A stretch of 64,000 bases of DNA. It comes from Candidatus Latescibacterota bacterium. GTDB lineage: Bacteria > Latescibacterota > UBA2968 > UBA8231. Under the pieces are notes generated by a model that saw only the letters and a program-made list of their open reading frames with translations, did no database searches and was not told the DNA's origin. The position numbers and the translations under genes were made by a program. The stretch's first letter is position 1. Every line of letters starts with the position of its first letter. Location of the stretch: contig OZ242318.1 of NCBI GenBank assembly GCA_965208105.1, forward strand, positions 2,464,001 through 2,528,000, written 5' to 3'. Shown here piece after piece: positions 1 through 64,000 of this stretch.

Positions 1-693
1 GAACTTCAGGTAGCGCCAGTTGACGTAGCGCTTGAACTCCAGGTCGCCCATGTCGACCCGGGCGGGCAACTCCTTGCCGGTCTCCTCGAGATAGAGCCGC
101 CGGCAATAGCGGCAGGTGCAGCCGCCGGTGCGGCGCTGGCCTTCGTCGGAGTGGGATCCCCAGTTCATGTCGTCGAAGTAGAGACCGTCCAGGTCGAGGC
201 AGTCGAGGAGCTCGACCATGTAGTCGGCGAGCCAGTCCCGGTAGGGGGAGTTCCAGCAGAACCACCCTTCGTTCCACACCTCCTCGCCGCCGTCGTCGAG
301 CATGCGGATGAGCCAGTCCGGATGCCTGTCGATCAGGGGTTTGGTGAAGATGAAAGGGTAGTAGGAGAGCACGACGATCCCTTTTTCATGGGCGAGATCG
401 ATGAACCTGCCGATGAGCTCGAAGTCCACGTCCTCCGGCGGCTCGACCATCTTCGACGGAAACAGGGGCCACCCCCGGCCCCGTTGGCCGCCGATCACCC
501 AGACCTCGACCCCGATGGCGGCCATGGCCTCGATCTCTTCCTCCATCGGGATGGCGACCGCACGCGCCTCGTCGCGTTTTTCCTGGCTGCGATGGATCGC
601 CGGCAGGCAGTCGGGGTAGCGTTCCAGGCGGCAGACCCGCTCTGCATAGGGCTTCTCCCGCAGTCTCTGTTCGGTGGAACCGACCCCAGCCAT
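1..693 (-). CDS. Glycoside hydrolase-like TIM-barrel protein (GHL6/GH151-like), runs off the window start
   Basis: Manual translation from ATG at 693 (GGAGG RBS upstream) stays open to position 1: ...HPDWL...FCWNSPYRDW...LDGLYFDD...GCTCRYC. Not in the ORF track because the stop codon lies outside the window. Confidence 0.7.
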   Translation of the reverse strand, partial: MAGVGSTEQRLREKPYAERVCRLERYPDCLPAIHRSQEKRDEARAVAIPMEEEIEAMAAIGVEVWVIGGQRGRGWPLFPSKMVEPPEDVDFELIGRFIDLAHEKGIVVLSYYPFIFTKPLIDRHPDWLIRMLDDGGEEVWNEGWFCWNSPYRDWLADYMVELLDCLDLDGLYFDDMNWGSHSDEGQRRTGGCTCRYCRRLYLEETGKELPARVDMGDLEFKRYVNWRYLKF

Positions 694-1084
694 GAGTGCC
701 TCCGTCTTTCAGGGTTTTCGCGCTGCCGGATTGCTCCCGCAGGCGTCGGTGCGGGCGCCGTGGGAGGGACCGGAAAGGTGGACCGTCGCCGGCGCCGCAA
801 GCGGCGGAAAGGGGAAATATCAGGAAGTATAGAGGAGCCCAGGGTGGTAGGTCAAGGGAATCGGCACGCCCCGTCCGCAGAAGACGAGGGCTCCGGTTGG
901 CCCTCCAGGTTATCCCCATGCCGTGACCGTCCGGACCGCCATTGGCGCCTGGGAAATATCCCGCGCAGCCGGCAATTGCACCCACCGGCTGCGGCACCTA
1001 TCTTGCTGGAACTCACAAGAAGCGGCCATGGGTCCGCGCCCCCCGGCGCGGCAAGGACCCTCGACGGCAGCTCGGGGAACGCAT

Positions 1085-2695
1085 ATGAACGCAAGGCGGC
1101 GAACCTTGCCGAAACTCAGGGAATCGATGGAGATGGCGGGGTTCAATCTGCTCGACATCCTCTCGCCGGCATACGACTACATGCCGCTGTGGAACATCAA
1201 GATCGACCGCGAGACCAAGCAGGCCCGCTGCAAAATGGACTATCCGGCCCACAACATCGGCAGGTGGTGGGACGCGATGCTGCGGCTGCAGGCCGCCACC
1301 GGTTTCGCCATTCCCGCAAAGCTCGAGAAGGCCATGCTCGAAAACCTCGAAAGATGCCTGGCCAACCCCCTTTCCATCTGCGGCCTGCTCCTTCCGCTCG
1401 AGCACCGGCCGCCGGGTTGGGCCGACGAGCATTCGCAGCGGGAGATCCTCCTGGCCCTGGCGGGCCTGGTGCGCTGGCGCGGGAGCGGTTGGGCCGCAGA
1501 GCAGGGAGAGAAACTGGTCCGCGCCCTGGACCGCTACATCCAGGAGGACGGGCACTGGGACTATGCCCTGATGGTGGATCTCGCCCGCAAGGCCGGCCTG
1601 CAAGTCGATGCGAATACTCCCGGGCAACGGGAGAGAAAGGGCGCACGGCTTACCGAGAACCACGGCCGCGCCCTGGAGGGGGTGCTGGAGTTCTATGCCG
1701 CGACGGGAAGCGCGGCGGCCCTGGCGCTGGCCGACCGCCTGGCGCGGTTTCATCTGCGGGTGGCGACCCGGCCCGACGGCTCGGTGCCCGAGTCCGACTT
1801 TCTCCACACCCACTCCCTCTTCGGAACCTACCGCGGCCTGTTGATGTACGGCCGGCTGACCCGGCAGCGCGACTACATCGACCGCATCGCCGCCACCTAT
1901 ACCGCCACCGTGCGCACCAGCGTCAAGCGGTCCGGGTTCATCTCACACGACTGGGAGCTGGATACGAAGGGGGAAACGGCCTCTCCGGGCGACGCCGCCC
2001 AACTGGCCCTCTGGCTCGCCCGCCTCGGATACGGCGAGTACCTGGACGACGCGGAGCGCATCGTCCGCTGCCGCATCCTGCCATCCCAGATCACCGAGCC
2101 CCTCGGCCTCACCCCCATGGAGGACGACGGCCGCGACGAGCACGCCAACCTCGACGCCCGCACCGTCGGCTCCTTCGGTGGAATGCACCGCCATCCCCAC
2201 GGCGAGACCTGGCCGACCACCGACATCACCGCGGCAGACCTCCACACCCTGTGCGATATCTACCAGGGGATCGTGGACTGCACCGAAGCTGGCCTCAGGG
2301 TGAACTTTCACTTCGACTACGAGGATTCGCGCCTGCGCATCGCCAGCGAGCGGGACCGCGTGGGGCGGCTGCGAATCTCCCTGAAGACGGCGCAGGCCCT
2401 GTTCATCCGCATCCCGGGATGGACAGCGGACGATTCGGTAAAGCTGGAGATAAACGGAAAAGCGGCCACCCCCGTACCCGTGGGGAGGTTTCTGTTCGTG
2501 GAGAAACAGGAACCCGGGTCCCTGGTCCACCTGAGCTACGAACTGCCCGAAGCCACCACCGCCGAAACCACCGACGGGGTGGAATACCGCATGCGGTGGC
2601 GCGGGGACGAGGTGGTGGGAATCAGCCCCAACACCGACTATCTGCCGTTCTACCCCGACATGGCCGCCGACCAGGCGCCGGGGCAAGGAGAATAG
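1085..2695 (+). CDS. Putative (alpha/alpha)6-barrel glycoside hydrolase, GH127/GH146-like
   Basis: ORF 923..2695; ATG 1085 is the likely start. Motifs HNIGRWWDA, HTHS, GETA, IRIPGW and a C-terminal beta-sandwich resemble beta-L-arabinofuranosidase-like proteins. Confidence 0.6.
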   Translation: MNARRRTLPKLRESMEMAGFNLLDILSPAYDYMPLWNIKIDRETKQARCKMDYPAHNIGRWWDAMLRLQAATGFAIPAKLEKAMLENLERCLANPLSICGLLLPLEHRPPGWADEHSQREILLALAGLVRWRGSGWAAEQGEKLVRALDRYIQEDGHWDYALMVDLARKAGLQVDANTPGQRERKGARLTENHGRALEGVLEFYAATGSAAALALADRLARFHLRVATRPDGSVPESDFLHTHSLFGTYRGLLMYGRLTRQRDYIDRIAATYTATVRTSVKRSGFISHDWELDTKGETASPGDAAQLALWLARLGYGEYLDDAERIVRCRILPSQITEPLGLTPMEDDGRDEHANLDARTVGSFGGMHRHPHGETWPTTDITAADLHTLCDIYQGIVDCTEAGLRVNFHFDYEDSRLRIASERDRVGRLRISLKTAQALFIRIPGWTADDSVKLEINGKAATPVPVGRFLFVEKQEPGSLVHLSYELPEATTAETTDGVEYRMRWRGDEVVGISPNTDYLPFYPDMAADQAPGQGE

Positions 2696-2784
2696 CTTGG
2701 ATCCACGACACCGGGAGGTAGCCGCCGAGTTGTTCCGGCGGGGCCAATCTCCAGCGAACTAAGGATCACAGGAGGCTTATTCCG

Positions 2785-3387
2785 TTGGCTATCGCAAAGA
2801 ATGTCGTAGATGCATCAAACTTCAATTCCGCTGCCTTTTTACCATACGAACTCCGCCATAAGGACTTCGAGATGGCGATGCAGGACATCTATGACTTCTT
2901 CTACGACATCAATTCGCACCTCCTTCAAAAGGGTCTCCAACGTCTCGACGATATGCTACGCCCAGCAATCATGTCCGGTGTACTTTCGGACATGGTGACG
3001 GCCAGCCTGGCTAAGCATTCTCGAGTACTTGCGGAGAACAAGTACTTCAATGGCCATCCCGACCTGGTCGTGCAGGGTGTCTATCCGGGAAATGAGGTAA
3101 AGGCAGGCGACAAGGGGATAGAAATCAAAACAACGAGGAAATCAGGCGGGGCGGTTGACACTCACGGCGCAAGAGACCAGTGGATGTGCGTTTTTGTCTA
3201 CAATGTGGACATTGAATCGGAACCGGCTTCAGATAGAAAACCAATGACGTTCACAGAAGTCTATTTGGGCCTTGTCACTGTTGACGACTTCAGGAAAAAC
3301 CCAAGAGGAGAACTCGGGACTCGGACCGCGACCCTCCACAGAGAAGGTATAAAAAAGCTTCGCGAAAACTGGCTATATAGGACATAG
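2785..3387 (+). CDS. Putative type II restriction endonuclease (PD-(D/E)xK fold)
   Basis: AGGAGG RBS before a TTG start; HPDL...IEIKTT catalytic-type motif; convergent with a DNA methyltransferase; lower GC than the flanks. Confidence 0.7.
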   Translation: MAIAKNVVDASNFNSAAFLPYELRHKDFEMAMQDIYDFFYDINSHLLQKGLQRLDDMLRPAIMSGVLSDMVTASLAKHSRVLAENKYFNGHPDLVVQGVYPGNEVKAGDKGIEIKTTRKSGGAVDTHGARDQWMCVFVYNVDIESEPASDRKPMTFTEVYLGLVTVDDFRKNPRGELGTRTATLHREGIKKLRENWLYRT

Positions 3388-3388
3388 C

Positions 3389-4546
3389 TCAAGCTTTGAC
3401 GTCTTGGCCGGGACATGCGAACCTGGCAAGTTTTGGTATTGACTTGACCCCCATCTCGAAGTAGTGGGGGTCTTTTTCGATGCCGATAGATTGATAGCCC
3501 ACTGCCTGGGCCGCAGCAAGCGTCGATCCTGCTCCGGCAAATGGGTCAACGACTACCCCTTCCCCAAGCGGCAGAACACCTCTGACCAACCGCCGCAGGA
3601 ATTCTTGCGGCTTGAGGCTCGGATGAGGGGCGAGTACCCTCTCGTTCTTTCTCGTTGGCGACGATCTTATCACATCGCCAAACGGTCTTTCTTCTGATGG
3701 CCGACGAAACCCGCCCGTCTTCCATCTCCGAAGGTTATCCTTCACTCTGCCCTCGATTGGCTTCCTGAAAAGGATCCATGGCTCCCACATGGACCTGGGC
3801 ATTACACTGACGCCCTTGAACTCCTCGTGGGCAGCCTTAGGGCGGTCACCCCCTCGCATTGTCATAACCAACCTGATGACATCGCCCCTCCTTTCGAGAC
3901 CAGCATCCGATAATGCATTTGAAACGATGAAGGAAAGCAACGGATTGGAGGCGACGACCAGGTTGGCTCCGGGAACCAGTTTTGGCATCAGGAGACGGGC
4001 CCAAACGAAAAAAAACTCGCGCAAATGCCCACGTTGCGAATCGGTGAGGGTCGTAAAGCGGGGCAACGGCGACCTGGCGTGTCCATCGAAGGACGGTGGA
4101 ATTCGCCATAGCCCTCCCCTGCCTTTTCTCAGTTTTGACTGTTCTTTTTCCGTGTATTCCTGAAGACCGTAGGGGGGGTCTGTCACCACCGCATGAATTG
4201 TCAAGTCTTCTTGTCTATCGAGCCAGTCAAAGCAATCGCCATGAATCAGCCGAGCTTTTCCATACTTGAATGGCGCCTTCCATTCCGTCGCACCCTCGAT
4301 CGAGCGCTGCAAGCTGCCATTGTAGTCTGGCCGCAGCCGGTAGATACCCCGTCTCTCTCTGACGAACATCTCAGGAGTATTCAGCCTCAAGTAGGATCGA
4401 ATTGAGGATTCCGGGGTGGGTCCTATAACTTTCGCCACACGTTCCTCAATCTGCTTGATGGATAAACTCTCAGAAGTCAGTGTCAGAATCTGAAGGATGG
4501 CATCGCGGACTCGTCCGGGGGCATATCTTGTGGAGTCTTCGCTCAT
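3389..4546 (-). CDS. Beta-class N6-adenine/N4-cytosine DNA methyltransferase with N-terminal winged-HTH-like extension
   Basis: TDPPY precedes HPSLKP and VVDPFAGAGST (beta order). The first ~75 aa look like a wHTH (LSIKQIEERV...PESSIRSYL...RGIYRL). Confidence 0.9.
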   Translation of the reverse strand: MSEDSTRYAPGRVRDAILQILTLTSESLSIKQIEERVAKVIGPTPESSIRSYLRLNTPEMFVRERRGIYRLRPDYNGSLQRSIEGATEWKAPFKYGKARLIHGDCFDWLDRQEDLTIHAVVTDPPYGLQEYTEKEQSKLRKGRGGLWRIPPSFDGHARSPLPRFTTLTDSQRGHLREFFFVWARLLMPKLVPGANLVVASNPLLSFIVSNALSDAGLERRGDVIRLVMTMRGGDRPKAAHEEFKGVSVMPRSMWEPWILFRKPIEGRVKDNLRRWKTGGFRRPSEERPFGDVIRSSPTRKNERVLAPHPSLKPQEFLRRLVRGVLPLGEGVVVDPFAGAGSTLAAAQAVGYQSIGIEKDPHYFEMGVKSIPKLARFACPGQDVKA

Positions 4547-4552
4547 ACTTAC

Positions 4553-4580
4553 ATTATAGACGTCCAGACGTCATTGTCAA
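4553..4580 (-). promoter_or_regulatory. Sigma70-type promoter of the methyltransferase, probably leaderless, with tandem GACGTC in the spacer
   Basis: Minus strand reads TTGACA-16 nt-TATAAT-6 nt-ATG. The spacer contains GACGTC-tg-GACGTC. Confidence 0.75.
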
Positions 4581-4792
4581 GGCAGGAGGAATAGCGCCAG
4601 TACGAAAAATTGACCCAACGGCGGCGGACTGCGGGCCAATGCTGCCACAAGCCTTACTCATGTACTCGCAACGAGGCCAGACCAATCAAGGTTTCCTTCC
4701 GGGTCTCTGAAAAGAGCGAAGATCACTATCCCCGGAATCGCGGCCGACCAGGCGCCAGGACAAGCGCAGTAGCCTGCCGCCATTGCGATGGG

Positions 4793-7708
4793 TTAAAAGT
4801 TGACCACCCAGCTGAACCGCGAGTCCCCCTCGTCAAAGCGATAGGCGTAGCCCAGGCCCATATCCAGGGGGACCGGCACCGAAAAGAGATGGAAGTCCGC
4901 CGTCAACTCGGCGCCGGCGGACTGGTAGGTTCTCGGAGGCCGGGAACCGCCCTCGCCGCGGCCGTGGTCGTAGAAGAAATCGACCTTGACGCGCTTGAAG
5001 TAGGCCAGCGCCCCCAGGTTCCAGTCCGGATAGATCAGCGGCAGGGCATAGCTGGCCGTCCCCTGGAGAAAGCGGCGGTGGAAGCGGTAGCCGTAGCCGC
5101 GGACGAAGGGCTGTTCGCTCGCAAAGCGGTAGGCAAGGGCATCTGCCGCCCCCGGGTCCTGCCATTCGTAACCACCCGCCAACCTCAGGCTGTGATGGGC
5201 GGCCAGACCGGGAAAGAGCAGCCCCAGCTGCCCAGACAGCAAGGTGCCGACGTAGTCTCCGGCAAAGGGCGTGTGGCGGCAGGCCAGCTGCAGGCTCTGA
5301 GCCCAGGCCGGGGCCAGGTCGCGCCGGGCCGAGTCGCGCTCCCGCTCGAAGACCAGCCGGTAGGTCAGCGGCGCAAAGCGCCCGTTGTGGTTTTCCGCGG
5401 ACAGTTCCTTTGCTTCTTGAGCCACACTTGTCGAGTCGGGCCAGAAGAGGTCGCCACCCGGCCGGTTCAGGTCGTCCCTGCCGGCGATGTCGGTCCATTC
5501 CGCACTTGCGCTCAAGTGGATTGCGGACAGCCAGGGTCCGCGGGAAAGATTCAGGGGCAGCCCGACGCCGGCGCTCAGGCTCTTCTCACTCCACCTGTCC
5601 GTCTCTTCTTCCTCCCTGACCTCTAGGCCGCCGCCTTCCATTACCCGCCGCCGAATCACGTACTCTCCCGCCCGCTCGCCCCAGCGCCCGCCGAGGCTGA
5701 GAACGGGGTACCACGCCGCCAGGCTGAAATCCCCCAGGACGCTGAAGGCGCTCTCGTTGCTGTTGTATTCGACTCCTGCGCTCGTGCTGCTGAGACCGAG
5801 CAGGTCGCTGGAGCTGAGATTGAGGGCATAGTTGGGCGGCAGGGGGCTGAAGGACCAGCTATGGATCTTGAGGAGATGGCCCAGCGGCCGATAGGCGCTC
5901 ACCGGATAGACCCGCCGTGGGATGTCCGCCATCACCGGACCGCCCTGCTCCTGGTCTATCAGCGGCTCGTAGTAGCGCACCTGGCGGTCTGCCACCTGCT
6001 CGACCGGCGTCCAGGCCGCCGGGTCCAGGGGCATGGCGGCGATGCGGTAGCCGTCAAGGGTGTACTCCTGGAAGAGGAGCGAATCGCCGGCCACCGCCGC
6101 GCGGGTGGCCGCAAGCGGGCGCGAGGTCACCTGGTAGCGGGCCCCGCTCGGAAGGTGGACGGCGTGGATGTTGTCGATGCCCGAATAGGGAGCGTCGAAG
6201 AGCAGGTAGGAACCCCAGAAGACCGGCCAGCCGATATTGGCGTGGGTATGCGGCAAAACGATCTCTCCCCGGCCATCGCCAGGATCGATGCGCTCGAGTG
6301 TGTTGCCGCGTTCGTCCTGCCTCACCACGGCGATATGGCGCCCGTCCTCCGACCATGCCGGGGTGCGCCAGAAGACCCCTGCGGGGGCTGAGAAGCGGGC
6401 CTGCTCGGCGCCACTGGCGGTCTCCAGCAGCACGAGGTGGCAGCGCAGATCCGGTCCGAATTCAATGGCGGCAAGGCGCCCGCCATCGGGAGAAGGGGCC
6501 GGGGCGAACAACTTGGCCTCGTGGGTGAGCTGGCGCATCCGACCGCTGTCGGTGTCCAGCACCACCACGTCGGAGTAGCTGCGATAGCCCCAGCGCCGGT
6601 CCGGGGTGGAGCGGTTCCAGGCCGCCTTGCCGCCGGATGCGCGGATTCCGCCCAGCGATTGATAGAAGCGCAGGCGCTCCTCGCGGCCGTCGGGGTGCAG
6701 CCGCACCAGGGCCGGCGGGTCGGCCAGGCCGCTCTTGCTCGCCAGCACGCTGCCGTCGGCCAGTAGATGCGGATATGAGTAGTTGGTCCAGACCCCCTGG
6801 CGGCTCTGCCCGGCGAGCACCCGCAGGGGCGTCGTGGACAGGTCTTCTTGCTGGGTCTGCCAAAGCTCGGTCAACTCGTCCATCGTCCGCTCGTAGGTGC
6901 GGGCGGCGCTGGCCCCGGTGTGCTGCCTGAGGGCAAAGCTGAAGGAAAAGGGGAAGGTGGGGACGAGGAACGCCCACCTGGTGGTGCTGCCCAGGACCTT
7001 GTCCCATTTCTCCGGACCGTAGCGGCGCTTGACGTAGGTGGTCATGAAGTACCCCAGCGGATAGTGGCTGGGGTACCAGTCGCGGTACGAACCGTGGTGT
7101 GCCTTGTAGTAGGAATAGCGCCGCCCCGCCAGAAGCAGGGAGCGGATGTGCAGATCGAACCGGGGCATGCGGCCGCGACCGGCCTCGCCCAGTGCGGTCT
7201 CGACTCCCACCGCATCTCCCTCCCAGAACCACGGCGGCACCAGCAACCACGCCATGGCATAGCCCTGTTCGCCGAAAAACAGCGATGCCAAGCGGACGAA
7301 GCCCCGGCGCATGCGGTCGAACTGCACCACGTGGCGCATTTCGTGGACCGCCAGCAACTGGTACCAATCGCCGCTGAGCAGCCTCGCGTTCTGGGGCGGC
7401 GTGCTGAACCACACGCTGCGGCGCGGTGCCAGGGAGACGAAACCGTTGGCCTGAGTCGACTGGTTGACCAGCACCACGTCCATGGGCTTCTGCGGCCCCC
7501 GCAGCGTTTTGGAGACCGGGCCGTAGATGTGCTCGAGCGTATTGGCCGCGCGCTGGGCCTCGCCAGTGATCGCCGCGGGAAAAATGACCTTGAACCGCTC
7601 GGTCCGGATCTGCCGCCAGTCCAATCCTGGCGGGCTTTGTTGGGCGAACGACGGTCCGGCGATCAGGGCCGCCAGCGCAACGGCTGTCAGCACCTTCCTC
7701 GTCAACAT
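4793..7708 (-). CDS. Secreted/outer-membrane protein: gluzincin-like peptidase + TolB-like beta-propeller + C-terminal beta-barrel
   Basis: Signal peptide (..SFA-QQ), HEMRH...WFWEG zinc motif, PD40-like repeats (PSPDG, PAWSEDG), terminal Phe. Confidence 0.75.
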   Translation of the reverse strand: MLTRKVLTAVALAALIAGPSFAQQSPPGLDWRQIRTERFKVIFPAAITGEAQRAANTLEHIYGPVSKTLRGPQKPMDVVLVNQSTQANGFVSLAPRRSVWFSTPPQNARLLSGDWYQLLAVHEMRHVVQFDRMRRGFVRLASLFFGEQGYAMAWLLVPPWFWEGDAVGVETALGEAGRGRMPRFDLHIRSLLLAGRRYSYYKAHHGSYRDWYPSHYPLGYFMTTYVKRRYGPEKWDKVLGSTTRWAFLVPTFPFSFSFALRQHTGASAARTYERTMDELTELWQTQQEDLSTTPLRVLAGQSRQGVWTNYSYPHLLADGSVLASKSGLADPPALVRLHPDGREERLRFYQSLGGIRASGGKAAWNRSTPDRRWGYRSYSDVVVLDTDSGRMRQLTHEAKLFAPAPSPDGGRLAAIEFGPDLRCHLVLLETASGAEQARFSAPAGVFWRTPAWSEDGRHIAVVRQDERGNTLERIDPGDGRGEIVLPHTHANIGWPVFWGSYLLFDAPYSGIDNIHAVHLPSGARYQVTSRPLAATRAAVAGDSLLFQEYTLDGYRIAAMPLDPAAWTPVEQVADRQVRYYEPLIDQEQGGPVMADIPRRVYPVSAYRPLGHLLKIHSWSFSPLPPNYALNLSSSDLLGLSSTSAGVEYNSNESAFSVLGDFSLAAWYPVLSLGGRWGERAGEYVIRRRVMEGGGLEVREEEETDRWSEKSLSAGVGLPLNLSRGPWLSAIHLSASAEWTDIAGRDDLNRPGGDLFWPDSTSVAQEAKELSAENHNGRFAPLTYRLVFERERDSARRDLAPAWAQSLQLACRHTPFAGDYVGTLLSGQLGLLFPGLAAHHSLRLAGGYEWQDPGAADALAYRFASEQPFVRGYGYRFHRRFLQGTASYALPLIYPDWNLGALAYFKRVKVDFFYDHGRGEGGSRPPRTYQSAGAELTADFHLFSVPVPLDMGLGYAYRFDEGDSRFSWVVNF

Positions 7709-7756
7709 GACTCCTCCGTGGTGATGGCCTGCAAAGTTCCTGCCTGCTTCTCTGGA

Positions 7757-7816
7757 ATGGCCCGGCCTTCTACCACGCGTCGACCCCGAGCAGCTTGCGC
7801 CCCAGCGGGGTCAGCT
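7757..7816. repeat. 60-bp direct repeat, copy 1 (duplicate of the phyH 3' end)
   Basis: Matches 8491-8550 with 3 mismatches; encodes LTPLGRKLLGVDAW* on the minus strand. Confidence 0.9.
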
Positions 7817-7988
7817 CGGCTGTCATCCCTTTGCTATAGTCAGCGGGGAACTGTCGTCTTTTAGGAAGTGCAGGCGGCTTGAAGACGATTCGTAGAGGTT
7901 GGGACGAAGTGGCGAACCGATAGATCTGCTCCACTCCAACCGGATGGGGCAAAAAGAGCGAACCGTCATGGTCTGTCAGAGGCTCGGC

Positions 7989-8273
7989 TCAGAGCTTGAT
8001 CACAGCGATGAGGATGCCGGTCAGCGCCACCATGGTGGTAATGAGCCAAGTAAAACGGGATTCAATGCGCTTGTTCGTCTCGGCTATCTGTTGGCTGAGC
8101 AACCGGTGAACTTCGTCAATGCGCTTGTTCGTCTCGGCTATCTGCTGACGCAGATCCTTGATGTCATCCCGCACCTGCTGGCGCAGGTCCTGGAGGTCTT
8201 CCCGCAGATAGGCGACGCCCCAGTGGGTATTGTCGGGGGACGGGTTGGCTTGAGACTCGGGCGTTTCTGACAC
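7989..8273 (-). CDS. Small coiled-coil protein with C-terminal TM helix (DUF1640/CCDC90-like)
   Basis: GTG start with AGGAG RBS; heptad pattern with QQIAETNKRI twice (29-bp exact repeat at 8062-8090 and 8116-8144); hydrophobic tail WLITTMVALTGILIAVIKL. Confidence 0.7.
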   Translation of the reverse strand: MSETPESQANPSPDNTHWGVAYLREDLQDLRQQVRDDIKDLRQQIAETNKRIDEVHRLLSQQIAETNKRIESRFTWLITTMVALTGILIAVIKL

Positions 8274-8490
8274 AAGGAACTCCTGCGTAGAAGGCGAGGG
8301 TTGCGAGAATATAGTCCCCGACCATGGGACGGGCAAGCCCACCGTCCGGCATGTGAGTGCCGCGACCCGCCGACCGCATATACCCGCTGTTCCCTGAGCG
8401 TACTCAATCCTTTGGCGCAAAGGCGAAACTGCATGGTGTATCTCCCCAATAGCATGGGAATCATTGCAGAATCCCTACCTTCCACCGGCC

Positions 8491-8550
8491 ATGGTCCGGC
8501 CTTCTACCACGCATCGACCCCGAGCAGCTTGCGGCCCAGCGGGGTCAGCT
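8491..8550. repeat. 60-bp direct repeat, copy 2 (3' end of the intact phyH gene)
   Basis: Matches 7757-7816. Confidence 0.9.
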
Positions 8551-9337
8551 TCGCCGTGGTCCCTTCGAAATGCTCTCCGGCCTTCTCGTTCCTCCCCAGG
8601 CCGGTCAGGCGCTGGCGCCACCAGCGCTCGCTCTCGGCCCGCGACTCGGGGCTGAGCTCGTCCGGAGCGGGGGTCATGGTGACGTACTGGGAGATTCGGG
8701 GGACCGCGGCGCGGTTCGGACTGCTGCCGTGGGGCAGGGCGCTGTGCCAGATCACCAGGTCGCCGGCGCCACCTCCGACCGCCACCGCCTGCTCGCCGAA
8801 TTGCTCGCGGACAAGCTCGCGAGGCTCGGCGCCCGCGGGCAGTGACTGCAGCCACTGGCGCAGCTTCAGGTGAAACCCGGGCACGCAGGAGAAGGCCCCC
8901 TGGTCGGCAGCGGTATCGGTGAGGTAGAGGATCCCCTGAACGCCGATCCGCTCCGGGAGATCCTCGATCCCGATGTCCCAGTGGAGCCAGGGCCCCTGGA
9001 ACTCCTGCCCGGGCCGCTCCGGGGGATTGATGCTGGCGCGGTCGCGGCTGACGAGCAGCTCGTGGGTGCCCCAGATCTGCGAAAACACCTGGTGTACGCG
9101 GGGATACTGGCGGTTGTCCCACAGCGCCTGGTGCTGGTAGATCTCCTTCATGATTCCGCGCGGGGGATCGAAGTACCAGGTCTCCGGGTCGCAGGGGTCC
9201 ATCCCGGCAAACTCCCACACCGCCTTCTCGGCGGCGCGGCAGTTCTCCGGAGGCACGACGCGGCGCGCGACAACGTAGCCGTTCTCCTCCCAGAACTGGA
9301 GGTCGGCGGGACTCAGGGGTGGTTCATGTGCGGTCAT
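8504..9337 (-). CDS. Phytanoyl-CoA dioxygenase (PhyH) family Fe/2OG dioxygenase
   Basis: FWEENGYVV, LHWD, CVPGFH, GDLVIWHSALPHGSSPN. Confidence 0.9.
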   Translation of the reverse strand: MTAHEPPLSPADLQFWEENGYVVARRVVPPENCRAAEKAVWEFAGMDPCDPETWYFDPPRGIMKEIYQHQALWDNRQYPRVHQVFSQIWGTHELLVSRDRASINPPERPGQEFQGPWLHWDIGIEDLPERIGVQGILYLTDTAADQGAFSCVPGFHLKLRQWLQSLPAGAEPRELVREQFGEQAVAVGGGAGDLVIWHSALPHGSSPNRAAVPRISQYVTMTPAPDELSPESRAESERWWRQRLTGLGRNEKAGEHFEGTTAKLTPLGRKLLGVDAW

Positions 9338-9417
9338 AGCTCATCTCCCGGCGCAGAAAGATCCGCCGGAATCAGCCCTTCTCCCCAGCCTCGTCAACCA
9401 AGCGAGTGGCGGGCGAG

Positions 9418-10017
9418 TCATGCGCTGGGCTCCTTTTCGGCAATGAAGCGGATTACGGCTTCTTCCCCGGAGGATGCGCCGCCATCCGGCCCCAGGATTC
9501 TGTCCTCGTAAAAGAGCAGGCGCAGGCTGCGGATGCGCGGCAGGATGTCCTCGGGCTTTGCCAGGTGGCCGGGGTTGCGCGGTCCCCGGGGAAACGCAAG
9601 CTGGCCCTGGGAGAAGGTCTGGAACATGAACCGTCCGCCGGGGCGCAGCGCCGAGCCGATGCGCTCGAAAAGCTGCGGCTGGTAGTAGTAGAATTTCGTG
9701 ATCAGGTCGTACCTGTGCTCGCCCATGGGCCAATCCCCCAGGTCGGCCAGGATCGGCCTTAGGGTTACCCCTCGGGCCTCGGCCAGGAGCCGGCAAAGTC
9801 GGAGCCCCGCGGCGGAAATATCGACCGCATCCACCTGGAATCCCCGTTCGGCAAGATAAACCGCGTTGCGTCCATTGCCCGCCGCCAGGCACAGGGCGCG
9901 TCCCTCTGTCGAGAGGTCCAGATGATCTCTGAGGAACGGAATGGGCTCGAGGTGGGGATCGAAGGCCTGGGCGCCGTAGCGCCGGTCCCATTTTTCACGG
10001 GCTGCCTCGTCGGTCAT
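9418..10017 (-). CDS. Class I SAM-dependent methyltransferase (TehB-like)
   Basis: KWDRRY, ALCLAAGNGRNAVYLA, VDAVDIS, LRPGG; GGAGG RBS before ATG 10017. Confidence 0.85.
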   Translation of the reverse strand: MTDEAAREKWDRRYGAQAFDPHLEPIPFLRDHLDLSTEGRALCLAAGNGRNAVYLAERGFQVDAVDISAAGLRLCRLLAEARGVTLRPILADLGDWPMGEHRYDLITKFYYYQPQLFERIGSALRPGGRFMFQTFSQGQLAFPRGPRNPGHLAKPEDILPRIRSLRLLFYEDRILGPDGGASSGEEAVIRFIAEKEPSA

Positions 10018-10184
10018 GCCGCTGCCCTCCAGTTCGGGCATGATAGCACATGGACAGTCGGGATGCAAGGGTGAATGGCGGGCGGGCGCTGCACTCTTGC
10101 TCGCTCCGGATCCATGGCGTACCATGTGAGACGCAAATCGAATCGGGCCCTGCCATTCTCTTCGACCGCTTTGAAGACTGACTC

Positions 10185-11036
10185 GTGAGCCAGCCATCCC
10201 CCCTCATCTCCGCCCCGGACCTGTCCGCCCACCTGAACGAACCCGACTGGTGCATCCTCGACTGCCGCTTCGCCCTCGATGACCCCGGACAGGGCCGCCG
10301 CGACTACGCCGACGCCCACATCCCCAATGCCCTCTACGCCCACCTCGACGACGATCTCTCCGGACCGGTGGCCGCCGGCAGGACCGGGCGCCATCCGCTG
10401 CCCGCCCCTGCCAGCTTCGGCGCAACCCTTTCGCAATGGGGGATCGATTCGAAGGTGAATGTGGTGGCCTACGACTACGGAGATGCGACCATCGCGGCCC
10501 GGCTGTGGTGGATGCTGCGCTGGATGGGGCACGAGAAAGCCCTGGTGCTGGACGGCGGCTGGTCCGCCTGGCTGGCGATGGGCGGCGCCGTGACCGGCGA
10601 ACCGGGACGCCGCCGGGCGCGGTCCTGCCAGGTGCTTCCCAATCGCGCCATGGTGGCGACGAGCGCCGAGGTGGATGAAATCCGCGGACGCAGCGACTGG
10701 CTGCTGATCGACTCCCGCACCGAGGAGCGCTTCCGCGGCGAATCAGAGCCCATCGACCCCGTCGCCGGCCACATACCCGGCGCCGTCAACGCCCCGTTCA
10801 CGGCCAACCTCGGCAGCGACGGCCGCCTGCTGCCCGCTGCAGGGCTCAGGTCCCGTTTCTCCGGAATTCTCGGAGAGACCGCGCCCGACAGGGCCGTGTT
10901 CTATTGTGGATCCGGAGTGACGGCCGCCCACCAGCTTCTGGCCCTGGCGGTTGCCGGCGTGGAGGGGGCGCGTCTGTACGCGGGGTCCTGGAGCGAGTGG
11001 ATCGCCGATCCCCGGCGGCCCGTTGCCGGTCCGTAG
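10185..11036 (+). CDS. sseA: Tandem-domain rhodanese / 3-mercaptopyruvate sulfurtransferase
   Basis: HIPNA, GRHPLP, ARLWW, LDGG, GHIPGA, active-site YCGSGVTA, LYAGSWSEW. Confidence 0.9.
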   Translation: MSQPSPLISAPDLSAHLNEPDWCILDCRFALDDPGQGRRDYADAHIPNALYAHLDDDLSGPVAAGRTGRHPLPAPASFGATLSQWGIDSKVNVVAYDYGDATIAARLWWMLRWMGHEKALVLDGGWSAWLAMGGAVTGEPGRRRARSCQVLPNRAMVATSAEVDEIRGRSDWLLIDSRTEERFRGESEPIDPVAGHIPGAVNAPFTANLGSDGRLLPAAGLRSRFSGILGETAPDRAVFYCGSGVTAAHQLLALAVAGVEGARLYAGSWSEWIADPRRPVAGP

Positions 11037-11322
11037 CGATGATGCTGTGGCTGGAAGGACCAAGGTGCCTGGTCTTTGGATACTTTCAATGGCGCAAACT
11101 CCAGGCCGCGGATATCAAGTCAAGCCCAACTACAAATCTTCCCTGGAGTTTCCCCGGTTCGGGGGATAAATCTGGACTTGAAACTTCAAGAAGTACGTAG
11201 CCATTCCATACGTCTTCGATATACAATACACTCTCGAAGTGATTTCAAGATGAGGATCTCTCCATTTTTGGTGAAATTTTGGTGGAATCTATTCCTTCCT
11301 TTGAATTTCGCAAAAAAAGAAC

Positions 11323-11351
11323 TTGACCATTCCATTTTAGTAATCTAACTT
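11323..11351 (+). promoter_or_regulatory. Sigma70-like promoter (sense)
   Basis: TTGACC-17 nt-TAACTT preceded by an A-tract. Confidence 0.55.
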
Positions 11352-11356
11352 CGGTA

Positions 11357-11434
11357 CAAATAAAGGGCGGGGCGCCTTCCACGCGCCACCGCCCCAATAC
11401 TTAACCCTTTCGCAGGAGGGTTAAGTATGTATTC
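11357..11434 (-). ncRNA. Candidate ~80-nt cis-antisense sRNA (two hairpins, intrinsic terminator)
   Basis: Lies downstream of a minus-strand TTGACT-17-TAACTT promoter. Has a 12-bp hairpin ATACTTAACCCT/AGGGTTAAGTAT, then a GC-rich hairpin followed by TTTATTT. Its loop (CCTCCT) is complementary to an AGGAGG RBS on the plus strand. Confidence 0.5.
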
Positions 11435-11534
11435 TTTTCAAGTTACAACATCCTCGGGCAGAAGTCAAGCCCAAATTCCTTCCTCCTTCTTTTTATCTCA
11501 AACCACCTTCAGGGTACTTAGCGAGTTGGAATGA
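11427..11534 (+). CDS. 35-aa ORF or truncated gene start under antisense control
   Basis: AGGAGG-7 nt-ATG; MYSFQVTTSSGRSQAQIPSSFFLSQTTFRVLSELE*. The RBS and ATG lie in a hairpin. Confidence 0.3.
   Translation: MYSFQVTTSSGRSQAQIPSSFFLSQTTFRVLSELE
11440..11468 (-). promoter_or_regulatory. Sigma70-like promoter (antisense)
   Basis: Minus strand TTGACT (11468-11463)-17 nt-TAACTT (11445-11440). Confidence 0.55.
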
Positions 11535-11650
11535 CATGGCCAGGCGGGAGACCCACCCCGTCGCGGTCGTGAGGAATCCCGCCCGGCTTCTGTAGGGTTG
11601 AAGGATAAAGGGGAAACCTGTCATTTCATTTCAAAAAGAAGGGACCTATC

Positions 11651-12215
11651 GTGAAAAGCATAAAGAACCACCTGCCCAGAGAATGGGTAGGAATCAGCGT
11701 AATCCTGTGCTTTCTCGCCATTCTGTGTATGACTCTAAGCGTTCTCAATATCTGGGGATGAAGCGAAGACTATCCGTCCAGGGAACGCTGCTGGGATCCA
11801 GAATCTTCAAGGAAAAGCCCGTGGCCAAATCCATAGCCGGTCGTCCAATCTTCTCAATGGAATGGACGAGCAGGGACTTATGGCCGCCATTGGCAGCGCC
11901 GGGAACATGAAAAAGTACCCACAAGTGGCTGCTTTGGTGAGCAACGGCTACATCCGCTTGAAACTATTTTGATGAGGTGGCGCAGTTATGCAGTTAGAAC
12001 AACAAGACGGCGGAGTTGGGGAGATTCTTATCAGGCTCTCAGGAGTTGCCAACAAGCTGACCCTCCATTCAAGCACAGGATTGAAGCTATCGACATTGGA
12101 GGGCTGCTTCCTGAGAAATTCAAGGGGGACACTTTCCACATGGAAGCCCTCCTGCAAGTATCTGGGTCTTTCTACAGTCTCCAGAAATCGCAGGGCAAAT
12201 GGATGCAACGCCTAA
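11651..12215 (+). pseudogene. Probable decayed membrane-anchored protein gene
   Basis: GTG start with a TM segment (WVGISVILCFLAILCMTLSVLNIWG), then protein-like frames broken by frameshifts and stops. Confidence 0.3.
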
Positions 12216-12270
12216 CAGAGAGATCACAAATTTTATCAACAAAAGTAAAAATTTTAAGATGTTGTATTTT

Positions 12271-12801
12271 ATGAAGTTTATCAAGAAAATTTGTATTCAC
12301 TGCCTGGGTTGCCTGGTCATTGGTTTGATAGTGATCCTTAACCTCTCCTGTTCGCCTCCCAGTACCAGGCAATCGGCGCCGGAGTTCGTCTTTAAGAATC
12401 TGAATGGCGAGCCAATTTCGCTGAATTCGCAACGCGGAAGGATTGTGCTGCTCAATTTTTGGGCTACCTGGTGTTCTCCATGCAGACAGGAACTGCCAAT
12501 ACTTATTGACATTTTTAACAAATTCTCCGGAAAAAACTTCAACGTGTTGGGGGTGACGCTAAACTCCGGTGAACTTGCGATAGACCTTTGGATTGAAAAC
12601 TTCAAGGTCCCCTATCCCATTCTGGTGGCCAATGACACTGATAAAGAAATCCTGGACCAGTATGGTGTGGATAAGGGGATCCCAAGATCCGTTCTCATCG
12701 ATCGCGAGGGGTATATACACAAAACATACCGAGGGCTCATCGAGCTCGATGAATTTGAGAAGGACATCGACAACCTCCTGACCATGGAAAAGAAAATTTG
12801 A
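12271..12801 (+). CDS. TlpA/ResA-family thiol-disulfide oxidoreductase
   Basis: N-terminal hydrophobic anchor, APEF, LNFWATWCSPCRQELP, GIPRSVLIDREG. Start could be 12199, 12259 or 12271. Confidence 0.9.
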   Translation: MKFIKKICIHCLGCLVIGLIVILNLSCSPPSTRQSAPEFVFKNLNGEPISLNSQRGRIVLLNFWATWCSPCRQELPILIDIFNKFSGKNFNVLGVTLNSGELAIDLWIENFKVPYPILVANDTDKEILDQYGVDKGIPRSVLIDREGYIHKTYRGLIELDEFEKDIDNLLTMEKKI

Positions 12802-12809
12802 GTCCGCCG

Positions 12810-15614
12810 ATGCGAATTTTACTCCAACCTGCTCTCCACGTGCTTGGATGCATCATGCTCGCCGGTTGTACACCCGAACCCAAATTGGATAATGTGCGTC
12901 TCAGCTATTCGGTTCGGTTGGGTCCGGCTGGTTCCGATACGGTCTCGGTCGCCCTGAGCACCAGTGGTTTAAAAAACGAAAGCGTTCTTTTGAGGAGTTA
13001 TGAACCTCGGAATTTCATGCGTCTTTCAGGTCTTGAAGTTTTCGACTCCGATGGGAGTCGGATTCTCCATGAAACCATCGAGACTTATCCCGGCGGCTCC
13101 AAAGAGCCTCTGCTGCACTACCGCCTTACTCCGCCAGATCACAAAGAGACAAGGGTAGTCTATCGGGTGCGACCAGGCATGCAGATCGGGATGAAGCACG
13201 GCAGACATCCTACCCATGTCAGTGGCTACCTTGGCGAAGATTTCGGGCTGATATCTGGACGCAACCTCTTTCTTGTCCCGGATGCCCCTCTCGGTTTCGT
13301 GGAAGTCGAGGTCACAGCCCCATCCTCTTGGAGGGTAGTCAGCACCTGGCCGCAAATCTCGGAGACCAGCGAAGGTAATGCAGTTTTCCAGCCCCGTATC
13401 TTCGAAACACGAAAGCCAGAGGATCTGGTCAACGGCCTGCTTGGCCTTGGAAAGCTCGTCACCTATGAAGAAGAGGTTGAGGGCGCGACAATATCCGTTT
13501 CGGTTTACGAACGATGGCCGGAGCATTTCAGGCTGCACTTGGCTCGAAGTGGTTTCGCACTTTACCGCAATATTGCGACCATTTTCGATTCCCAGATCAA
13601 AGATCCCTACAACTTGATTTTTACCCCCAAGGGACCAGGAGTCCCCAGCATTGCGGTTGCTGCAACCGGTCATGGAAATGGCCGGGAAATGTGGCCGGCA
13701 TCGAAAGGCCGCTGGATCTCAGCAGCTGAAGAAATGGCCTATCGCTGGCTCCGCTATCTTCCCCACAGGATGGAGTTCAAGGTTGCAGATGATATGTGGT
13801 TCATCGACGGCACCGCCATGTATCTTGCTCTCCAAGCCTGTGAGGACGCAGGGATCATTGACGGCATCCGTCCGTACCTGGCAGAATCTTACCGTTCGTA
13901 CAACAGCAAGCGGTTGCGTTCGTTCACCGAGGATAAAACACCGGTTCCAGCGCGTCTCTACGACCAACCGGACCGGATCACCAAAGACCGAGGCCGGCGA
14001 ATTGGTCCTGCTCTGGCGCACCATTTAGATATGCTGATTCAAAGCCATTCGAATCGAAAATTCGATCTGACTACTGTCCTGAAACACGCAATGAAGAAAA
14101 GAGACAACTTATCCTTGCGTAATCTGGTTGCCGACGCGACGGGATTCGACCCGGAGGGCTTCTTCGAGCGGCATATCCACCCTCAGACCATGCCTATTAT
14201 CCCGTTGCATTTCACAAGTTCAAGCCTCCCGCTTGAGCCTGTGGTCCCACGTCTACCTCTATTTCGTTCGGGGAATGCAGCCGTGGTGGATACCATTTCT
14301 CTGGTCCTTACCGGCAAGACACAAGGTTATCTCGAGGCGTGCGGCTGCAAATTCAACATGTCGGGAGGTATCACGCGCCGTGCCCGACTAATCAGCCAGA
14401 TCCGGGAACGACGCCCCAATGTACTGGTACTCGACGCGGGCAATGCTTTCCCGACGGAGCAGGATGTTCCCTACATGGACAACCTGACATCAGCCGAGAT
14501 AGATGCTTACCTGGAGGCCATGAGATTAATGGGCTATCGCTTCGCCGCGATCAACGAGTACGAGCTGTACTATGGTGGCGAATTTCTGAAATCCAAGGTT
14601 GAGAGCACCGGATTCCCCTTTCTCGGCGCCAACGTATTCCACGGTGGGAAGCTTATAGCCGCTCCTGCGGTCTCGGTCCGGGTAGCCGGTTATCGCATCG
14701 GCTTTGTCGGTATCCTGGAAACCCAGGCCCGGTTCGAGCCTGGCCGCTTCGGAGACAATACCTCGGATATTGTCGTTGGGGATCCGATAACCGCAGTGCG
14801 ACAGTATCTCCCCGGGATCACCGAACGCAACGACTACGTGGGTGTCATCGGTGGTTTCAGCAAAGACCTGGTCTACAAACTGGTTCAGGAATTTCCCGAA
14901 CTCGACCTGGTTATCAATACCGGTCCGCACTTCAATATCACCGAAGACATCCTGAACGGAAGAGTAGTCCTCAAAAAGGATGTCCTCTATGGTTTTCTGC
15001 AAAACACGTTGGTGCTATACGCCGAAGGGGGGGTTTACGGTCTGCATCATGTCGACATCGGAGTCGACCAAAATGGACAACTTGGAAAAGTTGACATCAA
15101 CTATTTCGAAGTGGAGCGGCGAATCGAAGAAGACGAAGAAATGCGAGTTTTCCTGAACCGATTTTATTCAGACATGGCGAGTCGGGAGAGTCTGGTTTCC
15201 GGTCAGGTGGAACCCCTCTTCCGGTGGGATGACGTTCACGACCGCGGGTCCTACGTAGGCACGAATAAATGCGCGACGTGCCACGTTGGCCAACACCGGC
15301 AATGGTCGGCGACAGGCCATTCCACCGCCTACAAAACCCTGCTGGCCGTGCATCGCCAGTATGCTCCCAAGTGCGTCAAATGCCACGTGGTTGGCCTCGG
15401 CCGGTTATCGGGATTTGACATTTTGGAACCGAGCATGGATCTGGCCAACGTGCAGTGCGAGGTCTGCCATGGACCGGGCGAGCATCATGCACAAAGCCCG
15501 TCCAGCGCCAATATCAGGCGCAGTCCGAGTGAAGAGACCTGTACTGAGTGTCACAACCCTGAGCACGACGATGATTTCGACTATCTTCGAGATTGGAAGA
15601 TAGTGAGCCACTGA
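12810..15614 (+). CDS. Lipoprotein fusion: degenerate M61/M1-like peptidase + UshA-like metallophosphoesterase (CGC motif) + tetraheme cytochrome c (c554-like)
   Basis: LAGC lipobox; AAEEMAYRW...WFIDG; GYLEACGC...GGITRR...LVLDAGN...PFLGANV; four CxxCH motifs (CATCH, CVKCH, CEVCH, CTECH). Confidence 0.8.
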   Translation: MRILLQPALHVLGCIMLAGCTPEPKLDNVRLSYSVRLGPAGSDTVSVALSTSGLKNESVLLRSYEPRNFMRLSGLEVFDSDGSRILHETIETYPGGSKEPLLHYRLTPPDHKETRVVYRVRPGMQIGMKHGRHPTHVSGYLGEDFGLISGRNLFLVPDAPLGFVEVEVTAPSSWRVVSTWPQISETSEGNAVFQPRIFETRKPEDLVNGLLGLGKLVTYEEEVEGATISVSVYERWPEHFRLHLARSGFALYRNIATIFDSQIKDPYNLIFTPKGPGVPSIAVAATGHGNGREMWPASKGRWISAAEEMAYRWLRYLPHRMEFKVADDMWFIDGTAMYLALQACEDAGIIDGIRPYLAESYRSYNSKRLRSFTEDKTPVPARLYDQPDRITKDRGRRIGPALAHHLDMLIQSHSNRKFDLTTVLKHAMKKRDNLSLRNLVADATGFDPEGFFERHIHPQTMPIIPLHFTSSSLPLEPVVPRLPLFRSGNAAVVDTISLVLTGKTQGYLEACGCKFNMSGGITRRARLISQIRERRPNVLVLDAGNAFPTEQDVPYMDNLTSAEIDAYLEAMRLMGYRFAAINEYELYYGGEFLKSKVESTGFPFLGANVFHGGKLIAAPAVSVRVAGYRIGFVGILETQARFEPGRFGDNTSDIVVGDPITAVRQYLPGITERNDYVGVIGGFSKDLVYKLVQEFPELDLVINTGPHFNITEDILNGRVVLKKDVLYGFLQNTLVLYAEGGVYGLHHVDIGVDQNGQLGKVDINYFEVERRIEEDEEMRVFLNRFYSDMASRESLVSGQVEPLFRWDDVHDRGSYVGTNKCATCHVGQHRQWSATGHSTAYKTLLAVHRQYAPKCVKCHVVGLGRLSGFDILEPSMDLANVQCEVCHGPGEHHAQSPSSANIRRSPSEETCTECHNPEHDDDFDYLRDWKIVSH

Positions 15615-15716
15615 AATCGCGGCGGAGAAAGGAGACCATTTTATTGGCTTCAAAGCAGATCTGCCCATGTCGATCGGTAGGACGGTTAGCTCACACCTAA
15701 ATTCGGAGGAAGAATC

Positions 15717-15947
15717 ATGTCGCGTCGACTCAAGATAATTGCAGCTACCATGCTCGTTTTGGGACTGACCTACTTCATTCCTGCCACCAATCAACCAAAC
15801 AGCACCTACTCCGTGCTCGACCCAGTCTTGGTTGAACGGGCTGAAGCAGGTTATTGGAAAACGAACTATGTCTGCGTAAGTGGGGAGTATTGCGAGAGCA
15901 GTCCAGGTGAGTTCTGCTATTATATCGATCCGCTGCATTGCTACTAA
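15717..15947 (+). CDS. Cys-rich secreted peptide / RiPP-like precursor A
   Basis: GGAGG RBS; 45-aa leader ending ERAEAG; core YWKTNYVCVSGEYCESSPGEFCYYIDPLHCY; paralog at 19547. Confidence 0.85.
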   Translation: MSRRLKIIAATMLVLGLTYFIPATNQPNSTYSVLDPVLVERAEAGYWKTNYVCVSGEYCESSPGEFCYYIDPLHCY

Positions 15948-16019
15948 AGGCAAACAACTCACTTGAGGAAAGCTGTGGTGGTTTCTCCAGGTGAACGGCG
16001 GGTCGATCAGAGCACAATC

Positions 16020-16056
16020 GAGGGTCGGCAGCATGGCTGCCGACCCTCCTATTCTT
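16020..16056 (+). terminator. Hairpin (terminator or mRNA stabiliser) between peptide A and OM protein A
   Basis: GAGGGTCGGCAGC/GCTGCCGACCCTC stem followed by CTATTCTTT; conserved in unit 2. Confidence 0.55.
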
Positions 16057-16103
16057 TGTCCAATGGTTGCACTTATTACCAACAAGAAAAAAGTTGTACA
16101 AGG

Positions 16104-19040
16104 ATGAATTCCACAACCTGCTTGCGGATTTCTCTTTTCCTTCTAGTTATGAGTACCATGTTGGTCGAGGCTATTCCACCTCAGCGCGTAAGACTACCGG
16201 AGGTGACTCCTGGGCAATTCTACCTCAGAGCATCCCTGCCATCCTACCGCAACTTCGCATTTCAGCCCTACACCAACTACCCAGGGCACACAGCCTCTCG
16301 CTCTTCCGGGGTTCCGTATTCCGACTCGCCACGAGCCCTTTTCAACTCCATGGGAGATTATCTCGCCACAGGGTACGATCTCTACGACTGGAACGAGAAG
16401 CGCAATTCGGAAGCATCGTCCAAAAATGGTCAAATCTTTGGTAGCTCCATCTATAAAAACTCCAGGGATTTTACCTGGGCCTTTGGTGACCTTGTCGTGG
16501 CTCGAGACAGTCAGGGTTCGTGGGGATATAGTGCGATCGTGGGGGATGGCCTGATCGCGCGGTTTACCCCGCTCACTTTGTCCAGGGTCGATTTTGATGG
16601 GGTACGATTGGATCTGACCACCCCTTCGCTGCATGCCACCTTGCTGGGTTCTCGCCCGGAGCGTCCGGGAAATAGCAAGGCCATTGCCAAATGGATCGTT
16701 GAAAATACCGAGTATGCGGATGATTCTCCGCTGCTCCTGGGCGGCCGCTTGCAGGGAAACCTCGGCAGGTTGCAACTAGGAATGACCGGGGTCAACCTGC
16801 ACATGTTCCGCAGCACGGCGAGCGACAACACCCTGAAGGGCGTACTGCGCCCCAGCCAGCCTCTCATCGCATGGGTTCTCTTTCGTTTCACCGACGATTC
16901 TCCCACAGACGGTCGCGGAGGAGCCGTGGTCCAGGACCCCGTGCTCATTGTCAACGGCGTGTCCAGGTCCGACCTCCAGGCGCAGGTGATTCGCCATCGG
17001 GCAGGTACCCCATCACAGGTTGGAACCGTCTCTCAAGCTACCGGTGAATTCCGCCCTACTCCCTACTACGTTTTTCGCAGCAGTGTCGGTGGTTTTGAGT
17101 ACGCTCGTTTTTTCCGGAACCGGGAAATTCCTTTGTACGCCGACTATCTCTACCTCATCGACCACGATCGCGGGAAGGACGTGAGCAAGGATACCAACCT
17201 GGAGGAGTTGCTCAATCTGTTTAAGGTAGAGAAACCCAGCCGGATCCTGCATGCCAACGGTGACGACCAGCTTATCTACCTATTCGACGTTTCCCAAGAG
17301 CCCTACATCGAATCGGTGAAACTGGAGGTTGTTCTGTCCAACGACTACAAAGTCGACGTGGCTACCCTGATAGACGAGGACCTCCGCGCGCCCAAGCGCC
17401 ACGCCCAGTTCAAGACAACCTATTACCACACGACATTGCGGGCTAAGGGCAACGTCCAGGACCGCTCCAACCTTCAACGGGTGAAACTGCATGTCGGAGA
17501 GAACACTGCCCTGTTCACCTACAGCGCCGATGCTCATCTAAGCCTTGTGGGTATGGACGTGCATGGAGAAGTGGCTCGATCACGGCGCTACTCCCGCTAC
17601 CCGGCCGAAGCCGCAGAGACACCTGTTTTTGAAAGGGGTGCTCGCTCCAACGATAGGGGAACGGCCTTCTACATTAATGCCATTGGCAAACTGAGCCGAG
17701 GCCGCTTGGGGCTGGAGTACTTCTCTATGCAGCCGGATTTCACCACCGAGGTTCGCTACCATCTTCCCGCCGATGCGGACCATACTCAACGCCATCTTCG
17801 CGGTGTGAGGAACCGCACCATGTACTGGAAACTCGTGCAGGACAACGATGACGGCGACCGATTCGCCGATACGCGCGTAGGCCAACCTCTGAGGAATATC
17901 CCCGATGGTTCGACCACCGACCCCGACGGGGTTTTCCCCGGCCGCGACGAGGACCGAGACGGGATTCCTGACACCAATCGCAACTTCAACGGTATTCCCG
18001 ACTACGAGGAACCATTCCTTATCTTCGACGTGGAACCCAACGAGTATGTTTATGGATTGGACCGCAACCATAACGACGAGCCGGATGTCCGCGAAGACGA
18101 TCTCCATCCCGACTATCCCTACTACCCCGACCAGAAAGGATATCACCTTTTCCTGCAGCTCGGACCGAGGTCCGGGTGGTCGGCGGGCATCGGCCGCTAT
18201 GCGGTGGAGGAAATCGCCGGTGGCGGGCGCAATCGCTCCACCTATGCCCTGCTAGCCTTCCGCGCCAGGGGTACCAAGGAGCACTGGCGACTCTTTCTTG
18301 AAAACCACCTGCGGCGGGTTGAAGACGATATTGCCGATGAGTTCGGCGTTCAAGTGGAGCAACCCCAGACCGGCCTCGAAGAGATCCCCCTGGTCTTCGT
18401 AAGCCAGATCCAGCCCGACCCCCTGTTCTATCGGGACAGTTACGTCAACGAGACCTATCTCGAAGCGGAGCTGCAGCCGTGGTCCGCCCTGCGGTGGGTG
18501 AACAAGTGGCGGCTACGGCTCAACTGGCAACAGGGTGGAAACCGACAGCGCGCCAGAAGGCTGGACTACTGGACCCTGGTCCAGCGCGCCGAGTATTCTG
18601 CAACTTGGGGAAAGTTAAAGGTACGGCCGCAGTGCAAAGTCTTGCTCCTGCATCACGTGGACCAGGATGCGGACCGCCTGATTACCGGTGCCTATGCCCG
18701 TCGCACCTTGCGCTCAGAACTCAGCCTCATCCCCATTTTGCGCATCGAGTATCCCATTCTCCGGCGCACCACCTTGAGGATCGGGGTGCAAGGTTGGGGG
18801 CCGCTTCCCTACCAAAGGCATGACCGGGTACGGGAGCGCAACAATCTCGAGCGCCGCACCGCCTTTGCCACCCTTGCCAACCGCTCCGTCTACCGCGGAT
18901 ACGATCTTCACACCATCATCGGTCTCAAAGGGGACAGCATGGACTACAACAACCGGTTGCGGCGGGGAGAGGAGTACGATACCTGGTCGTTCTTTGTGCG
19001 TGTCTTGACCGGATTCACCGAGTTCGGACCACTCATATAG
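16104..19040 (+). CDS. Large secreted/outer-membrane protein A with acidic Ca-binding-like repeats (uncharacterised family)
   Basis: Signal peptide (..VEA-IPP); DNDDGD/DEDRDGIPD/NFNGIPD/DRNHNDEPD repeats; amphipathic beta-strand C-terminal half ending FFVRVLTGFTEFGPLI. Confidence 0.8.
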   Translation: MNSTTCLRISLFLLVMSTMLVEAIPPQRVRLPEVTPGQFYLRASLPSYRNFAFQPYTNYPGHTASRSSGVPYSDSPRALFNSMGDYLATGYDLYDWNEKRNSEASSKNGQIFGSSIYKNSRDFTWAFGDLVVARDSQGSWGYSAIVGDGLIARFTPLTLSRVDFDGVRLDLTTPSLHATLLGSRPERPGNSKAIAKWIVENTEYADDSPLLLGGRLQGNLGRLQLGMTGVNLHMFRSTASDNTLKGVLRPSQPLIAWVLFRFTDDSPTDGRGGAVVQDPVLIVNGVSRSDLQAQVIRHRAGTPSQVGTVSQATGEFRPTPYYVFRSSVGGFEYARFFRNREIPLYADYLYLIDHDRGKDVSKDTNLEELLNLFKVEKPSRILHANGDDQLIYLFDVSQEPYIESVKLEVVLSNDYKVDVATLIDEDLRAPKRHAQFKTTYYHTTLRAKGNVQDRSNLQRVKLHVGENTALFTYSADAHLSLVGMDVHGEVARSRRYSRYPAEAAETPVFERGARSNDRGTAFYINAIGKLSRGRLGLEYFSMQPDFTTEVRYHLPADADHTQRHLRGVRNRTMYWKLVQDNDDGDRFADTRVGQPLRNIPDGSTTDPDGVFPGRDEDRDGIPDTNRNFNGIPDYEEPFLIFDVEPNEYVYGLDRNHNDEPDVREDDLHPDYPYYPDQKGYHLFLQLGPRSGWSAGIGRYAVEEIAGGGRNRSTYALLAFRARGTKEHWRLFLENHLRRVEDDIADEFGVQVEQPQTGLEEIPLVFVSQIQPDPLFYRDSYVNETYLEAELQPWSALRWVNKWRLRLNWQQGGNRQRARRLDYWTLVQRAEYSATWGKLKVRPQCKVLLLHHVDQDADRLITGAYARRTLRSELSLIPILRIEYPILRRTTLRIGVQGWGPLPYQRHDRVRERNNLERRTAFATLANRSVYRGYDLHTIIGLKGDSMDYNNRLRRGEEYDTWSFFVRVLTGFTEFGPLI

Positions 19041-19365
19041 TGGATTCAGCCGCTGCTTTTGCCAGGATGTCGCGCTCGGTGTGCAACTGCTTGATCTGGC
19101 GACGTAAGCGTCGTATTTCGGCGCGTTCGGAGGTGGTCAAGCCATCGTGGCGCCGGCCGCTGTCGAGGTCGGCCTGTTTTACCCAGGTGTGGATCGTCTG
19201 AGCGGAGGGCCCGAACTCTTTGGCCAAGGAGCCTGGCGAGCGTCCGGAGCGGACCAGATCGACCATCTGCTGGCGAAATTCGGGGGGATAGGGAATACGT
19301 GATTTAGGCATGGGGGGCTCCTTTTCATCAAGTGATAAGGTACCCGCCAAACCGGGTCAACTCCA
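19033..19365 (-). mobile_element. IS3-family remnant: left end and orfA only (orfA 19033..19311)
   Basis: End starts TGGAGTTGACCCGGTTT; orfA MPKSRIPYPPEFRQQMV...ERDILAKAAA is cut at the orfA/orfB junction; no orfB. Confidence 0.85.
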
Positions 19366-19546
19366 GACCTGTACTGAGAGTCACAACCCTGAGCACGACG
19401 ATGATTTCGACTATCTGCGGAATTGGAAGATAGTGAGCCACTGAAACCGCGGCGGAGAAAGGAGACCATTTTATTGGCTTCAAAGCAGATCTGCCCATGC
19501 TATCTACAGCACTGTTAACCCACCACGAAAATGGGAGGGAAAAACC

Positions 19547-19771
19547 ATGACTCGTCGACGCAAGATCATAGCCGCTACCATGCTCGTTCTGGGTCTGACT
19601 TACTTCATTCCGGCAACCAACCAACCAAACAGCGCGTACTCCGTGCTCGATCCAATCTTGGTTGAACGGGCTGAGGCAGGATGGCAATTCCATAAGATCT
19701 GTCGGTCGGGTAGCTGCTGCCCTGAACAAAATGAATTCTGCTATGAAGTCGATGAAGATACGTGCTATTAA
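19547..19771 (+). CDS. Cys-rich secreted peptide / RiPP-like precursor B
   Basis: GGAGG RBS; leader 41/45 identical to precursor A; core WQFHKICRSGSCCPEQNEFCYEVDEDTCY. Confidence 0.85.
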   Translation: MTRRRKIIAATMLVLGLTYFIPATNQPNSAYSVLDPILVERAEAGWQFHKICRSGSCCPEQNEFCYEVDEDTCY

Positions 19772-19963
19772 AGTCGAGTAGAGCTGAAGTCACTACGTGT
19801 GGTCGAAAGTCTCTACCGCCGGAGATATGGCACAACCTTCCATTTTTGTTATTCCAGGGTGCACCTATTTTAATTGTTGACACCAATCGCCTTTCGATCA
19901 GGGGAAATGATGTCAACAATTTCTGGTCCCGGAACTAACGTTCACCAAGCGCAGGCGCGCCTT

Positions 19964-19997
19964 GGAGGGTCGGCATATACTGTCGACCCTCCTTTAT
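19964..19997 (+). terminator. Hairpin between peptide B and OM protein B
   Basis: GGAGGGTCGGCA/TGTCGACCCTCC followed by TTTAT. Confidence 0.55.
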
Positions 19998-20050
19998 GAG
20001 ATAGTTGCAAAATAGTGCGCGTTTTGCAAACAGACAGGATCAGTCCAGAC

Positions 20051-22981
20051 ATGCACTCTACAACCTGCTCGCGGCTTTTCCTACTCACCGTCGTTTGCTA
20101 TTCCATACCGACCCAGGCAACTCCGCCCCAGAGCGTCGAATTACCCGAGGTAATTGCCGGACGTTTCTATCTGCAGATGCCGCGGCCGGCCTATCGCAAC
20201 TTCGCCTTTCAGCCCTACACTAACTACCCAGGCCATACCATGTCGCGCTCCACCAAGTTGTACTCGGACGCACCGCAAGTCTTTTATGGAAAAATGGGGG
20301 CCTTTCTTTTCACAGGCTACGATCTCTATGCCTGGTCTGAACGACGCGAGCCTCAACCCGTGGCCGCAAAGGGTCGGCTCTACGGTAGTTCCATTTTCAG
20401 GAACCGCAGTGTATTTGAATTCGCCTTCGACAGCCTGGTTGTAGCTCGGGACAGTCAAAGTTCGTGGGGATACAGTGCGATTGTGGGGGATGCGCTGATC
20501 GCGCGGTTTACGCCGCTGACCTTGTCCAAGGTCGATTTTGATGGGGCCCGGTTTGACCTGGCCACCCCCTCGCTGCAAGCCACCTTGCTAGGTTCCCGCC
20601 TGGAGCGTCCGGGGTTTACCCTGGGACTGGCCAGGTGGCTCGTGGATGACACCGAGTTTGCGGATGATTCCCCGCTTCTCCTGGGCGGCCGCCTACAGGG
20701 AAAACTCGGCAGATTGCAACTCGGATTGACGGGCGTCAACCTTCACATGTTCCACAGCACCAGGAGCGGCAACAGCCTGAAGGGCGTGCTGCGCCCCAGC
20801 CAACCTCTCATAAGTTGGGTCCTCTTTCGATTCACCGACGACTCTCCAGCAGACGGTCGCGGCGGAGTCGTAGTCCAGGACCCCGTGCTCATTGTCAACG
20901 GGTTGCCCCGGTCTGACCTCCAAGCGCAGGTGATTCGCCATCGGGCAAATGCCCCCTCCCAGGTTGGAACCTTCTCTCAAAATACCGGTGAATTCCGCAC
21001 CACTCCCTATTACCTTTTTCGCGGCAGGGTCGGAGTTTTCAACTACACTCGTTTTTACCGGAACCGGGAAGTACCCTTGTACGCCGACTATCTCTACCGC
21101 ATCGACCACGCCCGCGGGAAGGACGTGAGCGCGGACACCAATCTGGAAGGGTTGCTCCGTCTGTTTCGGTTAGAGCCATCCAACGGGATCCTGCGGGCCG
21201 ACGGTGACGACCAGCTCGTCTACCTGTTCGATCTTTCGCAAGAGCCCTACGTCGAATCAGTGGCACTGGAGGCCCTGCTGGCCAACGACTATAAGGTAGA
21301 TGTGGCTACTTTGGTCGACGAAGACGTCCATGCCTCCAAGCGCCACACTCAGTTCAAAACGACCTATTACCACACGGCGCTGAGGGCAAGGGGCAACGTG
21401 CAGGACCGCTCCAATCTGCAACGGGTGCGACTGGAGGTCGGCGAAAACACCGCCCTGTTCACCTACAGCGCCGATGTCCACCTGAGCCTTGTGGGCATGG
21501 AAGTGCATGGAGAAGTGGCCCGCTCGCGGCGCTACTCCCGCTATCCGGCCGAAGCCGCAGAGAAACCATTTTTTGAACAAGGCCCGCGGTCCAGCGAAGA
21601 GGGAATGGCCTACTTCGTAAATGCTACTCGAAATTTTGGTCACATCCTCTTGGGGTTGGAGTACTTCTCGATGCAGCCGGATTTCACCACCGAGGTCCGC
21701 TATCATCTTCCCTTAGAGGGCCAGTTTTTTCAACGCCACGTCCAAGGTGTGAAAAATCGCACCATGTATTGGCAACTGGTCCAGGACAACGACGACGGCG
21801 ACCGCTTCACCGATACGCGCGTAGGTGACCCGTTGGATATCTCCGATGGCTCAACAATCGACTCCGACGGGGTTTTCCCGGGCCGTGACGAGGATCGCGA
21901 CGGTATCCCCGATACAAATCGCAACTTCAACGGGATACCCGACTACGAAGAACCCTTTCTCATGTTCAACGTGGAACCGAACGAGTACGTCTACGGGTTG
22001 GACCGCAACCACAACGACGAGCCGGATGTCCGCGAGGACGATCTCCGTCCCGACTACCCCTACTATCCCGACCAGCAAGGATATCATCTCTTCCTGCAGT
22101 TCGGACCCCGGTCCGGGTGGTCGGCAAGTGCAGGCCGTTACGGGGTCGAGGAGGTGGCCGGGTTTGGGCGCAATCGCTCCACCTATGCCCTGCTGACCTT
22201 CCGCGGCAGGGACACCAGGGAGCGCTGGCGCATTTTCCTTGAAAACCACTTGCGACGGGTTGAGGACGATATTGCCGATGAGTTCGCCGTTCAGGTGGAG
22301 CAACCCCAAGTGGGCGGCGACGAGGTTGCGCTCGTCTTCGTCAGTCAGATCCGGCCGGATCCCCTGTCCTACCGCGACAGCTTTGTCAACGAGACCTATC
22401 TCGAAGGGGAACTGAAGCCCTGGTCCACCCTGCGATGGGTGAACAAGTGGCGGTTGCGGGTCAACTGGCAATCGAAGAGAAACCGTCAGCGCGCCAAAAG
22501 ACTGGACTACTGGACCCTGGTCCAGCGCGCCGAGTACACTGCGACTTGGGGCAAGCTCAAGGTACGGCCGCAGTGCAAAGTCTTGCTCCTGCATCACGTG
22601 GACCAGGATGCGGACCGCCTGATTACCGGTGCCTATTCCAGCCGCACCCTGCGCTCGGAGCTCAGCCTTATCCCCATCCTGCGCATCGAGTATCCCCTTC
22701 TCCGGCGTACTACCCTGCGGCTTGGGGTGCAAGGTTGGGGACCGTTGCCCTACAAGAGACATGACCGGGTACGGAATGGCAACAATCTCGAGCGCCGCAC
22801 CGCCTTTTTCACCCTGGCCACACGCTCTTCCTACCGCGGATACGATCTTCACACTATCATCGGTATCAAAGGCGACAGCCAGGACTACGACGACCGGTTG
22901 CGGCGGGGAGAGGGGTACGATACCTGGTCGTTTTTTGTGCGGGTCTTGACCGGATTCACTGAGTTCGGACCACTCATATAG
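20051..22981 (+). CDS. Large secreted/outer-membrane protein B, paralog of 16104..19040
   Basis: Collinear over its full length, same acidic repeats and identical C-terminus. Confidence 0.8.
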   Translation: MHSTTCSRLFLLTVVCYSIPTQATPPQSVELPEVIAGRFYLQMPRPAYRNFAFQPYTNYPGHTMSRSTKLYSDAPQVFYGKMGAFLFTGYDLYAWSERREPQPVAAKGRLYGSSIFRNRSVFEFAFDSLVVARDSQSSWGYSAIVGDALIARFTPLTLSKVDFDGARFDLATPSLQATLLGSRLERPGFTLGLARWLVDDTEFADDSPLLLGGRLQGKLGRLQLGLTGVNLHMFHSTRSGNSLKGVLRPSQPLISWVLFRFTDDSPADGRGGVVVQDPVLIVNGLPRSDLQAQVIRHRANAPSQVGTFSQNTGEFRTTPYYLFRGRVGVFNYTRFYRNREVPLYADYLYRIDHARGKDVSADTNLEGLLRLFRLEPSNGILRADGDDQLVYLFDLSQEPYVESVALEALLANDYKVDVATLVDEDVHASKRHTQFKTTYYHTALRARGNVQDRSNLQRVRLEVGENTALFTYSADVHLSLVGMEVHGEVARSRRYSRYPAEAAEKPFFEQGPRSSEEGMAYFVNATRNFGHILLGLEYFSMQPDFTTEVRYHLPLEGQFFQRHVQGVKNRTMYWQLVQDNDDGDRFTDTRVGDPLDISDGSTIDSDGVFPGRDEDRDGIPDTNRNFNGIPDYEEPFLMFNVEPNEYVYGLDRNHNDEPDVREDDLRPDYPYYPDQQGYHLFLQFGPRSGWSASAGRYGVEEVAGFGRNRSTYALLTFRGRDTRERWRIFLENHLRRVEDDIADEFAVQVEQPQVGGDEVALVFVSQIRPDPLSYRDSFVNETYLEGELKPWSTLRWVNKWRLRVNWQSKRNRQRAKRLDYWTLVQRAEYTATWGKLKVRPQCKVLLLHHVDQDADRLITGAYSSRTLRSELSLIPILRIEYPLLRRTTLRLGVQGWGPLPYKRHDRVRNGNNLERRTAFFTLATRSSYRGYDLHTIIGIKGDSQDYDDRLRRGEGYDTWSFFVRVLTGFTEFGPLI

Positions 22982-23312
22982 TGGATTCAGCCGCTGCTTT
23001 TGCCAGGATGTCGCGCTCGGTGCGCAACTGCTTGATCTGGCGACACAGGCGTCGAATTTCGGCGTGTTCGGTGGTGGTCAAGCCATCGTGGCGCCGGCCG
23101 CTGTCGAGGTCGGCCTGTTTTACCCAGGTGTGGATCGTCTGAGCGGAGGGCCCGAACTCTTTGGCCAGGGAGCCTGGCGAGCGTCCGGAGCGGACCAGCT
23201 CGACCATCTGCTGGCGCTGGCGAAATTCGGGGGGATAGGGAATACGTGATTTAGGCATGGGGGGCTCCTTTTCATCAAGTGATAAAGTACCCACCAAACC
23301 GGGTCAACTCCA
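22974..23312 (-). mobile_element. IS3-family remnant, second copy (orfA 22974..23258)
   Basis: Near-identical to 19033-19365 with a 6-bp insertion; truncated at the same point. Confidence 0.85.
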
Positions 23313-23427
23313 AATGCCAAAAAGGAACCTCCAACGTCTGCTGGAGGAGACGTGCGAGCGTCGACTTTCCTGCACTTGATGCGCCGTTGATGAGAATGAT
23401 CTTGCCCTGTTCTCGATCGTTATCCAA
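23313..23427 (-). pseudogene. 5' fragment of a chloramphenicol-phosphotransferase-like P-loop kinase, cut by IS3
   Basis: TTG-DNDREQGKIILINGASSAGKSTLARLLQQTLEVPFWH, ending at the IS3 terminus. Confidence 0.7.
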
Positions 23428-23468
23428 GTGTATCAAGAATCCTATTTCAGCGTTCTTTGACCCAATTC

Positions 23469-23558
23469 ACATAACGGTTTCACGGTTTACGAACCTGCGT
23501 AGCGGGTTGCCGAAGGCCAAGGAGCGCAGCGACGAAGCGAAAACCGGACGTGTTATGT
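23469..23558 (-). other. Integron attC-like recombination site
   Basis: Minus strand ACATAAC ... GTTATGT with an internal imperfect palindrome (CGGTTT/AAACCG); 90 bp; directly after the GNAT stop and before the next gene. Confidence 0.7.
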
Positions 23559-23573
23559 GTTCGGGCGATCTCT

Positions 23574-24383
23574 TCATTCAAATTTGCCAAATGCGATCTT
23601 GTAACTGTACGGATCAATAAAGCCCAGTTTCTCTGCAACTCTAATCGAGGGCTTGTTGTCCTCCCAGCAGTCCCAGTACGGACTCAACCCCAGTCCTTTA
23701 GCTTGTCTCGCTACCTGGGCGCCAACAGTAGTAGCGATGCCTTTACCTTGATAGTCCTCTATCGTTTCGATGCCCATCCCACAGTGCTTCTCGCTCACAT
23801 ATTCCGATGTGCACCAACAGATAACTGAAGTTCCATGCAGCATTGCGAATCCAAATCCCCGCTCGAGAAAGGTATCGATGGACGGCCAGCCACCCAGAAT
23901 CTCGTCGAACACCGAGTCAAGATGACCAACTTTGCTATCAAGGAGCTGTCGATCTATTTGCCGTAGGGAAAACCCCGTTGGGACAACTGGAAAGCTGGCC
24001 GGCGACCTGTCGGAAAGGGCACAATAGATCCTCCTATCGACGTTTTGCTCGAGCGGACCGAAAACAGTGTCGATTATCGAGCTCCAGATTTCCGGTGAAT
24101 AGTGCAACTTGAAGAAACCGATTCCACGCGAGCGGCATTCAGGTGCGATCTCGGCTGAGAAGATCTCTGCAAGTTGCCTGTTCGTCTCTTCGTTGTTGGC
24201 CGCGCCAGAGAGGTGGATATTCCGGCCTTCGTTGGCTAGCACAGTGTTTGGCCTGAACGGGTCGTCTACCCACACTCTCGCCGGGGTCAGCCCCAAAATG
24301 ATACTGCTCCCAACCAGACGGAAGATCGGTGTGTCAAGGAGCGGTTGGATCGCGGCAAGATGCTCATGCTCTAGCTGTCTCAT
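23574..24383 (-). CDS. GNAT family acetyltransferase (cassette-like)
   Basis: GIETIEDYQGKGIAT, PYWDCWEDNKPSIRVAEKLGF. Confidence 0.9.
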   Translation of the reverse strand: MRQLEHEHLAAIQPLLDTPIFRLVGSSIILGLTPARVWVDDPFRPNTVLANEGRNIHLSGAANNEETNRQLAEIFSAEIAPECRSRGIGFFKLHYSPEIWSSIIDTVFGPLEQNVDRRIYCALSDRSPASFPVVPTGFSLRQIDRQLLDSKVGHLDSVFDEILGGWPSIDTFLERGFGFAMLHGTSVICWCTSEYVSEKHCGMGIETIEDYQGKGIATTVGAQVARQAKGLGLSPYWDCWEDNKPSIRVAEKLGFIDPYSYKIAFGKFE

Positions 24384-24478
24384 GGATCACAGACCTTCCG
24401 AGGTACTATGGTGACGTGACCGGAATTGTTTGGTAACCAGGGAGAGCCGATGAATGCCGTAACATCGTCGTTCCGTAA
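24380..24478 (-). pseudogene. HIT-family protein fragment
   Basis: RNDDVTAFIGSPWLPNNSGHVTIVPR; begins at an ISCR-like end. Confidence 0.5.
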
Positions 24479-24479
24479 A

Positions 24480-24683
24480 TATAGGTAAAACGAGGCGCCT
24501 TTTTGGCTCTCGCGTCAAGGCGCCGAACACACCCAAGGGGCAGGGTAAGCTTGCTGATGATCGTTTGCAGGTCGTTTGACAGGGCTCGCAGTACGGTTTG
24601 GTTGCCTGGGGGCCCCTAGCGGGTCCAATCCGGTACTCGATGAGGCCAATCAGGACGCACTTCTCCCTACGGCTCACGGCGCC
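24480..24683 (-). mobile_element. ISCR/IS91-like remnant R1 (oriIS end)
   Basis: TATAGGTAAAACGAGGCGCCTTTTTGG...ACCCAAGGGGCAGGG...; shared with seven other end-region copies. Confidence 0.8.
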
Positions 24684-26122
24684 TGCAGCGGCGCTTCGTC
24701 GCCGGTGCGTTCCTGCCAGCGTGCGATCCTCCCTCTGAGATCGCGGATGCGCTCTTGCTGGCCCGGATCGTCGAAGCGGTTTATCGCCTCGTGCGGGTCG
24801 GTATTCAGGTCGAAGAGCTCGCACTGATCCTCCGGACTCAGGTTGAGTTTCCACCGGTCGGCGGAAATCACCGTCCGCCACGGCAACCCCAGCACGCGCC
24901 TGGTCTCTTCGTCCGCCGTGGTGAAGGGCGGCCCGGGACGGTTGTGCCCGCCGTGGCACTCGATGAAGACGTCCTCCTGCTCCAGACGCTCCTCGCCGCG
25001 CAAGACAGGGACGCGGCTCTGGCCCTGCAGCCCGCCCGGAACGGCCTCTCCGAGCAGATCCAGCAGCATCGGCACCAGGTCGATCTGGCTGAAGTTCCCG
25101 CGGATTCTCCTTCCCGCTCTCTGGAGCCACGGCACTCGAATTAAAAGCGGCACTCGCACCGCCTCCTCGTAGAGCACCCCCTTGGCGAAAATACCGTGGT
25201 CGCCCATCATATCGCCGTGGTCGCTGGTGAAGACCACGATGGTGTTCTCCGCCTGGCCGCTCTCCTCCAGCGCGTCGAGGATCGCGCCCATTGCCCGGTC
25301 CACTAAAGTCACCAGCCCCAGGTACTGCGCGCGCATCCTGCGGCACCCCGCCTCGGTGCTCAGGTTCTGCCCCTCCCACTCGGCCTGCATGAAGTAGCCG
25401 GCCAGCATCCGGTTCACCAGGGAGGCATTTTCCGCCGGCTTCTGCAGAAACTGTGGTCCCACGGGAATCTCGTTCGGATCGTACATATCGTCGAAGGGTC
25501 CGATGAAGGGCATGTGCGGCTCGAGCATATTGACGTAGAACACAAACGGCCGCCGCTCGCTTTCGCGCAGCAGTTGCGCCGTCTGCTGCCCGACGAAGGT
25601 TGCCTTGGTATAGGGTTCGTCTAATTTCGCGGCGAAGGGCCGGCTGAAGACCCGGGTGTCCCCCTGGTCCACGTCGGGCTCAAAGCCGTGCTCGACGAGG
25701 AAATGGTGGTAGTCGCTCAGGCGCGAACGATATTCCGGCTTCGAAAGGTGGGCCCGATACTTGTCGTCCAGACTCACCCAGTGCTCGAAGCCGTGCTGGG
25801 GAATGACCTCGTCGCCCAGGTGCCATTTCCCTATGTACGCGCAGAAATAATCGTCGTCCACCATCTCGGCGATCGTCTTTGTATCGGGTTTGAGCGCCAT
25901 ATTGTTCGACAGGCACCCCGTGGTGTGCGGGTAGAGCCCGGTCATAATCGTCGAGCGCGAGGGCGTGCAGATGGGCTGCGTCACGTACGCGCGCTCGAAG
26001 ACAAAGCTCTCCTCGGCCAACGCGTTGAGCCTGGGCGCTTCTACGAAGTCGTTGCCGTAGCACTTCAAGGTGTCGAAGCGCTGCTCGTCGGTGAAGATGA
26101 AGAGTAGATTGGGCTTGTCCAT
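24674..26122 (-). CDS. Formylglycine-dependent sulfatase
   Basis: KPNLLFIFTDEQR, CTPSR, GKWHLG, FTSDHG, ELFDLNTDPHE. Confidence 0.95.
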   Translation of the reverse strand: MDKPNLLFIFTDEQRFDTLKCYGNDFVEAPRLNALAEESFVFERAYVTQPICTPSRSTIMTGLYPHTTGCLSNNMALKPDTKTIAEMVDDDYFCAYIGKWHLGDEVIPQHGFEHWVSLDDKYRAHLSKPEYRSRLSDYHHFLVEHGFEPDVDQGDTRVFSRPFAAKLDEPYTKATFVGQQTAQLLRESERRPFVFYVNMLEPHMPFIGPFDDMYDPNEIPVGPQFLQKPAENASLVNRMLAGYFMQAEWEGQNLSTEAGCRRMRAQYLGLVTLVDRAMGAILDALEESGQAENTIVVFTSDHGDMMGDHGIFAKGVLYEEAVRVPLLIRVPWLQRAGRRIRGNFSQIDLVPMLLDLLGEAVPGGLQGQSRVPVLRGEERLEQEDVFIECHGGHNRPGPPFTTADEETRRVLGLPWRTVISADRWKLNLSPEDQCELFDLNTDPHEAINRFDDPGQQERIRDLRGRIARWQERTGDEAPLQAP

Positions 26123-26387
26123 GATCAGTACTCCACGGAATTCGGAGGATATGAGGCAAGGGGTGGAGTCATGGGATCACTTACCGGATCACCCAAGATA
26201 GAAAATTGTGCGGATGGTATCCGACTTGCGCGGAGAGTAGATCCCATGCAAAGCGGTGAATGAACGATGGCGAATCTTAATCTCTGTCGGACCAGATCGT
26301 TCTGGTTTAGTTTTCACCGTTTGTGGTAAGCGACCAACCATCCAGCCCGTCCTCTTCATCGGGTTGGGCAACTGAAAGGAACTGAAC

Positions 26388-27572
26388 ATGACTGCAGTAG
26401 GCGAAGGGGCAAAAGGCGAACGCGGACGGGTGCGCATCACCGGCATCAAGGCTATGGAGCTCAGGAATTCTACGGGGCAAAGCCTGGTGCGGGTGGAGAC
26501 CGACGCAGGTTTGTACGGCGTCGGCGAAGCAGGAGTCGCCGGTCCTGCGTGCAGGGCGAATCTGCAATGGCTCGAAAAAGTGCTCATCGGGGCCGACCCG
26601 CTCAACATCGACAAGCTCTATCACCAGATGCTGGGGCTGCAGCATTACTATCAGGCGCATGTGCCGACAGTAAGCGGCGTCGACATTGCGCTGTGGGACC
26701 TGGCTGGAAAGATCCTCAACCAGCCCGTTAGCCAGCTGCTGACCGGCCGCTATCGCGAGCGCGTCGAGATCTATTTTAACGGGTCGCCATCCGACTGGTC
26801 AGATCGCCCTGCCGTCGACGACTGGGTAGCCGAATTCCGCGCCCATCCCCACGGCTACCGGACGTTGAAATGTAGTTTCCCGAAGCCCGACGACGCGCTC
26901 CTCTCACGGCCCTTCGAAGCGACAGCACCAAGTCAATCGCTAAAAGCGAGTGACCTCAAAGTTATACGGGATGGATTCGAGACCATGCGCGACGCCCTGG
27001 GGTGGGATCTCGACTTCATCGTTCACTGTCACAACGAATGGGACGTGCCGACGGCTATCGGCCTTAGTCAGGCGCTGGAAGAGGCGCGTCCCATCTGGAT
27101 TGAGGATCCGCTATCGGTTTGGTTCAACGACGGCTACAAGGCGCTCAGAGCGGCATCGCGCGTGCCTATCTGCACGGGGGAAAAGATTCAGGGGTACCGC
27201 GATTGCTTCCCCTTTATCGTCGATGGCGGCATCGACGTGTTACACCCCGATCTGTGCTGGTGCGGCGGCATCAGCGGCGGTCGCAAGATTGCCGAGCTGG
27301 CCGATCACTACGGCCTGCCGGTGGCGCTGCACAACTGCGGTACGCTGGTGCACAATATGGCCAACGTCCATTTCGGAGCCTGTGTGCGCAATTTCAGCAT
27401 GAGCGAAACTCGACTCTACGAACGTCGGTACATCGCCGAGATGGGGGGGCTCGATGGCTTCGATCTGATCGACGGCAAAATGGCGGTGCCCAACGGGCCG
27501 GGACTGGGTATTGAACTGGTGCCCGAAGTATTGCGCGCCGAACTCAAGGAAGGCGAGCCTTTCTGGGAATGA
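26388..27572 (+). CDS. Mandelate racemase/muconate lactonizing enzyme family (acid-sugar dehydratase-like)
   Basis: GVDIALWDLAGK, WIEDP, PICTGE, HPDL..GGIS, PNGPGLGIEL. Confidence 0.9.
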   Translation: MTAVGEGAKGERGRVRITGIKAMELRNSTGQSLVRVETDAGLYGVGEAGVAGPACRANLQWLEKVLIGADPLNIDKLYHQMLGLQHYYQAHVPTVSGVDIALWDLAGKILNQPVSQLLTGRYRERVEIYFNGSPSDWSDRPAVDDWVAEFRAHPHGYRTLKCSFPKPDDALLSRPFEATAPSQSLKASDLKVIRDGFETMRDALGWDLDFIVHCHNEWDVPTAIGLSQALEEARPIWIEDPLSVWFNDGYKALRAASRVPICTGEKIQGYRDCFPFIVDGGIDVLHPDLCWCGGISGGRKIAELADHYGLPVALHNCGTLVHNMANVHFGACVRNFSMSETRLYERRYIAEMGGLDGFDLIDGKMAVPNGPGLGIELVPEVLRAELKEGEPFWE

Positions 27573-27689
27573 GTTTCCGTCCCCTGATCTACTCGTATGA
27601 AGCCTCGGCTTGCGGCCCGGGTACGATGTTGGCGCGGTCAGCGGCATTGTGGGCCAACACTCCGTGATCAGGTTAGTAGAGCTTCCTGC

Positions 27690-28520
27690 CTAGCGGATCT
27701 CTTGCAGCCCATTGAACAGGCAGTAGTGCTGCTCAACGCCCATCGCCTCCATCCAGGCGCGTACCTCCAGAGTCTGCCATGTGCCAGATCCCTTCCCCTT
27801 GCCGCTATTGTTGTCCCACAGCCACAACGGTGTGGGCCAGATGCAGCGTCTGGCCGCGACGGCCTCGTAGAACGCTCTCTGGACGCCGTTCTGGCCGTGA
27901 TGGGCCATCTGGACGTAGTCGGACTCGAGACGATTCCCGTACGGCCCCGCCAGGAGCTTGCGTCCGGCTTCCGCCCCCAGATCGGCGGGAAAGAGGACGG
28001 ATCGGGTCTCGTCCCGCACTCGCATCACCACACTCGAGTTGTTGATCGCGTTAACGGTGATCTCCGGGTTCTTGATGCCCAGCACCTCGAAGTGCACCCC
28101 ACCGAAGGCCAGCTCCTGGCCGAGTTCGAGCTCTGTCACCCCCCGCCCCGCAGCGGCCAACGCCTCATTGAGCTGGACTGTGGTCTCCACCCCGTCCTTC
28201 TCATGGGCCTCGACCCACGCCGTCGTGTTCAGTGAGCCATAGATCCGGTCTATCTGCAGATCTCCAGGCATTCTGAGGATCTCAATCAGCGCATCGACGT
28301 GGTCGAGGTGTTGGTGTGTGATGAACCAGGCGGTGACTCGGTTGCCAAGGGCGGCGAGAAAGCCCTTCAGATACCCGGCATCCTCGGTATAGCCTCCATC
28401 GATGGCGATGACATCGCCGTGCACTGTTCGAAGGACGTAGCTGTTCATCTGTTTGGGCGTCTGTGATGGCAGTTGCCAGAGCGTGAAGGTCTCCAAGTCA
28501 AAGCTCCTTTTGGTGGTCAT
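27690..28520 (-). CDS. Metallo-beta-lactamase-fold hydrolase (ComEC/Rec2-like)
   Basis: IDGG, THQHLDH, NNSSVV, LFPAD, QMAHHG. Confidence 0.85.
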   Translation of the reverse strand: MTTKRSFDLETFTLWQLPSQTPKQMNSYVLRTVHGDVIAIDGGYTEDAGYLKGFLAALGNRVTAWFITHQHLDHVDALIEILRMPGDLQIDRIYGSLNTTAWVEAHEKDGVETTVQLNEALAAAGRGVTELELGQELAFGGVHFEVLGIKNPEITVNAINNSSVVMRVRDETRSVLFPADLGAEAGRKLLAGPYGNRLESDYVQMAHHGQNGVQRAFYEAVAARRCIWPTPLWLWDNNSGKGKGSGTWQTLEVRAWMEAMGVEQHYCLFNGLQEIR

Positions 28521-28750
28521 GCCGACCTCTTCCCGTAGATGAATTGTAGGGAATCGGCGTTGTTCGGGGGCATTCGCAGTTTATGGGTGGCGGATCTCCG
28601 GAAACGGCCGCGCAGGGCTAGCGCGGATCAAATTTTTGGCGCCTGAACGCCGTTTCTATACAGCCGCTCAAAATAGGTAGACAGACTGCGCCCACGGAGA
28701 ATCAGGCGTAGTCGAATTCAGTCTGCGGCTGGGGTCGCGCGATGCCGAAG

Positions 28751-28795
28751 TATAGGTAAAATGAGGCACCTTTTTGGCCCTCTTGTCAAGGCGCC
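28751..28795 (-). mobile_element. ISCR/IS91-like remnant R2 (45-bp oriIS stub)
   Basis: TATAGGTAAAATGAGGCACCTTTTTGGCCCTCTTGTCAAGGCGCC. Confidence 0.75.
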
Positions 28796-28903
28796 TAGCG
28801 CGTCGATGAGCGTGTCTTGCAACAGGTGGAGCTGCTGATTGAGTACACGTAACCGCCGATGCCCGTCGGCGGACAGATGTAGAAGCAGGAGGCGCGGTTT
28901 CAC

Positions 28904-29461
28904 TTACCGGATCCGCTTCTCGAAACGAGCGAACCAGCGCTTCGTCGGGTGTTCTCCCAAAGGCTCGAACCCGCCATCCACGTAGTACTGCCGGAGCCTG
29001 TCGTTCGCAGCCATGCAGTCCAACCTTACGAATTCCTTCCCTTGACCGTGCGCAAGCTCCGCGACCTTCCGCAGTATTTGGTAGCCAAGCTGCTTTCCCG
29101 AAAACCGTCGCAGCACGGCCAGTCCGCTGACATACAGCGCTTCGCCGCGCCTGTCAGTCCACATATCACCGCCGTCCGTGCTGATCCGCAACACGCCGAC
29201 TGGTTCCGTCTGGCCTTGAACAATGTGCAGTTCTCCTGAGTCAATCCACTGATGCACTTCCGGTTCGGGCACCTGACGGGACCATTGTCCTCGGATCCCT
29301 TTGACATCGTGGAGCCAAGCACTCACATCGTTGTAGATCTGCGCCACCAGGGCGGAATGCTCAGAAAGAGCCGGACGGAAGCTCAGGCTCGTTTGATGTG
29401 GTCTTGCGCTATCAGCCAAGTCTACAGCAGTCTCAGATAGACGCCCTTGGCGATGCGCCAC
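28904..29461 (-). CDS. GNAT family acetyltransferase (start uncertain)
   Basis: LYVSGLAVLRRFSGKQLG, VRLDC..NDRLRQYY..GF. Confidence 0.85.
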   Translation of the reverse strand: MAHRQGRLSETAVDLADSARPHQTSLSFRPALSEHSALVAQIYNDVSAWLHDVKGIRGQWSRQVPEPEVHQWIDSGELHIVQGQTEPVGVLRISTDGGDMWTDRRGEALYVSGLAVLRRFSGKQLGYQILRKVAELAHGQGKEFVRLDCMAANDRLRQYYVDGGFEPLGEHPTKRWFARFEKRIR

Positions 29462-29467
29462 GGGCGT

Positions 29468-30460
29468 TCAGCCGGCCCCAAGGGCCGGCCACGGCACGGA
29501 TACGCCAAGCGGTCTGGCGATCTCTTCGAGTAGGCGACAGGTCTCCGTGGCCAGCGGGATCCCCTCTCGTTGGTAAGCCTGCTGTCTCTCGGCCTCGAGC
29601 ATGCCCGGCAGCAGGGCCCGATCCGTTCCCGGCATGGGACGCATCTGCGTGCACATCTCACCGACGAAGCGGTCCACTACCCCACCGAATTCAGACGCGG
29701 AGGTGAAGTGCTCGACGTCGATCGCCAGCACGAAGGCGCCGATGCCGGCGGCCGGCCAGGCAGGGTCAGCCTCCCGCGTGTAGCGGAGCATCTGCCCGCT
29801 CAGGCCGTCCCCGAGCAGCTTGGCTACCACCGTGAAGCCCAGACTCATGAAGAAGGCGGACGGCACCCGCTCGAACAGATCGAGATGCTGTTCTCGAAAG
29901 AGATTGGCGCAGCCGTCGACGATGATGGGCGGCCGGTCGCCGGCGGGGATGGCAAAGCTGATGGGACGGGAGCCCCACAGGGCGATGGGCAGGTCCGGGA
30001 AGTCGAAACCGGAGACGAGCCCTTGAACGGAGAAGCCGATACAGCCCGCCTCCGCACACATGCTCGTATATTGGCTGGCGGAGCCGTAGTGGCCTATGTG
30101 CTGCAGAGATCCGGCAGCCACCCCGCGATCCCGCGCCTTGCCGATGATGGTCTCGGTGACGCTCGCCGTCGGCACGTATCCGTAGCCGCCGTCACCGTCG
30201 ACGACGATCATCGCCTCTTCCTCGCACACGACCTGCACGGATGGTGCGGGATTGACCGTGCCCGCCCTCAAGTCCCTCACATAGCGCTCCAGCAACGGGG
30301 CGCCGTGGCTGTGGATTCCCCGTAGATCGGCCCACGTCAGGCGCGCGGCGATATGCTCTGCCTGTGCGTCCTCCAGGCCACAGGCCTCGAGACAGCTCTC
30401 CCCGAACTCCCGGTGAGCATCGGCTTCGACGCGGATGAAATCGACGGGCGGTTGATTCAT
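29468..30460 (-). CDS. Ldh_2 family (malate/L-lactate/sulfolactate dehydrogenase-like) oxidoreductase
   Basis: ADLRGIHSHG, VDGDGGYG, HYG, PISFAIP, LPG. Confidence 0.85.
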   Translation of the reverse strand: MNQPPVDFIRVEADAHREFGESCLEACGLEDAQAEHIAARLTWADLRGIHSHGAPLLERYVRDLRAGTVNPAPSVQVVCEEEAMIVVDGDGGYGYVPTASVTETIIGKARDRGVAAGSLQHIGHYGSASQYTSMCAEAGCIGFSVQGLVSGFDFPDLPIALWGSRPISFAIPAGDRPPIIVDGCANLFREQHLDLFERVPSAFFMSLGFTVVAKLLGDGLSGQMLRYTREADPAWPAAGIGAFVLAIDVEHFTSASEFGGVVDRFVGEMCTQMRPMPGTDRALLPGMLEAERQQAYQREGIPLATETCRLLEEIARPLGVSVPWPALGAG

Positions 30461-30597
30461 CGTCTACTCGTTGGGGCCGAGTGGGGCACGTTACCAGTTC
30501 GTTGGTTGGACATCCGGGAACGGCTCTCCTCTCCCATCACAGGTTTGATACCGACATCACTGCGGTGGCCGCCACCTCGGACCTGGTATCCGGAGGG

Positions 30598-30700
30598 TCA
30601 TGCCGAGGCCACCGTGAGCTCCCGCATCCTGTCCTCCGTCCAGCACCATGCCGAGTCCCGGACCTTCTGGCGGATACAGGTGGCTCTCCTCAGCCCGAAG
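30598..30700 (-). pseudogene. 3' fragment of an enolase-superfamily gene
   Basis: LRAEESHLYPPEGPGLGMVLD then frameshifted EDRMRELTVASA*; begins at the R3 oriIS junction. Confidence 0.55.
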
Positions 30701-30980
30701 TATAGGTAAAATGAGGCACCTTTTTTGCCCTCTTGTCAATGCGCCGAACACACCCAAGGGGCAGGGTAAGCTTGCAGATGATCGTTTGCATGGTCGTTTG
30801 ACAGGGCTCGCAGTACGGTTTGGTTGTCTGTGGGCCCCTAGCGGGTCCCATCCGACCACGGCGTTTTGAGCGCAAAGCAAAGCCGCTGCGAAGCGAGGAG
30901 GCGCAGGCGCCCTGAGGCCAGGGGCGGCCTGGCCACGTAGCGGCACAAGCGTTCGAGTCCTCGCCGGTCCCGGCCCGCGA
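30701..30980 (-). mobile_element. ISCR/IS91-like remnant R3 (oriIS end fused to a transposase fragment)
   Basis: Conserved end joined to a sequence encoding GRDRRGLERLCRYVARPPLASGRL...LKTPWSDGTR. Confidence 0.85.
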
Positions 30981-31110
30981 GGCGCAACCTCAAATCAGCG
31001 GACCGGGTGCCCGAGGTGGTTCCAGCGGATGGAAAATCTGGCAAGAGCTAGTCACGTCCCTGTCCATTGCGGGTCTTTCAGGTCAAACTCCCGTACTTGG
31101 AGCGATCGCT

Positions 31111-32601
31111 TTGACTGACATCTCACAACAGACCGCGGCGCTAGTGACTGCTGCCATCGACGGCGACGAGGCCTCATTCACCCGCCTGGTCGAAAACCAC
31201 AAGGACGCGGTCTTCGCAATCGCCCTGTCTCGGACAGGCGATTTCGACGCGGCCGGCGACATTGCCCAGGAGGTGTTCCTGCGCGCCTACCTCGGACTCG
31301 ACCGCCTAAAGGATCCGGCCCTGTTTTCAGGCTGGTTGCGAACGATAGTGGAAAACCGCTGCCGCACCTGGGTAGACCGGCGGCGACGCCAACCAGCGCG
31401 GGAGGTCTTCGATTCCACTGCTCCCCACTTGGCGGGCGACGATGCCCCGGACCGTGATCTCCGGCGCGCCGAGCGCCGCCGGGTCGTGCTGGATGCCATC
31501 GAGCGGCTGACGCCGAACACCCGGGAGACCATTGTCCTCCACTACCTGGAAGGAGTGCCGACCCCACAACTGGCGACCTTGCTGAGTATTTCCGAGGCGG
31601 CAGTGCGCCAACGTCTGCATCGAGGCCGCGAACAAATGAGAAGAGAGGTGACCCACATGATCGATGAAACCCTGCAGGACGAATCCCCAGGCGACACCTT
31701 TGCCGCCGAGCTGGAGAACCTGCTAGCCCGCAGTCGCACCCGCTTCGGTGGCGTGCGCTACCGCGATGCCGTGAGCGACCTGGAGCGCGCCGCCCAGTTG
31801 AAACCGGACGATCCAACGACGGCCCTGCTGATCGCCGATGCCTATACTTTTGCCCGCCCGCCGGAAGAGCTTGCGGAACAGCCGCGGGATGCCAGGCGGG
31901 CGATCGAGGTCCTCGACGAGGCCATCGCCAAGACCGACGGGAAAGACCGCCTGGTTTTGCGGCTCAAGCGGGCCTCTGTGAAAGCTGCGCAGGCGTTTGC
32001 CGGAGAGACCGGCTCGAGGATGCTGGCAGTGCTGAAAGAGAATCGCACCCTGCTCAAGGAAGCGGAGAAGACGACCCTGGAGCCCGTCGCCGTGATGGAG
32101 CTCGCCCGCCGCTGCGTCTTCGCCGGCCAGTCCGCAGAAGCAGTCGAGCTCTACGAGCGCCTGGGAAAGGAGAAGGGTTGGGAGAGCCTGATGCTGTCGG
32201 AGATCGGGATGGCCAAGGCGTCCAGCGGTGATGTGAGCGGCGCGATCGCAAGCTTCGAACACGCGGTCGCTTCCACCACCCAGGCCACCATGAAAGCTCT
32301 CAACGACGCCTACCGCGCAGCCCTCGGCGACGCCTACTGGTCATTCTGGGGGTCGGTGGAGATTCTCGAGGTCCGCCAGTGCCAGAACCACGCCTGGCTG
32401 GCCGGCCTGCGCACCGGGATGGGCGAGGCAGAGCGCGGCCACGCCCATCTGCGCAGCGCCGTCGAGCTGCTCGATAGCGAGGCAATGTCTCCGATGCGCG
32501 CCGTCCTGGCGCCGGAGATGGTGCGGCGTTTCGATCAGATGTTCCCGTTCCTCAGCGATGCGCCCGAACTGCAGACCCTGCGCGAGGAGTGGTTGGAGTG
32601 A
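31111..32601 (+). CDS. ECF sigma-70 factor with C-terminal TPR-like extension
   Basis: GDEASFTRLV, DIAQEVFLRAY, FSGWLRTI, region 4 IVLHYLEG..LATLLSISEAAVRQRLHRGR; helical repeats follow. Confidence 0.9.
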   Translation: MTDISQQTAALVTAAIDGDEASFTRLVENHKDAVFAIALSRTGDFDAAGDIAQEVFLRAYLGLDRLKDPALFSGWLRTIVENRCRTWVDRRRRQPAREVFDSTAPHLAGDDAPDRDLRRAERRRVVLDAIERLTPNTRETIVLHYLEGVPTPQLATLLSISEAAVRQRLHRGREQMRREVTHMIDETLQDESPGDTFAAELENLLARSRTRFGGVRYRDAVSDLERAAQLKPDDPTTALLIADAYTFARPPEELAEQPRDARRAIEVLDEAIAKTDGKDRLVLRLKRASVKAAQAFAGETGSRMLAVLKENRTLLKEAEKTTLEPVAVMELARRCVFAGQSAEAVELYERLGKEKGWESLMLSEIGMAKASSGDVSGAIASFEHAVASTTQATMKALNDAYRAALGDAYWSFWGSVEILEVRQCQNHAWLAGLRTGMGEAERGHAHLRSAVELLDSEAMSPMRAVLAPEMVRRFDQMFPFLSDAPELQTLREEWLE

Positions 32602-32634
32602 GGCGCGCCTCGCCGGTCAGGGCCCGCGATCCGC

Positions 32635-32724
32635 GAGTCCTTGGCCGGCAAAAAGGTAGTTGGCATCTTCAGCGGTGGGAACGCGCCCGCCGACCACTTA
32701 GCGAGGATTTTGCAAAATGTCTAA
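32635..32724 (+). pseudogene. 3' fragment of a threonine/serine dehydratase-like gene
   Basis: ESLAGKKVVGIFSGGNAPADHLARILQNV*; its stop overlaps the next start. Confidence 0.55.
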
Positions 32725-34408
32725 ACAACCCAAGCGCAAAAAGAGCCGTCGCCGGGGTGCCACCGCGCGCGCCAACGCCGAGTTCGGCGCACACATGGCA
32801 TCGCTGGGCCTAGAGGCCATTGAATCCTATAAGGTCTGGTGCCGTCAGCACGGATTTAGCGCGGCTCTGAGCAAGACTTGGCAGGAGCGGCGGCAAGAGC
32901 GCGCCGCGCACCAGCACGACCAACAGGCCGCCCAAGCCGAAGAAGCCGTGCGGCAACACGTCGCACAACTAGGGCTAGACGAGGTGGCCGCCTACCAAGC
33001 GTGGTGTCGGCAACAGGGGCTCGGCGACGCCATCCACAAAAGCGACGCCCAGCGCAGCAAGGAGGTCAAGCTCCACCAGCAGATCCAGAGCACCCAAGCC
33101 CTACACAAGGGCCGCAAGCACAGCCGGCGCACCAAAGACATCATTCACCAACTCTGGGCCGGAGCCATCGCCGAGAAAGAGCTGCGCACCGAGGTCTTGC
33201 GCCTAATCCATCGGGCCTTTGTCAGTTTGGCCGGCGACCAGCGGGCACAGCTACGGGATTTGCTCTTGCACGTAGAGAAACGGGCGTCCAGCCTGCTCGA
33301 CGCGCGTCCAGCCCTCCAGCGCTTGGGACGAGTGGAGGGCAATACCTTCGTCGAGGCCATCGGCGCTTTGGCTCGGCACAACGACGCGTGGCAGCAGGTG
33401 CCGTCCGAGTGGAAGCCAGACAGCCGCAACCCTCGGCGACAATTCGCCACACTGGTCCGATTCCTATTGGCCCGCTACGACGTGCCGTCCTGCTTGGATT
33501 CGGCGTGGTTCGGCGGCTGGGACAAAGAGGCCCAACGCCAGCAGGGATGGTTCGTCCACGTGGGCAGCGGGCAGAACATCCGCACGGCCGACCTGCCGCT
33601 CGTGCTCTCCAAGCGCATGGCGCACGTCTTTGCCGAGGCACCGAGCGAACTGACGGCGACCGAGGCCCTGCGCTGGGCGCAAGTGATGGGACAGGAAGGC
33701 AGCGATGCACTCGCGCAGGCAGTAATAGCCACGGAATTGGGTCGCAATTTCGCGGACGAATCCTTCTGGAGCACAGTCGTACTCTTCCTCGTCGAAAACC
33801 CCATGCTCGACCCGGACATGGTGGGGCCAATCGTCGATTATATCAACCATCAGAAGTACGTCCCCACAGAGGAAGGCGAGCCACCCCAACCCAACTACAC
33901 CATGAAGGGACGCAGCGCAGTCAAGCTCCTGCGCCAAGTCGAGGAATGGCACGAGCGCTTAGCCCGCGATAACCGCCAGCCTGGGGGAAGTTGGGAGGCG
34001 TCGGGCATAGCGGGATTTGAGTGGGAAGACGACAAAGAGGAAGGGTTGCGTTGGACTATCCGCGAGTTGACTTCCAAGAGAGACCTCACGCTCGAAGGAC
34101 GGGCGATGAAACACTGCGTCGCCTCCTATGTATCCAACTGTCGGCGGGGCAGCAAGTCGGTGTGGTCAATGCAGGTGGCCGATCCAGAGGGCTACAGCGC
34201 CCGCGTGGCGACGATCGCCATACACAATCCGAGCCGCAACATCGTCGAGGTGCGGGGGCGTTTCAACGCCGTGCCACGGCAGTCGGGAAAAAATCCAAAA
34301 AACAAGACATTGGAACGGCCTTATCGAGAGCTGCTGGCGCGCTCTGGTGCTATGTTGCGGAAGTGGATTGAGGCCGAAGAGTTGGGGCGGACGACGCGGG
34401 CGTACTAG
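32717..34408 (+). CDS. PcfJ-domain protein
   Basis: C-terminal WTIRELTS..DLTLEGRAMKHCVASY...ATIAI...IVEVRGRFN; N-terminal twice-repeated LGLxxxxxYxxWCRQxG motif. Confidence 0.8.
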   Translation: MSKQPKRKKSRRRGATARANAEFGAHMASLGLEAIESYKVWCRQHGFSAALSKTWQERRQERAAHQHDQQAAQAEEAVRQHVAQLGLDEVAAYQAWCRQQGLGDAIHKSDAQRSKEVKLHQQIQSTQALHKGRKHSRRTKDIIHQLWAGAIAEKELRTEVLRLIHRAFVSLAGDQRAQLRDLLLHVEKRASSLLDARPALQRLGRVEGNTFVEAIGALARHNDAWQQVPSEWKPDSRNPRRQFATLVRFLLARYDVPSCLDSAWFGGWDKEAQRQQGWFVHVGSGQNIRTADLPLVLSKRMAHVFAEAPSELTATEALRWAQVMGQEGSDALAQAVIATELGRNFADESFWSTVVLFLVENPMLDPDMVGPIVDYINHQKYVPTEEGEPPQPNYTMKGRSAVKLLRQVEEWHERLARDNRQPGGSWEASGIAGFEWEDDKEEGLRWTIRELTSKRDLTLEGRAMKHCVASYVSNCRRGSKSVWSMQVADPEGYSARVATIAIHNPSRNIVEVRGRFNAVPRQSGKNPKNKTLERPYRELLARSGAMLRKWIEAEELGRTTRAY

Positions 34409-34629
34409 GCGGGCGCACGTTGCATCTGGAGTGGCATTGACGCGCAGTTGCTTTTTGGGGCGCTAGGATTCGCTCAGGATACGCCTTGATCTCGATTATT
34501 CCAAGCGTTCTTCGCTCACGATCTTTGCCATGGACCCTTTAAACTTAGATGTGATTCTGAGCACTGCCTCCATCGAGGCCGGGGCCTTCCCCTCCCGCAG
34601 TGTCCGCGCCAGAATGTGGTTGAGCGAAG

Positions 34630-34939
34630 TATAGGTAAAATGAGGCACCTTTTTGGCCCTCTTGTCAATGCGCCGAACACACCCAAGGGGCAGGGTAAGC
34701 TTGCTGATGATCGTTTGCAGGTCGTTTGTCAGGGCTCGCAGTACAGTTTGGTTGTCTGTGGGCCCCTAGTGCGCTGTTAATGAGTCGGCATTGAGTTTTA
34801 GACCTTGGCCAGTGATACCACGAAGAAAGAAAAATTACAAGTCTGAATACTTAACAGCGCACTAGCGGGTCCAATCCGGTACTCGATGAGGCCGTTCAGG
34901 ACGCACTTCTCCCTACGGCTCACGGCGCCGGGAGCGAAT
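34630..34939 (-). mobile_element. ISCR/IS91-like remnant R4 (oriIS end) carrying a nested MITE
   Basis: Same conserved end, interrupted at GGCCCCTAGCGGG. Confidence 0.85.
34769..34862. mobile_element. 94-bp IS630-derived MITE
   Basis: TIRs GTGCGCTGTTAA/TTAACAGCGCAC, TA duplication in a CTAG site; both subterminal ~30 bp resemble the ends of the IS630 at 43551-44706. Confidence 0.9.
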
Positions 34940-34949
34940 GGAGGGGAGG

Positions 34950-35285
34950 GCAGGCCGCGGCTGGAGGCTGGATTCCGAGCCCTTCATCATAATGGCTCGC
35001 AAGGGATGCGGTGGACATGGCCTTCACGGCTACACCAGTCGCCACTTCGACGGAGCTCAGTGCTACACTTTTACAAACGGTCAGTTCCGATTCTGCAGCT
35101 ACTCACCGAGTATCTACGAGACGGAAATGCCGGAATGGTTCGACGAACCCACCGAGGTTCAGAAAGCGGTTCTGGAATCACCTTACGTGCATAGCAGACC
35201 CCTGATAGAGGATGACGTCGAAACACTGGTCCGTCCCGGTGCGGAACCCAAGGACCACATTCCTCGCAAGCGCCACGAATTCTAG
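34950..35285 (+). pseudogene. Internally deleted PhyH-like dioxygenase remnant
   Basis: GRGWRLD...GHGLHG...YTFTNGQFR joined directly to a C-terminal YSP...PEW...QKAVLESPY segment; no 5' end. Confidence 0.45.
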
Positions 35286-35356
35286 GTAGGGAAATCCTCG
35301 CCCCGACGCGGGTTGACTCGCTGCTTTATTCTCCGCACCGCCACGAATTCTTGCCG

Positions 35357-37318
35357 CTAATAGACGCGTATATGATTGCCTCTCATGCCCGTAAACGCGT
35401 CCACCAGCAGCCAGAAACCCGCCGCCACGAACTGGCCCAGGATAATCCCTATAAAAAACGGCTTGGTTCGTTCGTAGAGCGAAGGTCCGCCGTACTTCAA
35501 CACCGCTAGCTTGATCAGCCACGCGCACAGCGTCGACATCCAGGTGGCGGTCAAGACCCACGAGGTACTGATGGCGAAGCCGACGGGATGGAAAGGCCAC
35601 CAGGCAAAGGTGTGGCGCGCGATCATCAAGCCGGCCATGACCGCTGCCCCGATTCCTGACCAGATCCACCCATATACGTTGGCCTCCGGGGCGCCACCGA
35701 TCGCGACTTCGGCGTAGCGGGGCGCCGACCGCGAGTAGACCTGATAGTATCTGCCATTGAGGTTGAGACCTCCGTGCTTGTAGCCCAGATAGATCCAAAA
35801 CCAGGTACCAGCCGCTATGGCAATCGCCGAAGCCGCCATGATGGCGATCGCCAAAGCCCGTCGACGCCGGGTGATCTCCGACCCCAGTCGTAGCGCGTTG
35901 GCCATAGGAGCAGTCATGAAGGTGAGAAAACCGCCGGCCCAAACCAGCGTGTAGCCCGCTGCCACTAAACCCTGCATGCCCAGTGCCGTCGCGCCGACGC
36001 TCGACATCACGAAGGTGGCCGGCCCCATGGAGGGCGTGATGGTGGGTATGCCGGTTTCGGCGATGACCCTCGCCAGTCCGATCATGATAACCAGGATGGC
36101 GAAGATGAAAATCGGCGCGATCCATGCTGGGAAACCCGTCTGCCACAACCAGACGAAGACGACAGCCGCGCCGCCCAGGAAGCAGAGTACGGCGCCCCGA
36201 TACGACATGATTTCCCGCGAGTCGTCCACCGGTGCATCGCTGTTCCAGGCCTTGCGAAAAACATCCTTGAGGTGGGACCGTGCGGTCCAGAGACCAAAGA
36301 GCACCATGACTATCAGGGCGCCCATCATCTGGTGGCCGAAGATGGAGCCGCTAACGGAGGCCCACCAGGGACCCATGCTTTGGTACGGATCTATTCCCAC
36401 GGTTGCGAAGAGACCTTGCTGGGCGAGCTTGAGGAGGTAGAAGAACCAGATGCTGAAGGCGACGCCGGTATTGATGAAGTAGGCAAAACCCAACATGAGA
36501 AAGTTGATACGAAGTTGGACCTCGACCTGTTCCCGAAAAATCATGAACTCGGCTTGTCCCATGAAGGGGGGAATCCAGGGGACATAGTTGTGCAGAATGT
36601 TGGTGCTGTTCATCAAAAAGGAGAAGAGGAAGCCGGCCCACACGACCGGATTCTTGAAGAACGGTTTGATGATCGAATTGGGCCTGCCATTGTCCTGTAC
36701 CATGGCCAGGGGCACCTGGGCCATGGGAAACGCCAGGCGCTCGTTATCCACCCACTGTCGCCGCAGGATCACCAAAGCGCTCAGCAACATGAGGTGGTAG
36801 GCAATAATGAGGACAAACCAACGCGACAGAACCGGCAGCCACAGGTGCCAGGGAATCCGGTCGACGTCCCCGCCGTAGTACAAATCGCTGACCGCCCGGT
36901 CATCGCTGAGCGCGAGCCAGTCCGGCCGTATCAGCTCGACGAGCTCCGTCCAGTTGTTTTCGGGGCTGGCGTAGAAGCTACTCCCCGTAACCCCGACCAC
37001 GAGCCTCCCCGAAACGCCGCGGTTGGGAATGTGCGTCGCCACCGCCATCATGCTGAAAATCAGTACGAGCTCCCCGGGGCGCAGATGCCAGTTTCGCTTC
37101 AGCAAGGTGAGCACCACCTGCACCGTCAGCACAAGGACGAAAAAGAGGATGAATGCGGCCGGCGTGCAGGAGCTGAGCCCGATGCGCGACCCATGGATGA
37201 CGTTGATGGTGTAAGGCAGGATCAGCGCGACACTCAGGGCTGAGAATGCGCCTATAACCAGGCTGCGCAGGGTGATCGCCCACCGGTCTGAACGGTGTGA
37301 TGAACCAGGAGTGCTCAC
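35357..37318 (-). CDS. Polytopic membrane protein, DUF6785/DUF6784-like (putative peptide/solute transporter)
   Basis: Many TM helices; RRQWVDNERLAFP, RVIAETG, WWPFHPVG, PFFIGIILG motifs. Confidence 0.75.
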   Translation of the reverse strand: MSTPGSSHRSDRWAITLRSLVIGAFSALSVALILPYTINVIHGSRIGLSSCTPAAFILFFVLVLTVQVVLTLLKRNWHLRPGELVLIFSMMAVATHIPNRGVSGRLVVGVTGSSFYASPENNWTELVELIRPDWLALSDDRAVSDLYYGGDVDRIPWHLWLPVLSRWFVLIIAYHLMLLSALVILRRQWVDNERLAFPMAQVPLAMVQDNGRPNSIIKPFFKNPVVWAGFLFSFLMNSTNILHNYVPWIPPFMGQAEFMIFREQVEVQLRINFLMLGFAYFINTGVAFSIWFFYLLKLAQQGLFATVGIDPYQSMGPWWASVSGSIFGHQMMGALIVMVLFGLWTARSHLKDVFRKAWNSDAPVDDSREIMSYRGAVLCFLGGAAVVFVWLWQTGFPAWIAPIFIFAILVIMIGLARVIAETGIPTITPSMGPATFVMSSVGATALGMQGLVAAGYTLVWAGGFLTFMTAPMANALRLGSEITRRRRALAIAIMAASAIAIAAGTWFWIYLGYKHGGLNLNGRYYQVYSRSAPRYAEVAIGGAPEANVYGWIWSGIGAAVMAGLMIARHTFAWWPFHPVGFAISTSWVLTATWMSTLCAWLIKLAVLKYGGPSLYERTKPFFIGIILGQFVAAGFWLLVDAFTGMRGNHIRVY

Positions 37319-37322
37319 GGAT

Positions 37323-37700
37323 CTAGATGGGCCGCCCGAACTCGGTGAAGCCAACCAGCGCGCGCAAGAAGAATTCCAGGACATTCACGTTCCGGTGGTC
37401 CCTGAAACCGCCTTCGTACTGCAGCTCGTCCCTGGCGACCACAACGATGGCCCATAGGTCGTAGCCGAAGTAGTGCGTGGAGTTGGTAAGGGTAAGGAAA
37501 AGCGTACTGCGCTCGAAACTCCTTCGATCGGAGGTGTCGTCGCGCATCCGGTACGGGAGCGGACCAAATCCCTGAACACCTGCCTGCAGCAGCGTCGTCG
37601 TCGGATTCCATGAACTCGTCGGCGATGTCGTCCACCGTCTGCCAGTACAAATAGTCGTTGCGCATACCGTTGAGATGGTGTCGCCAGAACATAATATCCG
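37323..37700 (-). pseudogene. Internally deleted third homolog of the large OM proteins
   Basis: HHLNGMRNDYLYWQTV, then DDIADEF, then TTLLQAGVQGFGPLPY...FFLRALVGFTEFGRPI*: three segments that lie far apart in proteins A and B. Confidence 0.75.
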
Positions 37701-37714
37701 TATGGAAAAATTCC

Positions 37715-38018
37715 AGGTAAAATGAGGCACCTTTTTGGCCCTCTTGTCAAGGCGCCGAACACACCCAAGGGGCAGGGTAAGCTTGCAGATGATCGTTTGC
37801 AGGTCGTTGGGCAGGGATCGCAGTAGGGTTGGGTTGTCTGTGGGCCCGTAGCGGGTCCCATCCGACCACGGCGTTTTGAGCGCAAAGCAAAGCCGCTGCG
37901 AAGCGAGGAGGCGCAGGCGCCCTGAAGCCAGGGGCGGCCTGGCCACGTAGCGGCACAAGCGTTCGAGTCCCCGCCGGTCCCGGCCCGCGATCCGCCTAGC
38001 CGCATGCAGCGAAAAGCC
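37715..38018 (-). mobile_element. ISCR/IS91-like remnant R5
   Basis: Conserved end lacking the terminal TAT, with the same internal junction as R3; encodes GFSLHAARRIAGRDRRGLERLCRYVARPP...DGTR. Confidence 0.85.
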
Positions 38019-38088
38019 GCGCGAAGGCCAAGTCCGGTAACTCCGCTGAAGCGGCCCGGCGACGCACCCGCTCTTCGTGACTGGCCGC

Positions 38089-39552
38089 TCAGTCCGCCTG
38101 TCCCGGGAACGAGGTCTCCTCACCGACCTGAAAGCCGAACAGGGTAGCCCGGTGGAGGTGGAACCGCACCTTCATCACGTGCCCCACCCTTCCCCCGGCG
38201 TCGCTGGTCTGGCCGGGGATTCCGCGCAGCTCCGGTCTCTCCCACCACAGGCGCAGGCGGCCGTCGGCTGCCGCGATCGATCCTGAGGCCGCGCGGTCCC
38301 AACCGGGCACCACGCTGCCGAACGGGTCCAGTATCTCCGCGCGCACGCTTCCCCCGGGGTCGACGTCGGCGACGGCCTGCACCCCCGTCTGCCCGTAGTT
38401 GCAGACCCACCGGGTCTCCACCACGCCGTCGTGATCCGCCCGCAGACCGCACAGGGCCTGCAGCGGCAGTCGCGCCAGGCCGGTGCGGCGGGTGGCGCCG
38501 ACGGTCTTGGGGTTCACCACCGGCGGCTTGGGCCCGCGCTTCAAGCGGTGGTGTCGGTCCACTCCGTTGTAGTAGACGAAGAGCTCCTCTCCCACGGGCA
38601 GCAGCCGCACGGGACAGACCTGCCCGCTGTCGAAGGAGCCTTCGGGACCGCGGGGAATCCACTCCGCCCGCGGCAGGGCGCGGTGAAAACTCCGTCCGTC
38701 CCGGGAGTACACCAGCTCGGTAGTCATGGGAGAGTCCTCCGGGTGGTCGTGAAAGACCCAGAGGGCGCCGACGTGGAAGGTGCCGACGACGGCCGTCGAC
38801 AGGGAGTAGAACTCGGTGAACTCGTCGTCCCCGGAGTCCGGGGTGAGGAGCATCTCCGGGGGGGTCCAGCGCAGAAAGTCGCCGCTTGTGCCGCGGCCGA
38901 CGAAGCGCCGCTTCGGCTGGGTGCGCGGTCGCAGGAACGCCACCCAGCTCCCGCTGTCCCGGTCCCGGTAGGGCTGCAGGCAGTTGGCGTCCGTGATCTC
39001 CTCGAACCCCATCACCAGGATCGGCTCCTCCGGCCATTCCAGGCCGTCACGGGAGAAGCTCACCGTCACCCCGGTGCCACCCCCTTCCGGGAGGCCGGCC
39101 GCGGCCCGGGTCGCGTGCTGGTAGCCCAGGGCTTTGTACCGCCGCCGCGGATCCGGGTCGTCCGGATCTTCGACGATGTTATGGAAGACCGAATCCCCGG
39201 CATCGACTTCCCGGATGATGTTGTTCTCCAGGCTCCCGGCAAAGGACAGCCGCCGGAGAGAAGGCCGTTCCCAGGTCAAGCCGTCACCGCTTTCCGCATA
39301 GCAGAGAAAGTGGCGCTCCGGCCCGTCGCCCTCGCCGGCGGGGCGGTCCGCGCCGCCGATGGAAGCGCGGTACCAGAGTCTGAAGCGACCGGAGGCCCGG
39401 TCGCGGAGCACCGCGTGGAAGGCGGAGCTGCCGGCGGTCTCCCACGGCATCTGCGGTTCCAGAATCGGGTCCGGCTCCTTCTTCGGGGAGCCGAGCACCC
39501 TGCGGACGCCGGCAGTTCGGTCGATGTCGTCGTCGTCGAAGAGCAGCTTCAT
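38089..39552 (-). CDS. Five-bladed beta-propeller glycoside-hydrolase-like protein
   Basis: [37 protein letters not shown] repeats. Confidence 0.7.
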
Positions 39553-39656
39553 GGGGCGAGTTTCTCGATCAGCTCGAGCGGAGAAAGGACCAGATGGGTG
39601 GTCCCGTCTGCCCATGGCTCACGGCCGGCTAATGTCTTTGCCTGCGCGCATCTGGA

Positions 39657-40199
39657 TCAACGATTCCGGGCTCGTTCGAGGACCGGTCGGTAATATTCGA
39701 GGTCCGGGACTTTCATGTCAGGGATTTTGCCAGCCTCGTCGTAGAGGCGCAGTTGGATGGCTCGTTCGAAGTATGGGTTGGCTTCAAATTCGCGCGCCTC
39801 CTCCTCTTTGAACGGGCCTCCCTGTACCTCGAGACTGAGCATCGAGGCAGGTGAAACAGTCTCCAGATACTCTGCGTCCGTTGCCACAAGATACCGCTTG
39901 GCCGCGACATGCAGGCGCATCGGTTCGATCACCTCAGGAGGGAAGTGATCGCGCAGCGCTTCGGCTCCCAACTCTTCATGAGTCGCGTCAATACCTCTTT
40001 CGGCGACATCTTCGCCAAGGTCATGTACGAAATGGCCGTAGTCATGCAAGAATGCCGCTGCAATCATCAAATCGTCGGCCCCATCACGCTCGGCAGCTAC
40101 CGCCGTCTGTAGGCTGTGAGCGACAATGGTCACCCGCTCTCCATATTCCGCCTGGGCATTCTTCCGCATGCTGTCAAAAATCTCGTCGATGATGGACAT
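39657..40199 (-). CDS. tmpB: HD-domain phosphonate C-P cleaving dioxygenase (TmpB/PhnZ family)
   Basis: YGERV...HSLQTA, AAFLHDYGH, HEELGA, LHVAAKRYL, SL.VQGGPF, LRLYDE.GK. Confidence 0.8.
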   Translation of the reverse strand: MSIIDEIFDSMRKNAQAEYGERVTIVAHSLQTAVAAERDGADDLMIAAAFLHDYGHFVHDLGEDVAERGIDATHEELGAEALRDHFPPEVIEPMRLHVAAKRYLVATDAEYLETVSPASMLSLEVQGGPFKEEEAREFEANPYFERAIQLRLYDEAGKIPDMKVPDLEYYRPVLERARNR

Positions 40200-40209
40200 C
40201 CTGTCTCCC

Positions 40210-41316
40210 TTATTCTCTATCCAGCACAGCCAGCTTGCTTAGCAGGCTGTCAATGTCCGCATAGCAACCCTGAAAATGGCGATCGCCTGCGCTTTGATAG
40301 CCGATGCGGCCATGGAGAATTCGCTGATTGTCGAAAAGCACCCCATCGCCAGGACCCATTTTGAAAGTGACCTTGAAGCGCTCGTCTTCCAACATGCCCG
40401 CGAACGCGTGATAGGCGGCATAGAATGCCGGCATCTTCTCCGTTTCGACGTAGAACGCCTGTATTGATCGATTGTTGAAATGAATGCCAACGACCTCGCC
40501 GCGAGGGTTGGTCTGGATTATCGTCGTTTCTTGATGTAGGTCGGTGTCCTCACTACTAAAGCGGAAGGTGACCAATGTTGAGGTCAGCAGGGCAAACTGG
40601 TCCGGTGCCTCCTGACGTAACGCTTCCGCCGCGCGAAAACCATCAACCAGGGTACTGTCGCCTCCAGCAACGCAATTGCTCAACACATGCAACATCTGCA
40701 GTGTCGGAACGGGACGACGATAGGGGTTGTCGGTGTGACCGGCGAGCGGTGCGCTCGTATAGGCGAGATTATTCGGGTTGGCCACCACCTCTATGTCGAA
40801 GTAGGGACCATAATTTGTATGGCGCACGTAACCAAACAGGTCTATCACCTTGAACAGCGACTCAGATTCGACAGGAATCTCCGCTATCGTGGCAAAGCCG
40901 TAATCGCGCACATGAGCCAGCATCTCTCGTAAATAACTATCGTCCTTCGTCAATTGTGGAAGCACAAAGGGCAGCTTGGGAAACGTTGCCGCATCCCACA
41001 ACCGCTTGTGGCTGCGACGGGCCTCCATCTCTGACCGCTCATAGGCGTTGGACCGCAGCCATTCGGGGGTGAACTCCGTCACGTGCCCGTCGTTGGCCCA
41101 CTCTATTTTGACGGTTTCGCCTACAGTGACGCTGTTTGCTCTTAGATCAAGCGGGATCGACAGAGTATCAACGAGTTTCTGTCCATTGGCATGCCGGTTC
41201 TCGGGGGCGTTGTCTCTGAGCCAGATATAGTGGAAGATACTGCGATGGCCGTCTTCCCACTCAATGACAAGCTGGTTTTGTTCCGCGCTATGACCAACAA
41301 TGACGTTTTCGCTCAC
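40210..41316 (-). CDS. tmpA: TauD/gamma-butyrobetaine-hydroxylase family Fe/2OG dioxygenase, likely TmpA
   Basis: WLRDNA, NLAYT..HTDNPYR, GGDSTLVDGF, FDNQRILHGR, RHFQGCYAD; directly upstream of the HD-domain gene. Confidence 0.75.
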   Translation of the reverse strand: MSENVIVGHSAEQNQLVIEWEDGHRSIFHYIWLRDNAPENRHANGQKLVDTLSIPLDLRANSVTVGETVKIEWANDGHVTEFTPEWLRSNAYERSEMEARRSHKRLWDAATFPKLPFVLPQLTKDDSYLREMLAHVRDYGFATIAEIPVESESLFKVIDLFGYVRHTNYGPYFDIEVVANPNNLAYTSAPLAGHTDNPYRRPVPTLQMLHVLSNCVAGGDSTLVDGFRAAEALRQEAPDQFALLTSTLVTFRFSSEDTDLHQETTIIQTNPRGEVVGIHFNNRSIQAFYVETEKMPAFYAAYHAFAGMLEDERFKVTFKMGPGDGVLFDNQRILHGRIGYQSAGDRHFQGCYADIDSLLSKLAVLDRE

Positions 41317-41427
41317 CTATAGCCTCCTCAAGTGTGCAGGTCGGTTGACCTCGCCGCTCGCGGACAGAGACACACAATGCGGCACGGCGCGCGACCCGAT
41401 CAATCAATGTCTTGTCCGACAGAGAAC

Positions 41428-41529
41428 TCACCATTCTTGCGAAAGGTTGGACTCCCTGCCCAACTCTCCCCGTACCGCGTCCAAGGCGACGGAGTTTCCG
41501 TGTATATCAGCAATGAGCGCCAATTTCAT
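41428..41529 (-). pseudogene. 5' fragment of a metallophosphoesterase
   Basis: MKLALIADIHGNSVALDAV then an early stop. Confidence 0.6.
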
Positions 41530-41631
41530 TGTATCAACCTCGAAAAACCGATCTGGACGAACACTTCTATTCGTTTTCACGGTTTGGGGAACCGCGAAGC
41601 TGTTGCGGAAGGCTAAAGTACGTCAGCGGCT

Positions 41632-42039
41632 TCACGACTTGCTCAGATTCATCGTTGCACCATGAGCCATCTCAAAGCCATGCCGCTCGTAAAATGGGAC
41701 AGTGTCTTCTCGACAACGTAACAGAACCTGCTGGATTCCGATTTCTGTAAGACGTTCCACGAGCCGCCGCATCAGCTCCGAACCGATGCCCATACCACGT
41801 TTTGACTCCTCCACCACCACATCATCAATCAAGGCGCGATAGATTCCATCGCTAATAGCTCGTGCAAACCCAACGAGGTGGTCATCTTCCCAAACGCCCA
41901 AGATTACAGCAGTTCCTTCGAGCATCGTGTGAATTTGCTCGGAGTTTCTGTCTTTTGCCCAAGCTGTTTGCCGGAGCAGGACCTGCAATTGCTCAGGTTT
42001 GATGGACCGTTCAAAAGAATATTCCACTGCGCGGAGCAT
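41632..42039 (-). CDS. GNAT family acetyltransferase
   Basis: LVGFARAISDG, IDDVVV..KRGMGIG, FYERHGF. Confidence 0.9.
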   Translation of the reverse strand: MLRAVEYSFERSIKPEQLQVLLRQTAWAKDRNSEQIHTMLEGTAVILGVWEDDHLVGFARAISDGIYRALIDDVVVEESKRGMGIGSELMRRLVERLTEIGIQQVLLRCREDTVPFYERHGFEMAHGATMNLSKS

Positions 42040-43550
42040 CCCCTTGCCTACGTCTGGCTAACGTGTGTATACCGAAATGAAGCGCAGGTTAATAGTCTAT
42101 ACCCCTCACTCCTTATCAAAGCGAGGGTGCGAAACCCAATAGACTTTTTCATCCCTGGCGCACCTTTGCACCGGCGACCAATGGGCCCCTTGTATGCCGC
42201 CATTGAAACGGCAGACTCTTACACTTCGTCGGGTCGCCGCCGGCTACACTGTTCCTGGCGAACGCTTGATCTTCCCGTGACTTTACTCGGCGTTGCGGCT
42301 AGAAAACTCCGCCATCTCCTGGAACGAACCCTTGAGCTGCGGATACAGAGAACGATACATCTCGAAGGCGCGTTCATACACCTTGTGAGATTGAGGGTTC
42401 GGATCTGTTGAACCGGTAACGACGATCGTGGCTGCCGCAGCCTCGGCTGCATTCCTGAACACCCCGGCGCCGATCCCTGCCAGCATCGCCGCTCCAAAGG
42501 CGGCCCCCTGCGTCGCATTGGTCGTGACGATCTGCGCATCGAAAACGTCCGCCAGCATCTGCCGCCACAGCCGGCTCTCCGAAGCGCCGCCCGATGCGTA
42601 GATGCGCTGAATCTCCATGCCGAGGCTACGGATGATCTGCAGGAGATCGTACAGACCGAAGGTGATGCCTTCCATTACAGCCCGGACCAGATGCGAAAGC
42701 GAATGCCGCTGCGTCAATCCAATCCAGCCTCCGCGGGCAAGAGGATCGTCGTACGGCATCCGTTCGCCACTCAAATAGGGCAGAAAAATCAGCCCGTCGC
42801 TGCCTGGAGATACATGGTCGGCAAGCCCGGTCAGCTGATCGAAGCTGATCTGCCCGTGCGCGCTCAAGGTGTCCCTGAGCCACTGGAACGAGCCGCCGGC
42901 CGAGAGCATGACACCCATCACGTACCATTGATGACGCACACTGTGGCAGAACGCATGCAGCAGCCCGTCGGGGTGGCGGATATGCCGATCGGCCTGGGCG
43001 AATACGACGCCGGATGTTCCGACGGTTACCGAACAGAGCCCGGGTTCGACGATCCCGCAGCCCAACGACTGAGCAGGTTGGTCGCCCGCCCCGCCTACCA
43101 CCGGCGTCCCCTGCAATAGCCCGGTCGCGGCCGCCGCCTCAGAGCTCACCTCGCCAACTACCTCATCGGATTCCACGCAGCGCGGCAGCCACTCTCTTGG
43201 CATGTCCAGCGCACTGACCATAACATCGGACCAGGCGCGCCGCTCCATATTGAGAAGACAGGTTCCGGATGCGTCGGAAACCTCGGTCGCGACGTTGCCG
43301 GTCAGCATATAGGTGATGTAATCTTTGGGCAGCAGAACATGCCGAACTTGGGCGTAGACCTCGGGCTCGTGGCGCCGCACCCACTCCAGCTTTGGCGCCA
43401 CAAAGGAAGCAAACAACGGATTGCTGGTCTCGGCGAGAATCGTCTCCAGGCCGATCTGCGCGGTCAGGTCTTCGGCCTCGTCGACACTGCGCTGATCGTT
43501 CCACATGATACAGGGGCGGAGGATGTTCCCGTCGCGGTCGAGCAGCACTA

Positions 43551-44706
43551 GTGCTCTGTTAAGGATTCAGGCTTGTACTTTTTCGTACATGTTGGTATCA
43601 TGGGGACCTATGTCCATTTTTCTGGGAGGGTCCTGCCATGTGCCTCCATGCTCGAACACCGGATGCTGCCGAATCGAAAGAACTGGGCCGATGGCTGAAG
43701 CGGCCACGCAATGCCGTACAGATGCGACGAGGGCAATTGATCTCCCTCAGTGCCCAGGGTATGCGGGTCCAGGAGCTGTCGGCGACGCTGCATCTGCACG
43801 AGGAATACATCCGCTCCCTGGTCCGACGATACAACGAGGAAGGGCTGGCGTCGCTTCGCACGCGAGCCCACCCGGGGCGCACCCCAGCGCTGACGCCCGA
43901 AGACGAGTCCGTGGTGGTGGAGATCGCCAAGATGCCCCCTCGGGCTTTCGGCCAACCCTTCAACCAGTGGTCGCTGCGCAAGCTGACCGACTGTCTGGTC
44001 GGGCGCAAGATGATCCCCAAGGTCTCGCACGTGACCATCGCCAAGGTCTTGGACCGGCATAAGGTCACCTACCAACGTACCCGCACCTGGAAGGAGTCGA
44101 AGGATCCGGATTTCTCCTCGAAAAAAAACGCATCGACCGCCTCTACCGGCGTGCGCCGAAGGACTCGGTCGTAGTCTGCTTCGACGAAATGGGGCCCGTG
44201 CAGATCAAGCCCCATGCCGGCTCCTCCTGGGCGCCGCAGAAGCACCCGGTGCGGCACCGAGCCACCTACACCCGGCACGCCGGGGTCAGCTATTTCTTCG
44301 GCGCCTACAACGTCCACGAGGACGTCCTGTGGATGCATCACAAGCGAAAGAAGCACGCCTCGGAGGTGCTCACTTTCCTCAAGGCCATCCGGCACCGCTA
44401 CCGCAAGGCCCAACGCATCTACCTCGTTCTGGACAATTTGTCGACGCACGCGACCCCAAAGATTCGGCAATGGTGTCGGCAGCATCGAGTCTCCCTCGTC
44501 TTCACCGCTACCAACGCCTCCTGGATGAACCGTCTCGAATGCCATCTGACCGCCGCCCACTACTTCGTCATCAAGAACAGCGACCCAAGGGACCATCGAG
44601 ACATCGGCCAGCGCATGCAGGAATACCTCGTATGGAGAAATCGAAACCAGGACGATGCCAAGCTCGCCAAAATACAAAATTCAATGCCCACTCTTTAACA
44701 GCGCAC
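43551..44706 (+). mobile_element. IS630-family insertion sequence
   Basis: TIRs GTGCTCTGTTAA/TTAACAGCGCAC, TA duplication at CTAG; HTH orf and DDE orf linked by an A8 slippery run at 44121-44128. Confidence 0.92.
43638..44698 (+). CDS. IS630 transposase, frameshifted (HTH part 43638..44174; DDE part to 44698)
   Basis: WSLRKL, RTRTWKESKDPDF.SKK; then CFDEMGP, LVLDNLSTH, FTATNASWMNRLE. Confidence 0.88.
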
Positions 44707-45302
44707 TAGACCGACCATCTGACCGGACACCCCGACGCCTTTGATCTGGCTGTTTTTCGTTCCCGACGCGTCCAGCGCCCTCTTCACCCCGGCACAGCCT
44801 GCGTCCCACCAGTCGGCCGGTTGCTGCTCGGACCATAGCGGGCCCGGAGTGCTGGTTTCGTATTCCTCGGTCACATTCGCCGATATGGAGCCGTTCTCCT
44901 CCAGCAGGATGACTTTTGCCCCCGTCGTACCAATGTCGATTCCCAGTAGACTCAATCTTTTCCCCCCTCTGTCGATCTCAGGCCCCCGGATTCTCGCACT
45001 TCCAGCGTCAGGCCGCCGTATGACGCAGCGCGCCCTTTCCAGCCTATCTTGATTCTACACCTTCCCACCCATCAGAATCGCCACCGCCTGCGGGACGGCC
45101 TCGAGAACGGCGGCAGAATTGCGTTTTCCCGGATCCAGAAGTCCGACTCGGGCGCCGCCCAAGCTGGTCAAGCGGATTGCGGGTTCGGTTCCTGACATAG
45201 CACCGCTCCTTACGTTGGGAGTGTTCGGGTCGCGCTTCGCGACAAATATGGTGAATGATGCAGCGATAGCAAATCCAAATCAATATCGCCTTTTCCACCT
45301 CC

Positions 45303-45410
45303 AGCTATCGCCGCCGGAGCGGCATTGATCATCTCATCAGCTGACCAGGTCAGGCGATGTGAGCCTGGAATCACACACGTGCCACCATCGGCAGGACCGA
45401 CGTCGGTCAA
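45303..45410 (-). pseudogene. PhyH-like dioxygenase fragment
   Basis: ALTDVGPADGGTCVIPGSHRL; boundaries approximate. Confidence 0.55.
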
Positions 45411-45580
45411 AGCGGCAGTTGGTGCTCGAAGGTTCGGGCTTGCTGGAGAAAGGTTTCCAGATGCCCGGCGAGGATCTGGTAGAGGGGCTCCTTTTCCGGT
45501 TGGCGGCGGCGGTACGCGGGGGTGCGGATAAGTGCTGTGGCCGGCATGGTATCGGTCCAACAGCAATGGCCGGACCACCC
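45410..45580 (-). mobile_element. ISCR/IS91-like remnant R9 (transposase N-terminus, ATG 45547)
   Basis: MPATALIRTPAYRRRQPEKEPLYQILAGHLETFLQQA resembles the ISCR transposase start motif YxRRxPExxxLYxxV..H..TF. Confidence 0.7.
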
Positions 45581-45589
45581 GTGCTCGCG

Positions 45590-45784
45590 TCCGTTGTATT
45601 CCGGCACCACATATCGTTCAAGGTTGGCAATGTCGACCGCAGCGCAGGCGAGCTCAGGGGAGCGGGCGTGGACATTGCCGTCGAGCCCTTCGACGCGGAG
45701 GGGACCGATATCCGCCTGAGCTTCTTCAACGGCCCGAATGACGTACTCCTACAGCTCTTTCAACGTGAGTCCGATCCCGCCTGA
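45590..45784 (+). pseudogene. 3' fragment of a VOC/glyoxalase-family gene
   Basis: HHISFKVGNVD...LRGAGV...RLSFFNGPNDVLLQLFQ*. Confidence 0.6.
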
Positions 45785-45819
45785 AGGGACCTCTTCTTAC
45801 TCCAAAGTCGGCAAAAACG

Positions 45820-45857
45820 AATAAAAGAAACCGTACGCCCGGCGGCGTACGGTTTCT
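45820..45857 (-). terminator. Intrinsic terminator of the serpin gene
   Basis: 14-bp stem AGAAACCGTACGCC/GGCGTACGGTTTCT with a T-tract on the minus strand. Confidence 0.75.
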
Positions 45858-45892
45858 CACTGGCGTCTCCGCATTGGCCAAGGACGCAGTGA

Positions 45893-47221
45893 TTATTTCC
45901 GCGGATCCATCACGCGTCCGACAAACAGGATCGCATCCGTGGCATTGTCCCTTATGAGGAAGATGAACGGCCGGTCGGCCGTGAAGGCCGGCGGCAACGA
46001 GGTGACACCGATCGTCCCGCCCGTGGCCGCGCCTGCCTCGGTACCCCGTTCGTCCAGCTTTACAAACGCCTTGTGAACGACCGCCGAAAGGTAGAGGCCC
46101 TTCCCATCGGCCATCCCGGAAAAGTCCGCTGATTCGGAGTCGAAGGCGTTGGTCATCCCCATACCGTCGAGCGTATCGGCCAACCTGAATTCAGACGTGA
46201 ACTCGAAGGACGGTACGGAAAGCCTGAGGCGGATGGGTCTCATTCGCTTCGAAATCTCACTGACGAGATCCGCGCTCAACGCGTCTTCGAACTGGTCGTA
46301 TTTGCCCTTAGCCGGGAGGAGGATGATCAGCGACGCCTCCTCGCCGGCGTAAAGTAATTCCACGGCCTGGATCTGGTGCGTTTCGTGCAGCGCGTAGTTG
46401 AAGGTCTCCGTCTGGCGCATCATCGGTACGTCGACCCGATTGCCGCCTGGCAATTGGAATGGTTCACTCGACGTCCGTCTCTCGTCGAAAGGGAGGTGCC
46501 AGGCCGAATTGAAATAAATGGCATTTGTCAGTACCAGCCTCGTCAGGTGGTCGATGACGCCCTGTGGAATCAGGTCCTGGATTGTTTCCTCGGTCCTTTC
46601 CGCGACCCAGTCGTTGATGGCCGTACGCGACGCCTCCGGATTCTCCACGAATTCCACCGCACGCATGCCGGCGCCGTAGTTTTCGGCCAGTGTGTCGAGA
46701 AAGCGCGGCAGAAACGCGTACCCCTTCTGTCCCCATATGGAATTCGCGATGTTCAACCGGAATTCGCCACGCTCCTGGCTTCCGCTGTTTTCGCCGCGGG
46801 ATGAAAGCGCGAGGTCAAGGACGTTGAAGGCGGGGTGCAGCTGATCCGGAGGAAGCTGAAAACGAAGGACCTCCTCCATCTGCCGCGCCGTCTCGCCTCT
46901 CGCACCGGCGTACATCATGGCCAGCGCCACGGAGATGCTGTGCGGCGAATAGAACAGGTTCCCTTCCCGCTCTCGCAGTGTGCCGTATAGGTCCAGCGCG
47001 AACGCGCTGTTTCCCCGCACGAGATCGTCCAGCTTCACGTCCGACGCGGACAGAGAGGTCTTTCGCGCCTTTTCAGACCGCAGCACTTCGGTCGACTGGC
47101 CTTCCCTTTCATCCTCCGTCTCGTCAACTGGCGACTTCCCTCCGCATCCCGGTTGGGCGGTGATCACTGCGACAGCAAGTACAGGTACAAGCATCGATTG
47201 AAACAACACAGAAGATCTCAT
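45893..47221 (-). CDS. Serpin (serine protease inhibitor), probable lipoprotein
   Basis: NLFYSPHSI, LVLTNAIYF, hinge ERGTEAGAAT, FTADRPFIFLI, ILFVGRVMDP. Confidence 0.95.
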   Translation of the reverse strand: MRSSVLFQSMLVPVLAVAVITAQPGCGGKSPVDETEDEREGQSTEVLRSEKARKTSLSASDVKLDDLVRGNSAFALDLYGTLREREGNLFYSPHSISVALAMMYAGARGETARQMEEVLRFQLPPDQLHPAFNVLDLALSSRGENSGSQERGEFRLNIANSIWGQKGYAFLPRFLDTLAENYGAGMRAVEFVENPEASRTAINDWVAERTEETIQDLIPQGVIDHLTRLVLTNAIYFNSAWHLPFDERRTSSEPFQLPGGNRVDVPMMRQTETFNYALHETHQIQAVELLYAGEEASLIILLPAKGKYDQFEDALSADLVSEISKRMRPIRLRLSVPSFEFTSEFRLADTLDGMGMTNAFDSESADFSGMADGKGLYLSAVVHKAFVKLDERGTEAGAATGGTIGVTSLPPAFTADRPFIFLIRDNATDAILFVGRVMDPRK

Positions 47222-47456
47222 GCGAGTTGGCCCTCTCTTCGATCTGTCTGTTTCGGGCTGAGAGATGATGGGAGGGATCGTCTTAGCGGACGGGGATCCA
47301 GGTGCCTCAATGGGTCGCTGATGGATTCTTGTGCAATCCTTATCCCGAACACAACTACGGGTCATTGGTATTGGACGCCTGGCGCGGCGGAGAGTTGCCG
47401 ATTGTGGTGCGAGACGGGGGCTTCATCCGTCGAGATCAACTGTCGTAGCACGAAAG

Positions 47457-47851
47457 TATAGGTAAAACGAGGCACCTTTTTGGCCCTCTTGTCAATGCGC
47501 CGAACACACCCAAGGGGCAGGGTAAGCTTGCTGATGATCGTTTGCAGGTCGTTGGGCAGGGCTCGCAGTACGGTTTGGTTGTCTGTGGGCCCGTATCGGG
47601 TCCAATCCGGTACTCGATGAGGCCCTTCAGGACGCACTCCTCCCTACGGCTCTCGGCGCAGGGAGCGAATCGCGGATGAGATCAGGCGGCGAACTCGAAC
47701 TGCGGCTGCGGCGGGGCCCTCGGCGGAGGCACCGCCGGCAGCCCTACCCCCTCCAGATAGGTCCGGATCGGTCAGGGCGGGGGGACCAGAGCCGCCAGCT
47801 TCTCCAGCAGTTCCATCGGAGAGAGCAGGAGATGGCGGGTCCCATCCGACC
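47457..47851 (-). mobile_element. ISCR/IS91-like remnant R6
   Basis: oriIS end, transposase C-terminus (YLEGVGLPAVPPPRAPPQPQFEFAA*) and SDGTRHLLLSPMELLEKLAALVPP segment. Confidence 0.85.
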
Positions 47852-49063
47852 GACAATCAAAACCGGAAGGAAAGCAACGACCAGGGCTCCCGCCACCGAA
47901 TTCCGGAGAAACCGGTAGTCGCGGCTTCCGAACAGAATCCCGTCCTAGACAAAGGTGAGTGCGTTGAAGGGCGCCGTTACGATAATGATCCACCAGTACT
48001 GATCGATGATCGTCGTCAGCGAGGTGTCGTTGGTGAAGATCATCTGGATTGGGCGCGCGCCTGCGTAGAATAGAAGAGAAAACGCCGCTCCTGTGACAAA
48101 ACCGATCAGCAGTAGACGTTTGCCAAGCGTTTGCCATTTGTCTGGACGGCCTGCGCCAAGAAATTTGCCGCCAAGCGACGTTGCTGTCACGGCAATTCCA
48201 TCCACGAAGAACGAGGTGAACACCCACACCTGAAGGCCGATCTGGTGCGCCGCGACGACGTCGGATCCAAGTCGCGTCGCAATGGACGTGGCGATGAAGT
48301 ACGACCCGGTCAAACATCCGGTGCGAACGAACATGTGTAACGCTTCAACGCCGAAACTCAAGATTTCGGCGAATTCGAATCGCACCTTCTCGAGCACGGC
48401 GGAAGTGGCGTTGTTCTTCACCAGCCAGCCAAGCCCCAGCAACGTCGCGAGTGCAAACGACCCCGTAGTACCAACGGTGGCGCCGATGAGCCCCGTATTC
48501 ATGATGTAGAGGGCGAACCAGGTGGTGAAGATGTTGCTCACCGTTAGCACGGCAATGAGCGCAAACGAGAAGGGGATGCGCTGCAAGCCTCGAAGGATGC
48601 CGAGCAGAGCCGTGGTTATCATCACGAATGGCACCCCCAAACAACGCACCGAGTAGTACGGGTACGCCAATGCGACCAGTTCGTCAGAGGCTCCCATTAC
48701 GTGGACAAAAAGCGGCGCCCGGATCGCGTACAGGAGTGCGCCGACCAGGACACCGAGGACCAGTGCCGTCGAGAGCGCTAGACGAATCTGCATCCCAAGT
48801 AGCTTGCGGTCCCCCGCGCCGACGGCCTGCGCGACCCGGGCGTTGACGGTGTAGACCAGAAAGTTGAATGCCCAGGAGAACGTCGTGAGCACACTGACCG
48901 AGACCGCCAACCCGGCAAGCCACATGGTGTCTTTGCGACCGACCAGTGCCGTGTCCACCATGGCCGCGACAGGTTCCAGCGCGACCGATAGGATCGCGGG
49001 CAGTGAAATTCTTATGAGATGGGAATAGCTGAGCTCAGACGGTGAGGAGCAAGTAGCGGTCAT
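47852..49063 (-). pseudogene. MATE/DinF-family efflux transporter with a premature stop and 3' truncation
   Basis: VDTALVG, GILRGLQ, AAHQI. After the TAG at 47945 the frame continues DGILFGSRDYRFLR until R6 cuts it. Confidence 0.8.
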
Positions 49064-49124
49064 TCGAGCCCATCGATGTGTCGCTGATTGTCTCTTGGAC
49101 CGAATGGACGTGGGGGCTGTGCCG

Positions 49125-50240
49125 TCAAGTTGAAAGCTGCCGAATACATTCGCACAACAGGGGAATTCCTTCGCGAATGTCCTGCAGCGATGGCAAGCCG
49201 AAGGCAAGTCGAAGGCTCGGAATGTCTTCGTTGCGCACGTGGAACCTGGCACCGGAGGCGTAGCGCACATGGCGAGCGGCCGTCATTTCTGCCAGCCGCC
49301 GCCGATCGACCGAGTCGGGAAAGCTCAGCCAGATGAACAGGCCGCCCACCGGTCGCGACCACGTACAGCTGTCCCCAACACCCCGCTCGAGCTCGCCGAA
49401 GACGGCGTCGCGCTTCTCCCTCAGCGCGGCGTTGGTTCGCGCGCAGTGCTCCCACAGGTTGTCGCGGAAGAACCGGGCCAGGATCGACGCTGCCAGCAGA
49501 CTGTTGCCGCCGTCGTAGCGCCGGTCGAGAATCCGCGTCATCATCGGTGGCCGCGCCATGAAGTAGCCCATGCGGACACCGGGACCGAGGATCTTCGACA
49601 GCGAGCAGATGTAGACCTGGTTCGGGCTGTCGTCCAGGGCGTAGAACGCGGGCTCTTTTTCCCCTTCGAAATGCACGTCGCCGTAGCAGTTGTCCTCGAC
49701 GACGATGCAGTCGAACTGGCGTGCTACCTCGATGAGCTCGAGTCGACGCGCTCGCGGCATGACCGATCCCGTCGGATTCTGGTAGCTTGCCAGGGTATAA
49801 ATGAAGCGCGGCGGCGAGCCCTGATCGTGCAATCGCTGCAATGTCGTCTGCAGCTCATCGACCCGCATGCCGTGCTCGTCCAGTGGCACACCGACCATCT
49901 CGATGCCCAGTCTGCGGTACGCCCCTATCGTCCCGCTGTAGGTCAGCTCTTCGGTGACGACCACGTCGTCCTTGCCCTTCATCAATGCTTCCGCGATCAG
50001 GGTCACCGCCTGCATGGACCCGTTGGTGAGCGCAACCTGCTCCGGAGAGACATCGATTCCCTCGCGGTCCGACTCGCGTTGCGCCATGACTTCGCGCAAC
50101 CCGAGGTGCCCGAGTTCGCCAGGGTAGCGCACGAAGGCCTCTCCGACATCCGGAATCGCCGCTGCCGCGGCTATGGCCAATGCCTCGGCCGGAAAGGTCT
50201 CTGGATTGGTGCAGCCACTGGCGAATTCGAACTCGCTCAT
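49125..50240 (-). CDS. PLP-dependent aminotransferase class I/II
   Basis: TNGSMQA, YQNPTG, VEDNCY, SLSKILGPGVRMG, GGLFIW. Confidence 0.9.
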   Translation of the reverse strand: MSEFEFASGCTNPETFPAEALAIAAAAAIPDVGEAFVRYPGELGHLGLREVMAQRESDREGIDVSPEQVALTNGSMQAVTLIAEALMKGKDDVVVTEELTYSGTIGAYRRLGIEMVGVPLDEHGMRVDELQTTLQRLHDQGSPPRFIYTLASYQNPTGSVMPRARRLELIEVARQFDCIVVEDNCYGDVHFEGEKEPAFYALDDSPNQVYICSLSKILGPGVRMGYFMARPPMMTRILDRRYDGGNSLLAASILARFFRDNLWEHCARTNAALREKRDAVFGELERGVGDSCTWSRPVGGLFIWLSFPDSVDRRRLAEMTAARHVRYASGARFHVRNEDIPSLRLAFGLPSLQDIREGIPLLCECIRQLST

Positions 50241-50470
50241 GTCAGTGCTCTTCTTCGTTGATGTGATCGCAGATACAGGCTGCCGTTCCTGTAATAGCCG
50301 TGGTCCGTCGCGAACGAACAGTTTAAAAACTGGCGCCGAATTGGACAATACTCAAGATGGGTTGCCGGTAGCGTCGAGGCGTCGGATTCGAGTCGAGGCT
50401 TGACAAAGGCCAAGCGCGCGTCCCAATATTGACCACCGCCCAATCAAAGCCAAACAAGATGGAAAGCCAA

Positions 50471-52051
50471 ATGAGCGCAAAACCGTTTCAGATTCCGATC
50501 CGTCAACGCCAACTCTTCCTAGACGATCACGGAGTCGCCGAGATTCGAGATCTCCAGCGCACCATGCACCAGCCCCAAAAGAGAGGTGCGGTGATCGAAC
50601 CGCAGGATGGCGAGAAGAATGTGCAGATCCGCTGCGCGCCGGCCTGGGATCCCGAAACGCGCAGCTACAAGCTCTGGATTACCTGCGAAGGGGGCATGGG
50701 GCTAGCGGAAAGCGCCGACGGCCTCCACTGGGAGCGTCCCGTGCTGCGGGTGCGTGAGCACAAGGGTTCAGTGGAAAACTGCCTGGTGGCAGGACCGTGC
50801 GGCGAACAGGTAGTGTTTGACCCGCAGGAAGCGGATCCGTCGCGGCGCTACAAGAGCCTCAAGCTGCGGGGAGCGTCGGAACGGGTGGTGAGCCCCGTCG
50901 CCGACCACTGGAAGATCCGCCACAACCCATGGCGCCTGGCGTACCCCCGCGGCCACGTGCTGAACAATCCGCGCCAGTACCAGCTCAGCTGGGTCATCCA
51001 GGTCAGCGAGCGTCAAGGCGCGCCAGCCGGGGAGCGATTCGAAGGCATGGGTCGTTTCCAGACGCAGGACCTGGTGGTCAGCGCTGACGGCATCCACTGG
51101 CGCAAGCTGGACAGGCCCGGATTACCTACCGGCGATGAGGCCAATCTCAGCATCGACGATGAGGCGGGGATCTACATCGCCACGCTCAAGGAAGGGGAGA
51201 TGGGTCCGTACGGACGCTCGATTTCGCTGGCGACAAGCAAGGACTTCGAGCACTGGAGCGATCCGGGGCTGGTATTCCACGCCGACGAAAAGGACCAGGA
51301 GTTGAACCGCGAGGTGATCGCGGCGCGGTACGACAACCCCTCGCTAACGCACCCCAAATACAACGTCCCGGACGAGTATTTCGTCGACGTTTACAACATG
51401 GGGGTCTTCAGGTACGAGGGATTGTATATCGGCCTCCCAGCTTTCTTCCACCACACCGGGGACCGGAATGAAAACTCGGATGGTTTCCACCGGGTGCAAC
51501 TGACCTGCAGCCGCGACCTGCGTGCCTGGACCCGGTTGGGTGGGCGGGAGCCGTTCATCGGACCGTCCACGATCGAATCCGGGGCATTTGACCTGAACGG
51601 GATCATGCCGCCATCGAACGCAATTTTCAGAGGGGACGAGCTCTGGTTCTATTACAACGGCTCGAGGTACCGCACGACTCCTGCCGATGCCGACCCCAGA
51701 CATAGCGCCGCCTGTCTGGCTGTACTGCGAAGAGACGGATTCATCTCACTAGATGGCGGGGCGGGCGGAGGTTCGGCGTTGACCAAGTCATTCCTATTGC
51801 CGACTCCGTGGTTGTTCATCAATGTCGATGCGACGGGGGGCTCGGTCGAGGTGGCGATATTGGACGAGTTGGGCAGTGTTGTTGCAGAGTCGGAGGCGGT
51901 CAGGGGGGATCACCCACGTTACCCGGTGCAATGGAACCGCGGCGACCCGGCCGCATCGGTCAATCGTCCGGTGCAACTGCGCTTCAACGCGAGCGGGTCT
52001 TCGATCTACTCCTACTGGTTCGACGAGGTGCCAGCGCCGGCGCCCCACTGA
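50471..52051 (+). CDS. Five-bladed beta-propeller glycoside-hydrolase-like protein
   Basis: QLFLDD, AESADGLHWERP, DPSRRYK, SADGIHW, ELWFYY, LRRDGFISL. Confidence 0.75.
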   Translation: MSAKPFQIPIRQRQLFLDDHGVAEIRDLQRTMHQPQKRGAVIEPQDGEKNVQIRCAPAWDPETRSYKLWITCEGGMGLAESADGLHWERPVLRVREHKGSVENCLVAGPCGEQVVFDPQEADPSRRYKSLKLRGASERVVSPVADHWKIRHNPWRLAYPRGHVLNNPRQYQLSWVIQVSERQGAPAGERFEGMGRFQTQDLVVSADGIHWRKLDRPGLPTGDEANLSIDDEAGIYIATLKEGEMGPYGRSISLATSKDFEHWSDPGLVFHADEKDQELNREVIAARYDNPSLTHPKYNVPDEYFVDVYNMGVFRYEGLYIGLPAFFHHTGDRNENSDGFHRVQLTCSRDLRAWTRLGGREPFIGPSTIESGAFDLNGIMPPSNAIFRGDELWFYYNGSRYRTTPADADPRHSAACLAVLRRDGFISLDGGAGGGSALTKSFLLPTPWLFINVDATGGSVEVAILDELGSVVAESEAVRGDHPRYPVQWNRGDPAASVNRPVQLRFNASGSSIYSYWFDEVPAPAPH

Positions 52052-52169
52052 ACGCGCAGCCCCTGACGCCGGAATCACCTTGTCAGTCGGGAAAGCCCCG
52101 GCGCCCCGGTCGGCCGTGGCAGCGGTCGGCGGCTGTCCAGGTCGACGGATTGCTCGCGCGTTAGCGCGA

Positions 52170-52676
52170 TCAGCGCCGGTCAGGTCTGATGTACTGGAGC
52201 GGGTTCAGAGACCGCTTGCCCTGGGTAATCATGTAGTGCAATCCGGGGGCCCTGGTATTTCCGGATTTTCCGATCTTGCCGATGACATCGCCAAGATCGA
52301 CACGCTGTCCCCTCCTGACGGTGGAAACATCCAGGTGTCCGTAGGAGGTCTTCACATTGGCGCCGTGGTTGATGACCACGTAGTTCCCAAGACTATTGTT
52401 GGTCCCGACCCTCTCGACGACCCCGGGGCCGGTCGCGAGAACCTCGGTGCCCGGCGGGCCATTGAAGTGGGCGCCATGGGGCGAGCCGCAAATCGCCTTT
52501 TCTCTGGGCGTCGGACCCTTCAGTTTGCATCCGACGCCACCGTCGCCAACCGGCTTCGAGGCGACCGAGCATCCGGAATTCTTACGAACCGGCGAGCCGT
52601 TCGGCACGCCGCCGTTATAGGCAGCATGCGCGGCTTGCAAGAGGGCAAAAATGCTCAGAAACGAAATAAGTCGCAT
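52170..52676 (-). CDS. Secreted M23 peptidase-fold protein with degenerate Zn ligands
   Basis: Signal peptide; GTEVLATGPGVV, GNYVVINH, YGHL, GQRVDLGDVIG..GKSG; canonical HxxxD and HxH are altered. Confidence 0.8.
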   Translation of the reverse strand: MRLISFLSIFALLQAAHAAYNGGVPNGSPVRKNSGCSVASKPVGDGGVGCKLKGPTPREKAICGSPHGAHFNGPPGTEVLATGPGVVERVGTNNSLGNYVVINHGANVKTSYGHLDVSTVRRGQRVDLGDVIGKIGKSGNTRAPGLHYMITQGKRSLNPLQYIRPDRR

Positions 52677-53050
52677 TGGGCACCTTCCTAAGTTTCGTTC
52701 CTAAGATTTAGATATTGTGTGCGCAAGAAGCAAGTGAATCTTTTGAACTCGATTCGTACAGCTCAACTCGTTCTTGCGACTCTTCATATGAAATCTCTAG
52801 TGATGGATCGATTAATCTCCGTACACCGATTGCTTCAAGGGCTCCTTCTATTGTTTCCTTCAATCGAGACCCCCCGTTGTAGGAAGCCTTTTCCTAGGCA
52901 CAGGTTATGGTATTCGTCAAGCCCTTCCGGATATCGTCGTATTTCTTCCGTATTGGTAGTTGAGCAGCATAGAAGTGTATCTCGCCAATGCGTCTTGCGC
53001 TTTTCCAGGTTGCTTAACGATCAGTCCGTGCGGACGGCTGGAGTCCATGA

Positions 53051-53392
53051 TCAAGCTTCATGCTCCAGGGCAGCGAGGCGCCTATCGATCTGCTTCGCTT
53101 TCAGGAAGAAAAGGGAAGGGTTGCGAGACTCCTTGGATAGCTCAATCCCGTTTTCGCGTTCCAAGATCTCGATCTCCCTAACAAGCCCATCGATTATCCT
53201 TCCCGAAGAAAATGCACTGACGCTCAGCCTGCGAAGACTCCGCACCCGCTCTTTGGCATTTCCCGAGGCAATCTGCTCTAATCTGGAAGCCAGTCCCTTC
53301 AACTTTTCTCTTCTTCGATCCAGATCCCACATGAAGTACACGATGAGTGAGAGAGCGGCAAGAAAACCTAAAGCAGCTGTCATGGTTTGCAT
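53051..53392 (-). CDS. Hypothetical protein with N-terminal TM helix
   Basis: AAGGGG RBS; hydrophobic N-terminus followed by charged helices; low-GC patch. Confidence 0.45.
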   Translation of the reverse strand: MQTMTAALGFLAALSLIVYFMWDLDRRREKLKGLASRLEQIASGNAKERVRSLRRLSVSAFSSGRIIDGLVREIEILERENGIELSKESRNPSLFFLKAKQIDRRLAALEHEA

Positions 53393-53582
53393 TCCCCTTA
53401 AGTCTTATCAATGAAATAAACCCCTGATCATTGCAGGGGGAAAGACAAAACTGCAGGGGAGTAAACCCTCTTCAACAAAAAAAATTGGGAGCGGAATCAA
53501 CAGACCAATGCGCATTGTCATTTCAACGCATCAATCGCACAGAAGCGCATAGAGAATGCGTGCCCGAAACAATCGCTGCCGC

Positions 53583-55070
53583 CTAGAGGAACTGGAACGA
53601 ATAGAGACACGCGCTCCGAATTTCCAGGTGCAGACGCACGGGCTTCCCTTCCAGTTGAGAAAGATCCGCGTCGCCCCACGTTATTTCGTGAACGCCGCTC
53701 TCCAGAATCTGGCTTGACCGTTCGAATGAAAAACCCTCGATCTGGCCGCCGGACTGATCGGTTATGGAGGCGCGTACCTCGCATTCATCGAAGTTCATCT
53801 CTTCCGTCGGAATGCTCTGGGGCACCGACGCGTCTACGTCGATCAGCAGCTTCGAGCCTTCGAAGATGACGGGCCTGGTGATGATCCGGCCTTGATTGGG
53901 CCCCGCCAGCAATCCCGCCCAGCGGTCTTGTGGCGTCGTGGCCAGGTTGACGGTCATGACACAGCGCTCCCCCAGCCTAGTGGGATTGGCGCTGTGGGCC
54001 CCGCTGAAGCCGGTGTAGTAGATCCAGATCTGGCCGTCGTGCAAGATCGGTCCGGAAGGCATCAAATAGCCGGCATCGTAGGAGCCGACCTCGCCACGGT
54101 AGAGAAAGGGCATTTCGCGGTCCACCCAATTCCAGTGGAAACCATCGCGGCTGCTCATCAGGAAGACATCCCAGATCTGGTCGTGGGTTTTGTGGACCAT
54201 GAGAAAACCCAGGTAGAATTTCCCAAAGATGCCCGCGGTGAAATACTGGTACTGGTGGTCCACCCGGTCCTTGGCGTCGGGTGCCAGCATCATACGCGTA
54301 TCGGTCCAGTCTTCGAAGTCATCGCTTTCGGCATACCCGACAGTGCGGATGTGACGATGGCGGCCGATGTTGTCGATTTCATAAGCAAGGGGGTGGCCGG
54401 GTCTAAAGTATCCCACGTACTTCTCCCGCAGGTGATCCCACCCGAGAACGGAGTTTGCATCGGCAACGTTGGTAGGATAGAGCACGACAGCCTTGTTGTT
54501 GTAGGTCCAGTGGATTCCGTCGGGTGAGTAGGCGTTCACCATGCCGCCGGGAGGGTTGTGTCCTCCGGGGCCGTGCATCTCACCCTGGGCTTTGTAGCGC
54601 CGTTGGGGATCGGGATCACGCAGGTCTTTGAAACAATTGTAATAGCTGGGTTCGCCGTGGATGCCGAGCAGGTTGTTCTGCGTCGAACCTTCGAACTCGG
54701 TGATGCCGAGCTCCGGTTTGTCCCAATTGTAGCCGTCCTTCGAAGTTGCGTAGCACCAGGGCCGACGGCCCTTGTCCAGCGCCCACGGCACGTACCACAT
54801 CTTGAAGATTTCTTCCTCCTCGTCGTAAAGAACCGTCTGACCGACGATCTCCACGCCCTCGTTCTTACCGCCGTATTTGCCTTGCTCCCAGGGGCGATCA
54901 GCCACCATGATCGGGTTGTCAGCGCACTTGGCGGGTCGATACTGATAACGCGAAATGCGGCTGGCTTCATCGACCAGCAGATCGTCGACGAACAGCTGTT
55001 TGGTGCCGCCGATATCGGCAATGCCCGAGACCGGAGTTGACGCCGGCTCGAATATGGATCCGGTTTTCAC
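53583..55070 (-). CDS. Five-bladed beta-propeller glycoside-hydrolase-like protein
   Basis: KQLFVDD, FKMWY, YATSKDGYNWDKP, DPDPQRRYKA, SPDGIHW, SRDGFHW. Confidence 0.75.
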   Translation of the reverse strand: MKTGSIFEPASTPVSGIADIGGTKQLFVDDLLVDEASRISRYQYRPAKCADNPIMVADRPWEQGKYGGKNEGVEIVGQTVLYDEEEEIFKMWYVPWALDKGRRPWCYATSKDGYNWDKPELGITEFEGSTQNNLLGIHGEPSYYNCFKDLRDPDPQRRYKAQGEMHGPGGHNPPGGMVNAYSPDGIHWTYNNKAVVLYPTNVADANSVLGWDHLREKYVGYFRPGHPLAYEIDNIGRHRHIRTVGYAESDDFEDWTDTRMMLAPDAKDRVDHQYQYFTAGIFGKFYLGFLMVHKTHDQIWDVFLMSSRDGFHWNWVDREMPFLYRGEVGSYDAGYLMPSGPILHDGQIWIYYTGFSGAHSANPTRLGERCVMTVNLATTPQDRWAGLLAGPNQGRIITRPVIFEGSKLLIDVDASVPQSIPTEEMNFDECEVRASITDQSGGQIEGFSFERSSQILESGVHEITWGDADLSQLEGKPVRLHLEIRSACLYSFQFL

Positions 55071-55196
55071 GGTTTTTCTCCTCTTCTAGTTGCCACTGTA
55101 AAGCCCGCTTTGATTTCCGGGACCAGTGAAACATACCATTGCCATTGTATTGGTCAAGCGCTTTCCGGCGATCACCGAACACCCCGAACTTTTTGC

Positions 55197-55225
55197 TTGA
55201 CTTTGCCATTCGGGCAACGTAGGAT
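55197..55225 (+). promoter_or_regulatory. Sigma70-like promoter of the ankyrin operon
   Basis: TTGACT-17 nt-TAGGAT. Confidence 0.6.
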
Positions 55226-55231
55226 TCCGTT

Positions 55232-55357
55232 TAGTGCGCTGCAGAGCGCCACCCGTCCGCGGCAAGGGAATAACGCCCATCTGTAATCAGACCTTCTCGT
55301 ACCTCCTTTCGGCCTGTACCAAGCGGACAACGGGCACAATGCGAAAGGCGGTGCTGC
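55232..55357 (+). promoter_or_regulatory. Candidate structured 5' leader with an RBS-sequestering pseudoknot
   Basis: CCCGTCCGC (55252-60) can pair with GCGGA..CGGG (55323-34); CCTTTCG (55305-11) can pair with CGAAAGG (55342-48), which overlaps the SD. Confidence 0.4.
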
Positions 55358-56716
55358 ATGACCCCCTCCAATTCTCGTTCCGTCAAGGAACTCCCGTCCA
55401 ATCCCAGCCTCGGCCTGTTGGCGAACCTCGCCAAGGAGCTCCGCAAGGACCATCGATCCGGCGCCGGGGAGGCGTTTCGCCGGTTAAAGGCCGGACACCC
55501 GCGATTCGCCTCATTCACCGACTCTCAGCTGGCGACCATAGATCTCACGCTGCGCGATGCCCAGCTGGTCATCGCTCGGGAGTACGGCTTCGACAACTGG
55601 GTCGAGCTCAAGCGCCAGGTTGTGGCGCTCCTGGAAGGGGGCGCCGCAGACGTCGCTATGAAGGATCTGATCCAGGCGGCCAACAACGGCGACGACGCCA
55701 CTGTGCGCCGGGTGTTGGAGGACTTTCCGGAAATCATCGACGAGCGCGGCGGAGAGTCGACCCGAACCGCATTGCACTTCGCCTCCATGAACGGTCACAA
55801 AACAGCCGTAGAGTCACTGCTCGGGCGTGGCGCGGATCCGAACATCCGCTGCGAGGGAGACAACGCCACGCCGCTTCACTTCGCCGCGGAGAAGGGGCGC
55901 CTCGACATCGTTGAACTGTTACTGAGCCACGGCGCGGATCCGAACGGTCACGGCGATGTACACGGATTGGATGTCATCGGCTGGGCTCTCTGTTACGAAC
56001 GGGTGTGGGTCGAGGTGGCTGAGTGCCTTCTGGCGCACGGTGCGCGGCACAACATCTTTTCGGCGGTGGCGATGGGGGATACGGAGGAAATAACGAGGTT
56101 GGTGTCGGTTTACCGCGACGCGCTGGAAAAGCCGATGGTGGTTTGGGAAGAACGGAAAAGTCCCCTACATCTGGCAGTGGTCAAAAAACAGCCACTAGCG
56201 GTGGCCAAGCTGATCGAGCTCGGCGCCGGTCTTGAGATCACCGATGTGAACGGGCTCACCCCGTTGGACCGCGCTGCGCTAAGCTCCGCATCGGAATGCA
56301 CTCGCTTGCTGATAGAGGCTGGGGCGCAGGTCCCGTTGCCGGCGGCTTTCGGTTTGGGACAAGAGGATCGGATTGAAACGCTCATGAGCGAGGACCCCGA
56401 CTGCTTGAAACCCGGGGGAAGGTGGGAGCGCCTCATGGGCATTGCCGTCCAGTTTGCGCGAGGAGAGGTCATCGAATCGCTGTTGAGATGGGGTGCTTCG
56501 GTAGACCAGATCATCGATTCCGAAGCTTTCGGCACGAGGGGGTATACGCCGCTCCACGAGGCGGCCTGGTTCGGCAATATGGAAGCGGTCGAGGTGCTGG
56601 TTGAACATGGTTCCAGTCTCCAGGCCAAGGACGCGACCTACGACAGCACTCCACTCGATTGGGCCGATGTGGCCAAGCGGGAAAAGGTCGCCGAGTTCTT
56701 GAGGGGGCAGTCATGA
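55358..56716 (+). CDS. Ankyrin repeat protein with N-terminal helical domain
   Basis: LPSNPSL..L.NLAKEL...LRDAQLVIAREYGFDNW; multiple TPLH/TALH...GADPN repeats. Confidence 0.92.
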   Translation: MTPSNSRSVKELPSNPSLGLLANLAKELRKDHRSGAGEAFRRLKAGHPRFASFTDSQLATIDLTLRDAQLVIAREYGFDNWVELKRQVVALLEGGAADVAMKDLIQAANNGDDATVRRVLEDFPEIIDERGGESTRTALHFASMNGHKTAVESLLGRGADPNIRCEGDNATPLHFAAEKGRLDIVELLLSHGADPNGHGDVHGLDVIGWALCYERVWVEVAECLLAHGARHNIFSAVAMGDTEEITRLVSVYRDALEKPMVVWEERKSPLHLAVVKKQPLAVAKLIELGAGLEITDVNGLTPLDRAALSSASECTRLLIEAGAQVPLPAAFGLGQEDRIETLMSEDPDCLKPGGRWERLMGIAVQFARGEVIESLLRWGASVDQIIDSEAFGTRGYTPLHEAAWFGNMEAVEVLVEHGSSLQAKDATYDSTPLDWADVAKREKVAEFLRGQS

Positions 56717-56883
56717 CAAAAATACCGGTATTTTCAGTGCGCCGAGCGGCTCGACTCTACGCGACCAACAAAGATGCAGCCGCCGCGCTCGGAATCGACA
56801 TGCGCAGTTTTGCGCGCATCTGCCGACGCCATGGCATCCCAACGCCGTACGTGAGAAAACGGCGGCGCAGGCGCGAAGTTTGA
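56713..56883 (+). CDS. Small basic HTH protein (RWP-RK-like pattern)
   Basis: ATGA overlap with the ankyrin stop; RAARLYATNKDAAAALGIDMRSFARICRRHGIPTPYVRK. Confidence 0.7.
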   Translation: MTKIPVFSVRRAARLYATNKDAAAALGIDMRSFARICRRHGIPTPYVRKRRRRREV

Positions 56884-56933
56884 GTGCCAGCGCTGATCTA
56901 GACTGCCAACACGCCCCGTTTAAGGAGATGATC

Positions 56934-57076
56934 ATGTCCTCTCAAATGGTGGAAAACATCATTCCGATTCTGCCCTGTGGTGATTTTCAGGCCAATCTGG
57001 AGTACTATCAACGCGCCCTTGGGTTCAAACTCGAATGGACCCACGAAGATTTATTCGGCTGCGTATCCCGCGATGG
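56934..57076 (+). pseudogene. 5' fragment of a glyoxalase/bleomycin-resistance protein
   Basis: AAGGAG RBS; IPILPCGDFQANLEYYQRALGFKLEW...VSRDG, cut by R7. Confidence 0.75.
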
Positions 57077-57538
57077 ACGGTTTGGTTGTCTGTGGGCCCG
57101 TATCGGGTCCAATCCGGTACTCGATGAGGCCCTTCAGGACGCACTTCTCCCTACGGCTCTCGGCGCCGGGAGCGAATCGCGGATGAGATCAGGCGGCGAA
57201 CTCGAACTGCGGCTGCGGCGGGGCCCTCGGCGGAGGCACCGCCGGCAGCCCTACCCCCTCCAGATAGGTCCGGATCGGTCAGGGCGGCGACGATCCTCAG
57301 GCGCCCGCCACAGGTCGCGCATGCGCTGAGGTCGGAGGAAAACACCCGCGCCAGCAGGGCCGCCCACCCCAGGCGATGGGTGCAGGACGGAGCGCTCGTA
57401 TCGCCGTCCGCCGCCGGCTCGGCAACCGGCTTGGTCGGCACGATGCGGCCGCGGTCGCGGGCACGGGGGGCCAGGACCCCGTGGCAGCGCAGGAGATGGA
57501 GCCGGGGCGGGGGGACCAGAGCCGCCAGCTTCTCCAGC
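57077..57538 (-). mobile_element. ISCR/IS91-like remnant R7 (transposase C-terminal third, oriIS lost)
   Basis: LEKLAALVPPPRLHLLRCHGVLAP...WAALLARVF..D.SACATCGGRLRIVAALTDP. Confidence 0.88.
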
Positions 57539-58062
57539 GTCTGGATTGTCGGGTTTCCACTTGCGTCTGTGTCAAACTTTCCGTGGCAGTTCCAGTTGTA
57601 GATCAGGCGAAGGGAACGGACATCTCCGATGGCCTTTGATGCCAACAGTTCTCGAATCTTAAGTACGCAGGGGCTGAAGCGATAGCAAAATGCCGTATAC
57701 AGGGACACGCCGGCCGCGTCTGTAGCCGCAACCATCTCGGCGGCCTCGCCGCGATCCATGGCCAGCGGCTTTTCGCAGAGGATTGGCAAACCACATCGGG
57801 CCGCATCCAACACGTTTTCTTTGTGGCAGGGGGCGGGTGACGCGATGGCTACAGCCTCAATGCCGGAGTCAAAGAACATCCCGGCGTCGGTAAACGCTTC
57901 CGGTATGCCATGCGGCTTTTGCGTGCGCTCGAGTGCATCCGCTCTGGGATCGTAGATTGCGTGCAAGCTAAGTCCGTCTGTTCGCTGAATGGCCGGAATA
58001 TGGCCGTAGTCCGCAACGGTACCACAGCCCATCAGTCCGATGCGTCGCGGCTGTCCAGTCAT
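57539..58062 (-). pseudogene. Gfo/Idh/MocA oxidoreductase, 3'-truncated and fused in frame to the R7 transposase fragment
   Basis: IGLMGCG, LCEKPLA, YRF.P; the C-terminal domain is replaced after PTIQT. Confidence 0.8.
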
Positions 58063-58079
58063 GAGGTCTCCTCGCAGAA

Positions 58080-58132
58080 CTCATAGATGACCTGCGGCCA
58101 GATTAACCGGCCAAGTTCAGGTCATCTATGAG
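58080..58132. repeat. Perfect 15-bp inverted repeat
   Basis: CTCATAGATGACCTG-23 nt-CAGGTCATCTATGAG. Confidence 0.8.
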
Positions 58133-58153
58133 GCCAGCTTCAGTTCGCTGGGC

Positions 58154-58543
58154 TCACTCGTGGTCAATCGACTCTCGGTAAGAGCGCCAGCCCCTGAATT
58201 CGGTGATCTCTTTGTGCCCTTCGCAAAGGACGGGTTCGCCAATGACCCCCAATACGCGTTCGCCGCTAGCAAGTTCTACTTTACCGACACTGAGTCCAAC
58301 TGCTTCGCGGTTCAAAATGGCAACAAATCCAGTCGCTGTCAGTTGCCACACTTCAAGTGCTATGGCTGCACCGCCTTTGCTGACCCGAACCATGGCAGGA
58401 AACTGGTCGTCGATGGACCAAAGGCGGTAACGTTTGGCCGTTTGGTCGTTGCGAAGGAACTCACCACCTGCATCGAACATGGCATGGTTACTGCGCATAC
58501 CGCTCATCAATCCGCCGTTTACTGCAAGCAGTACTCGGTCCAT
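58154..58543 (-). CDS. Allophanate hydrolase C-terminal / gamma-glutamylcyclotransferase-fold protein
   Basis: LAVNGGLMSG, YRLWSI..PAM, LEVWQL, GLSVGKVEL..G, ITEFRGWRSY. Confidence 0.8.
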   Translation of the reverse strand: MDRVLLAVNGGLMSGMRSNHAMFDAGGEFLRNDQTAKRYRLWSIDDQFPAMVRVSKGGAAIALEVWQLTATGFVAILNREAVGLSVGKVELASGERVLGVIGEPVLCEGHKEITEFRGWRSYRESIDHE

Positions 58544-58589
58544 ATGCAAGTCTCCTCATCACTCTTTGCTAATAACCTTGGAGCCGTAA

Positions 58590-58699
58590 CCAGCCAGCCA
58601 CCGAGGGCAAAGCCGCCGAATGGTATTCTCCTCCGGGCCGCCAGGAGCCTGCATGACGCCATCCAACGTGAGGAAAGCCGTTGCGGTCAATTCACCCAT
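58590..58699 (-). pseudogene. 5' fragment of a RibD-C/dihydrofolate-reductase-family gene
   Basis: MGELTATAFLTLDGVMQAPGGPEE then frameshifted GGFALGGW. Confidence 0.65.
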
Positions 58700-58730
58700 A
58701 TGCCTGCTACCCCTGCAGTGGTTGTTTTGC

Positions 58731-58817
58731 GCCCAACGCAGAGATGACCTGTTGGCGGACCACCAGCCATTTCATGTGATCAGTTCGTAGCCGACTCATC
58801 TCGGCATATGTCGAGGC
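58731..58817 (-). other. Degenerate attC-like site
   Basis: Minus strand GCCTCGAC..GAGATGA...TCATCTC..GTTGGGC, between a stop codon and the next gene start. Confidence 0.45.
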
Positions 58818-58838
58818 GATCGACCGGCGCCTCCACAC

Positions 58839-59885
58839 TCAGGCTCCGGTGAGGCGATGGACGTTACGCAGGCGCACGGTCGTGAGTCCACAGGAACATG
58901 GATCGTCAACAAGAGTGGCACCATCGCCGTTTGCCAGCCGAAAGAGCTGTGAGCCTCGGTGAACTTCTGATTGGCCAGTGCTGTCTGCTCCAGAGAGACG
59001 CGTGACAACGAGCCGGCCAGACTGCCCGCTTTCCACCCGCACACCCAGATCATCGACGACCTCTACAAGAACGTAACCTTGAGCAACGTGATAGTCACCG
59101 GGATGATCCGGGCACGATATGGCGAAGACTCCGAACTCAGATGAACCGTACAAGTTGCTTACGGACTCGACTCCCTGGCCCTTGGCCCTGCTCACAGTGT
59201 CTTCTGTGAATCCCCCGCTGGATCCCACCCACCAGCGTACGGCAAACTGCTTGAGCAAGTCCGGATTACCGGCTAGAAGCTCGGCCAAACCAACACCCTT
59301 ACCTCGCAAAGTTTGCTCCGGAAGAACGAGCGTATCGAACTCGAACAGTGACATCTGCTCGGCCGTCGAGAATTGCTCTTCAGGATGATGACTCCGGTCG
59401 TAGACCGTTCCGCCCAGTCGCTGGAGGGCCGCATGATACATTGGCCCCGTCAGATGTCCCTGGCCGTAGCCGTTGAAGACTGTCGGCGACTGCATCGGAC
59501 TCTGTGGCCGGAGCATACGCGCGGCCGACACCACCAACCCCGCCCAATCGGTCTTCGTCCACATGGAAACGGTCGATCGGCCTGTGGTCCCACTCGTCCA
59601 GCGACAGACTTCCACTTGGCCGCTGCTGCTTGCTGGCAACAGCTCGCCTGGAGGCAAGCCGCGGAGCTCTGCCTTCTCCAGAAGAGGGAAGCGCCCAAGA
59701 TCGGACAGCTCCCCAAGCTGGCTCTCATCGATCGAGACCGCTTCAAGACGCTCGGTCCAAAAGGGGACACTGTCCCGCATGAAGGCGATCTGGCGTCGTA
59801 CGGCATCGACGAGAGCAGCGTCGCGATCTGCGGGTTCGCAGGTGTCCAGCGAGGGATCGTCTAGTCGCATACTGACTCGCATCAA
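58839..59885 (-). CDS. Phenylacetate-CoA ligase-like (PaaK family) adenylate-forming protein
   Basis: FPLLEKAELR, WTSGTTGR, NLYGSSE, VLVEVVD, GRLVVT, DPCSCG. Confidence 0.75.
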   Translation of the reverse strand: MMRVSMRLDDPSLDTCEPADRDAALVDAVRRQIAFMRDSVPFWTERLEAVSIDESQLGELSDLGRFPLLEKAELRGLPPGELLPASSSGQVEVCRWTSGTTGRSTVSMWTKTDWAGLVVSAARMLRPQSPMQSPTVFNGYGQGHLTGPMYHAALQRLGGTVYDRSHHPEEQFSTAEQMSLFEFDTLVLPEQTLRGKGVGLAELLAGNPDLLKQFAVRWWVGSSGGFTEDTVSRAKGQGVESVSNLYGSSEFGVFAISCPDHPGDYHVAQGYVLVEVVDDLGVRVESGQSGRLVVTRLSGADSTGQSEVHRGSQLFRLANGDGATLVDDPCSCGLTTVRLRNVHRLTGA

Positions 59886-60688
59886 TCCAGTGGAAGACTC
59901 GCCTCGAAGCGCTCGACTTCGGGATAACTCGTGTTGCCGCGCAAAAGGCGACCCAGGCGGGGCTTGCGATTGTTGTAGACCTCGACGGCGTCAGCATCAG
60001 CATACCGCAAAAATAAGATGCGTCGGTCATGATCTTTTGATCGGTTACCTTCAGAGTGATGGAGTAGGTGACAGTGTAAAAACAAACATTCACCGGCCTT
60101 CATCGGGATCGGAATCGAGCCGCTTTCCTCTACCTCCAATTCGACGGGACGTAAGGCACGGCGATCTTCATCAGAAAGATCGAATTCCCTCTGCCCTTCC
60201 TTATGGCTGCCGGGAATGAGCCACAAGCAACCGTTTTCGAGGTTCGCGTCATCTAGAGTGGTCAGGCAACTTATGGCGTTGCTGGGATCCAGCTCACCGT
60301 AGACATTGTCCTGGTGCCAAGCGAACGGCATCGTGTTGCCGCGCATCTTGAACGTCAATTGTGACGTCGCGGCCTTGATGTTTGGCCCCAACACTTGCTC
60401 TGCAGCGTCCACCATAGGCCCACTGAAATAATACTTGCGGACCACGTCGGACTGGTGATGGATGTCGGGCAAAAGGGCGTTCTGTAGCCATGTCTTGTTC
60501 GGATCAAAGGGCCCCTTCTCAGCGACCCAGGCTTCCATGACCTGACCCAGCATTTGCTCTAAACCCTTGTTCGTCAGAGTTCTTCCGACATTCAAATAGC
60601 CCTGCTCAGAATACTGTTCCAATTGCTGACCCGTGAGCTTGGGATAGATGAATAGATCGGAATGTCGTCGGCTAGAGAGTTCGGCCAT
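59882..60688 (-). CDS. PhyH family Fe/2OG dioxygenase
   Basis: WHQD, DDANLENGCLWLIPGSH, GECLFLHCHLLHHS.GN. Confidence 0.9.
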   Translation of the reverse strand: MAELSSRRHSDLFIYPKLTGQQLEQYSEQGYLNVGRTLTNKGLEQMLGQVMEAWVAEKGPFDPNKTWLQNALLPDIHHQSDVVRKYYFSGPMVDAAEQVLGPNIKAATSQLTFKMRGNTMPFAWHQDNVYGELDPSNAISCLTTLDDANLENGCLWLIPGSHKEGQREFDLSDEDRRALRPVELEVEESGSIPIPMKAGECLFLHCHLLHHSEGNRSKDHDRRILFLRYADADAVEVYNNRKPRLGRLLRGNTSYPEVERFEASLPLD

Positions 60689-60690
60689 AG

Positions 60691-60753
60691 GCGTTAATTT
60701 TGGGTGTTCAGCGGCGGCGAGAAGCGCCGTCCGGCTGCTGTAACTAGTTGTGC
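60691..60753 (-). other. Degenerate short attC-like site
   Basis: Minus strand GCACAAC-TAGTTA-CAGCAGCCGGACGGC..GCCGCCGCTGAAC..ATTAACGC; overlaps the upstream stop and ends 2 nt before the next ATG. Confidence 0.5.
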
Positions 60754-61430
60754 GAAATCAGTCTCTGCTCGATGCGCCTGACGGTGCCAAGCTTTCCCAA
60801 AGCCAGCGCATTGAAACTATCCAATTCGTAGGGCCAATCATTGGCGAGTAATCGCGCGAATCGATGGCACTCCATGTGAAAGTTCAGCACCTCGGAATCA
60901 TCCCTTACTCCAAACTTCCTACCGTAGGGAGTTCGCTTAAACGCTGATAGATGCTCCTTGAAACGCACGCCTCGCTCTTCAGCAAGTTTGGCAATTCTAT
61001 CTAGCCAATCGGGTTGCTCCAAAAAGATCAGATACGGACAACAGGGACGAATGGCGTCAACAAAGCGACGATAATAATCTCTGCAATCATCGCGCGTGCC
61101 AAGCATCTTGAGCATGTTTCCGATGGTCAGATGGAAAGGATATCCTTCCATGACCACGCAGAGGTCTCCACTTCGGACTGTGTCAACCAATGCTGACGTC
61201 TTTTTCAGGATGCGTCTGATAAACCTTTGTGAATCGTATGGCGCCTCGATCACCTCATTCTCAATTGCACCATCCCCCCAAGTCCAAAACGAATTCAGGG
61301 GGTTGTCGTGTTCGTTGTAGAATTCGACCTTCGTGCCGATCTGCGCGATCTTAGAGTGCTTGAGCGCCTCGACGGTAGTGGTCTTTCCTGCACCCGACAG
61401 TCCTTCAATGAAAACCAACCTTGAATTCAT
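60744..61430 (-). CDS. P-loop NTPase / thymidylate-kinase-like protein (cassette-like, lower GC)
   Basis: LVFIEGLSGAGKTT; start at 61430 or 61442. Confidence 0.7.
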   Translation of the reverse strand: MNSRLVFIEGLSGAGKTTTVEALKHSKIAQIGTKVEFYNEHDNPLNSFWTWGDGAIENEVIEAPYDSQRFIRRILKKTSALVDTVRSGDLCVVMEGYPFHLTIGNMLKMLGTRDDCRDYYRRFVDAIRPCCPYLIFLEQPDWLDRIAKLAEERGVRFKEHLSAFKRTPYGRKFGVRDDSEVLNFHMECHRFARLLANDWPYELDSFNALALGKLGTVRRIEQRLISHN

Positions 61431-61529
61431 TTGTAGCCTCATGACTCGGCCTATATCTCGGTGGCGAATCGGGCTTCGGTGCGGAGGTAGCTGCGCCATC
61501 CCCCTGGCACCTTCGCAAGGATCGCTAAG

Positions 61530-61838
61530 TATAGGTAAAATGAGGCACCTTTTTGGCCCTCTTGTCAATGCGCCGAACACACCCAAGGGGCACAGGGTAA
61601 GCTTGCTGATGATCGTTTGCAGGTCGTTGGGCAGGGCTCGCAGTACGGTTCGGTCAGGGCCCGTCGCAGGCGCTGACCCGAGCGTGCCCCGGTGGCGATG
61701 AGTCCTCGCACCGAAGCCGCGGTGAGAGCCGCCAGCACGGGCTCCTCGGCGGCGAGCGGATCGGCTTGAGTGTCGTCGAGCAGGCCGTGTCGGCTACACA
61801 GGCGGATGATGAGGCGCGCACTCGTCTCCACGATCTGC
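61530..61838 (-). mobile_element. ISCR/IS91-like remnant R8
   Basis: oriIS end joined to a central transposase segment IVETSARLIIRLCSRHGLL...LAALTAASVRGLIATGARSG. Confidence 0.8.
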
Positions 61839-62267
61839 GCTCAGAGCGGCATCGCGCGTGCCTATCGGCACGGGGGAAAAGATTCAGGGGTACCGCGATT
61901 GGTTCCCCTTTATCGTCGATGGCGGCATCGACGTGTTACACCCCGATCTGTGCTGGTGCGGCGGCATCAGCGGCGGTCGCAAGATTGCCGAGCTGGCCGA
62001 TCACTACGGCCTGCCGGTGGCGCTGCACAACTGCGGTACGCTGGTGCACAATATGGCCAACGTCCATTTCGGAGCCTGTGTGCGCAATTTCAGCATGAGC
62101 GAAACTCGACTCTACGAACGTCAGTACATCGCCGAGATGGGGGGCTCGATGGCTTCGATCTGATCGACGGCAAAATGGCGGTGCCCAACGGGCCGGGACT
62201 AGGTATTGAACTGGTGCTCGAAGTACTGCGCGCCGAACTCATGGAAGGCGAGCCCTTCTGGGAATGA
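61837..62267 (+). pseudogene. Near-identical copy of the 3' third of the enolase-family gene at 26388..27572, with a frameshift
   Basis: Matches 27141-27572 with few substitutions and a G7 to G6 deletion; ends at the same TGA. Confidence 0.9.
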
Positions 62268-62281
62268 CGGTCGGGTCCGAG

Positions 62282-63988
62282 CTATGGTTCAGAACAAAAC
62301 ACCAGCAGCTCGCATTTTTCCACCGACGGCCAATTGGGTCCCACCCCGGGTCCGATTCGGTGCCAGCCGCTGGGGGATTGGATGCCTTCGAGAAGGACCA
62401 GCACCCGGTTTTCTCCGTTGATCAAGGGCGGATCGTCGACGATCAACCAGGACGCGCCACTCGAGTTCTCGATGCTCCGCGCCGCGCCCAGGTCGAAGCT
62501 GGTTCCATTCACTTCGCAGGTGAGTCGATCGAGACTCATCTCGTGCTCGCGCAGCTGCAGGCGGAGCTCGGTCTTGCGGATGCGGCCGCTGGCCAGCCCT
62601 TCTTCCACGTCGTCTGCCACGCACAGACGCATGGCGTGAAGCGGTCCGGCGCCGCGTCCGCGAATCGCAACCTTGAACGGAATCTGCGCTTCGAAGTCGC
62701 CGGCATGCTTCAATGCGCACAGGTTGTAGCAACGGTTCAGCCGTGACAAGCGTTCTGGATCGGCGAGATCGCGCAACAATTGGAGATCTTTGCGGGTGAA
62801 ACGGTCCGATCCGTGCCCCCCCATGCGCCCTTTGAACAGCGGCGGGTATTCCACCTCGGGAAGATCGCACGGGTCCTCGGGATCGACTGGCCGGGCCCGA
62901 ACGTTGCCGTAGTCGTAGTTGAACAGATGCACGCCAGCAGCGCCCTGTCGATAGGCATTCAGGGCGATACCTCGCCTGACTGTTGGCTGGCCTGACTCGT
63001 ACCCTTCCTGCGGCGAAGCGGGCGGGACCGCGGTGGAGCCGACATAGACCAGGGCTCCGGTGCTCTTGGCGGCGGCCACCGCCCGCGGAACATCGTTCTC
63101 CAGCTTGCCCGTGTGTGAAACGGCTACCATGTCCACGAAACCCTCCCGGATCCAGTGTTCAGCATCCAGACCCTGCTCGGCACACGCGTCAAAACTGGAC
63201 GCGATCCGACAAAGAAGCCTGATCTCGCTTCCTCTGCGCTTTTCATGTGCGCGCACAACCTCGCGCGCGCGTCCCATGAACCTGTTCATGGTGCCGATAT
63301 GTTTGAATCCCTGAAAGCGCCGGAAGAAAGGGAAGTTGCGACAAAAATCCAGCTCCAGACCATCGACCTCGTAGCGGGTCAACACCTCGTCGAAGCGGCC
63401 GAGGAAGCGGTCGTGCACTTCGTCGAGGGCCCAGTTCCACTGCCAGCAGAAGTTGAATCCGCGGCCGTTCCCTTCGAGCTCGCCAGCCCCGATCATGAGG
63501 TGTTGGTTTTCCAGCGCGAACTTGGAGCGCCGGCCGTCGGCCATGCGGTGTTCGGTGTTGGCGTTGGCGGCGTTCATGCGGAACGACGCGAAGATCCCCA
63601 AACTGAGTTCCCGGGCGCGATCGACGTATAGCTGGTAGACGTCGTGACCATCGTCGACCATCGCCCGCAGAGCCATCTGCAGCAGGTCGTTGGGTTCGAG
63701 ATTAAGGGCAGCCTTCGATCGCGGCTCGCCGCTTTCGGTGAGCAGATCGTCGATACTGTAACCAAGCGTGTCGCCCCAAAGCTCGCCGTACGGGCTGCCG
63801 CGCCAGCTGAGGTCGTCGTCCACACCGACGAGGGCGCAGATCACGTCGACCCCAGTGTCGGCGAGAGGGATCATCAACTCGGTAACATCCTCTGGATGGC
63901 GCCGCCGCAGGTACTTGAAAGCCTGGCAGCCATCAAAATTCATCAGGATGCGCGGGGGCCAACGATACAGTTGGTCATTGGGACTCAT
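62282..63988 (-). CDS. Glycoside hydrolase-like TIM-barrel protein (GHL10-like)
   Basis: NFDG, IFASFRMN, YEVDGLELDFCR, GLDAEHWIREG, GVHLFNY. Confidence 0.7.
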   Translation of the reverse strand: MSPNDQLYRWPPRILMNFDGCQAFKYLRRRHPEDVTELMIPLADTGVDVICALVGVDDDLSWRGSPYGELWGDTLGYSIDDLLTESGEPRSKAALNLEPNDLLQMALRAMVDDGHDVYQLYVDRARELSLGIFASFRMNAANANTEHRMADGRRSKFALENQHLMIGAGELEGNGRGFNFCWQWNWALDEVHDRFLGRFDEVLTRYEVDGLELDFCRNFPFFRRFQGFKHIGTMNRFMGRAREVVRAHEKRRGSEIRLLCRIASSFDACAEQGLDAEHWIREGFVDMVAVSHTGKLENDVPRAVAAAKSTGALVYVGSTAVPPASPQEGYESGQPTVRRGIALNAYRQGAAGVHLFNYDYGNVRARPVDPEDPCDLPEVEYPPLFKGRMGGHGSDRFTRKDLQLLRDLADPERLSRLNRCYNLCALKHAGDFEAQIPFKVAIRGRGAGPLHAMRLCVADDVEEGLASGRIRKTELRLQLREHEMSLDRLTCEVNGTSFDLGAARSIENSSGASWLIVDDPPLINGENRVLVLLEGIQSPSGWHRIGPGVGPNWPSVEKCELLVFCSEP

Positions 63989-64000
63989 ACGTTCTCACAG

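Follow-up and report, generated by a model that had tools for sequence, protein, structure and literature searches.

Conopeptide precursors consist of a signal, a pro-region and a short mature peptide, with a conserved front, a hypervariable core and a conserved Cys framework. The genes described here, pep1 and pep2 of a sponge-associated bacterium, belong to a peptide family with the same three-part layout and a hypervariable core on a Cys framework; however, conopeptide precursors are eukaryotic and unrelated in sequence, whereas the pep genes are bacterial and chromosomal and lie in a compositionally foreign module, linked to a haem/thiol lipoprotein. In E. coli, the STa precursor is a pre-pro-peptide of ~72 aa with a C-terminal six-Cys core that is oxidised in the periplasm. 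It resembles the peptides considered here in size, in the apparent succession of Sec signal and pro-region, and in a C-terminal core with three Cys pairs, as usual in the pep family. However, the STa core is conserved and DsbA-dependent, while the pep core is hypervariable and DsbA was not found in this genome. Pfam enterotoxin families did not match the peptides even at E up to 10, and nothing found here points to a toxin of animals.

MauG is an example of a haem enzyme that works in the periplasm on small subunits rich in cysteine, modifying them; together with the thioredoxin-like accessory MauD, it takes part in the maturation of methylamine dehydrogenase. The maturation proposed below would likewise have a c-type haem protein and a thioredoxin-like helper act on a small Cys-rich exported polypeptide, although the MauG/MauD target is a conserved enzyme subunit and pep a variable peptide. 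The ResA-like protein of this locus matches MauD weakly (E 0.0023, 17 bits against a cut-off of 189 bits; NCBIfam), and no other sequence relation was seen. In the Sox pathway, the UshA-family enzyme SoxB is paired with the small Cys carrier SoxY.

Bufferins, in the portion of the source available, have an N-terminal signal peptide and modified cysteines (PMC11626156). They and RiPP precursors with hypervariable cores share their leader/core logic with the pep family, but neither an MNIO nor a C39 peptidase was found in the pep genome. An UshA-like family with the motif CxU is listed among selenoprotein families, and the portion of that report available describes no peptide partner for it (PMC13188914). 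Over its C-terminal 440 aa, the 938-aa lipoprotein encoded next to pep1 matches NF041198 (UshA_like_PCGU, NCBIfam; 239.6 bits, cut-off 275), with C-G-C at the position of the family motif (C-x-U/C); however, the score stays below the cut-off and the protein carries an extra 480-aa M61-like domain that lacks HExxH. A language-model feature search pointed to NVEALA (PF14055, small Bacteroidota proteins), which is carried by 14% of a nearest-neighbour cluster whose score of 0.81 is below the level for a lead (0.9). The PF14055 HMM did not match the peptides at E up to 10, a family search found PF14055 neither in this genome nor in any control genome, and the term NVEALA was not found in a literature search.

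The Two Peptide Genes and Their Family

pep1 and pep2 are genuine genes, located in a 64,000-nucleotide window of the chromosome (Table 1). Each has a GGAGG-type Shine-Dalgarno-like motif 7-8 nt before its ATG. A strong stem-loop comes after each gene, and the stem sequence of the one downstream of pep1 reappears 3′ of pep2, amid otherwise unalignable DNA. The earlier note on this DNA had described two leaders identical at 41 of 45 positions and ending in AEAG, followed by a 31-aa core with 4 Cys and a 29-aa core with 5 Cys, and the ORFs agree (the leader differences are S2T, L5R, T30A, and V37I). Both cores match the pattern given there, W-x5-C-x-S-G-x(1-2)-C-x5-E-F-C-Y-x2-D-x3-C-Y-stop. The abrupt divergence reported at AEA|G is present in the DNA too, where a good match runs through the leader until 15850/19680: repeat D3 (157 nt, 15694-15850) is 84% identical to the pep2 side, and core nucleotide identity is ~47% (46 differences in 87 aligned bases).

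Table 1. Features of the peptide locus (positions in the window)
Feature	Position	Strand	Description	Basis
ResA/TlpA-like thiol-disulfide oxidoreductase	12199-12801	+	200 aa, WCSPC motif, lipobox-like LNLSC N-terminus	
938-aa lipoprotein gene	12798-15614	+	M61/M1-like N-domain, UshA-like domain, four haem-c motifs	
Duplication unit 1	15535-19364			
Shine-Dalgarno-like GGAGGA 5′ of pep1	15705-15710	+		Read from sequence
pep1	15717-15947	+	76 aa, read as pre-pro-peptide	ORF call, alignment, AF2
pep1 signal-like part	15717-15785		Residues 1-23	
pep1 conserved pro-segment	15786-15851		Residues 24-45, ends A-E-A-G	
pep1 core	15852-15944		Residues 46-76, 4 Cys	
Terminator-like stem-loop 3′ of pep1	16020-16048	+	13-bp stem, then CTATTCTTTG; -28.1 kcal/mol, z -5.6	
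Barrel 1	16101-19040	+	979 aa, predicted outer-membrane beta-barrel, Asp-rich repeat stretch	
IS3-type transposase orfA fragment	19041-19364	-	Right end of unit 1	Pfam HTH_Tnp_1, 32.5 bits
Duplication unit 2	19365 to about 23312			
Left end of unit 2	19365-19498	+	938-aa gene remnant, 96% identical to 15535-15668	
Shine-Dalgarno-like GGGAGGG 5′ of pep2	19533-19539			Read from sequence
pep2	19547-19771	+	74 aa, read as pre-pro-peptide	
pep2 leader	19547-19681		Residues 1-45	
pep2 core	19682-19768		Residues 46-74, 5 Cys	
Stem-loop 3′ of pep2	19964-19992	+	-24.7 kcal/mol, z -4.3	
Barrel 2	20051-22981	+	976 aa, 78% identical to barrel 1	
Second IS3 orfA fragment	22982-23312	-	Right end of unit 2	

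The family is rare, with ~19 sequences and a distribution restricted to some Latescibacterota, and matches nothing in Pfam or NCBIfam. Profile searching gave 13 matches (eight small family members, three repeat proteins, and two uninspected); five further members came from genomes G016, G026, and G032, and additional ones from other searches. Homologues were found in a second genus and in metagenomes, including a near-identical variant of pep2 (P0003). In members of the family, a signal-like N-terminus is followed by a 14-residue Y..A-x-A segment of fixed length and then by a variable core. The N-terminus has basic residues and then ~15 hydrophobic residues ending in TYFIP, a segment conserved across genera. 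A short polar linker leads to the fixed stretch Y-S-V-L-D...A-x-A, predicted to be helical, in which the invariant Tyr stands exactly 14 residues ahead of the Ala in 17 of 18 sequences. The AEA|G boundary is compatible with an A-x-A site, although the hydrophobic stretch ends 23 residues before it, an unusual distance for signal peptidase I. The 45-residue leader as a whole is therefore not a plain signal peptide, and a signal plus a pro-segment describes it better. No dedicated protease for cutting the leader was found.

Six Cys are present in 10 of 18 family sequences. The first and sixth are both absent from the window clade (pep1/pep2 type), as expected if these two pair with each other; odd numbers occur in pep2 and P0018. 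AF2, working from only 16 sequences, predicts the core to be a beta-hairpin with pLDDT 86-93 (pep1 strands 46-54 and 58-69). Net charge of the cores ranges from -6 to +3 and is mostly acidic, unlike that of typical cationic antimicrobial hairpins.

Selection on Leader and Core

The leader is under purifying selection. Between pep1 and pep2 its dN is 0.041 and its dS 0.568 (omega 0.07), and since the flanking 976-codon barrel pair has the same dS (0.566, with dN 0.139), it is constraint on the protein, not recent copying, that keeps the leader conserved. For the core, the earlier note had suggested diversifying selection. This is plausible, core dN (0.76) exceeding flanking dS (0.57), but unproven, because the difference is within sampling error and synonymous sites of the core are saturated (pS 0.78 on 14.7 sites).

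Conserved leaders followed by variable cores on a Cys scaffold are also seen outside the original pair. When 16 family sequences were aligned, the leader was more identical than the core in 107 of 120 pairs, with means of 36% and 22%, the latter falling to 13% without the shared Cys. The observations that the earlier note named as refuting did not turn up: no homologue carries an in-frame stop, three Cys columns never vary, and a fourth is retained in 15 of the 16 sequences. Among three near-allelic pep1-type sequences, differences affect 1-5 of the 45 leader residues but 10-13 of the 31 core residues (Fisher p 0.015, 0.0026, and 0.00013).

Allelic Origin of the Two Copies

Each peptide gene lies inside one unit of a 3.9-kb tandem repeat, a feature missed in the earlier note and bounded by an IS3 fragment. 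The two orfA fragments are ~95% identical, and more copies occur elsewhere in the genome. Unit 2 begins on the left with what remains of the 938-aa gene, its final 77 nt, together with 57 nt from downstream of it, and tblastn recovers a 38-aa remnant of the protein there. On a contig of another strain, the upstream gene is joined directly to a pep2-type gene, the only type there. This rules out divergence of pep1 and pep2 in place; the two are alternative alleles, combined through tandem duplication. The strain-specific cassette comprises the peptide gene and most of the barrel gene (15669 to about 18950).

A Redox Module Linked to the Peptides

The conserved neighbour of the peptide family is the 938-aa lipoprotein and not the adjacent outer-membrane barrel. 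The 938-aa gene is single-copy and its stop codon lies 102 nt before pep1. Among 76 genomes of the bacterial family, near-full-length orthologues were limited to G000, G032, and G016, the last of which has two, and a family peptide lies 0.1-3.4 kb from every one of them. Only five other homologues exist in a library of 5.8 billion proteins, three of which probably co-occur with a peptide, judging from contigs equal in size and source (9961 Logan, 7589 JGI, and 32828 ENA). No 938-like gene lies within 8 kb of the peptide at one G016 locus (L049) or at the G026 locus, and none was found in the G026 genome.

The protein combines a c554-like region with four CxxCH motifs (Cytochrome_C554, 50.5 bits) and a match to M61_N that is under the cut-off (17 bits; both Pfam). 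Its sequence matches in the PDB are c554 and 5′-nucleotidase N-domains, and residues 26-480 group with M61/M1 clusters at 0.94-0.97 in the ESM Atlas. The zinc motif HExxH is missing in 9 of 9 members of the 938-aa family, all of which have CGC (C515-G-C517). The ResA-like protein matches AhpC-TSA (82 bits) and Redoxin (72 bits) in Pfam, and PRK03147 ResA at 107 bits, under the 170-bit cut-off (NCBIfam). A homologue lies directly 5′ of the 938-like gene at locus L051 of G016, and the gene is present at only two of four linked genomic loci; beside a multihaem protein, it could simply serve cytochrome c maturation. By eye, both proteins have lipobox-like N-termini, and the peptide, ResA-like and 938-aa products all look extracytoplasmic. 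A rhodanese gene is located upstream, at 10185-11036.

In base composition the module looks foreign to its host (GC of 0.49-0.52, genome 0.616), and it was not found in the same-genus genome G001. In this genome, a single contig estimated to be 94% complete, searches gave no match to DsbA, DsbB or VKOR, while control genomes gave matches; an exported Cys-rich peptide would therefore need its own oxidase. Alternatively, few periplasmic disulfides at all may form in a genome without DsbA/DsbB.

Proposed Maturation and Alternatives

Our preferred reading, to which we give about an even chance, is that pep1 and pep2 are secreted pre-pro-peptides matured by the 938-aa/ResA-like redox module. The peptide would be exported through its Sec-type signal-like N-terminus and meet a periplasm-facing module made up of the ResA-like thioredoxin lipoprotein and the 938-aa lipoprotein. 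The conserved pro-segment may dock onto the dead peptidase-like (M61-like) domain of the latter, whose Cys-Gly-Cys and haem relay would oxidise the core cysteines to disulfides or another Cys-based link. Cutting of the leader at the A-x-A site would then release a small folded core.

The TYFIP-ending segment is conserved beyond the needs of a simple signal peptide, and the peptide might instead stay unreleased on a permanent hydrophobic anchor, as a small partner of the 938-aa enzyme at the membrane or in the periplasm, e.g., a cysteine-bearing sulfur/selenium carrier or electron relay. SoxB and SoxY offer a precedent, and the upstream rhodanese gene also favours this. Moreover, the UshA-like family of the 938-aa protein has Cys/Sec redox motifs, as far as the available portion of the source goes (PMC13188914). 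However, a carrier docking on a conserved active site should keep a conserved working end, while in these peptides it is the end with the Cys that varies most, being strain-specific and having little identity outside the Cys; the metal-binding residues of the UshA fold also appear, by eye, to be replaced in the 938-aa family alignment. We regard such a partner role as unlikely.

The earlier note took a conserved leader with a variable core as a hallmark of RiPP and toxin precursors. If the peptides were true RiPP precursors, the 45-residue leader would be a recognition element, and the 938-aa haem/thiol protein or an unrecognised enzyme would install non-disulfide modifications, e.g., thioether or Cys-aromatic cross-links. 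The leader/core contrast agrees with this, as does tight linkage to a multi-domain redox protein whose HExxH-less peptidase-like domain probably binds peptide. Known RiPP classes are nevertheless unsupported: besides the missing MNIO, C39 peptidase and precursor-family matches, no known RiPP enzyme or maturase class occurs among the scanned neighbouring ORFs, and plain disulfides fit the even, co-varying Cys count. We regard RiPP precursors as quite unlikely.

Peptide and adjacent barrel could also be matched to each other and co-diversify, the barrel serving as exporter, receptor or immunity protein and the 938-aa gene being a mere neighbour. Barrel 1 is predicted to be nearly all beta (AF2; pLDDT 63, pTM 0.61), and its Foldseek matches (MtrB, SlpA, TonB-dependent receptors, and LptD; E 1e-7 to 1e-4) have low TM-scores of 0.2-0.3. 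Pairing is favoured by the strain-specific cassette, which takes in the peptide gene and most of the barrel gene, and by the first 200 barrel codons being the most diverged (dN 0.33 and 0.24); the stem-loop between the peptide and barrel genes was also counted in its favour. However, barrel 1 is one of 34 paralogues, and no peptide of this kind precedes any of the 32 others; the orthologous barrel in G001 lacks one too; what follows the peptide in the second genus is not a barrel but unrelated proteins of 320 aa; and barrel GC (0.58) is near that of the genome whereas peptide GC (0.49) is not. We hold the pairing to be very unlikely. That the ORFs are chance frames or decaying remnants in duplicated DNA, as their short length, absence from annotation in any library and overlap with longer opposite-strand ORFs (15405-16085 and 19328-19729) might suggest, is close to refuted by the leader omega at its dS, the Cys and 14-residue motif conserved across genera, the confidently predicted core fold, and the unequal lengths of the opposite-strand ORFs between units (226 and 133 aa), the first of which overlaps the real 938-aa gene.

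For secreted and matured peptides, the pattern of variation bears on function. The core differs between co-existing strains and the leader does not, so the product most likely acts outside the cell, and its most likely role in the sponge community is antagonism or recognition at the level of strains.

Two Peptide Genes in a Tandem Repeat

The two small genes pep1 and pep2 encode peptides with a conserved 45-residue leader, in which they show 4 differences, and a variable cysteine core; the open reading frames, the AEAG at which both leaders end and the cysteine scaffold common to both cores are as the earlier note had described them from the sequence. The abrupt break that it placed between leader and core is evident in the DNA, where the 84% match over a 157-nt repeat (15694-15850) is lost directly after 15850/19680, with indels. 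Both genes are preceded by a ribosome-binding motif of the GGAGG type and followed by a strong stem-loop; the stem sequence is common to the two, in otherwise unalignable intergenic DNA. An Rfam scan of 11000-24000 returned nothing at E <= 1.

Both genes lie in a 3.9-kb tandem duplication that the first reading had missed. Each unit comprises the last 77 nt of the 938-aa gene (encoding the upstream haem/thiol lipoprotein) plus 57 nt, a peptide gene, the gene for a ~980-aa protein (barrel 1 or barrel 2) and a 324-330-nt IS3-type orfA fragment, and the units are 95-97% identical at their ends and 74-85% in the interior. In a 3786-nt contig from metagenome run X7, position 15669 is fused directly to 19538, leaving a pep2-type gene immediately after the 938-aa gene and unit 1 absent; a 1624-nt contig from run X8 carries a pep1-type gene with a DNA identity of only 79%. 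These contigs make pep1 and pep2 alternative alleles of one locus that stand side by side here. The allele-specific cassette begins 48 nt 5' of the start codon and takes in most of the barrel gene; the region as a whole has the look of a duplication in which alleles were later replaced via the conserved flanks. Contigs near-identical to parts of it came from sponge-metagenome runs of two studies and from one marine-metagenome run; the best-matching metagenome samples, possibly including the source sample, were left out of this habitat count.

Features of the peptide region and of related loci (positions in the window unless a locus is named)
Feature	Location	Strand	Remarks
Two-domain rhodanese (sulfurtransferase) gene	10185-11036		~1.2 kb upstream of ResA-like gene, same strand as it
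Low-GC stretch	11037-15950		ORF-poor 1.16-kb region, ResA-like gene, 938-aa gene, pep1
Hairpin in low-GC stretch	11397-11428		14-bp stem
ResA/TlpA-like thioredoxin gene	12199-12801		directly upstream of 938-aa gene
938-aa gene	12798-15614		directly upstream of pep1
Duplicated region	15535-23312		bounded by IS3 orfA fragments; contig of another strain lacks unit 1
Repeat unit 1	15535-19364		
pep1	15717-15947	+	76 aa; core 31 aa, 4 Cys
Stem-loop after pep1	16020-16048		-28.1 kcal/mol, z -5.6
Barrel 1 gene	16101-19040		
Repeat unit 2	19365 to ~23312		
pep2	19547-19771	+	74 aa; core 29 aa, 5 Cys
Stem-loop after pep2	19964-19992		-24.7 kcal/mol, z -4.3
Barrel 2 gene	20051-22981		
320-aa tandem proteins	L048 5206-8277; L049 5317-8315; L050 7380-8357; L051 8302-9330		second genus
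Distant CBM9-like protein	L087 1936-2910		in G000
938-like gene in two pieces	L050 4020-6383 and G016:C1:2861373-2861732		in G016
Peptide beside unsplit 938-like gene	L051 7611-8363		in G016

The Peptide Family and Its Common Layout

Pfam and NCBIfam gave no match for the peptides. In 1.84 billion representative proteins the family profile had 13 matches, namely 8 small members, 3 that on inspection were unrelated repeat proteins and 2 further long proteins, and a 5.8-billion-protein library added 3 further members and 1 cluster mate. Of 168 phylum genomes searched with it, only the genome of the window (G000, 2 copies) and those of a second genus were positive, the latter in each of its three genomes, G016 (3), G026 (1) and G032 (1); the same-genus genome G001 had no match. 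The family as known thus counts ~19 sequences, of which P0009 and the third G016 copy look degenerate. At one G016 locus, the peptide beside an unsplit 938-like gene shows no cysteine pattern beyond the third Cys and reads on into the following ORF, and another 938-like gene of this genome is in two pieces; decay of the copies or faulty assembly could explain both. A scan of genome contigs with a 5-row alignment found, besides G026, a LysR-type regulator of a Myxococcota MAG carrying a chance YSVLDPVLVE, which was discarded as a false match.

All members begin with basic residues and a hydrophobic stretch ending (T/S)(Y/S)FIP; an invariant Tyr comes after a 6-12-residue polar linker. Exactly 14 residues past this Tyr stands an Ala (17/18 sequences), mostly inside an A-x-A that marks the leader end across the family, the extra G being found only in the window clade. 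The Cys-rich core that follows the pro-segment has 29-47 aa and, in 10/18 sequences, 6 Cys, at spacings of roughly 3-5, 4-10, 7-9, 6-13 and 4-7. The alignment has three invariant Cys columns and a near-invariant fourth; the window clade retains 4-5 Cys, with Cys1 and Cys6 lost together, and pep2 and P0018 have 5.

A putative Sec-type signal peptide can be read by eye, with an evident n-region (RRLK) and h-region (IIAATMLVLGLTYFI); candidate cleavage sites fall between IPA and T at residue 23 and between AEA and G at residue 44/45. Tat export was considered, but the window clade's twin arginines are not a family-wide feature, which makes Sec more likely. The AF2 model (16-row alignment) has a low-confidence N-terminal helix at 6-20, a second helix at 35-43 and a confident core hairpin (strands 46-54 and 58-69, pLDDT 86-93), with Cys53 and Cys59 on either side of the turn; the disulfide map of the core is a putative one. 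In fold searches this model had no neighbour at Z >= 2 in a set of 48,161 chains, and its Foldseek matches had E > 5.

Constraint on the Leader and Divergence of the Core

The split into conserved leader and variable core extends well beyond the two window genes, with leader identity exceeding core identity in 107/120 pairs and cores only 13% identical outside the shared Cys. It is borne out by allele comparisons among three pep1-type sequences, window pep1, P0002 and P0024, where 4, 5 and 1 of 45 leader residues differ, against 10, 13 and 11 of 31 core residues (Fisher p 0.015, 0.0026 and 0.00013). By the Nei-Gojobori method, applied to pep1/barrel 1 versus pep2/barrel 2, the leader has dN 0.041, dS 0.568 and omega 0.07 (45 codons), and the barrel pair dN 0.139, dS 0.566 and omega 0.25 (976 codons). 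Within an old, diverged cassette the leader thus stands out as constrained at the protein level, and it is not a recent conversion tract.

Diversifying selection on the core, which the earlier note had proposed, fares less well. Over 29 aligned core codons dN is 0.76 (pN 0.478), and dS is saturated (pS 0.78 on 14.7 sites), so that omega is not computable; core dN is ~1.3 times flanking dS, but the excess is within sampling error. Positive selection, near-neutral change at non-scaffold positions and a greater age of the core segments would each account for the divergence, and these comparisons do not separate them. Cassette exchange between old alleles is a further rival to diversifying selection.

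The Upstream Haem/Thiol Lipoprotein

The 938-aa protein has a lipobox-like N-terminus (by eye), and its residues ~26-480 resemble peptidase M61/M1 (M61_N at 17 bits, and at 24.6 bits for an orthologue; ESM Atlas scores 0.94-0.97). The catalytic HExxH zinc motif is absent from 9/9 members of the family; judged by its motifs, the M61-like domain may be unable to cut and still bind peptides. The closest named family of this protein is NF041198, for which we know of no function; the UshA-like domain scores 239.6 bits against it, below the 275-bit cut-off, and also matches 5'-nucleotidase N-domains in PDB. LEACGCK is invariant in this domain, the C-x-C/U motif of NF041198 thus taking the form C-G-C, which is found in 9/9 members. 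In the section where it appears, NF041198 is listed solely as a selenoprotein family (PMC13188914). Four CxxCH motifs of the c554 type are also present.

This gene is single-copy in G000. Of 76 genomes of the bacterial family, only G000, G032 and G016 were found to carry near-full-length orthologues; G016 has two, of which one is split, and every orthologue lies 0.1-3.4 kb from a family peptide. A large protein library contained only five more homologues, of which three match a family peptide in source and contig size (9961, 7589 and 32828 nt) and so putatively share a contig with it. JGI metagenome contig scans with the 938-family alignment and with the peptide P0022 found no locus. Two peptide loci are without a nearby 938-like gene, one in G016 and the one in G026, which lies amid transposase and restriction genes. 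A ResA-like gene stands beside the 938-like gene in 2/4 linked genomic loci. Complex prediction for the 938-aa protein (26-938) with pep1 (24-76) scored 0.02, which speaks neither for nor against binding.

Downstream Neighbours and Module Composition

The gene downstream of either peptide encodes the ~980-aa protein, predicted to be an outer-membrane beta-barrel and nearly all beta in its AF2 model. Its Foldseek matches listed at E <= 0.001 are nearly all MtrB, SlpA, TonB-dependent receptors, LptD and porins, with TM-scores of only 0.2-0.4. The barrel family has 34 paralogues in G000, 32 of them outside the window, often in tandem and with an Asp-rich repeat stretch; it is present in 36/36 genomes searched of this bacterial family and in 0/24 genomes of three sister families. 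Type IX secretion tail proteins, DUF6785/DUF6784 proteins and sulfatases recur as barrel neighbours. MtrB being the top fold match, a porin-cytochrome complex was considered as the general role and rejected because the 938-like cytochrome is single-copy and absent beside the 32 other paralogues. No such peptide was found upstream of those paralogues or of the G001 orthologue.

GC content is 0.58 in the barrel and 0.49-0.52 in the ResA-938-peptide module, against 0.616 in the genome. The low-GC stretch is probably a horizontally acquired module, and we read the arrangement as this module having landed beside a barrel gene that was already resident. Peptide and barrel are probably not partners, though both move as one allelic cassette. 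In the second genus, 1-3 tandem 320-aa secreted proteins follow each peptide in place of the barrel; they are without family match, all begin with HGH-GDR-(V/I)-(Y/I)-P, also have the motif DGDHDG in common, and bear no likeness to the barrel. Their sole relative in G000 is a distant CBM9-like protein.

Comparison With Known Precursor Classes

Pre-pro-peptides of animal toxins and of the enterotoxin type have the same working layout as pep1 and pep2, and the conserved leader with a variable core follows the logic of RiPP precursors. The tests for named RiPP and bacteriocin classes all came out negative. Among 18 ORFs of the window and 41 of related loci, Pfam scans found no recognised RiPP modifying enzyme, and the 938-aa protein is a candidate modifier of no known class. 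Bufferins and other MNIO-modified peptides were set aside, as PF05114 had no match genome-wide in G000 (control genome positive). Double-glycine leader bacteriocins were likewise set aside, the leader ending in A-x-A rather than GG/GA/GS and the C39 exporter peptidase (PF03412) having no match in G000, with 7 control genomes positive. An NVEALA lead (language-model score 0.81) was dropped; the HMM found none at E <= 10, and the family search was blank in all genomes, controls included. Narrow literature queries, on Latescibacterota with 'cysteine-rich' and on NVEALA, returned no paper, which does not make the family undescribed.

A Possible Maturation Route and Its Significance

In G000 (a single contig, estimated 94% complete), DsbA, DsbB and VKOR had no match, with control genomes positive each time; a cysteine-braced exported peptide would therefore need its own oxidase. 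The genome does encode c-type cytochromes and several TlpA-like thioredoxins despite the absence of these matches. A haem-wired thiol centre and a seemingly non-cutting peptidase-like domain, both encoded near the peptides, led us to propose a route in which the peptide would be exported, its conserved pro-segment would dock on the 938-aa protein, the core cysteines would be oxidised, the leader would be cleaved at A-x-A and the core would be released. In its full form, this would be a new extracytoplasmic maturation in which a dead M61 domain grips the pro-segment of Sec-exported peptides while Cys-Gly-Cys and four c-type haems crosslink the hypervariable core, by disulfides or other cysteine cross-links; it would amount to a periplasmic analogue of RiPP biosynthesis, guided by the leader and driven by haem, in a bacterium with no detectable DsbA/DsbB, yielding strain-specific peptides of the sponge microbiome. 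In this full form we regard the reading as unlikely.

Sponge symbionts are highly valued for their bioactive peptides, and Latescibacterota are, to our knowledge, uncultured, with no secreted products known to us. The sequences define a small, unnamed family of putatively exported, cysteine-braced peptides, with cores that appear to differ between co-existing strains, and tie it to a rare haem/thiol lipoprotein. If the 938-aa protein matures these peptides, it would represent a new enzyme logic for stable mini-peptides, and the UshA-like Cys/Sec family would gain a function; even if it does not, cores of 29-47 residues are short enough for direct synthesis and testing.

Follow-up and report, generated by a model that had tools for sequence, protein, structure and literature searches.

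Co-oriented oriIS stubs of an ISCR-like element separate gene blocks in a Latescibacterota chromosome

INTRODUCTION

A 64,000-nucleotide stretch of the chromosome of a Candidatus Latescibacterota bacterium (hereafter called the window) carries short, related sequences, all facing the same way, between genes of unrelated function. What are these repeats, and did they take part in bringing the genes together? A preliminary description had proposed that nine of them, spread over 37 kb, are remnants of an ISCR/IS91-like element that act as handles for gene accretion. To address these questions, the window remnants were mapped onto an intact copy of the element found in a genome of the same genus but of a sister species (G001; the genome under study is G000). 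Positions in the element (IS) refer to this intact copy, numbered so that the flanking tetranucleotide occupies 1–4 and the ori end begins at 5.

RESULTS

An ISCR-like element is the source of the repeats

The nine sites all derive from one element and share a single orientation, with the transposase sense on the minus strand (Table 1). A 21-nt end motif occurs seven times in the window, always on the plus strand (24483, 28754, 30704, 34633, 37715, 47460, and 61533), as expected from the earlier statement that seven of the nine remnants keep the oriIS end. Chance predicts 0.00 copies (100 shuffles), and a repeat search recovered the same seven-copy family.

In its intact form, the element is an insertion sequence of ∼1.8 kb that encodes an HUH/Y2 transposase of the rolling-circle type. 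This 476-aa protein matches the Pfam models Zn_Tnp_IS91 (73.5 bits) and Y2_Tnp (101.1 bits). Among NCBIfam models, ISCR_clade_Ia scores highest (354 bits), although the protein remains below both cut-offs (354 vs 925 and 104 vs 125). It shares ∼40% identity over 91% of length with a 509-aa “IS91 family transposase” encoded beside sul2 on an IncC plasmid. The LCRYxxRP motif, cited earlier for ISCR/IS91 elements, is present at residue 311, and two window fragments span it (tblastn: 30844–30984, residues 300–346; 37848–38030, residues 288–348). The tetranucleotide NAAG (5′-CTTN on the transposase strand) abuts 20 of 26 motif-matching ori ends, a set that includes some orthologous or duplicated pairs. 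CTTG/GTTC-type target tetranucleotides are reported to adjoin oriIS in IS91, IS801, and IS1294 (PMC13181058). The repeats thus represent replication-start (oriIS) ends of an ISCR-like, IS91-family element. Fold energies were no better than those of shuffled sequence at the ori end (z = +1.36 and +0.71 for the two strands) or at the ter end (z = −0.71 and −1.20).

No whole transposase gene was found anywhere in G000, which agrees with the preliminary description. A genome-wide tblastn search with the intact protein as query gave 32 HSPs, the longest covering 168 of 476 aa, and the Pfam Y2_Tnp model gave five hits, all partial. Because G000 has no intact family member, its array is frozen or inert at present. 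The idea that transposase is supplied in trans is therefore not borne out for this genome. An intact copy lies in the array of the sister species, where it is probably active.

Table 1. Remnants, cargo blocks, and duplicated gene parts (window coordinates)
Feature	Coordinates	Strand	Description
Remnant 1	24477–24690	−	IS 2–215, ori end; TAAA just before TATAGG; left flank recurs at G001 1736111
Block 1	24691–28746		Sulfatase, MR_MLE enolase-type enzyme, metallo-beta-lactamase-fold protein; in G001 at 97.2–99.2%
MR_MLE 3′ part, intact gene	27141–27572	+	98% identical to 61837–62267
Remnant 2	28747–28795	−	IS 1–49, nothing but ori end; shortest stub; ortholog at G001 1746372 retains IS 1–220 + 1353–1431
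Block 2	28796–30696		GNAT, Ldh_2 dehydrogenase; in G001 at 97.4%
Remnant 3	30697–30980	−	IS 1–157 + 623–758, internal deletion with 10-nt overlap; encodes transposase residues 300–346, LCRY included; left flank recurs at G001 1748682
Block 3	30981–34625		ECF-type sigma factor fusion, PcfJ-like protein; missing from G001 array
Remnant 4	34626–34959	−	IS 1–142 and 141–238, interrupted by 94-nt MITE at 34768–34861
Block 4	34960–37714		DUF6785/DUF6784 protein; in G001 at 97.1%
Remnant 5	37715–38026	−	IS 8–157 + 623–794; source of Pfam Y2_Tnp match; ori tip TCC instead of TAT; orthologous to G001 1753423 (IS 2–1021), identical left flank
Blocks 5–7	38027–57076		Remnants 6 and 7 lie inside, as does an IS630-like element; unknown 509-aa ORF, HD, TauD/GBBH, GNAT, FGGY kinase, serpin, MatE, aminotransferase, ankyrin-repeat protein, and others; missing from G001 array
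Remnant 6	45411–45604	−	IS 1526–1716 (transposase codons 1–45 and leader); no ori end; ∼65 nt short of true ter end
Remnant 7	47454–47851	−	IS 2–317 + 559–635
Remnant 8	57077–57538	−	IS 118–592 (transposase C-terminus and 3′ region); no ori end; in-frame fusion to truncated GFO_IDH_MocA ORF
Block 8	57539–61526		Truncated GFO_IDH_MocA, AMP-binding-like protein, PhyH dioxygenase, AAA_16; missing from G001 array
Remnant 9	61527–61838	−	IS 2–127 (“CA” type, lineage-specific) + IS 829–1021
MR_MLE 3′ part, duplicate	61837–62267	+	432 nt, ter-ward side of remnant 9
Block 9, first part	61839–64000		Continues to 67090 past window; in G001 at 99.1–99.4%

The remnants form large, strictly co-oriented arrays

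All nine sites are real, but the array is larger than first described. It comprises 15 remnants over 62 kb, from 24477 to ∼86650 in window coordinates and thus beyond the window end, with six further remnants after 61838 (the last reaching 86653). All 15 loci are co-oriented and 12 keep the ori end. Stubs in the array measure 49–550 nt. Another co-oriented array is present in G000 at 4.30–4.38 Mb. Genome-wide, 39 of 47 IS-derived pieces fall in two regions (62 and 82 kb) that make up 3% of the genome. Orientation is uniform within each region, with 22 pieces facing one way and 17 the opposite way. This distribution is clustered and not random, as the accretion proposal predicts.

Replication direction was considered as the cause of co-orientation and was excluded, because the direction of neighboring arrays in G001 reverses four or more times along the chromosome and does not track the replichore.

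Cargo is mostly intact, and stub junctions resemble microhomology deletions

The cargo blocks are 2–19 kb long, often hold several genes, and use both strands. The genes between remnants had been described as unrelated and often truncated. The latter is overstated, as most cargo ORFs have full-length Pfam matches, and there are four clear truncations: the FGGY kinase (truncated N-terminally, beside a different IS), the GFO_IDH_MocA ORF (joined to IS sequence at 57538), the AAA_16 ORF (its start overlapping the stub at 61527), and the MR_MLE fragment (61837–62267). The array cargo is single-copy in G000. No donor copy was found within G000 for any block, so capture by the element was never directly observed.

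Two IS-linked cargo duplications were found in total. The copied MR_MLE part starts directly after CAAG (27137–27140) in the whole gene, as would follow from a past insertion of the element at this point, its ter side facing the fragment; the duplicated piece terminates in GAATGA, not NAAG. On the ter side of the intact copy in G001 is a 421-nt duplicate (98.3%) of the PhyH gene end bordering the array's terminal copy. Both duplications speak in favor of capture of flanking DNA.

Internal deletions of the remnants have overlaps of 4–12 nt. The junction of remnant 5 with its cargo has 8 nt (GCGCGAAG, 38019–38026) common to the stub and to the cargo's own sequence. Premature termination of transposition is disfavored as the origin of the inner stub ends, because only one of 15 stub junctions has a target-like tetranucleotide there; these ends look like microhomology deletions.

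The sister species carries an orthologous array

In G001, the orthologous array is bordered by the same genes and contains 17 remnants. Every one of them faces the same way and retains the ori end, and one is intact. The two arrays have seven segments in common (14.1 kb) in conserved order, and left flanks are identical at four stub positions. Whole-block differences occur beside stubs at no fewer than three positions. Gene blocks are thus gained or lost between the two species as stub-bounded units while the shared order is kept. Parts of blocks 5–7 recur in other G001 arrays with unchanged orientation relative to the local remnants.

Stubs also differ by lineage. A CA insertion is common to six G000 stubs (61533, 67097, 70775, 76160, 79168, and 82691), four of which differ by 0–2 of 122 nt, and is absent from all 17 G001 stubs. 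The cargo between these CA-type stubs has no close homolog in four closed relatives (best match 78%). The G001 stubs differ from the G001 intact copy by 0–5 nt, and most of the cargo private to G001 is absent from G000. Lineage-own stub variants beside lineage-only cargo fit a function of stubs as sites of block addition and suggest that array growth continued after the species split.

DISCUSSION

How the array was probably built

We consider it probable that ori-linked gene blocks were repeatedly added at resident stubs, either through the transposase or through homologous recombination involving rolling-circle circles, and that microhomology deletions later removed the transposase. The locus would then have long served as a docking region, located at the same chromosomal site in both species. 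Each unit, with the ori end first and neighboring genes on its ter-ward side, would be added in one direction at existing copies. The transposase might insert the unit where a resident ori end meets its tetranucleotide; alternatively, host homologous recombination might integrate a rolling-circle-derived circle into a resident stub. The product would be the same. Later deletions at short microhomologies would strip the transposase gene and ter end, leaving ori stubs between blocks. We infer from these data both that the blocks arrived linked to ori ends and how they docked. The stubs themselves may have been mobilized as handles, as opposed to whole elements inserting and then decaying. The preliminary interpretation is thus partly supported: oriIS ends and block accretion at stubs fit, whereas polarity and supply in trans do not.

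Several observations weigh against this model. No junction joining the end of a unit to ori, as in a free circle, was seen in these data, nor was any insertion observed together with its matching empty site. Because 14 of 15 inner ends lack the clean tetranucleotide of one-ended transposition, each stub-to-cargo junction needs its own deletion. For single blocks that are shared or absent (e.g., 30981–34625), loss from G001 by stub–stub recombination and gain in G000 are equally good explanations. Further points against the model are the missing in-genome donors, the GAATGA terminus of the MR_MLE duplicate, and the fold energies of the ori and ter ends.

Alternatively, the region could be an ordinary flexible island that obtained its genes by other routes, in which whole or abortive elements inserted repeatedly and decayed without ever carrying blocks. 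Mostly intact cargo with insertions between genes, NAAG beside ori ends (equally expected from simple insertions), and the mere two IS-linked duplications are all compatible with this. There is also a precedent in IS801, whose right-end fragments of 229, 360, and 679 nt are reported to insert by themselves (PMC3189936), although in the view of those authors most genomic IS801 fragments arose from rearrangement, not one-ended transposition. We nevertheless judge this alternative unlikely. Insertions at tetranucleotide targets should face both ways, whereas 15/15 and 17/17 remnants are co-oriented (2^−14 and 2^−16 if random), independently of replichore. Nearly all remnants are ori ends, with one ter-proximal piece among the 15 + 17 loci; lineage-specific stub variants accompany lineage-specific cargo in both species; and the ter-like tetranucleotide of self-mobile mini-fragments is missing from the inner ends in all but one case.

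Slightly less probable still is that a few old insertions only left repeats, and that stub–stub homologous recombination and interspecies tract exchange did the rest without element machinery. Shared blocks are 97.1–99.4% identical between species, compared with 91.6–95.7% for the left flank and 84.1–88.9% for the right, which points to recent tract exchange. Recombination between stubs can also yield block presence or absence, and other samples contain alternative joints at stubs (27572 to 28747 in run X1; 34638 to 35342 in runs X1 and X5), albeit with a shorter side of only 28–54 nt. However, recombination between repeats deletes or duplicates and does not import new single-copy cargo with new lineage-type stubs, and the G001 array still has its probably active copy and near-identical daughter stubs. 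It is very improbable that the array is an assembly artifact, in which repeats led to blocks from elsewhere or from other strains being stitched together. The G000 assembly is of the metagenome type, its contamination is estimated at 8%, and short-read contigs from four public runs end inside stubs, so block order rests on the single-contig assembly plus synteny with G001. Against an artifact, the stubs are short and lie in one 4.85-Mb contig; error-free contigs of run X15 cover both sides of the first five stubs, several of which are also covered by other studies; and the independent single-contig G001 shows the same flanks, segment order, and stub left flanks.

Comparison with known systems

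In IS91, IS801, and IS1294, transposition reportedly starts at a fixed ori end by a CTTG/GTTC-type tetranucleotide and fails to terminate in 1–14% of events, so that flanking DNA is carried (PMC13181058). The fixed ori end beside a target tetranucleotide is common to this one-ended transposition and our array. Truncated IS801 copies retaining the right (ori) end are described as common near accessory genes in Pseudomonas syringae, where 17 truncated fragments, five with an intact right end, were counted in closed genomes and plasmids (PMC3189936). Our remnants likewise keep the ori end near accessory genes. In contrast, self-mobile IS801 fragments finish in a ter-like tetranucleotide, and IS801 fragments as reported there are scattered, not ordered in co-oriented arrays. 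Helitrons, HUH-class rolling-circle transposons described as capturing host gene fragments by missing the terminator (PMC4778049), occur in eukaryotes, show no sequence relationship at the level tested, and offer an analogy only.

Like integron cassette arrays, the locus has short conserved sites in one direction between unrelated accessory genes, with gain and loss among close relatives. Here, however, the separators are transposon ends of varying length, and the blocks are 2–19 kb, often multigene, and on both strands. The description “polar, integron-like” is not supported: changes occur at several internal positions and not at one attI-type end, and no integrase or attC-type site was found.

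A close likeness is to ISCR elements (ISCR1, ISCR2, and relatives) in the resistance regions of plasmids, ICEs, and complex class 1 integrons. These have an IS91-family HUH/Y2 transposase, separate oriIS and terIS ends, and co-oriented whole or truncated copies bracketing foreign genes. Such composite structures have been attributed to rolling-circle transposition and recombination (PMC7722449, PMC13393415). The present transposase is diverged from the plasmid copies, and its array is chromosomal, in a sponge-associated bacterium. ISCR resistance regions typically have two to four copies, compared with 15–17 remnants over 62–69 kb at the same site in two species. Where ISCR elements carry an antibiotic-resistance module, the cargo here consists of metabolic and host-interaction-type genes.

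The repeats are ends of an ISCR-like element

The repeat end reported in the preliminary description was confirmed. All seven occurrences of its 21-nt motif in the window are on the plus strand, and none is expected from 100 shuffles. A repeat search of the window recovered the same seven-copy family together with longer partial families. The left borders of the repeats are sharp and common (…NAAG followed directly by TATAGGTAAAA…), and the right borders are ragged. Among 40 ORFs at 23.5–64 kb, Pfam gave one transposase signal, a fragment of Y2_Tnp (PF04986); the other matches are to ordinary enzymes and binding proteins. Genes do lie between the remnants, but the view that they are often truncated was not upheld, as most of this cargo is whole by Pfam.

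An intact copy of the element is present in the genome of a sister species of the same genus (G001; 5.9 Mb, one contig). Its 476-aa ORF matches PF14319 (Zn_Tnp_IS91) at 73.5 bits and PF04986 at 101.1 bits, both above the cut-offs. The HUH motif and the two tyrosine motifs, read directly from translations, are HVHVL, LERLCRYVARPP, and LLRYHGVLAPRA, whose residues presumably have the catalytic role in this ISCR-like transposase. The top NCBIfam model is ISCR_clade_Ia (354.3 bits, below the cut-off of 925), and transpos_IS91 scores 103.9 bits (below the cut-off of 125). Plasmid homologs are ~40% identical; one of them, from an IncC plasmid, is a 509-aa "IS91 family transposase" next to sul2. By the NCBIfam scores, the transposase is a separate lineage that is nearest to the ISCR clade. 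The family is widespread in metagenomes, with 6217 proteins at E ≤ 0.001 among 8000 candidates scored; names on these relatives are few (Latescibacteria, Ardenticatenia, and similar).

Copies in G001 have a uniform ori end (oriIS), which lies ~228 nt past the stop codon and reads …CCTATAC, the TATAGG… of the window on the other strand. These copies start ~105–160 nt before the ATG. At this opposite (ter) end, aligned independent copies have a small hairpin, GTGAA-AATC-TTCAC, with a 5-bp stem (GTGAG/CTCAC in one copy). IS91-family elements characteristically lack terminal inverted repeats and have dissimilar ends that carry subterminal hairpins. Here the ori and ter ends differ from each other in sequence, and the fold energies of the element ends are no better than those of shuffled sequence, giving no hairpin signal. 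Taken together, the transposase domains, model ranking, homologs, and end positions identify an IS91-family element of ~1.8 kb on the ISCR side. The window repeats are the oriIS ends of this element, whose transposase reads along the minus strand.

Coordinates of the features discussed in the text (G000, source genome; G001, sister genome; window coordinates above 64000 lie past the window end)
Feature	Sequence	Coordinates	Strand
Region of lower G+C with tandem units	Window	11000–23300	
Array A	Window	24477–86653	
Array A loci without ori end	Window	45411, 57077, 85920	
CA-type stubs	Window	61533, 67097, 70775, 76160, 79168, 82691	
G000-only array stretches	Window	30981–34625, 38027–61526, 67262–85919	
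Span of blocks shared with G001	Window	24685–67179	
Same span	G001	1741033–1760106	
Intact MR_MLE counterpart	Window	27141–27572	
Miniature element	Window	34768–34861	
Y2_Tnp fragment	Window	37326–38171	Minus
Cargo matching a second G001 site	Window	38019–39554	
Matching site	G001	5397958–5399493	
509-aa ORF	Window	38092–39618	Minus
FGGY kinase ORF	Window	42286–43566	Minus
IS630-like element	Window	43546–44709	
Cargo matching the 3.70-Mb array of G001	Window	53590–55381	
Remnant 9	Window	61527–61838	
MR_MLE piece	Window	61837–62267	
UPF0150 (HicB-like) ORF and small ORF	Window	86848–87215	Minus
Array B	G000	4302185–4384709	
Array	G001	1736111–1805146	
G001-only array stretches	G001	1735.6–1741.0 kb, 1761.9–1803.8 kb	
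PhyH 3'-end copies	G001	1733280–1733535, 1761893–1762315, 1805146 onward	

Remnants are clustered and co-oriented

The source genome (G000) is a single contig of 4.85 Mb, with the window at 2464001–2528000, and a 229-nt stub used as query matches 27 places in it. With the intact copy as query, 22 HSPs define 15 loci (array A, with six loci beyond the window end), which have one orientation throughout. The ori end is retained at 12 of the 15. Several remnants have internal deletions, and the two sides overlap by 4–12 nt. When the whole element was used as query, 47 of 51 matches in this genome were IS-derived. Twenty-two of these pieces lie one way in array A, 17 lie the other way in a second array (array B), and eight are elsewhere. 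Because 39 of the 47 pieces are in two arrays that each run one way, the copies are strongly clustered and locally co-oriented, and the genome-wide distribution that the preliminary description had singled out for checking bears out its picture. Some array B pieces belong to a subfamily with a different last 170 nt and the same …CCTATAC tip, which is thus common to two subfamilies. One ori end of array B lies within an apparent GNAT gene, as judged by eye.

The source genome has no enzyme of the kind proposed to act in trans. The Y2_Tnp model gives only five hits, all partial, and tblastn of the 476-aa transposase yields 32 HSPs, the longest of which spans 168 of the 476 residues.

We examined the sequence before 26 motif-bearing ori ends, 12 in the source genome (all in array A) and 14 in the G001 array, a set that includes some orthologous or duplicated pairs. 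NAAG precedes 20 of them (GAAG 13, AAAG 3, TAAG 3, CAAG 1), and the remaining six follow TAAA, AAAA, GAAA, or AAAT. On the transposase strand, NAAG is 5'-CTTN directly after the ori end. This matches the CTTG/GTTC-type tetranucleotides described at the oriIS of IS91, IS801, and IS1294 (PMC13181058). An empty site lacking an ori-end insertion was not found.

An outward promoter is reported for ISCR1 (PMC13393415). Retention of the stubs for such a promoter was considered and not adopted, since the result was mixed. By crude ORF picking, a same-strand ORF start lies ≤400 nt downstream from 10 of 12 ori ends in the source genome (29% of random positions) and from 6 of 17 in G001 (28% of random positions). 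A sigma-70 scan of 24300–38200 gave three sites versus 2.6 expected, none inside a stub. By eye, TTGACA is present 36–41 nt from the ori tip, and the second subfamily has TTGACA-17-CATAGT.

The array is conserved in place and continues to change

The G001 array contains 17 remnant loci in one orientation, all 17 with an ori end. One is the intact copy. The last is almost complete but has lost element positions (IS) 1005–1458 to an internal deletion. The flanking genes of the array are the same in both genomes: rhodanese and GNAT to the left, PhyH, DUF2330, SfsA, and Lhr to the right. Seven segments totaling 14.1 kb are common to the two arrays in the same order, with 97.1–99.4% identity, and the left flanks are identical at four stub positions. 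The flanks of the array as a whole are 91.6–95.7% (left) and 84.1–88.9% (right) identical. That the shared blocks exceed the flanking core genes (84–96%) in identity suggests that the array tract was exchanged recently between the two species.

The two arrays differ by whole blocks, with three stretches present only in the array of the source genome and two only in that of G001. Orthologous stubs differ in how far they have eroded. One retains IS 1–49 in the source genome versus 1–220 and 1353–1431 in G001, and another retains 8–157 and 623–794 versus 2–1021. Deletion therefore continues in both lineages.

Additions also are specific to each lineage. Over the first 122 nt, six stubs of the source genome share a CA insertion that is found in none of the 17 G001 stubs; four of the six are 0–2 positions apart. 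The G001 stubs differ from their own intact copy at 0–5 positions. The cargo that lies between CA-type stubs lacks close counterparts in G001 and in three other relatives (G010, G016, and G018), the best match being 78%, and most private cargo of G001 is missing from the source genome. Thus, in each lineage separately, new cargo comes with new stubs, and locus and direction are the same in both.

All array A cargo is single-copy in the source genome, one unrelated IS excepted, and no donor copies were found elsewhere in that genome, only paralogs at ≤79%. Some of this cargo recurs in other G001 arrays, where it adjoins remnants in the same relative orientation. One segment is 98.6% identical to a G001 site beside a diverged remnant, and another has a 92% match inside the 3.70-Mb array.

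The preliminary description had likened the array to an integron with polar growth. However, there is no single growing end: genome-specific blocks occupy at least three internal positions (window 30.98–34.6, 38.0–61.5, and 67.3–85.9 kb, plus G001 1735.6–1741.0 kb), whereas integron arrays insert at one end. An integron consists of IntI, attI, and attC, but the repeats here are transposon ends. No attC-like site was found, nor any integrase family among 85 ORFs scanned over window coordinates 1–100 kb (ORFs ≥90 aa, chosen by length).

To the left of the array, a region of ~12 kb with lower G+C is not in G001. It carries a multiheme cytochrome ORF and two tandem ~3.9-kb units that are 74–98% identical, each with a ~1000-aa ORF followed by an IS3-type HTH_Tnp_1 ORF.

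Junctions and traces of flank capture

No tetranucleotide is common to the 15 inner junctions, where stubs meet cargo away from the ori tip. Only one, at 38026, ends in GAAG, and it coincides with 8 nt of microhomology shared by the IS and the cargo. Self-mobile ori fragments of the IS801 type combine an intact ori end with a ter-like tetranucleotide at the inner end. Here 12 of 15 loci keep the ori end intact, but only one of 15 inner ends has such a tetranucleotide. We read the stub-to-cargo joints as microhomology deletions, and premature termination of the kind shown for IS801 (PMC3189936) was rejected as the origin of the short stubs from the reference sequence at these junctions.

The ter side of the intact G001 copy borders a 421-nt duplicate (98.3%) of the PhyH gene end found next to the terminal copy of the array. 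A third, older copy of this 3' end is at the left border, and it is the closest to the single copy of the source genome (94%, compared with 89% at the right border). Remnant 9 has, on its ter-ward side in both genomes, a 432-nt piece from the 3' part of an MR_MLE gene. Within the whole gene this piece starts directly after CAAG, as expected if an element was formerly inserted there; its end, GAATGA, is not cleanly target-like. The PhyH-end and MR_MLE copies fit one-ended transposition carrying ter-side DNA, but recombination could also produce both.

In the source genome, a UPF0150 (HicB-like) ORF and a small neighbor ORF separate the last IS remnant from the PhyH gene and stand in place of the ter-side half of the element.

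Possible origins of the array

The remnants are almost exclusively ori ends. Together with co-orientation and the lack of a link to replication, this fits the addition of units at resident copies. We consider it probable that ori-led units were added repeatedly in this way and then lost their transposase. A unit starting at the ori end would be added at a resident copy to give a head-to-tail product, either through transposase action at the resident ori/tetranucleotide junction or by a circle of rolling-circle origin recombining homologously with a resident stub. Later deletions would take out the transposase. Both routes of addition are invoked for ISCR structures (PMC7722449).

The main rival is a graveyard, in which elements inserted independently into an island that had been assembled by other routes. 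The frequent NAAG is in keeping with it; however, random insertions at a four-base target are expected in both orientations, and we regard it as unlikely. Recombination alone seems improbable. An assembly artefact is very hard to credit. Contigs of four public runs do break inside the repeats, and a few show other joints at stubs, but they cover the blocks at 95–100% identity and cross each flank-to-ori and stub-to-cargo joint of the first five stubs. Replication-direction bias was rejected as the cause of co-orientation, because array B and a small ~1.0-Mb cluster face the same way on opposite skew arms (terminus near 0.39 Mb, origin ill-defined at 2.2–3.0 Mb by cumulative GC skew) and element orientation switches at least four times along the G001 chromosome. 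Integration at a tRNA gene was rejected, as the window has none.

Beyond the addition of units at resident copies, we tentatively entertain a broader possibility. The oriIS stubs might be a self-extending chromosomal docking platform in sponge-associated bacteria, a rolling-circle counterpart of the integron. Any stub could take a further ori-led unit, which would either rely on the enzyme of a copy present in that cell or be brought in by recombination. Related species might in this manner collect and exchange symbiosis-typical sulfatases, ankyrin-repeat proteins, a serpin, PhyH/TauD dioxygenases, and GNATs. If so, this would be a second general way, besides integrons, to stack accessory genes at a fixed place, and it would help to explain how host-interaction genes are assembled and swapped in the genomes of sponge symbionts, in which mobile DNA abounds. 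The docking question is directly testable, as nature supplies both the stubs and an intact transposase.

Elements of this type, their one-ended capture of DNA, and gene modules bracketed by ISCR were known before. To our knowledge, gene capture by ISCR/IS91 elements is known almost only from short plasmid regions of antibiotic resistance, and how they build composite structures is still debated on the basis of a few copies per case. In the literature outside subscription journals, we found no account of long chromosomal arrays in which IS91/ISCR ends lie ordered and co-oriented, whether in sponge symbionts or elsewhere, and none of an ori-stub array that keeps its place across species while its blocks still turn over. 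Here, 15–17 ordered, same-facing ends occupy one chromosomal site in two species, with an intact copy in one, lineage-specific additions in both, and turnover of whole blocks between the two. The pair is a natural time series of the capture process in a nonclinical setting.

Occurrence and other elements

Part of the stretch is held by 20 of 23 public runs listed, from nine studies, with labels of sponge or marine metagenome. Among 41 related genomes (the source genome included), eight have matches. G001, G010, G016, and G018 have at least nine each, on one or two contigs, and the copies listed form same-strand clusters. Fragmented assemblies would hide such arrays.

The window contains other elements and ORFs. 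The 509-aa ORF has no Pfam match and a weak tblastn match (31%, E 1e-4) to transposase residues 331–461. An IS630-like element of 1164 nt, with HTH_32, HTH_29, and related domains, adjoins a 5'-truncated FGGY kinase ORF. Eight more full-length copies in the source genome are 99.6–100% identical, so this element is probably active. A miniature element of 94 nt, whose terminal inverted repeats resemble the end of the IS630-like element, lies inside the fourth ISCR-like stub.
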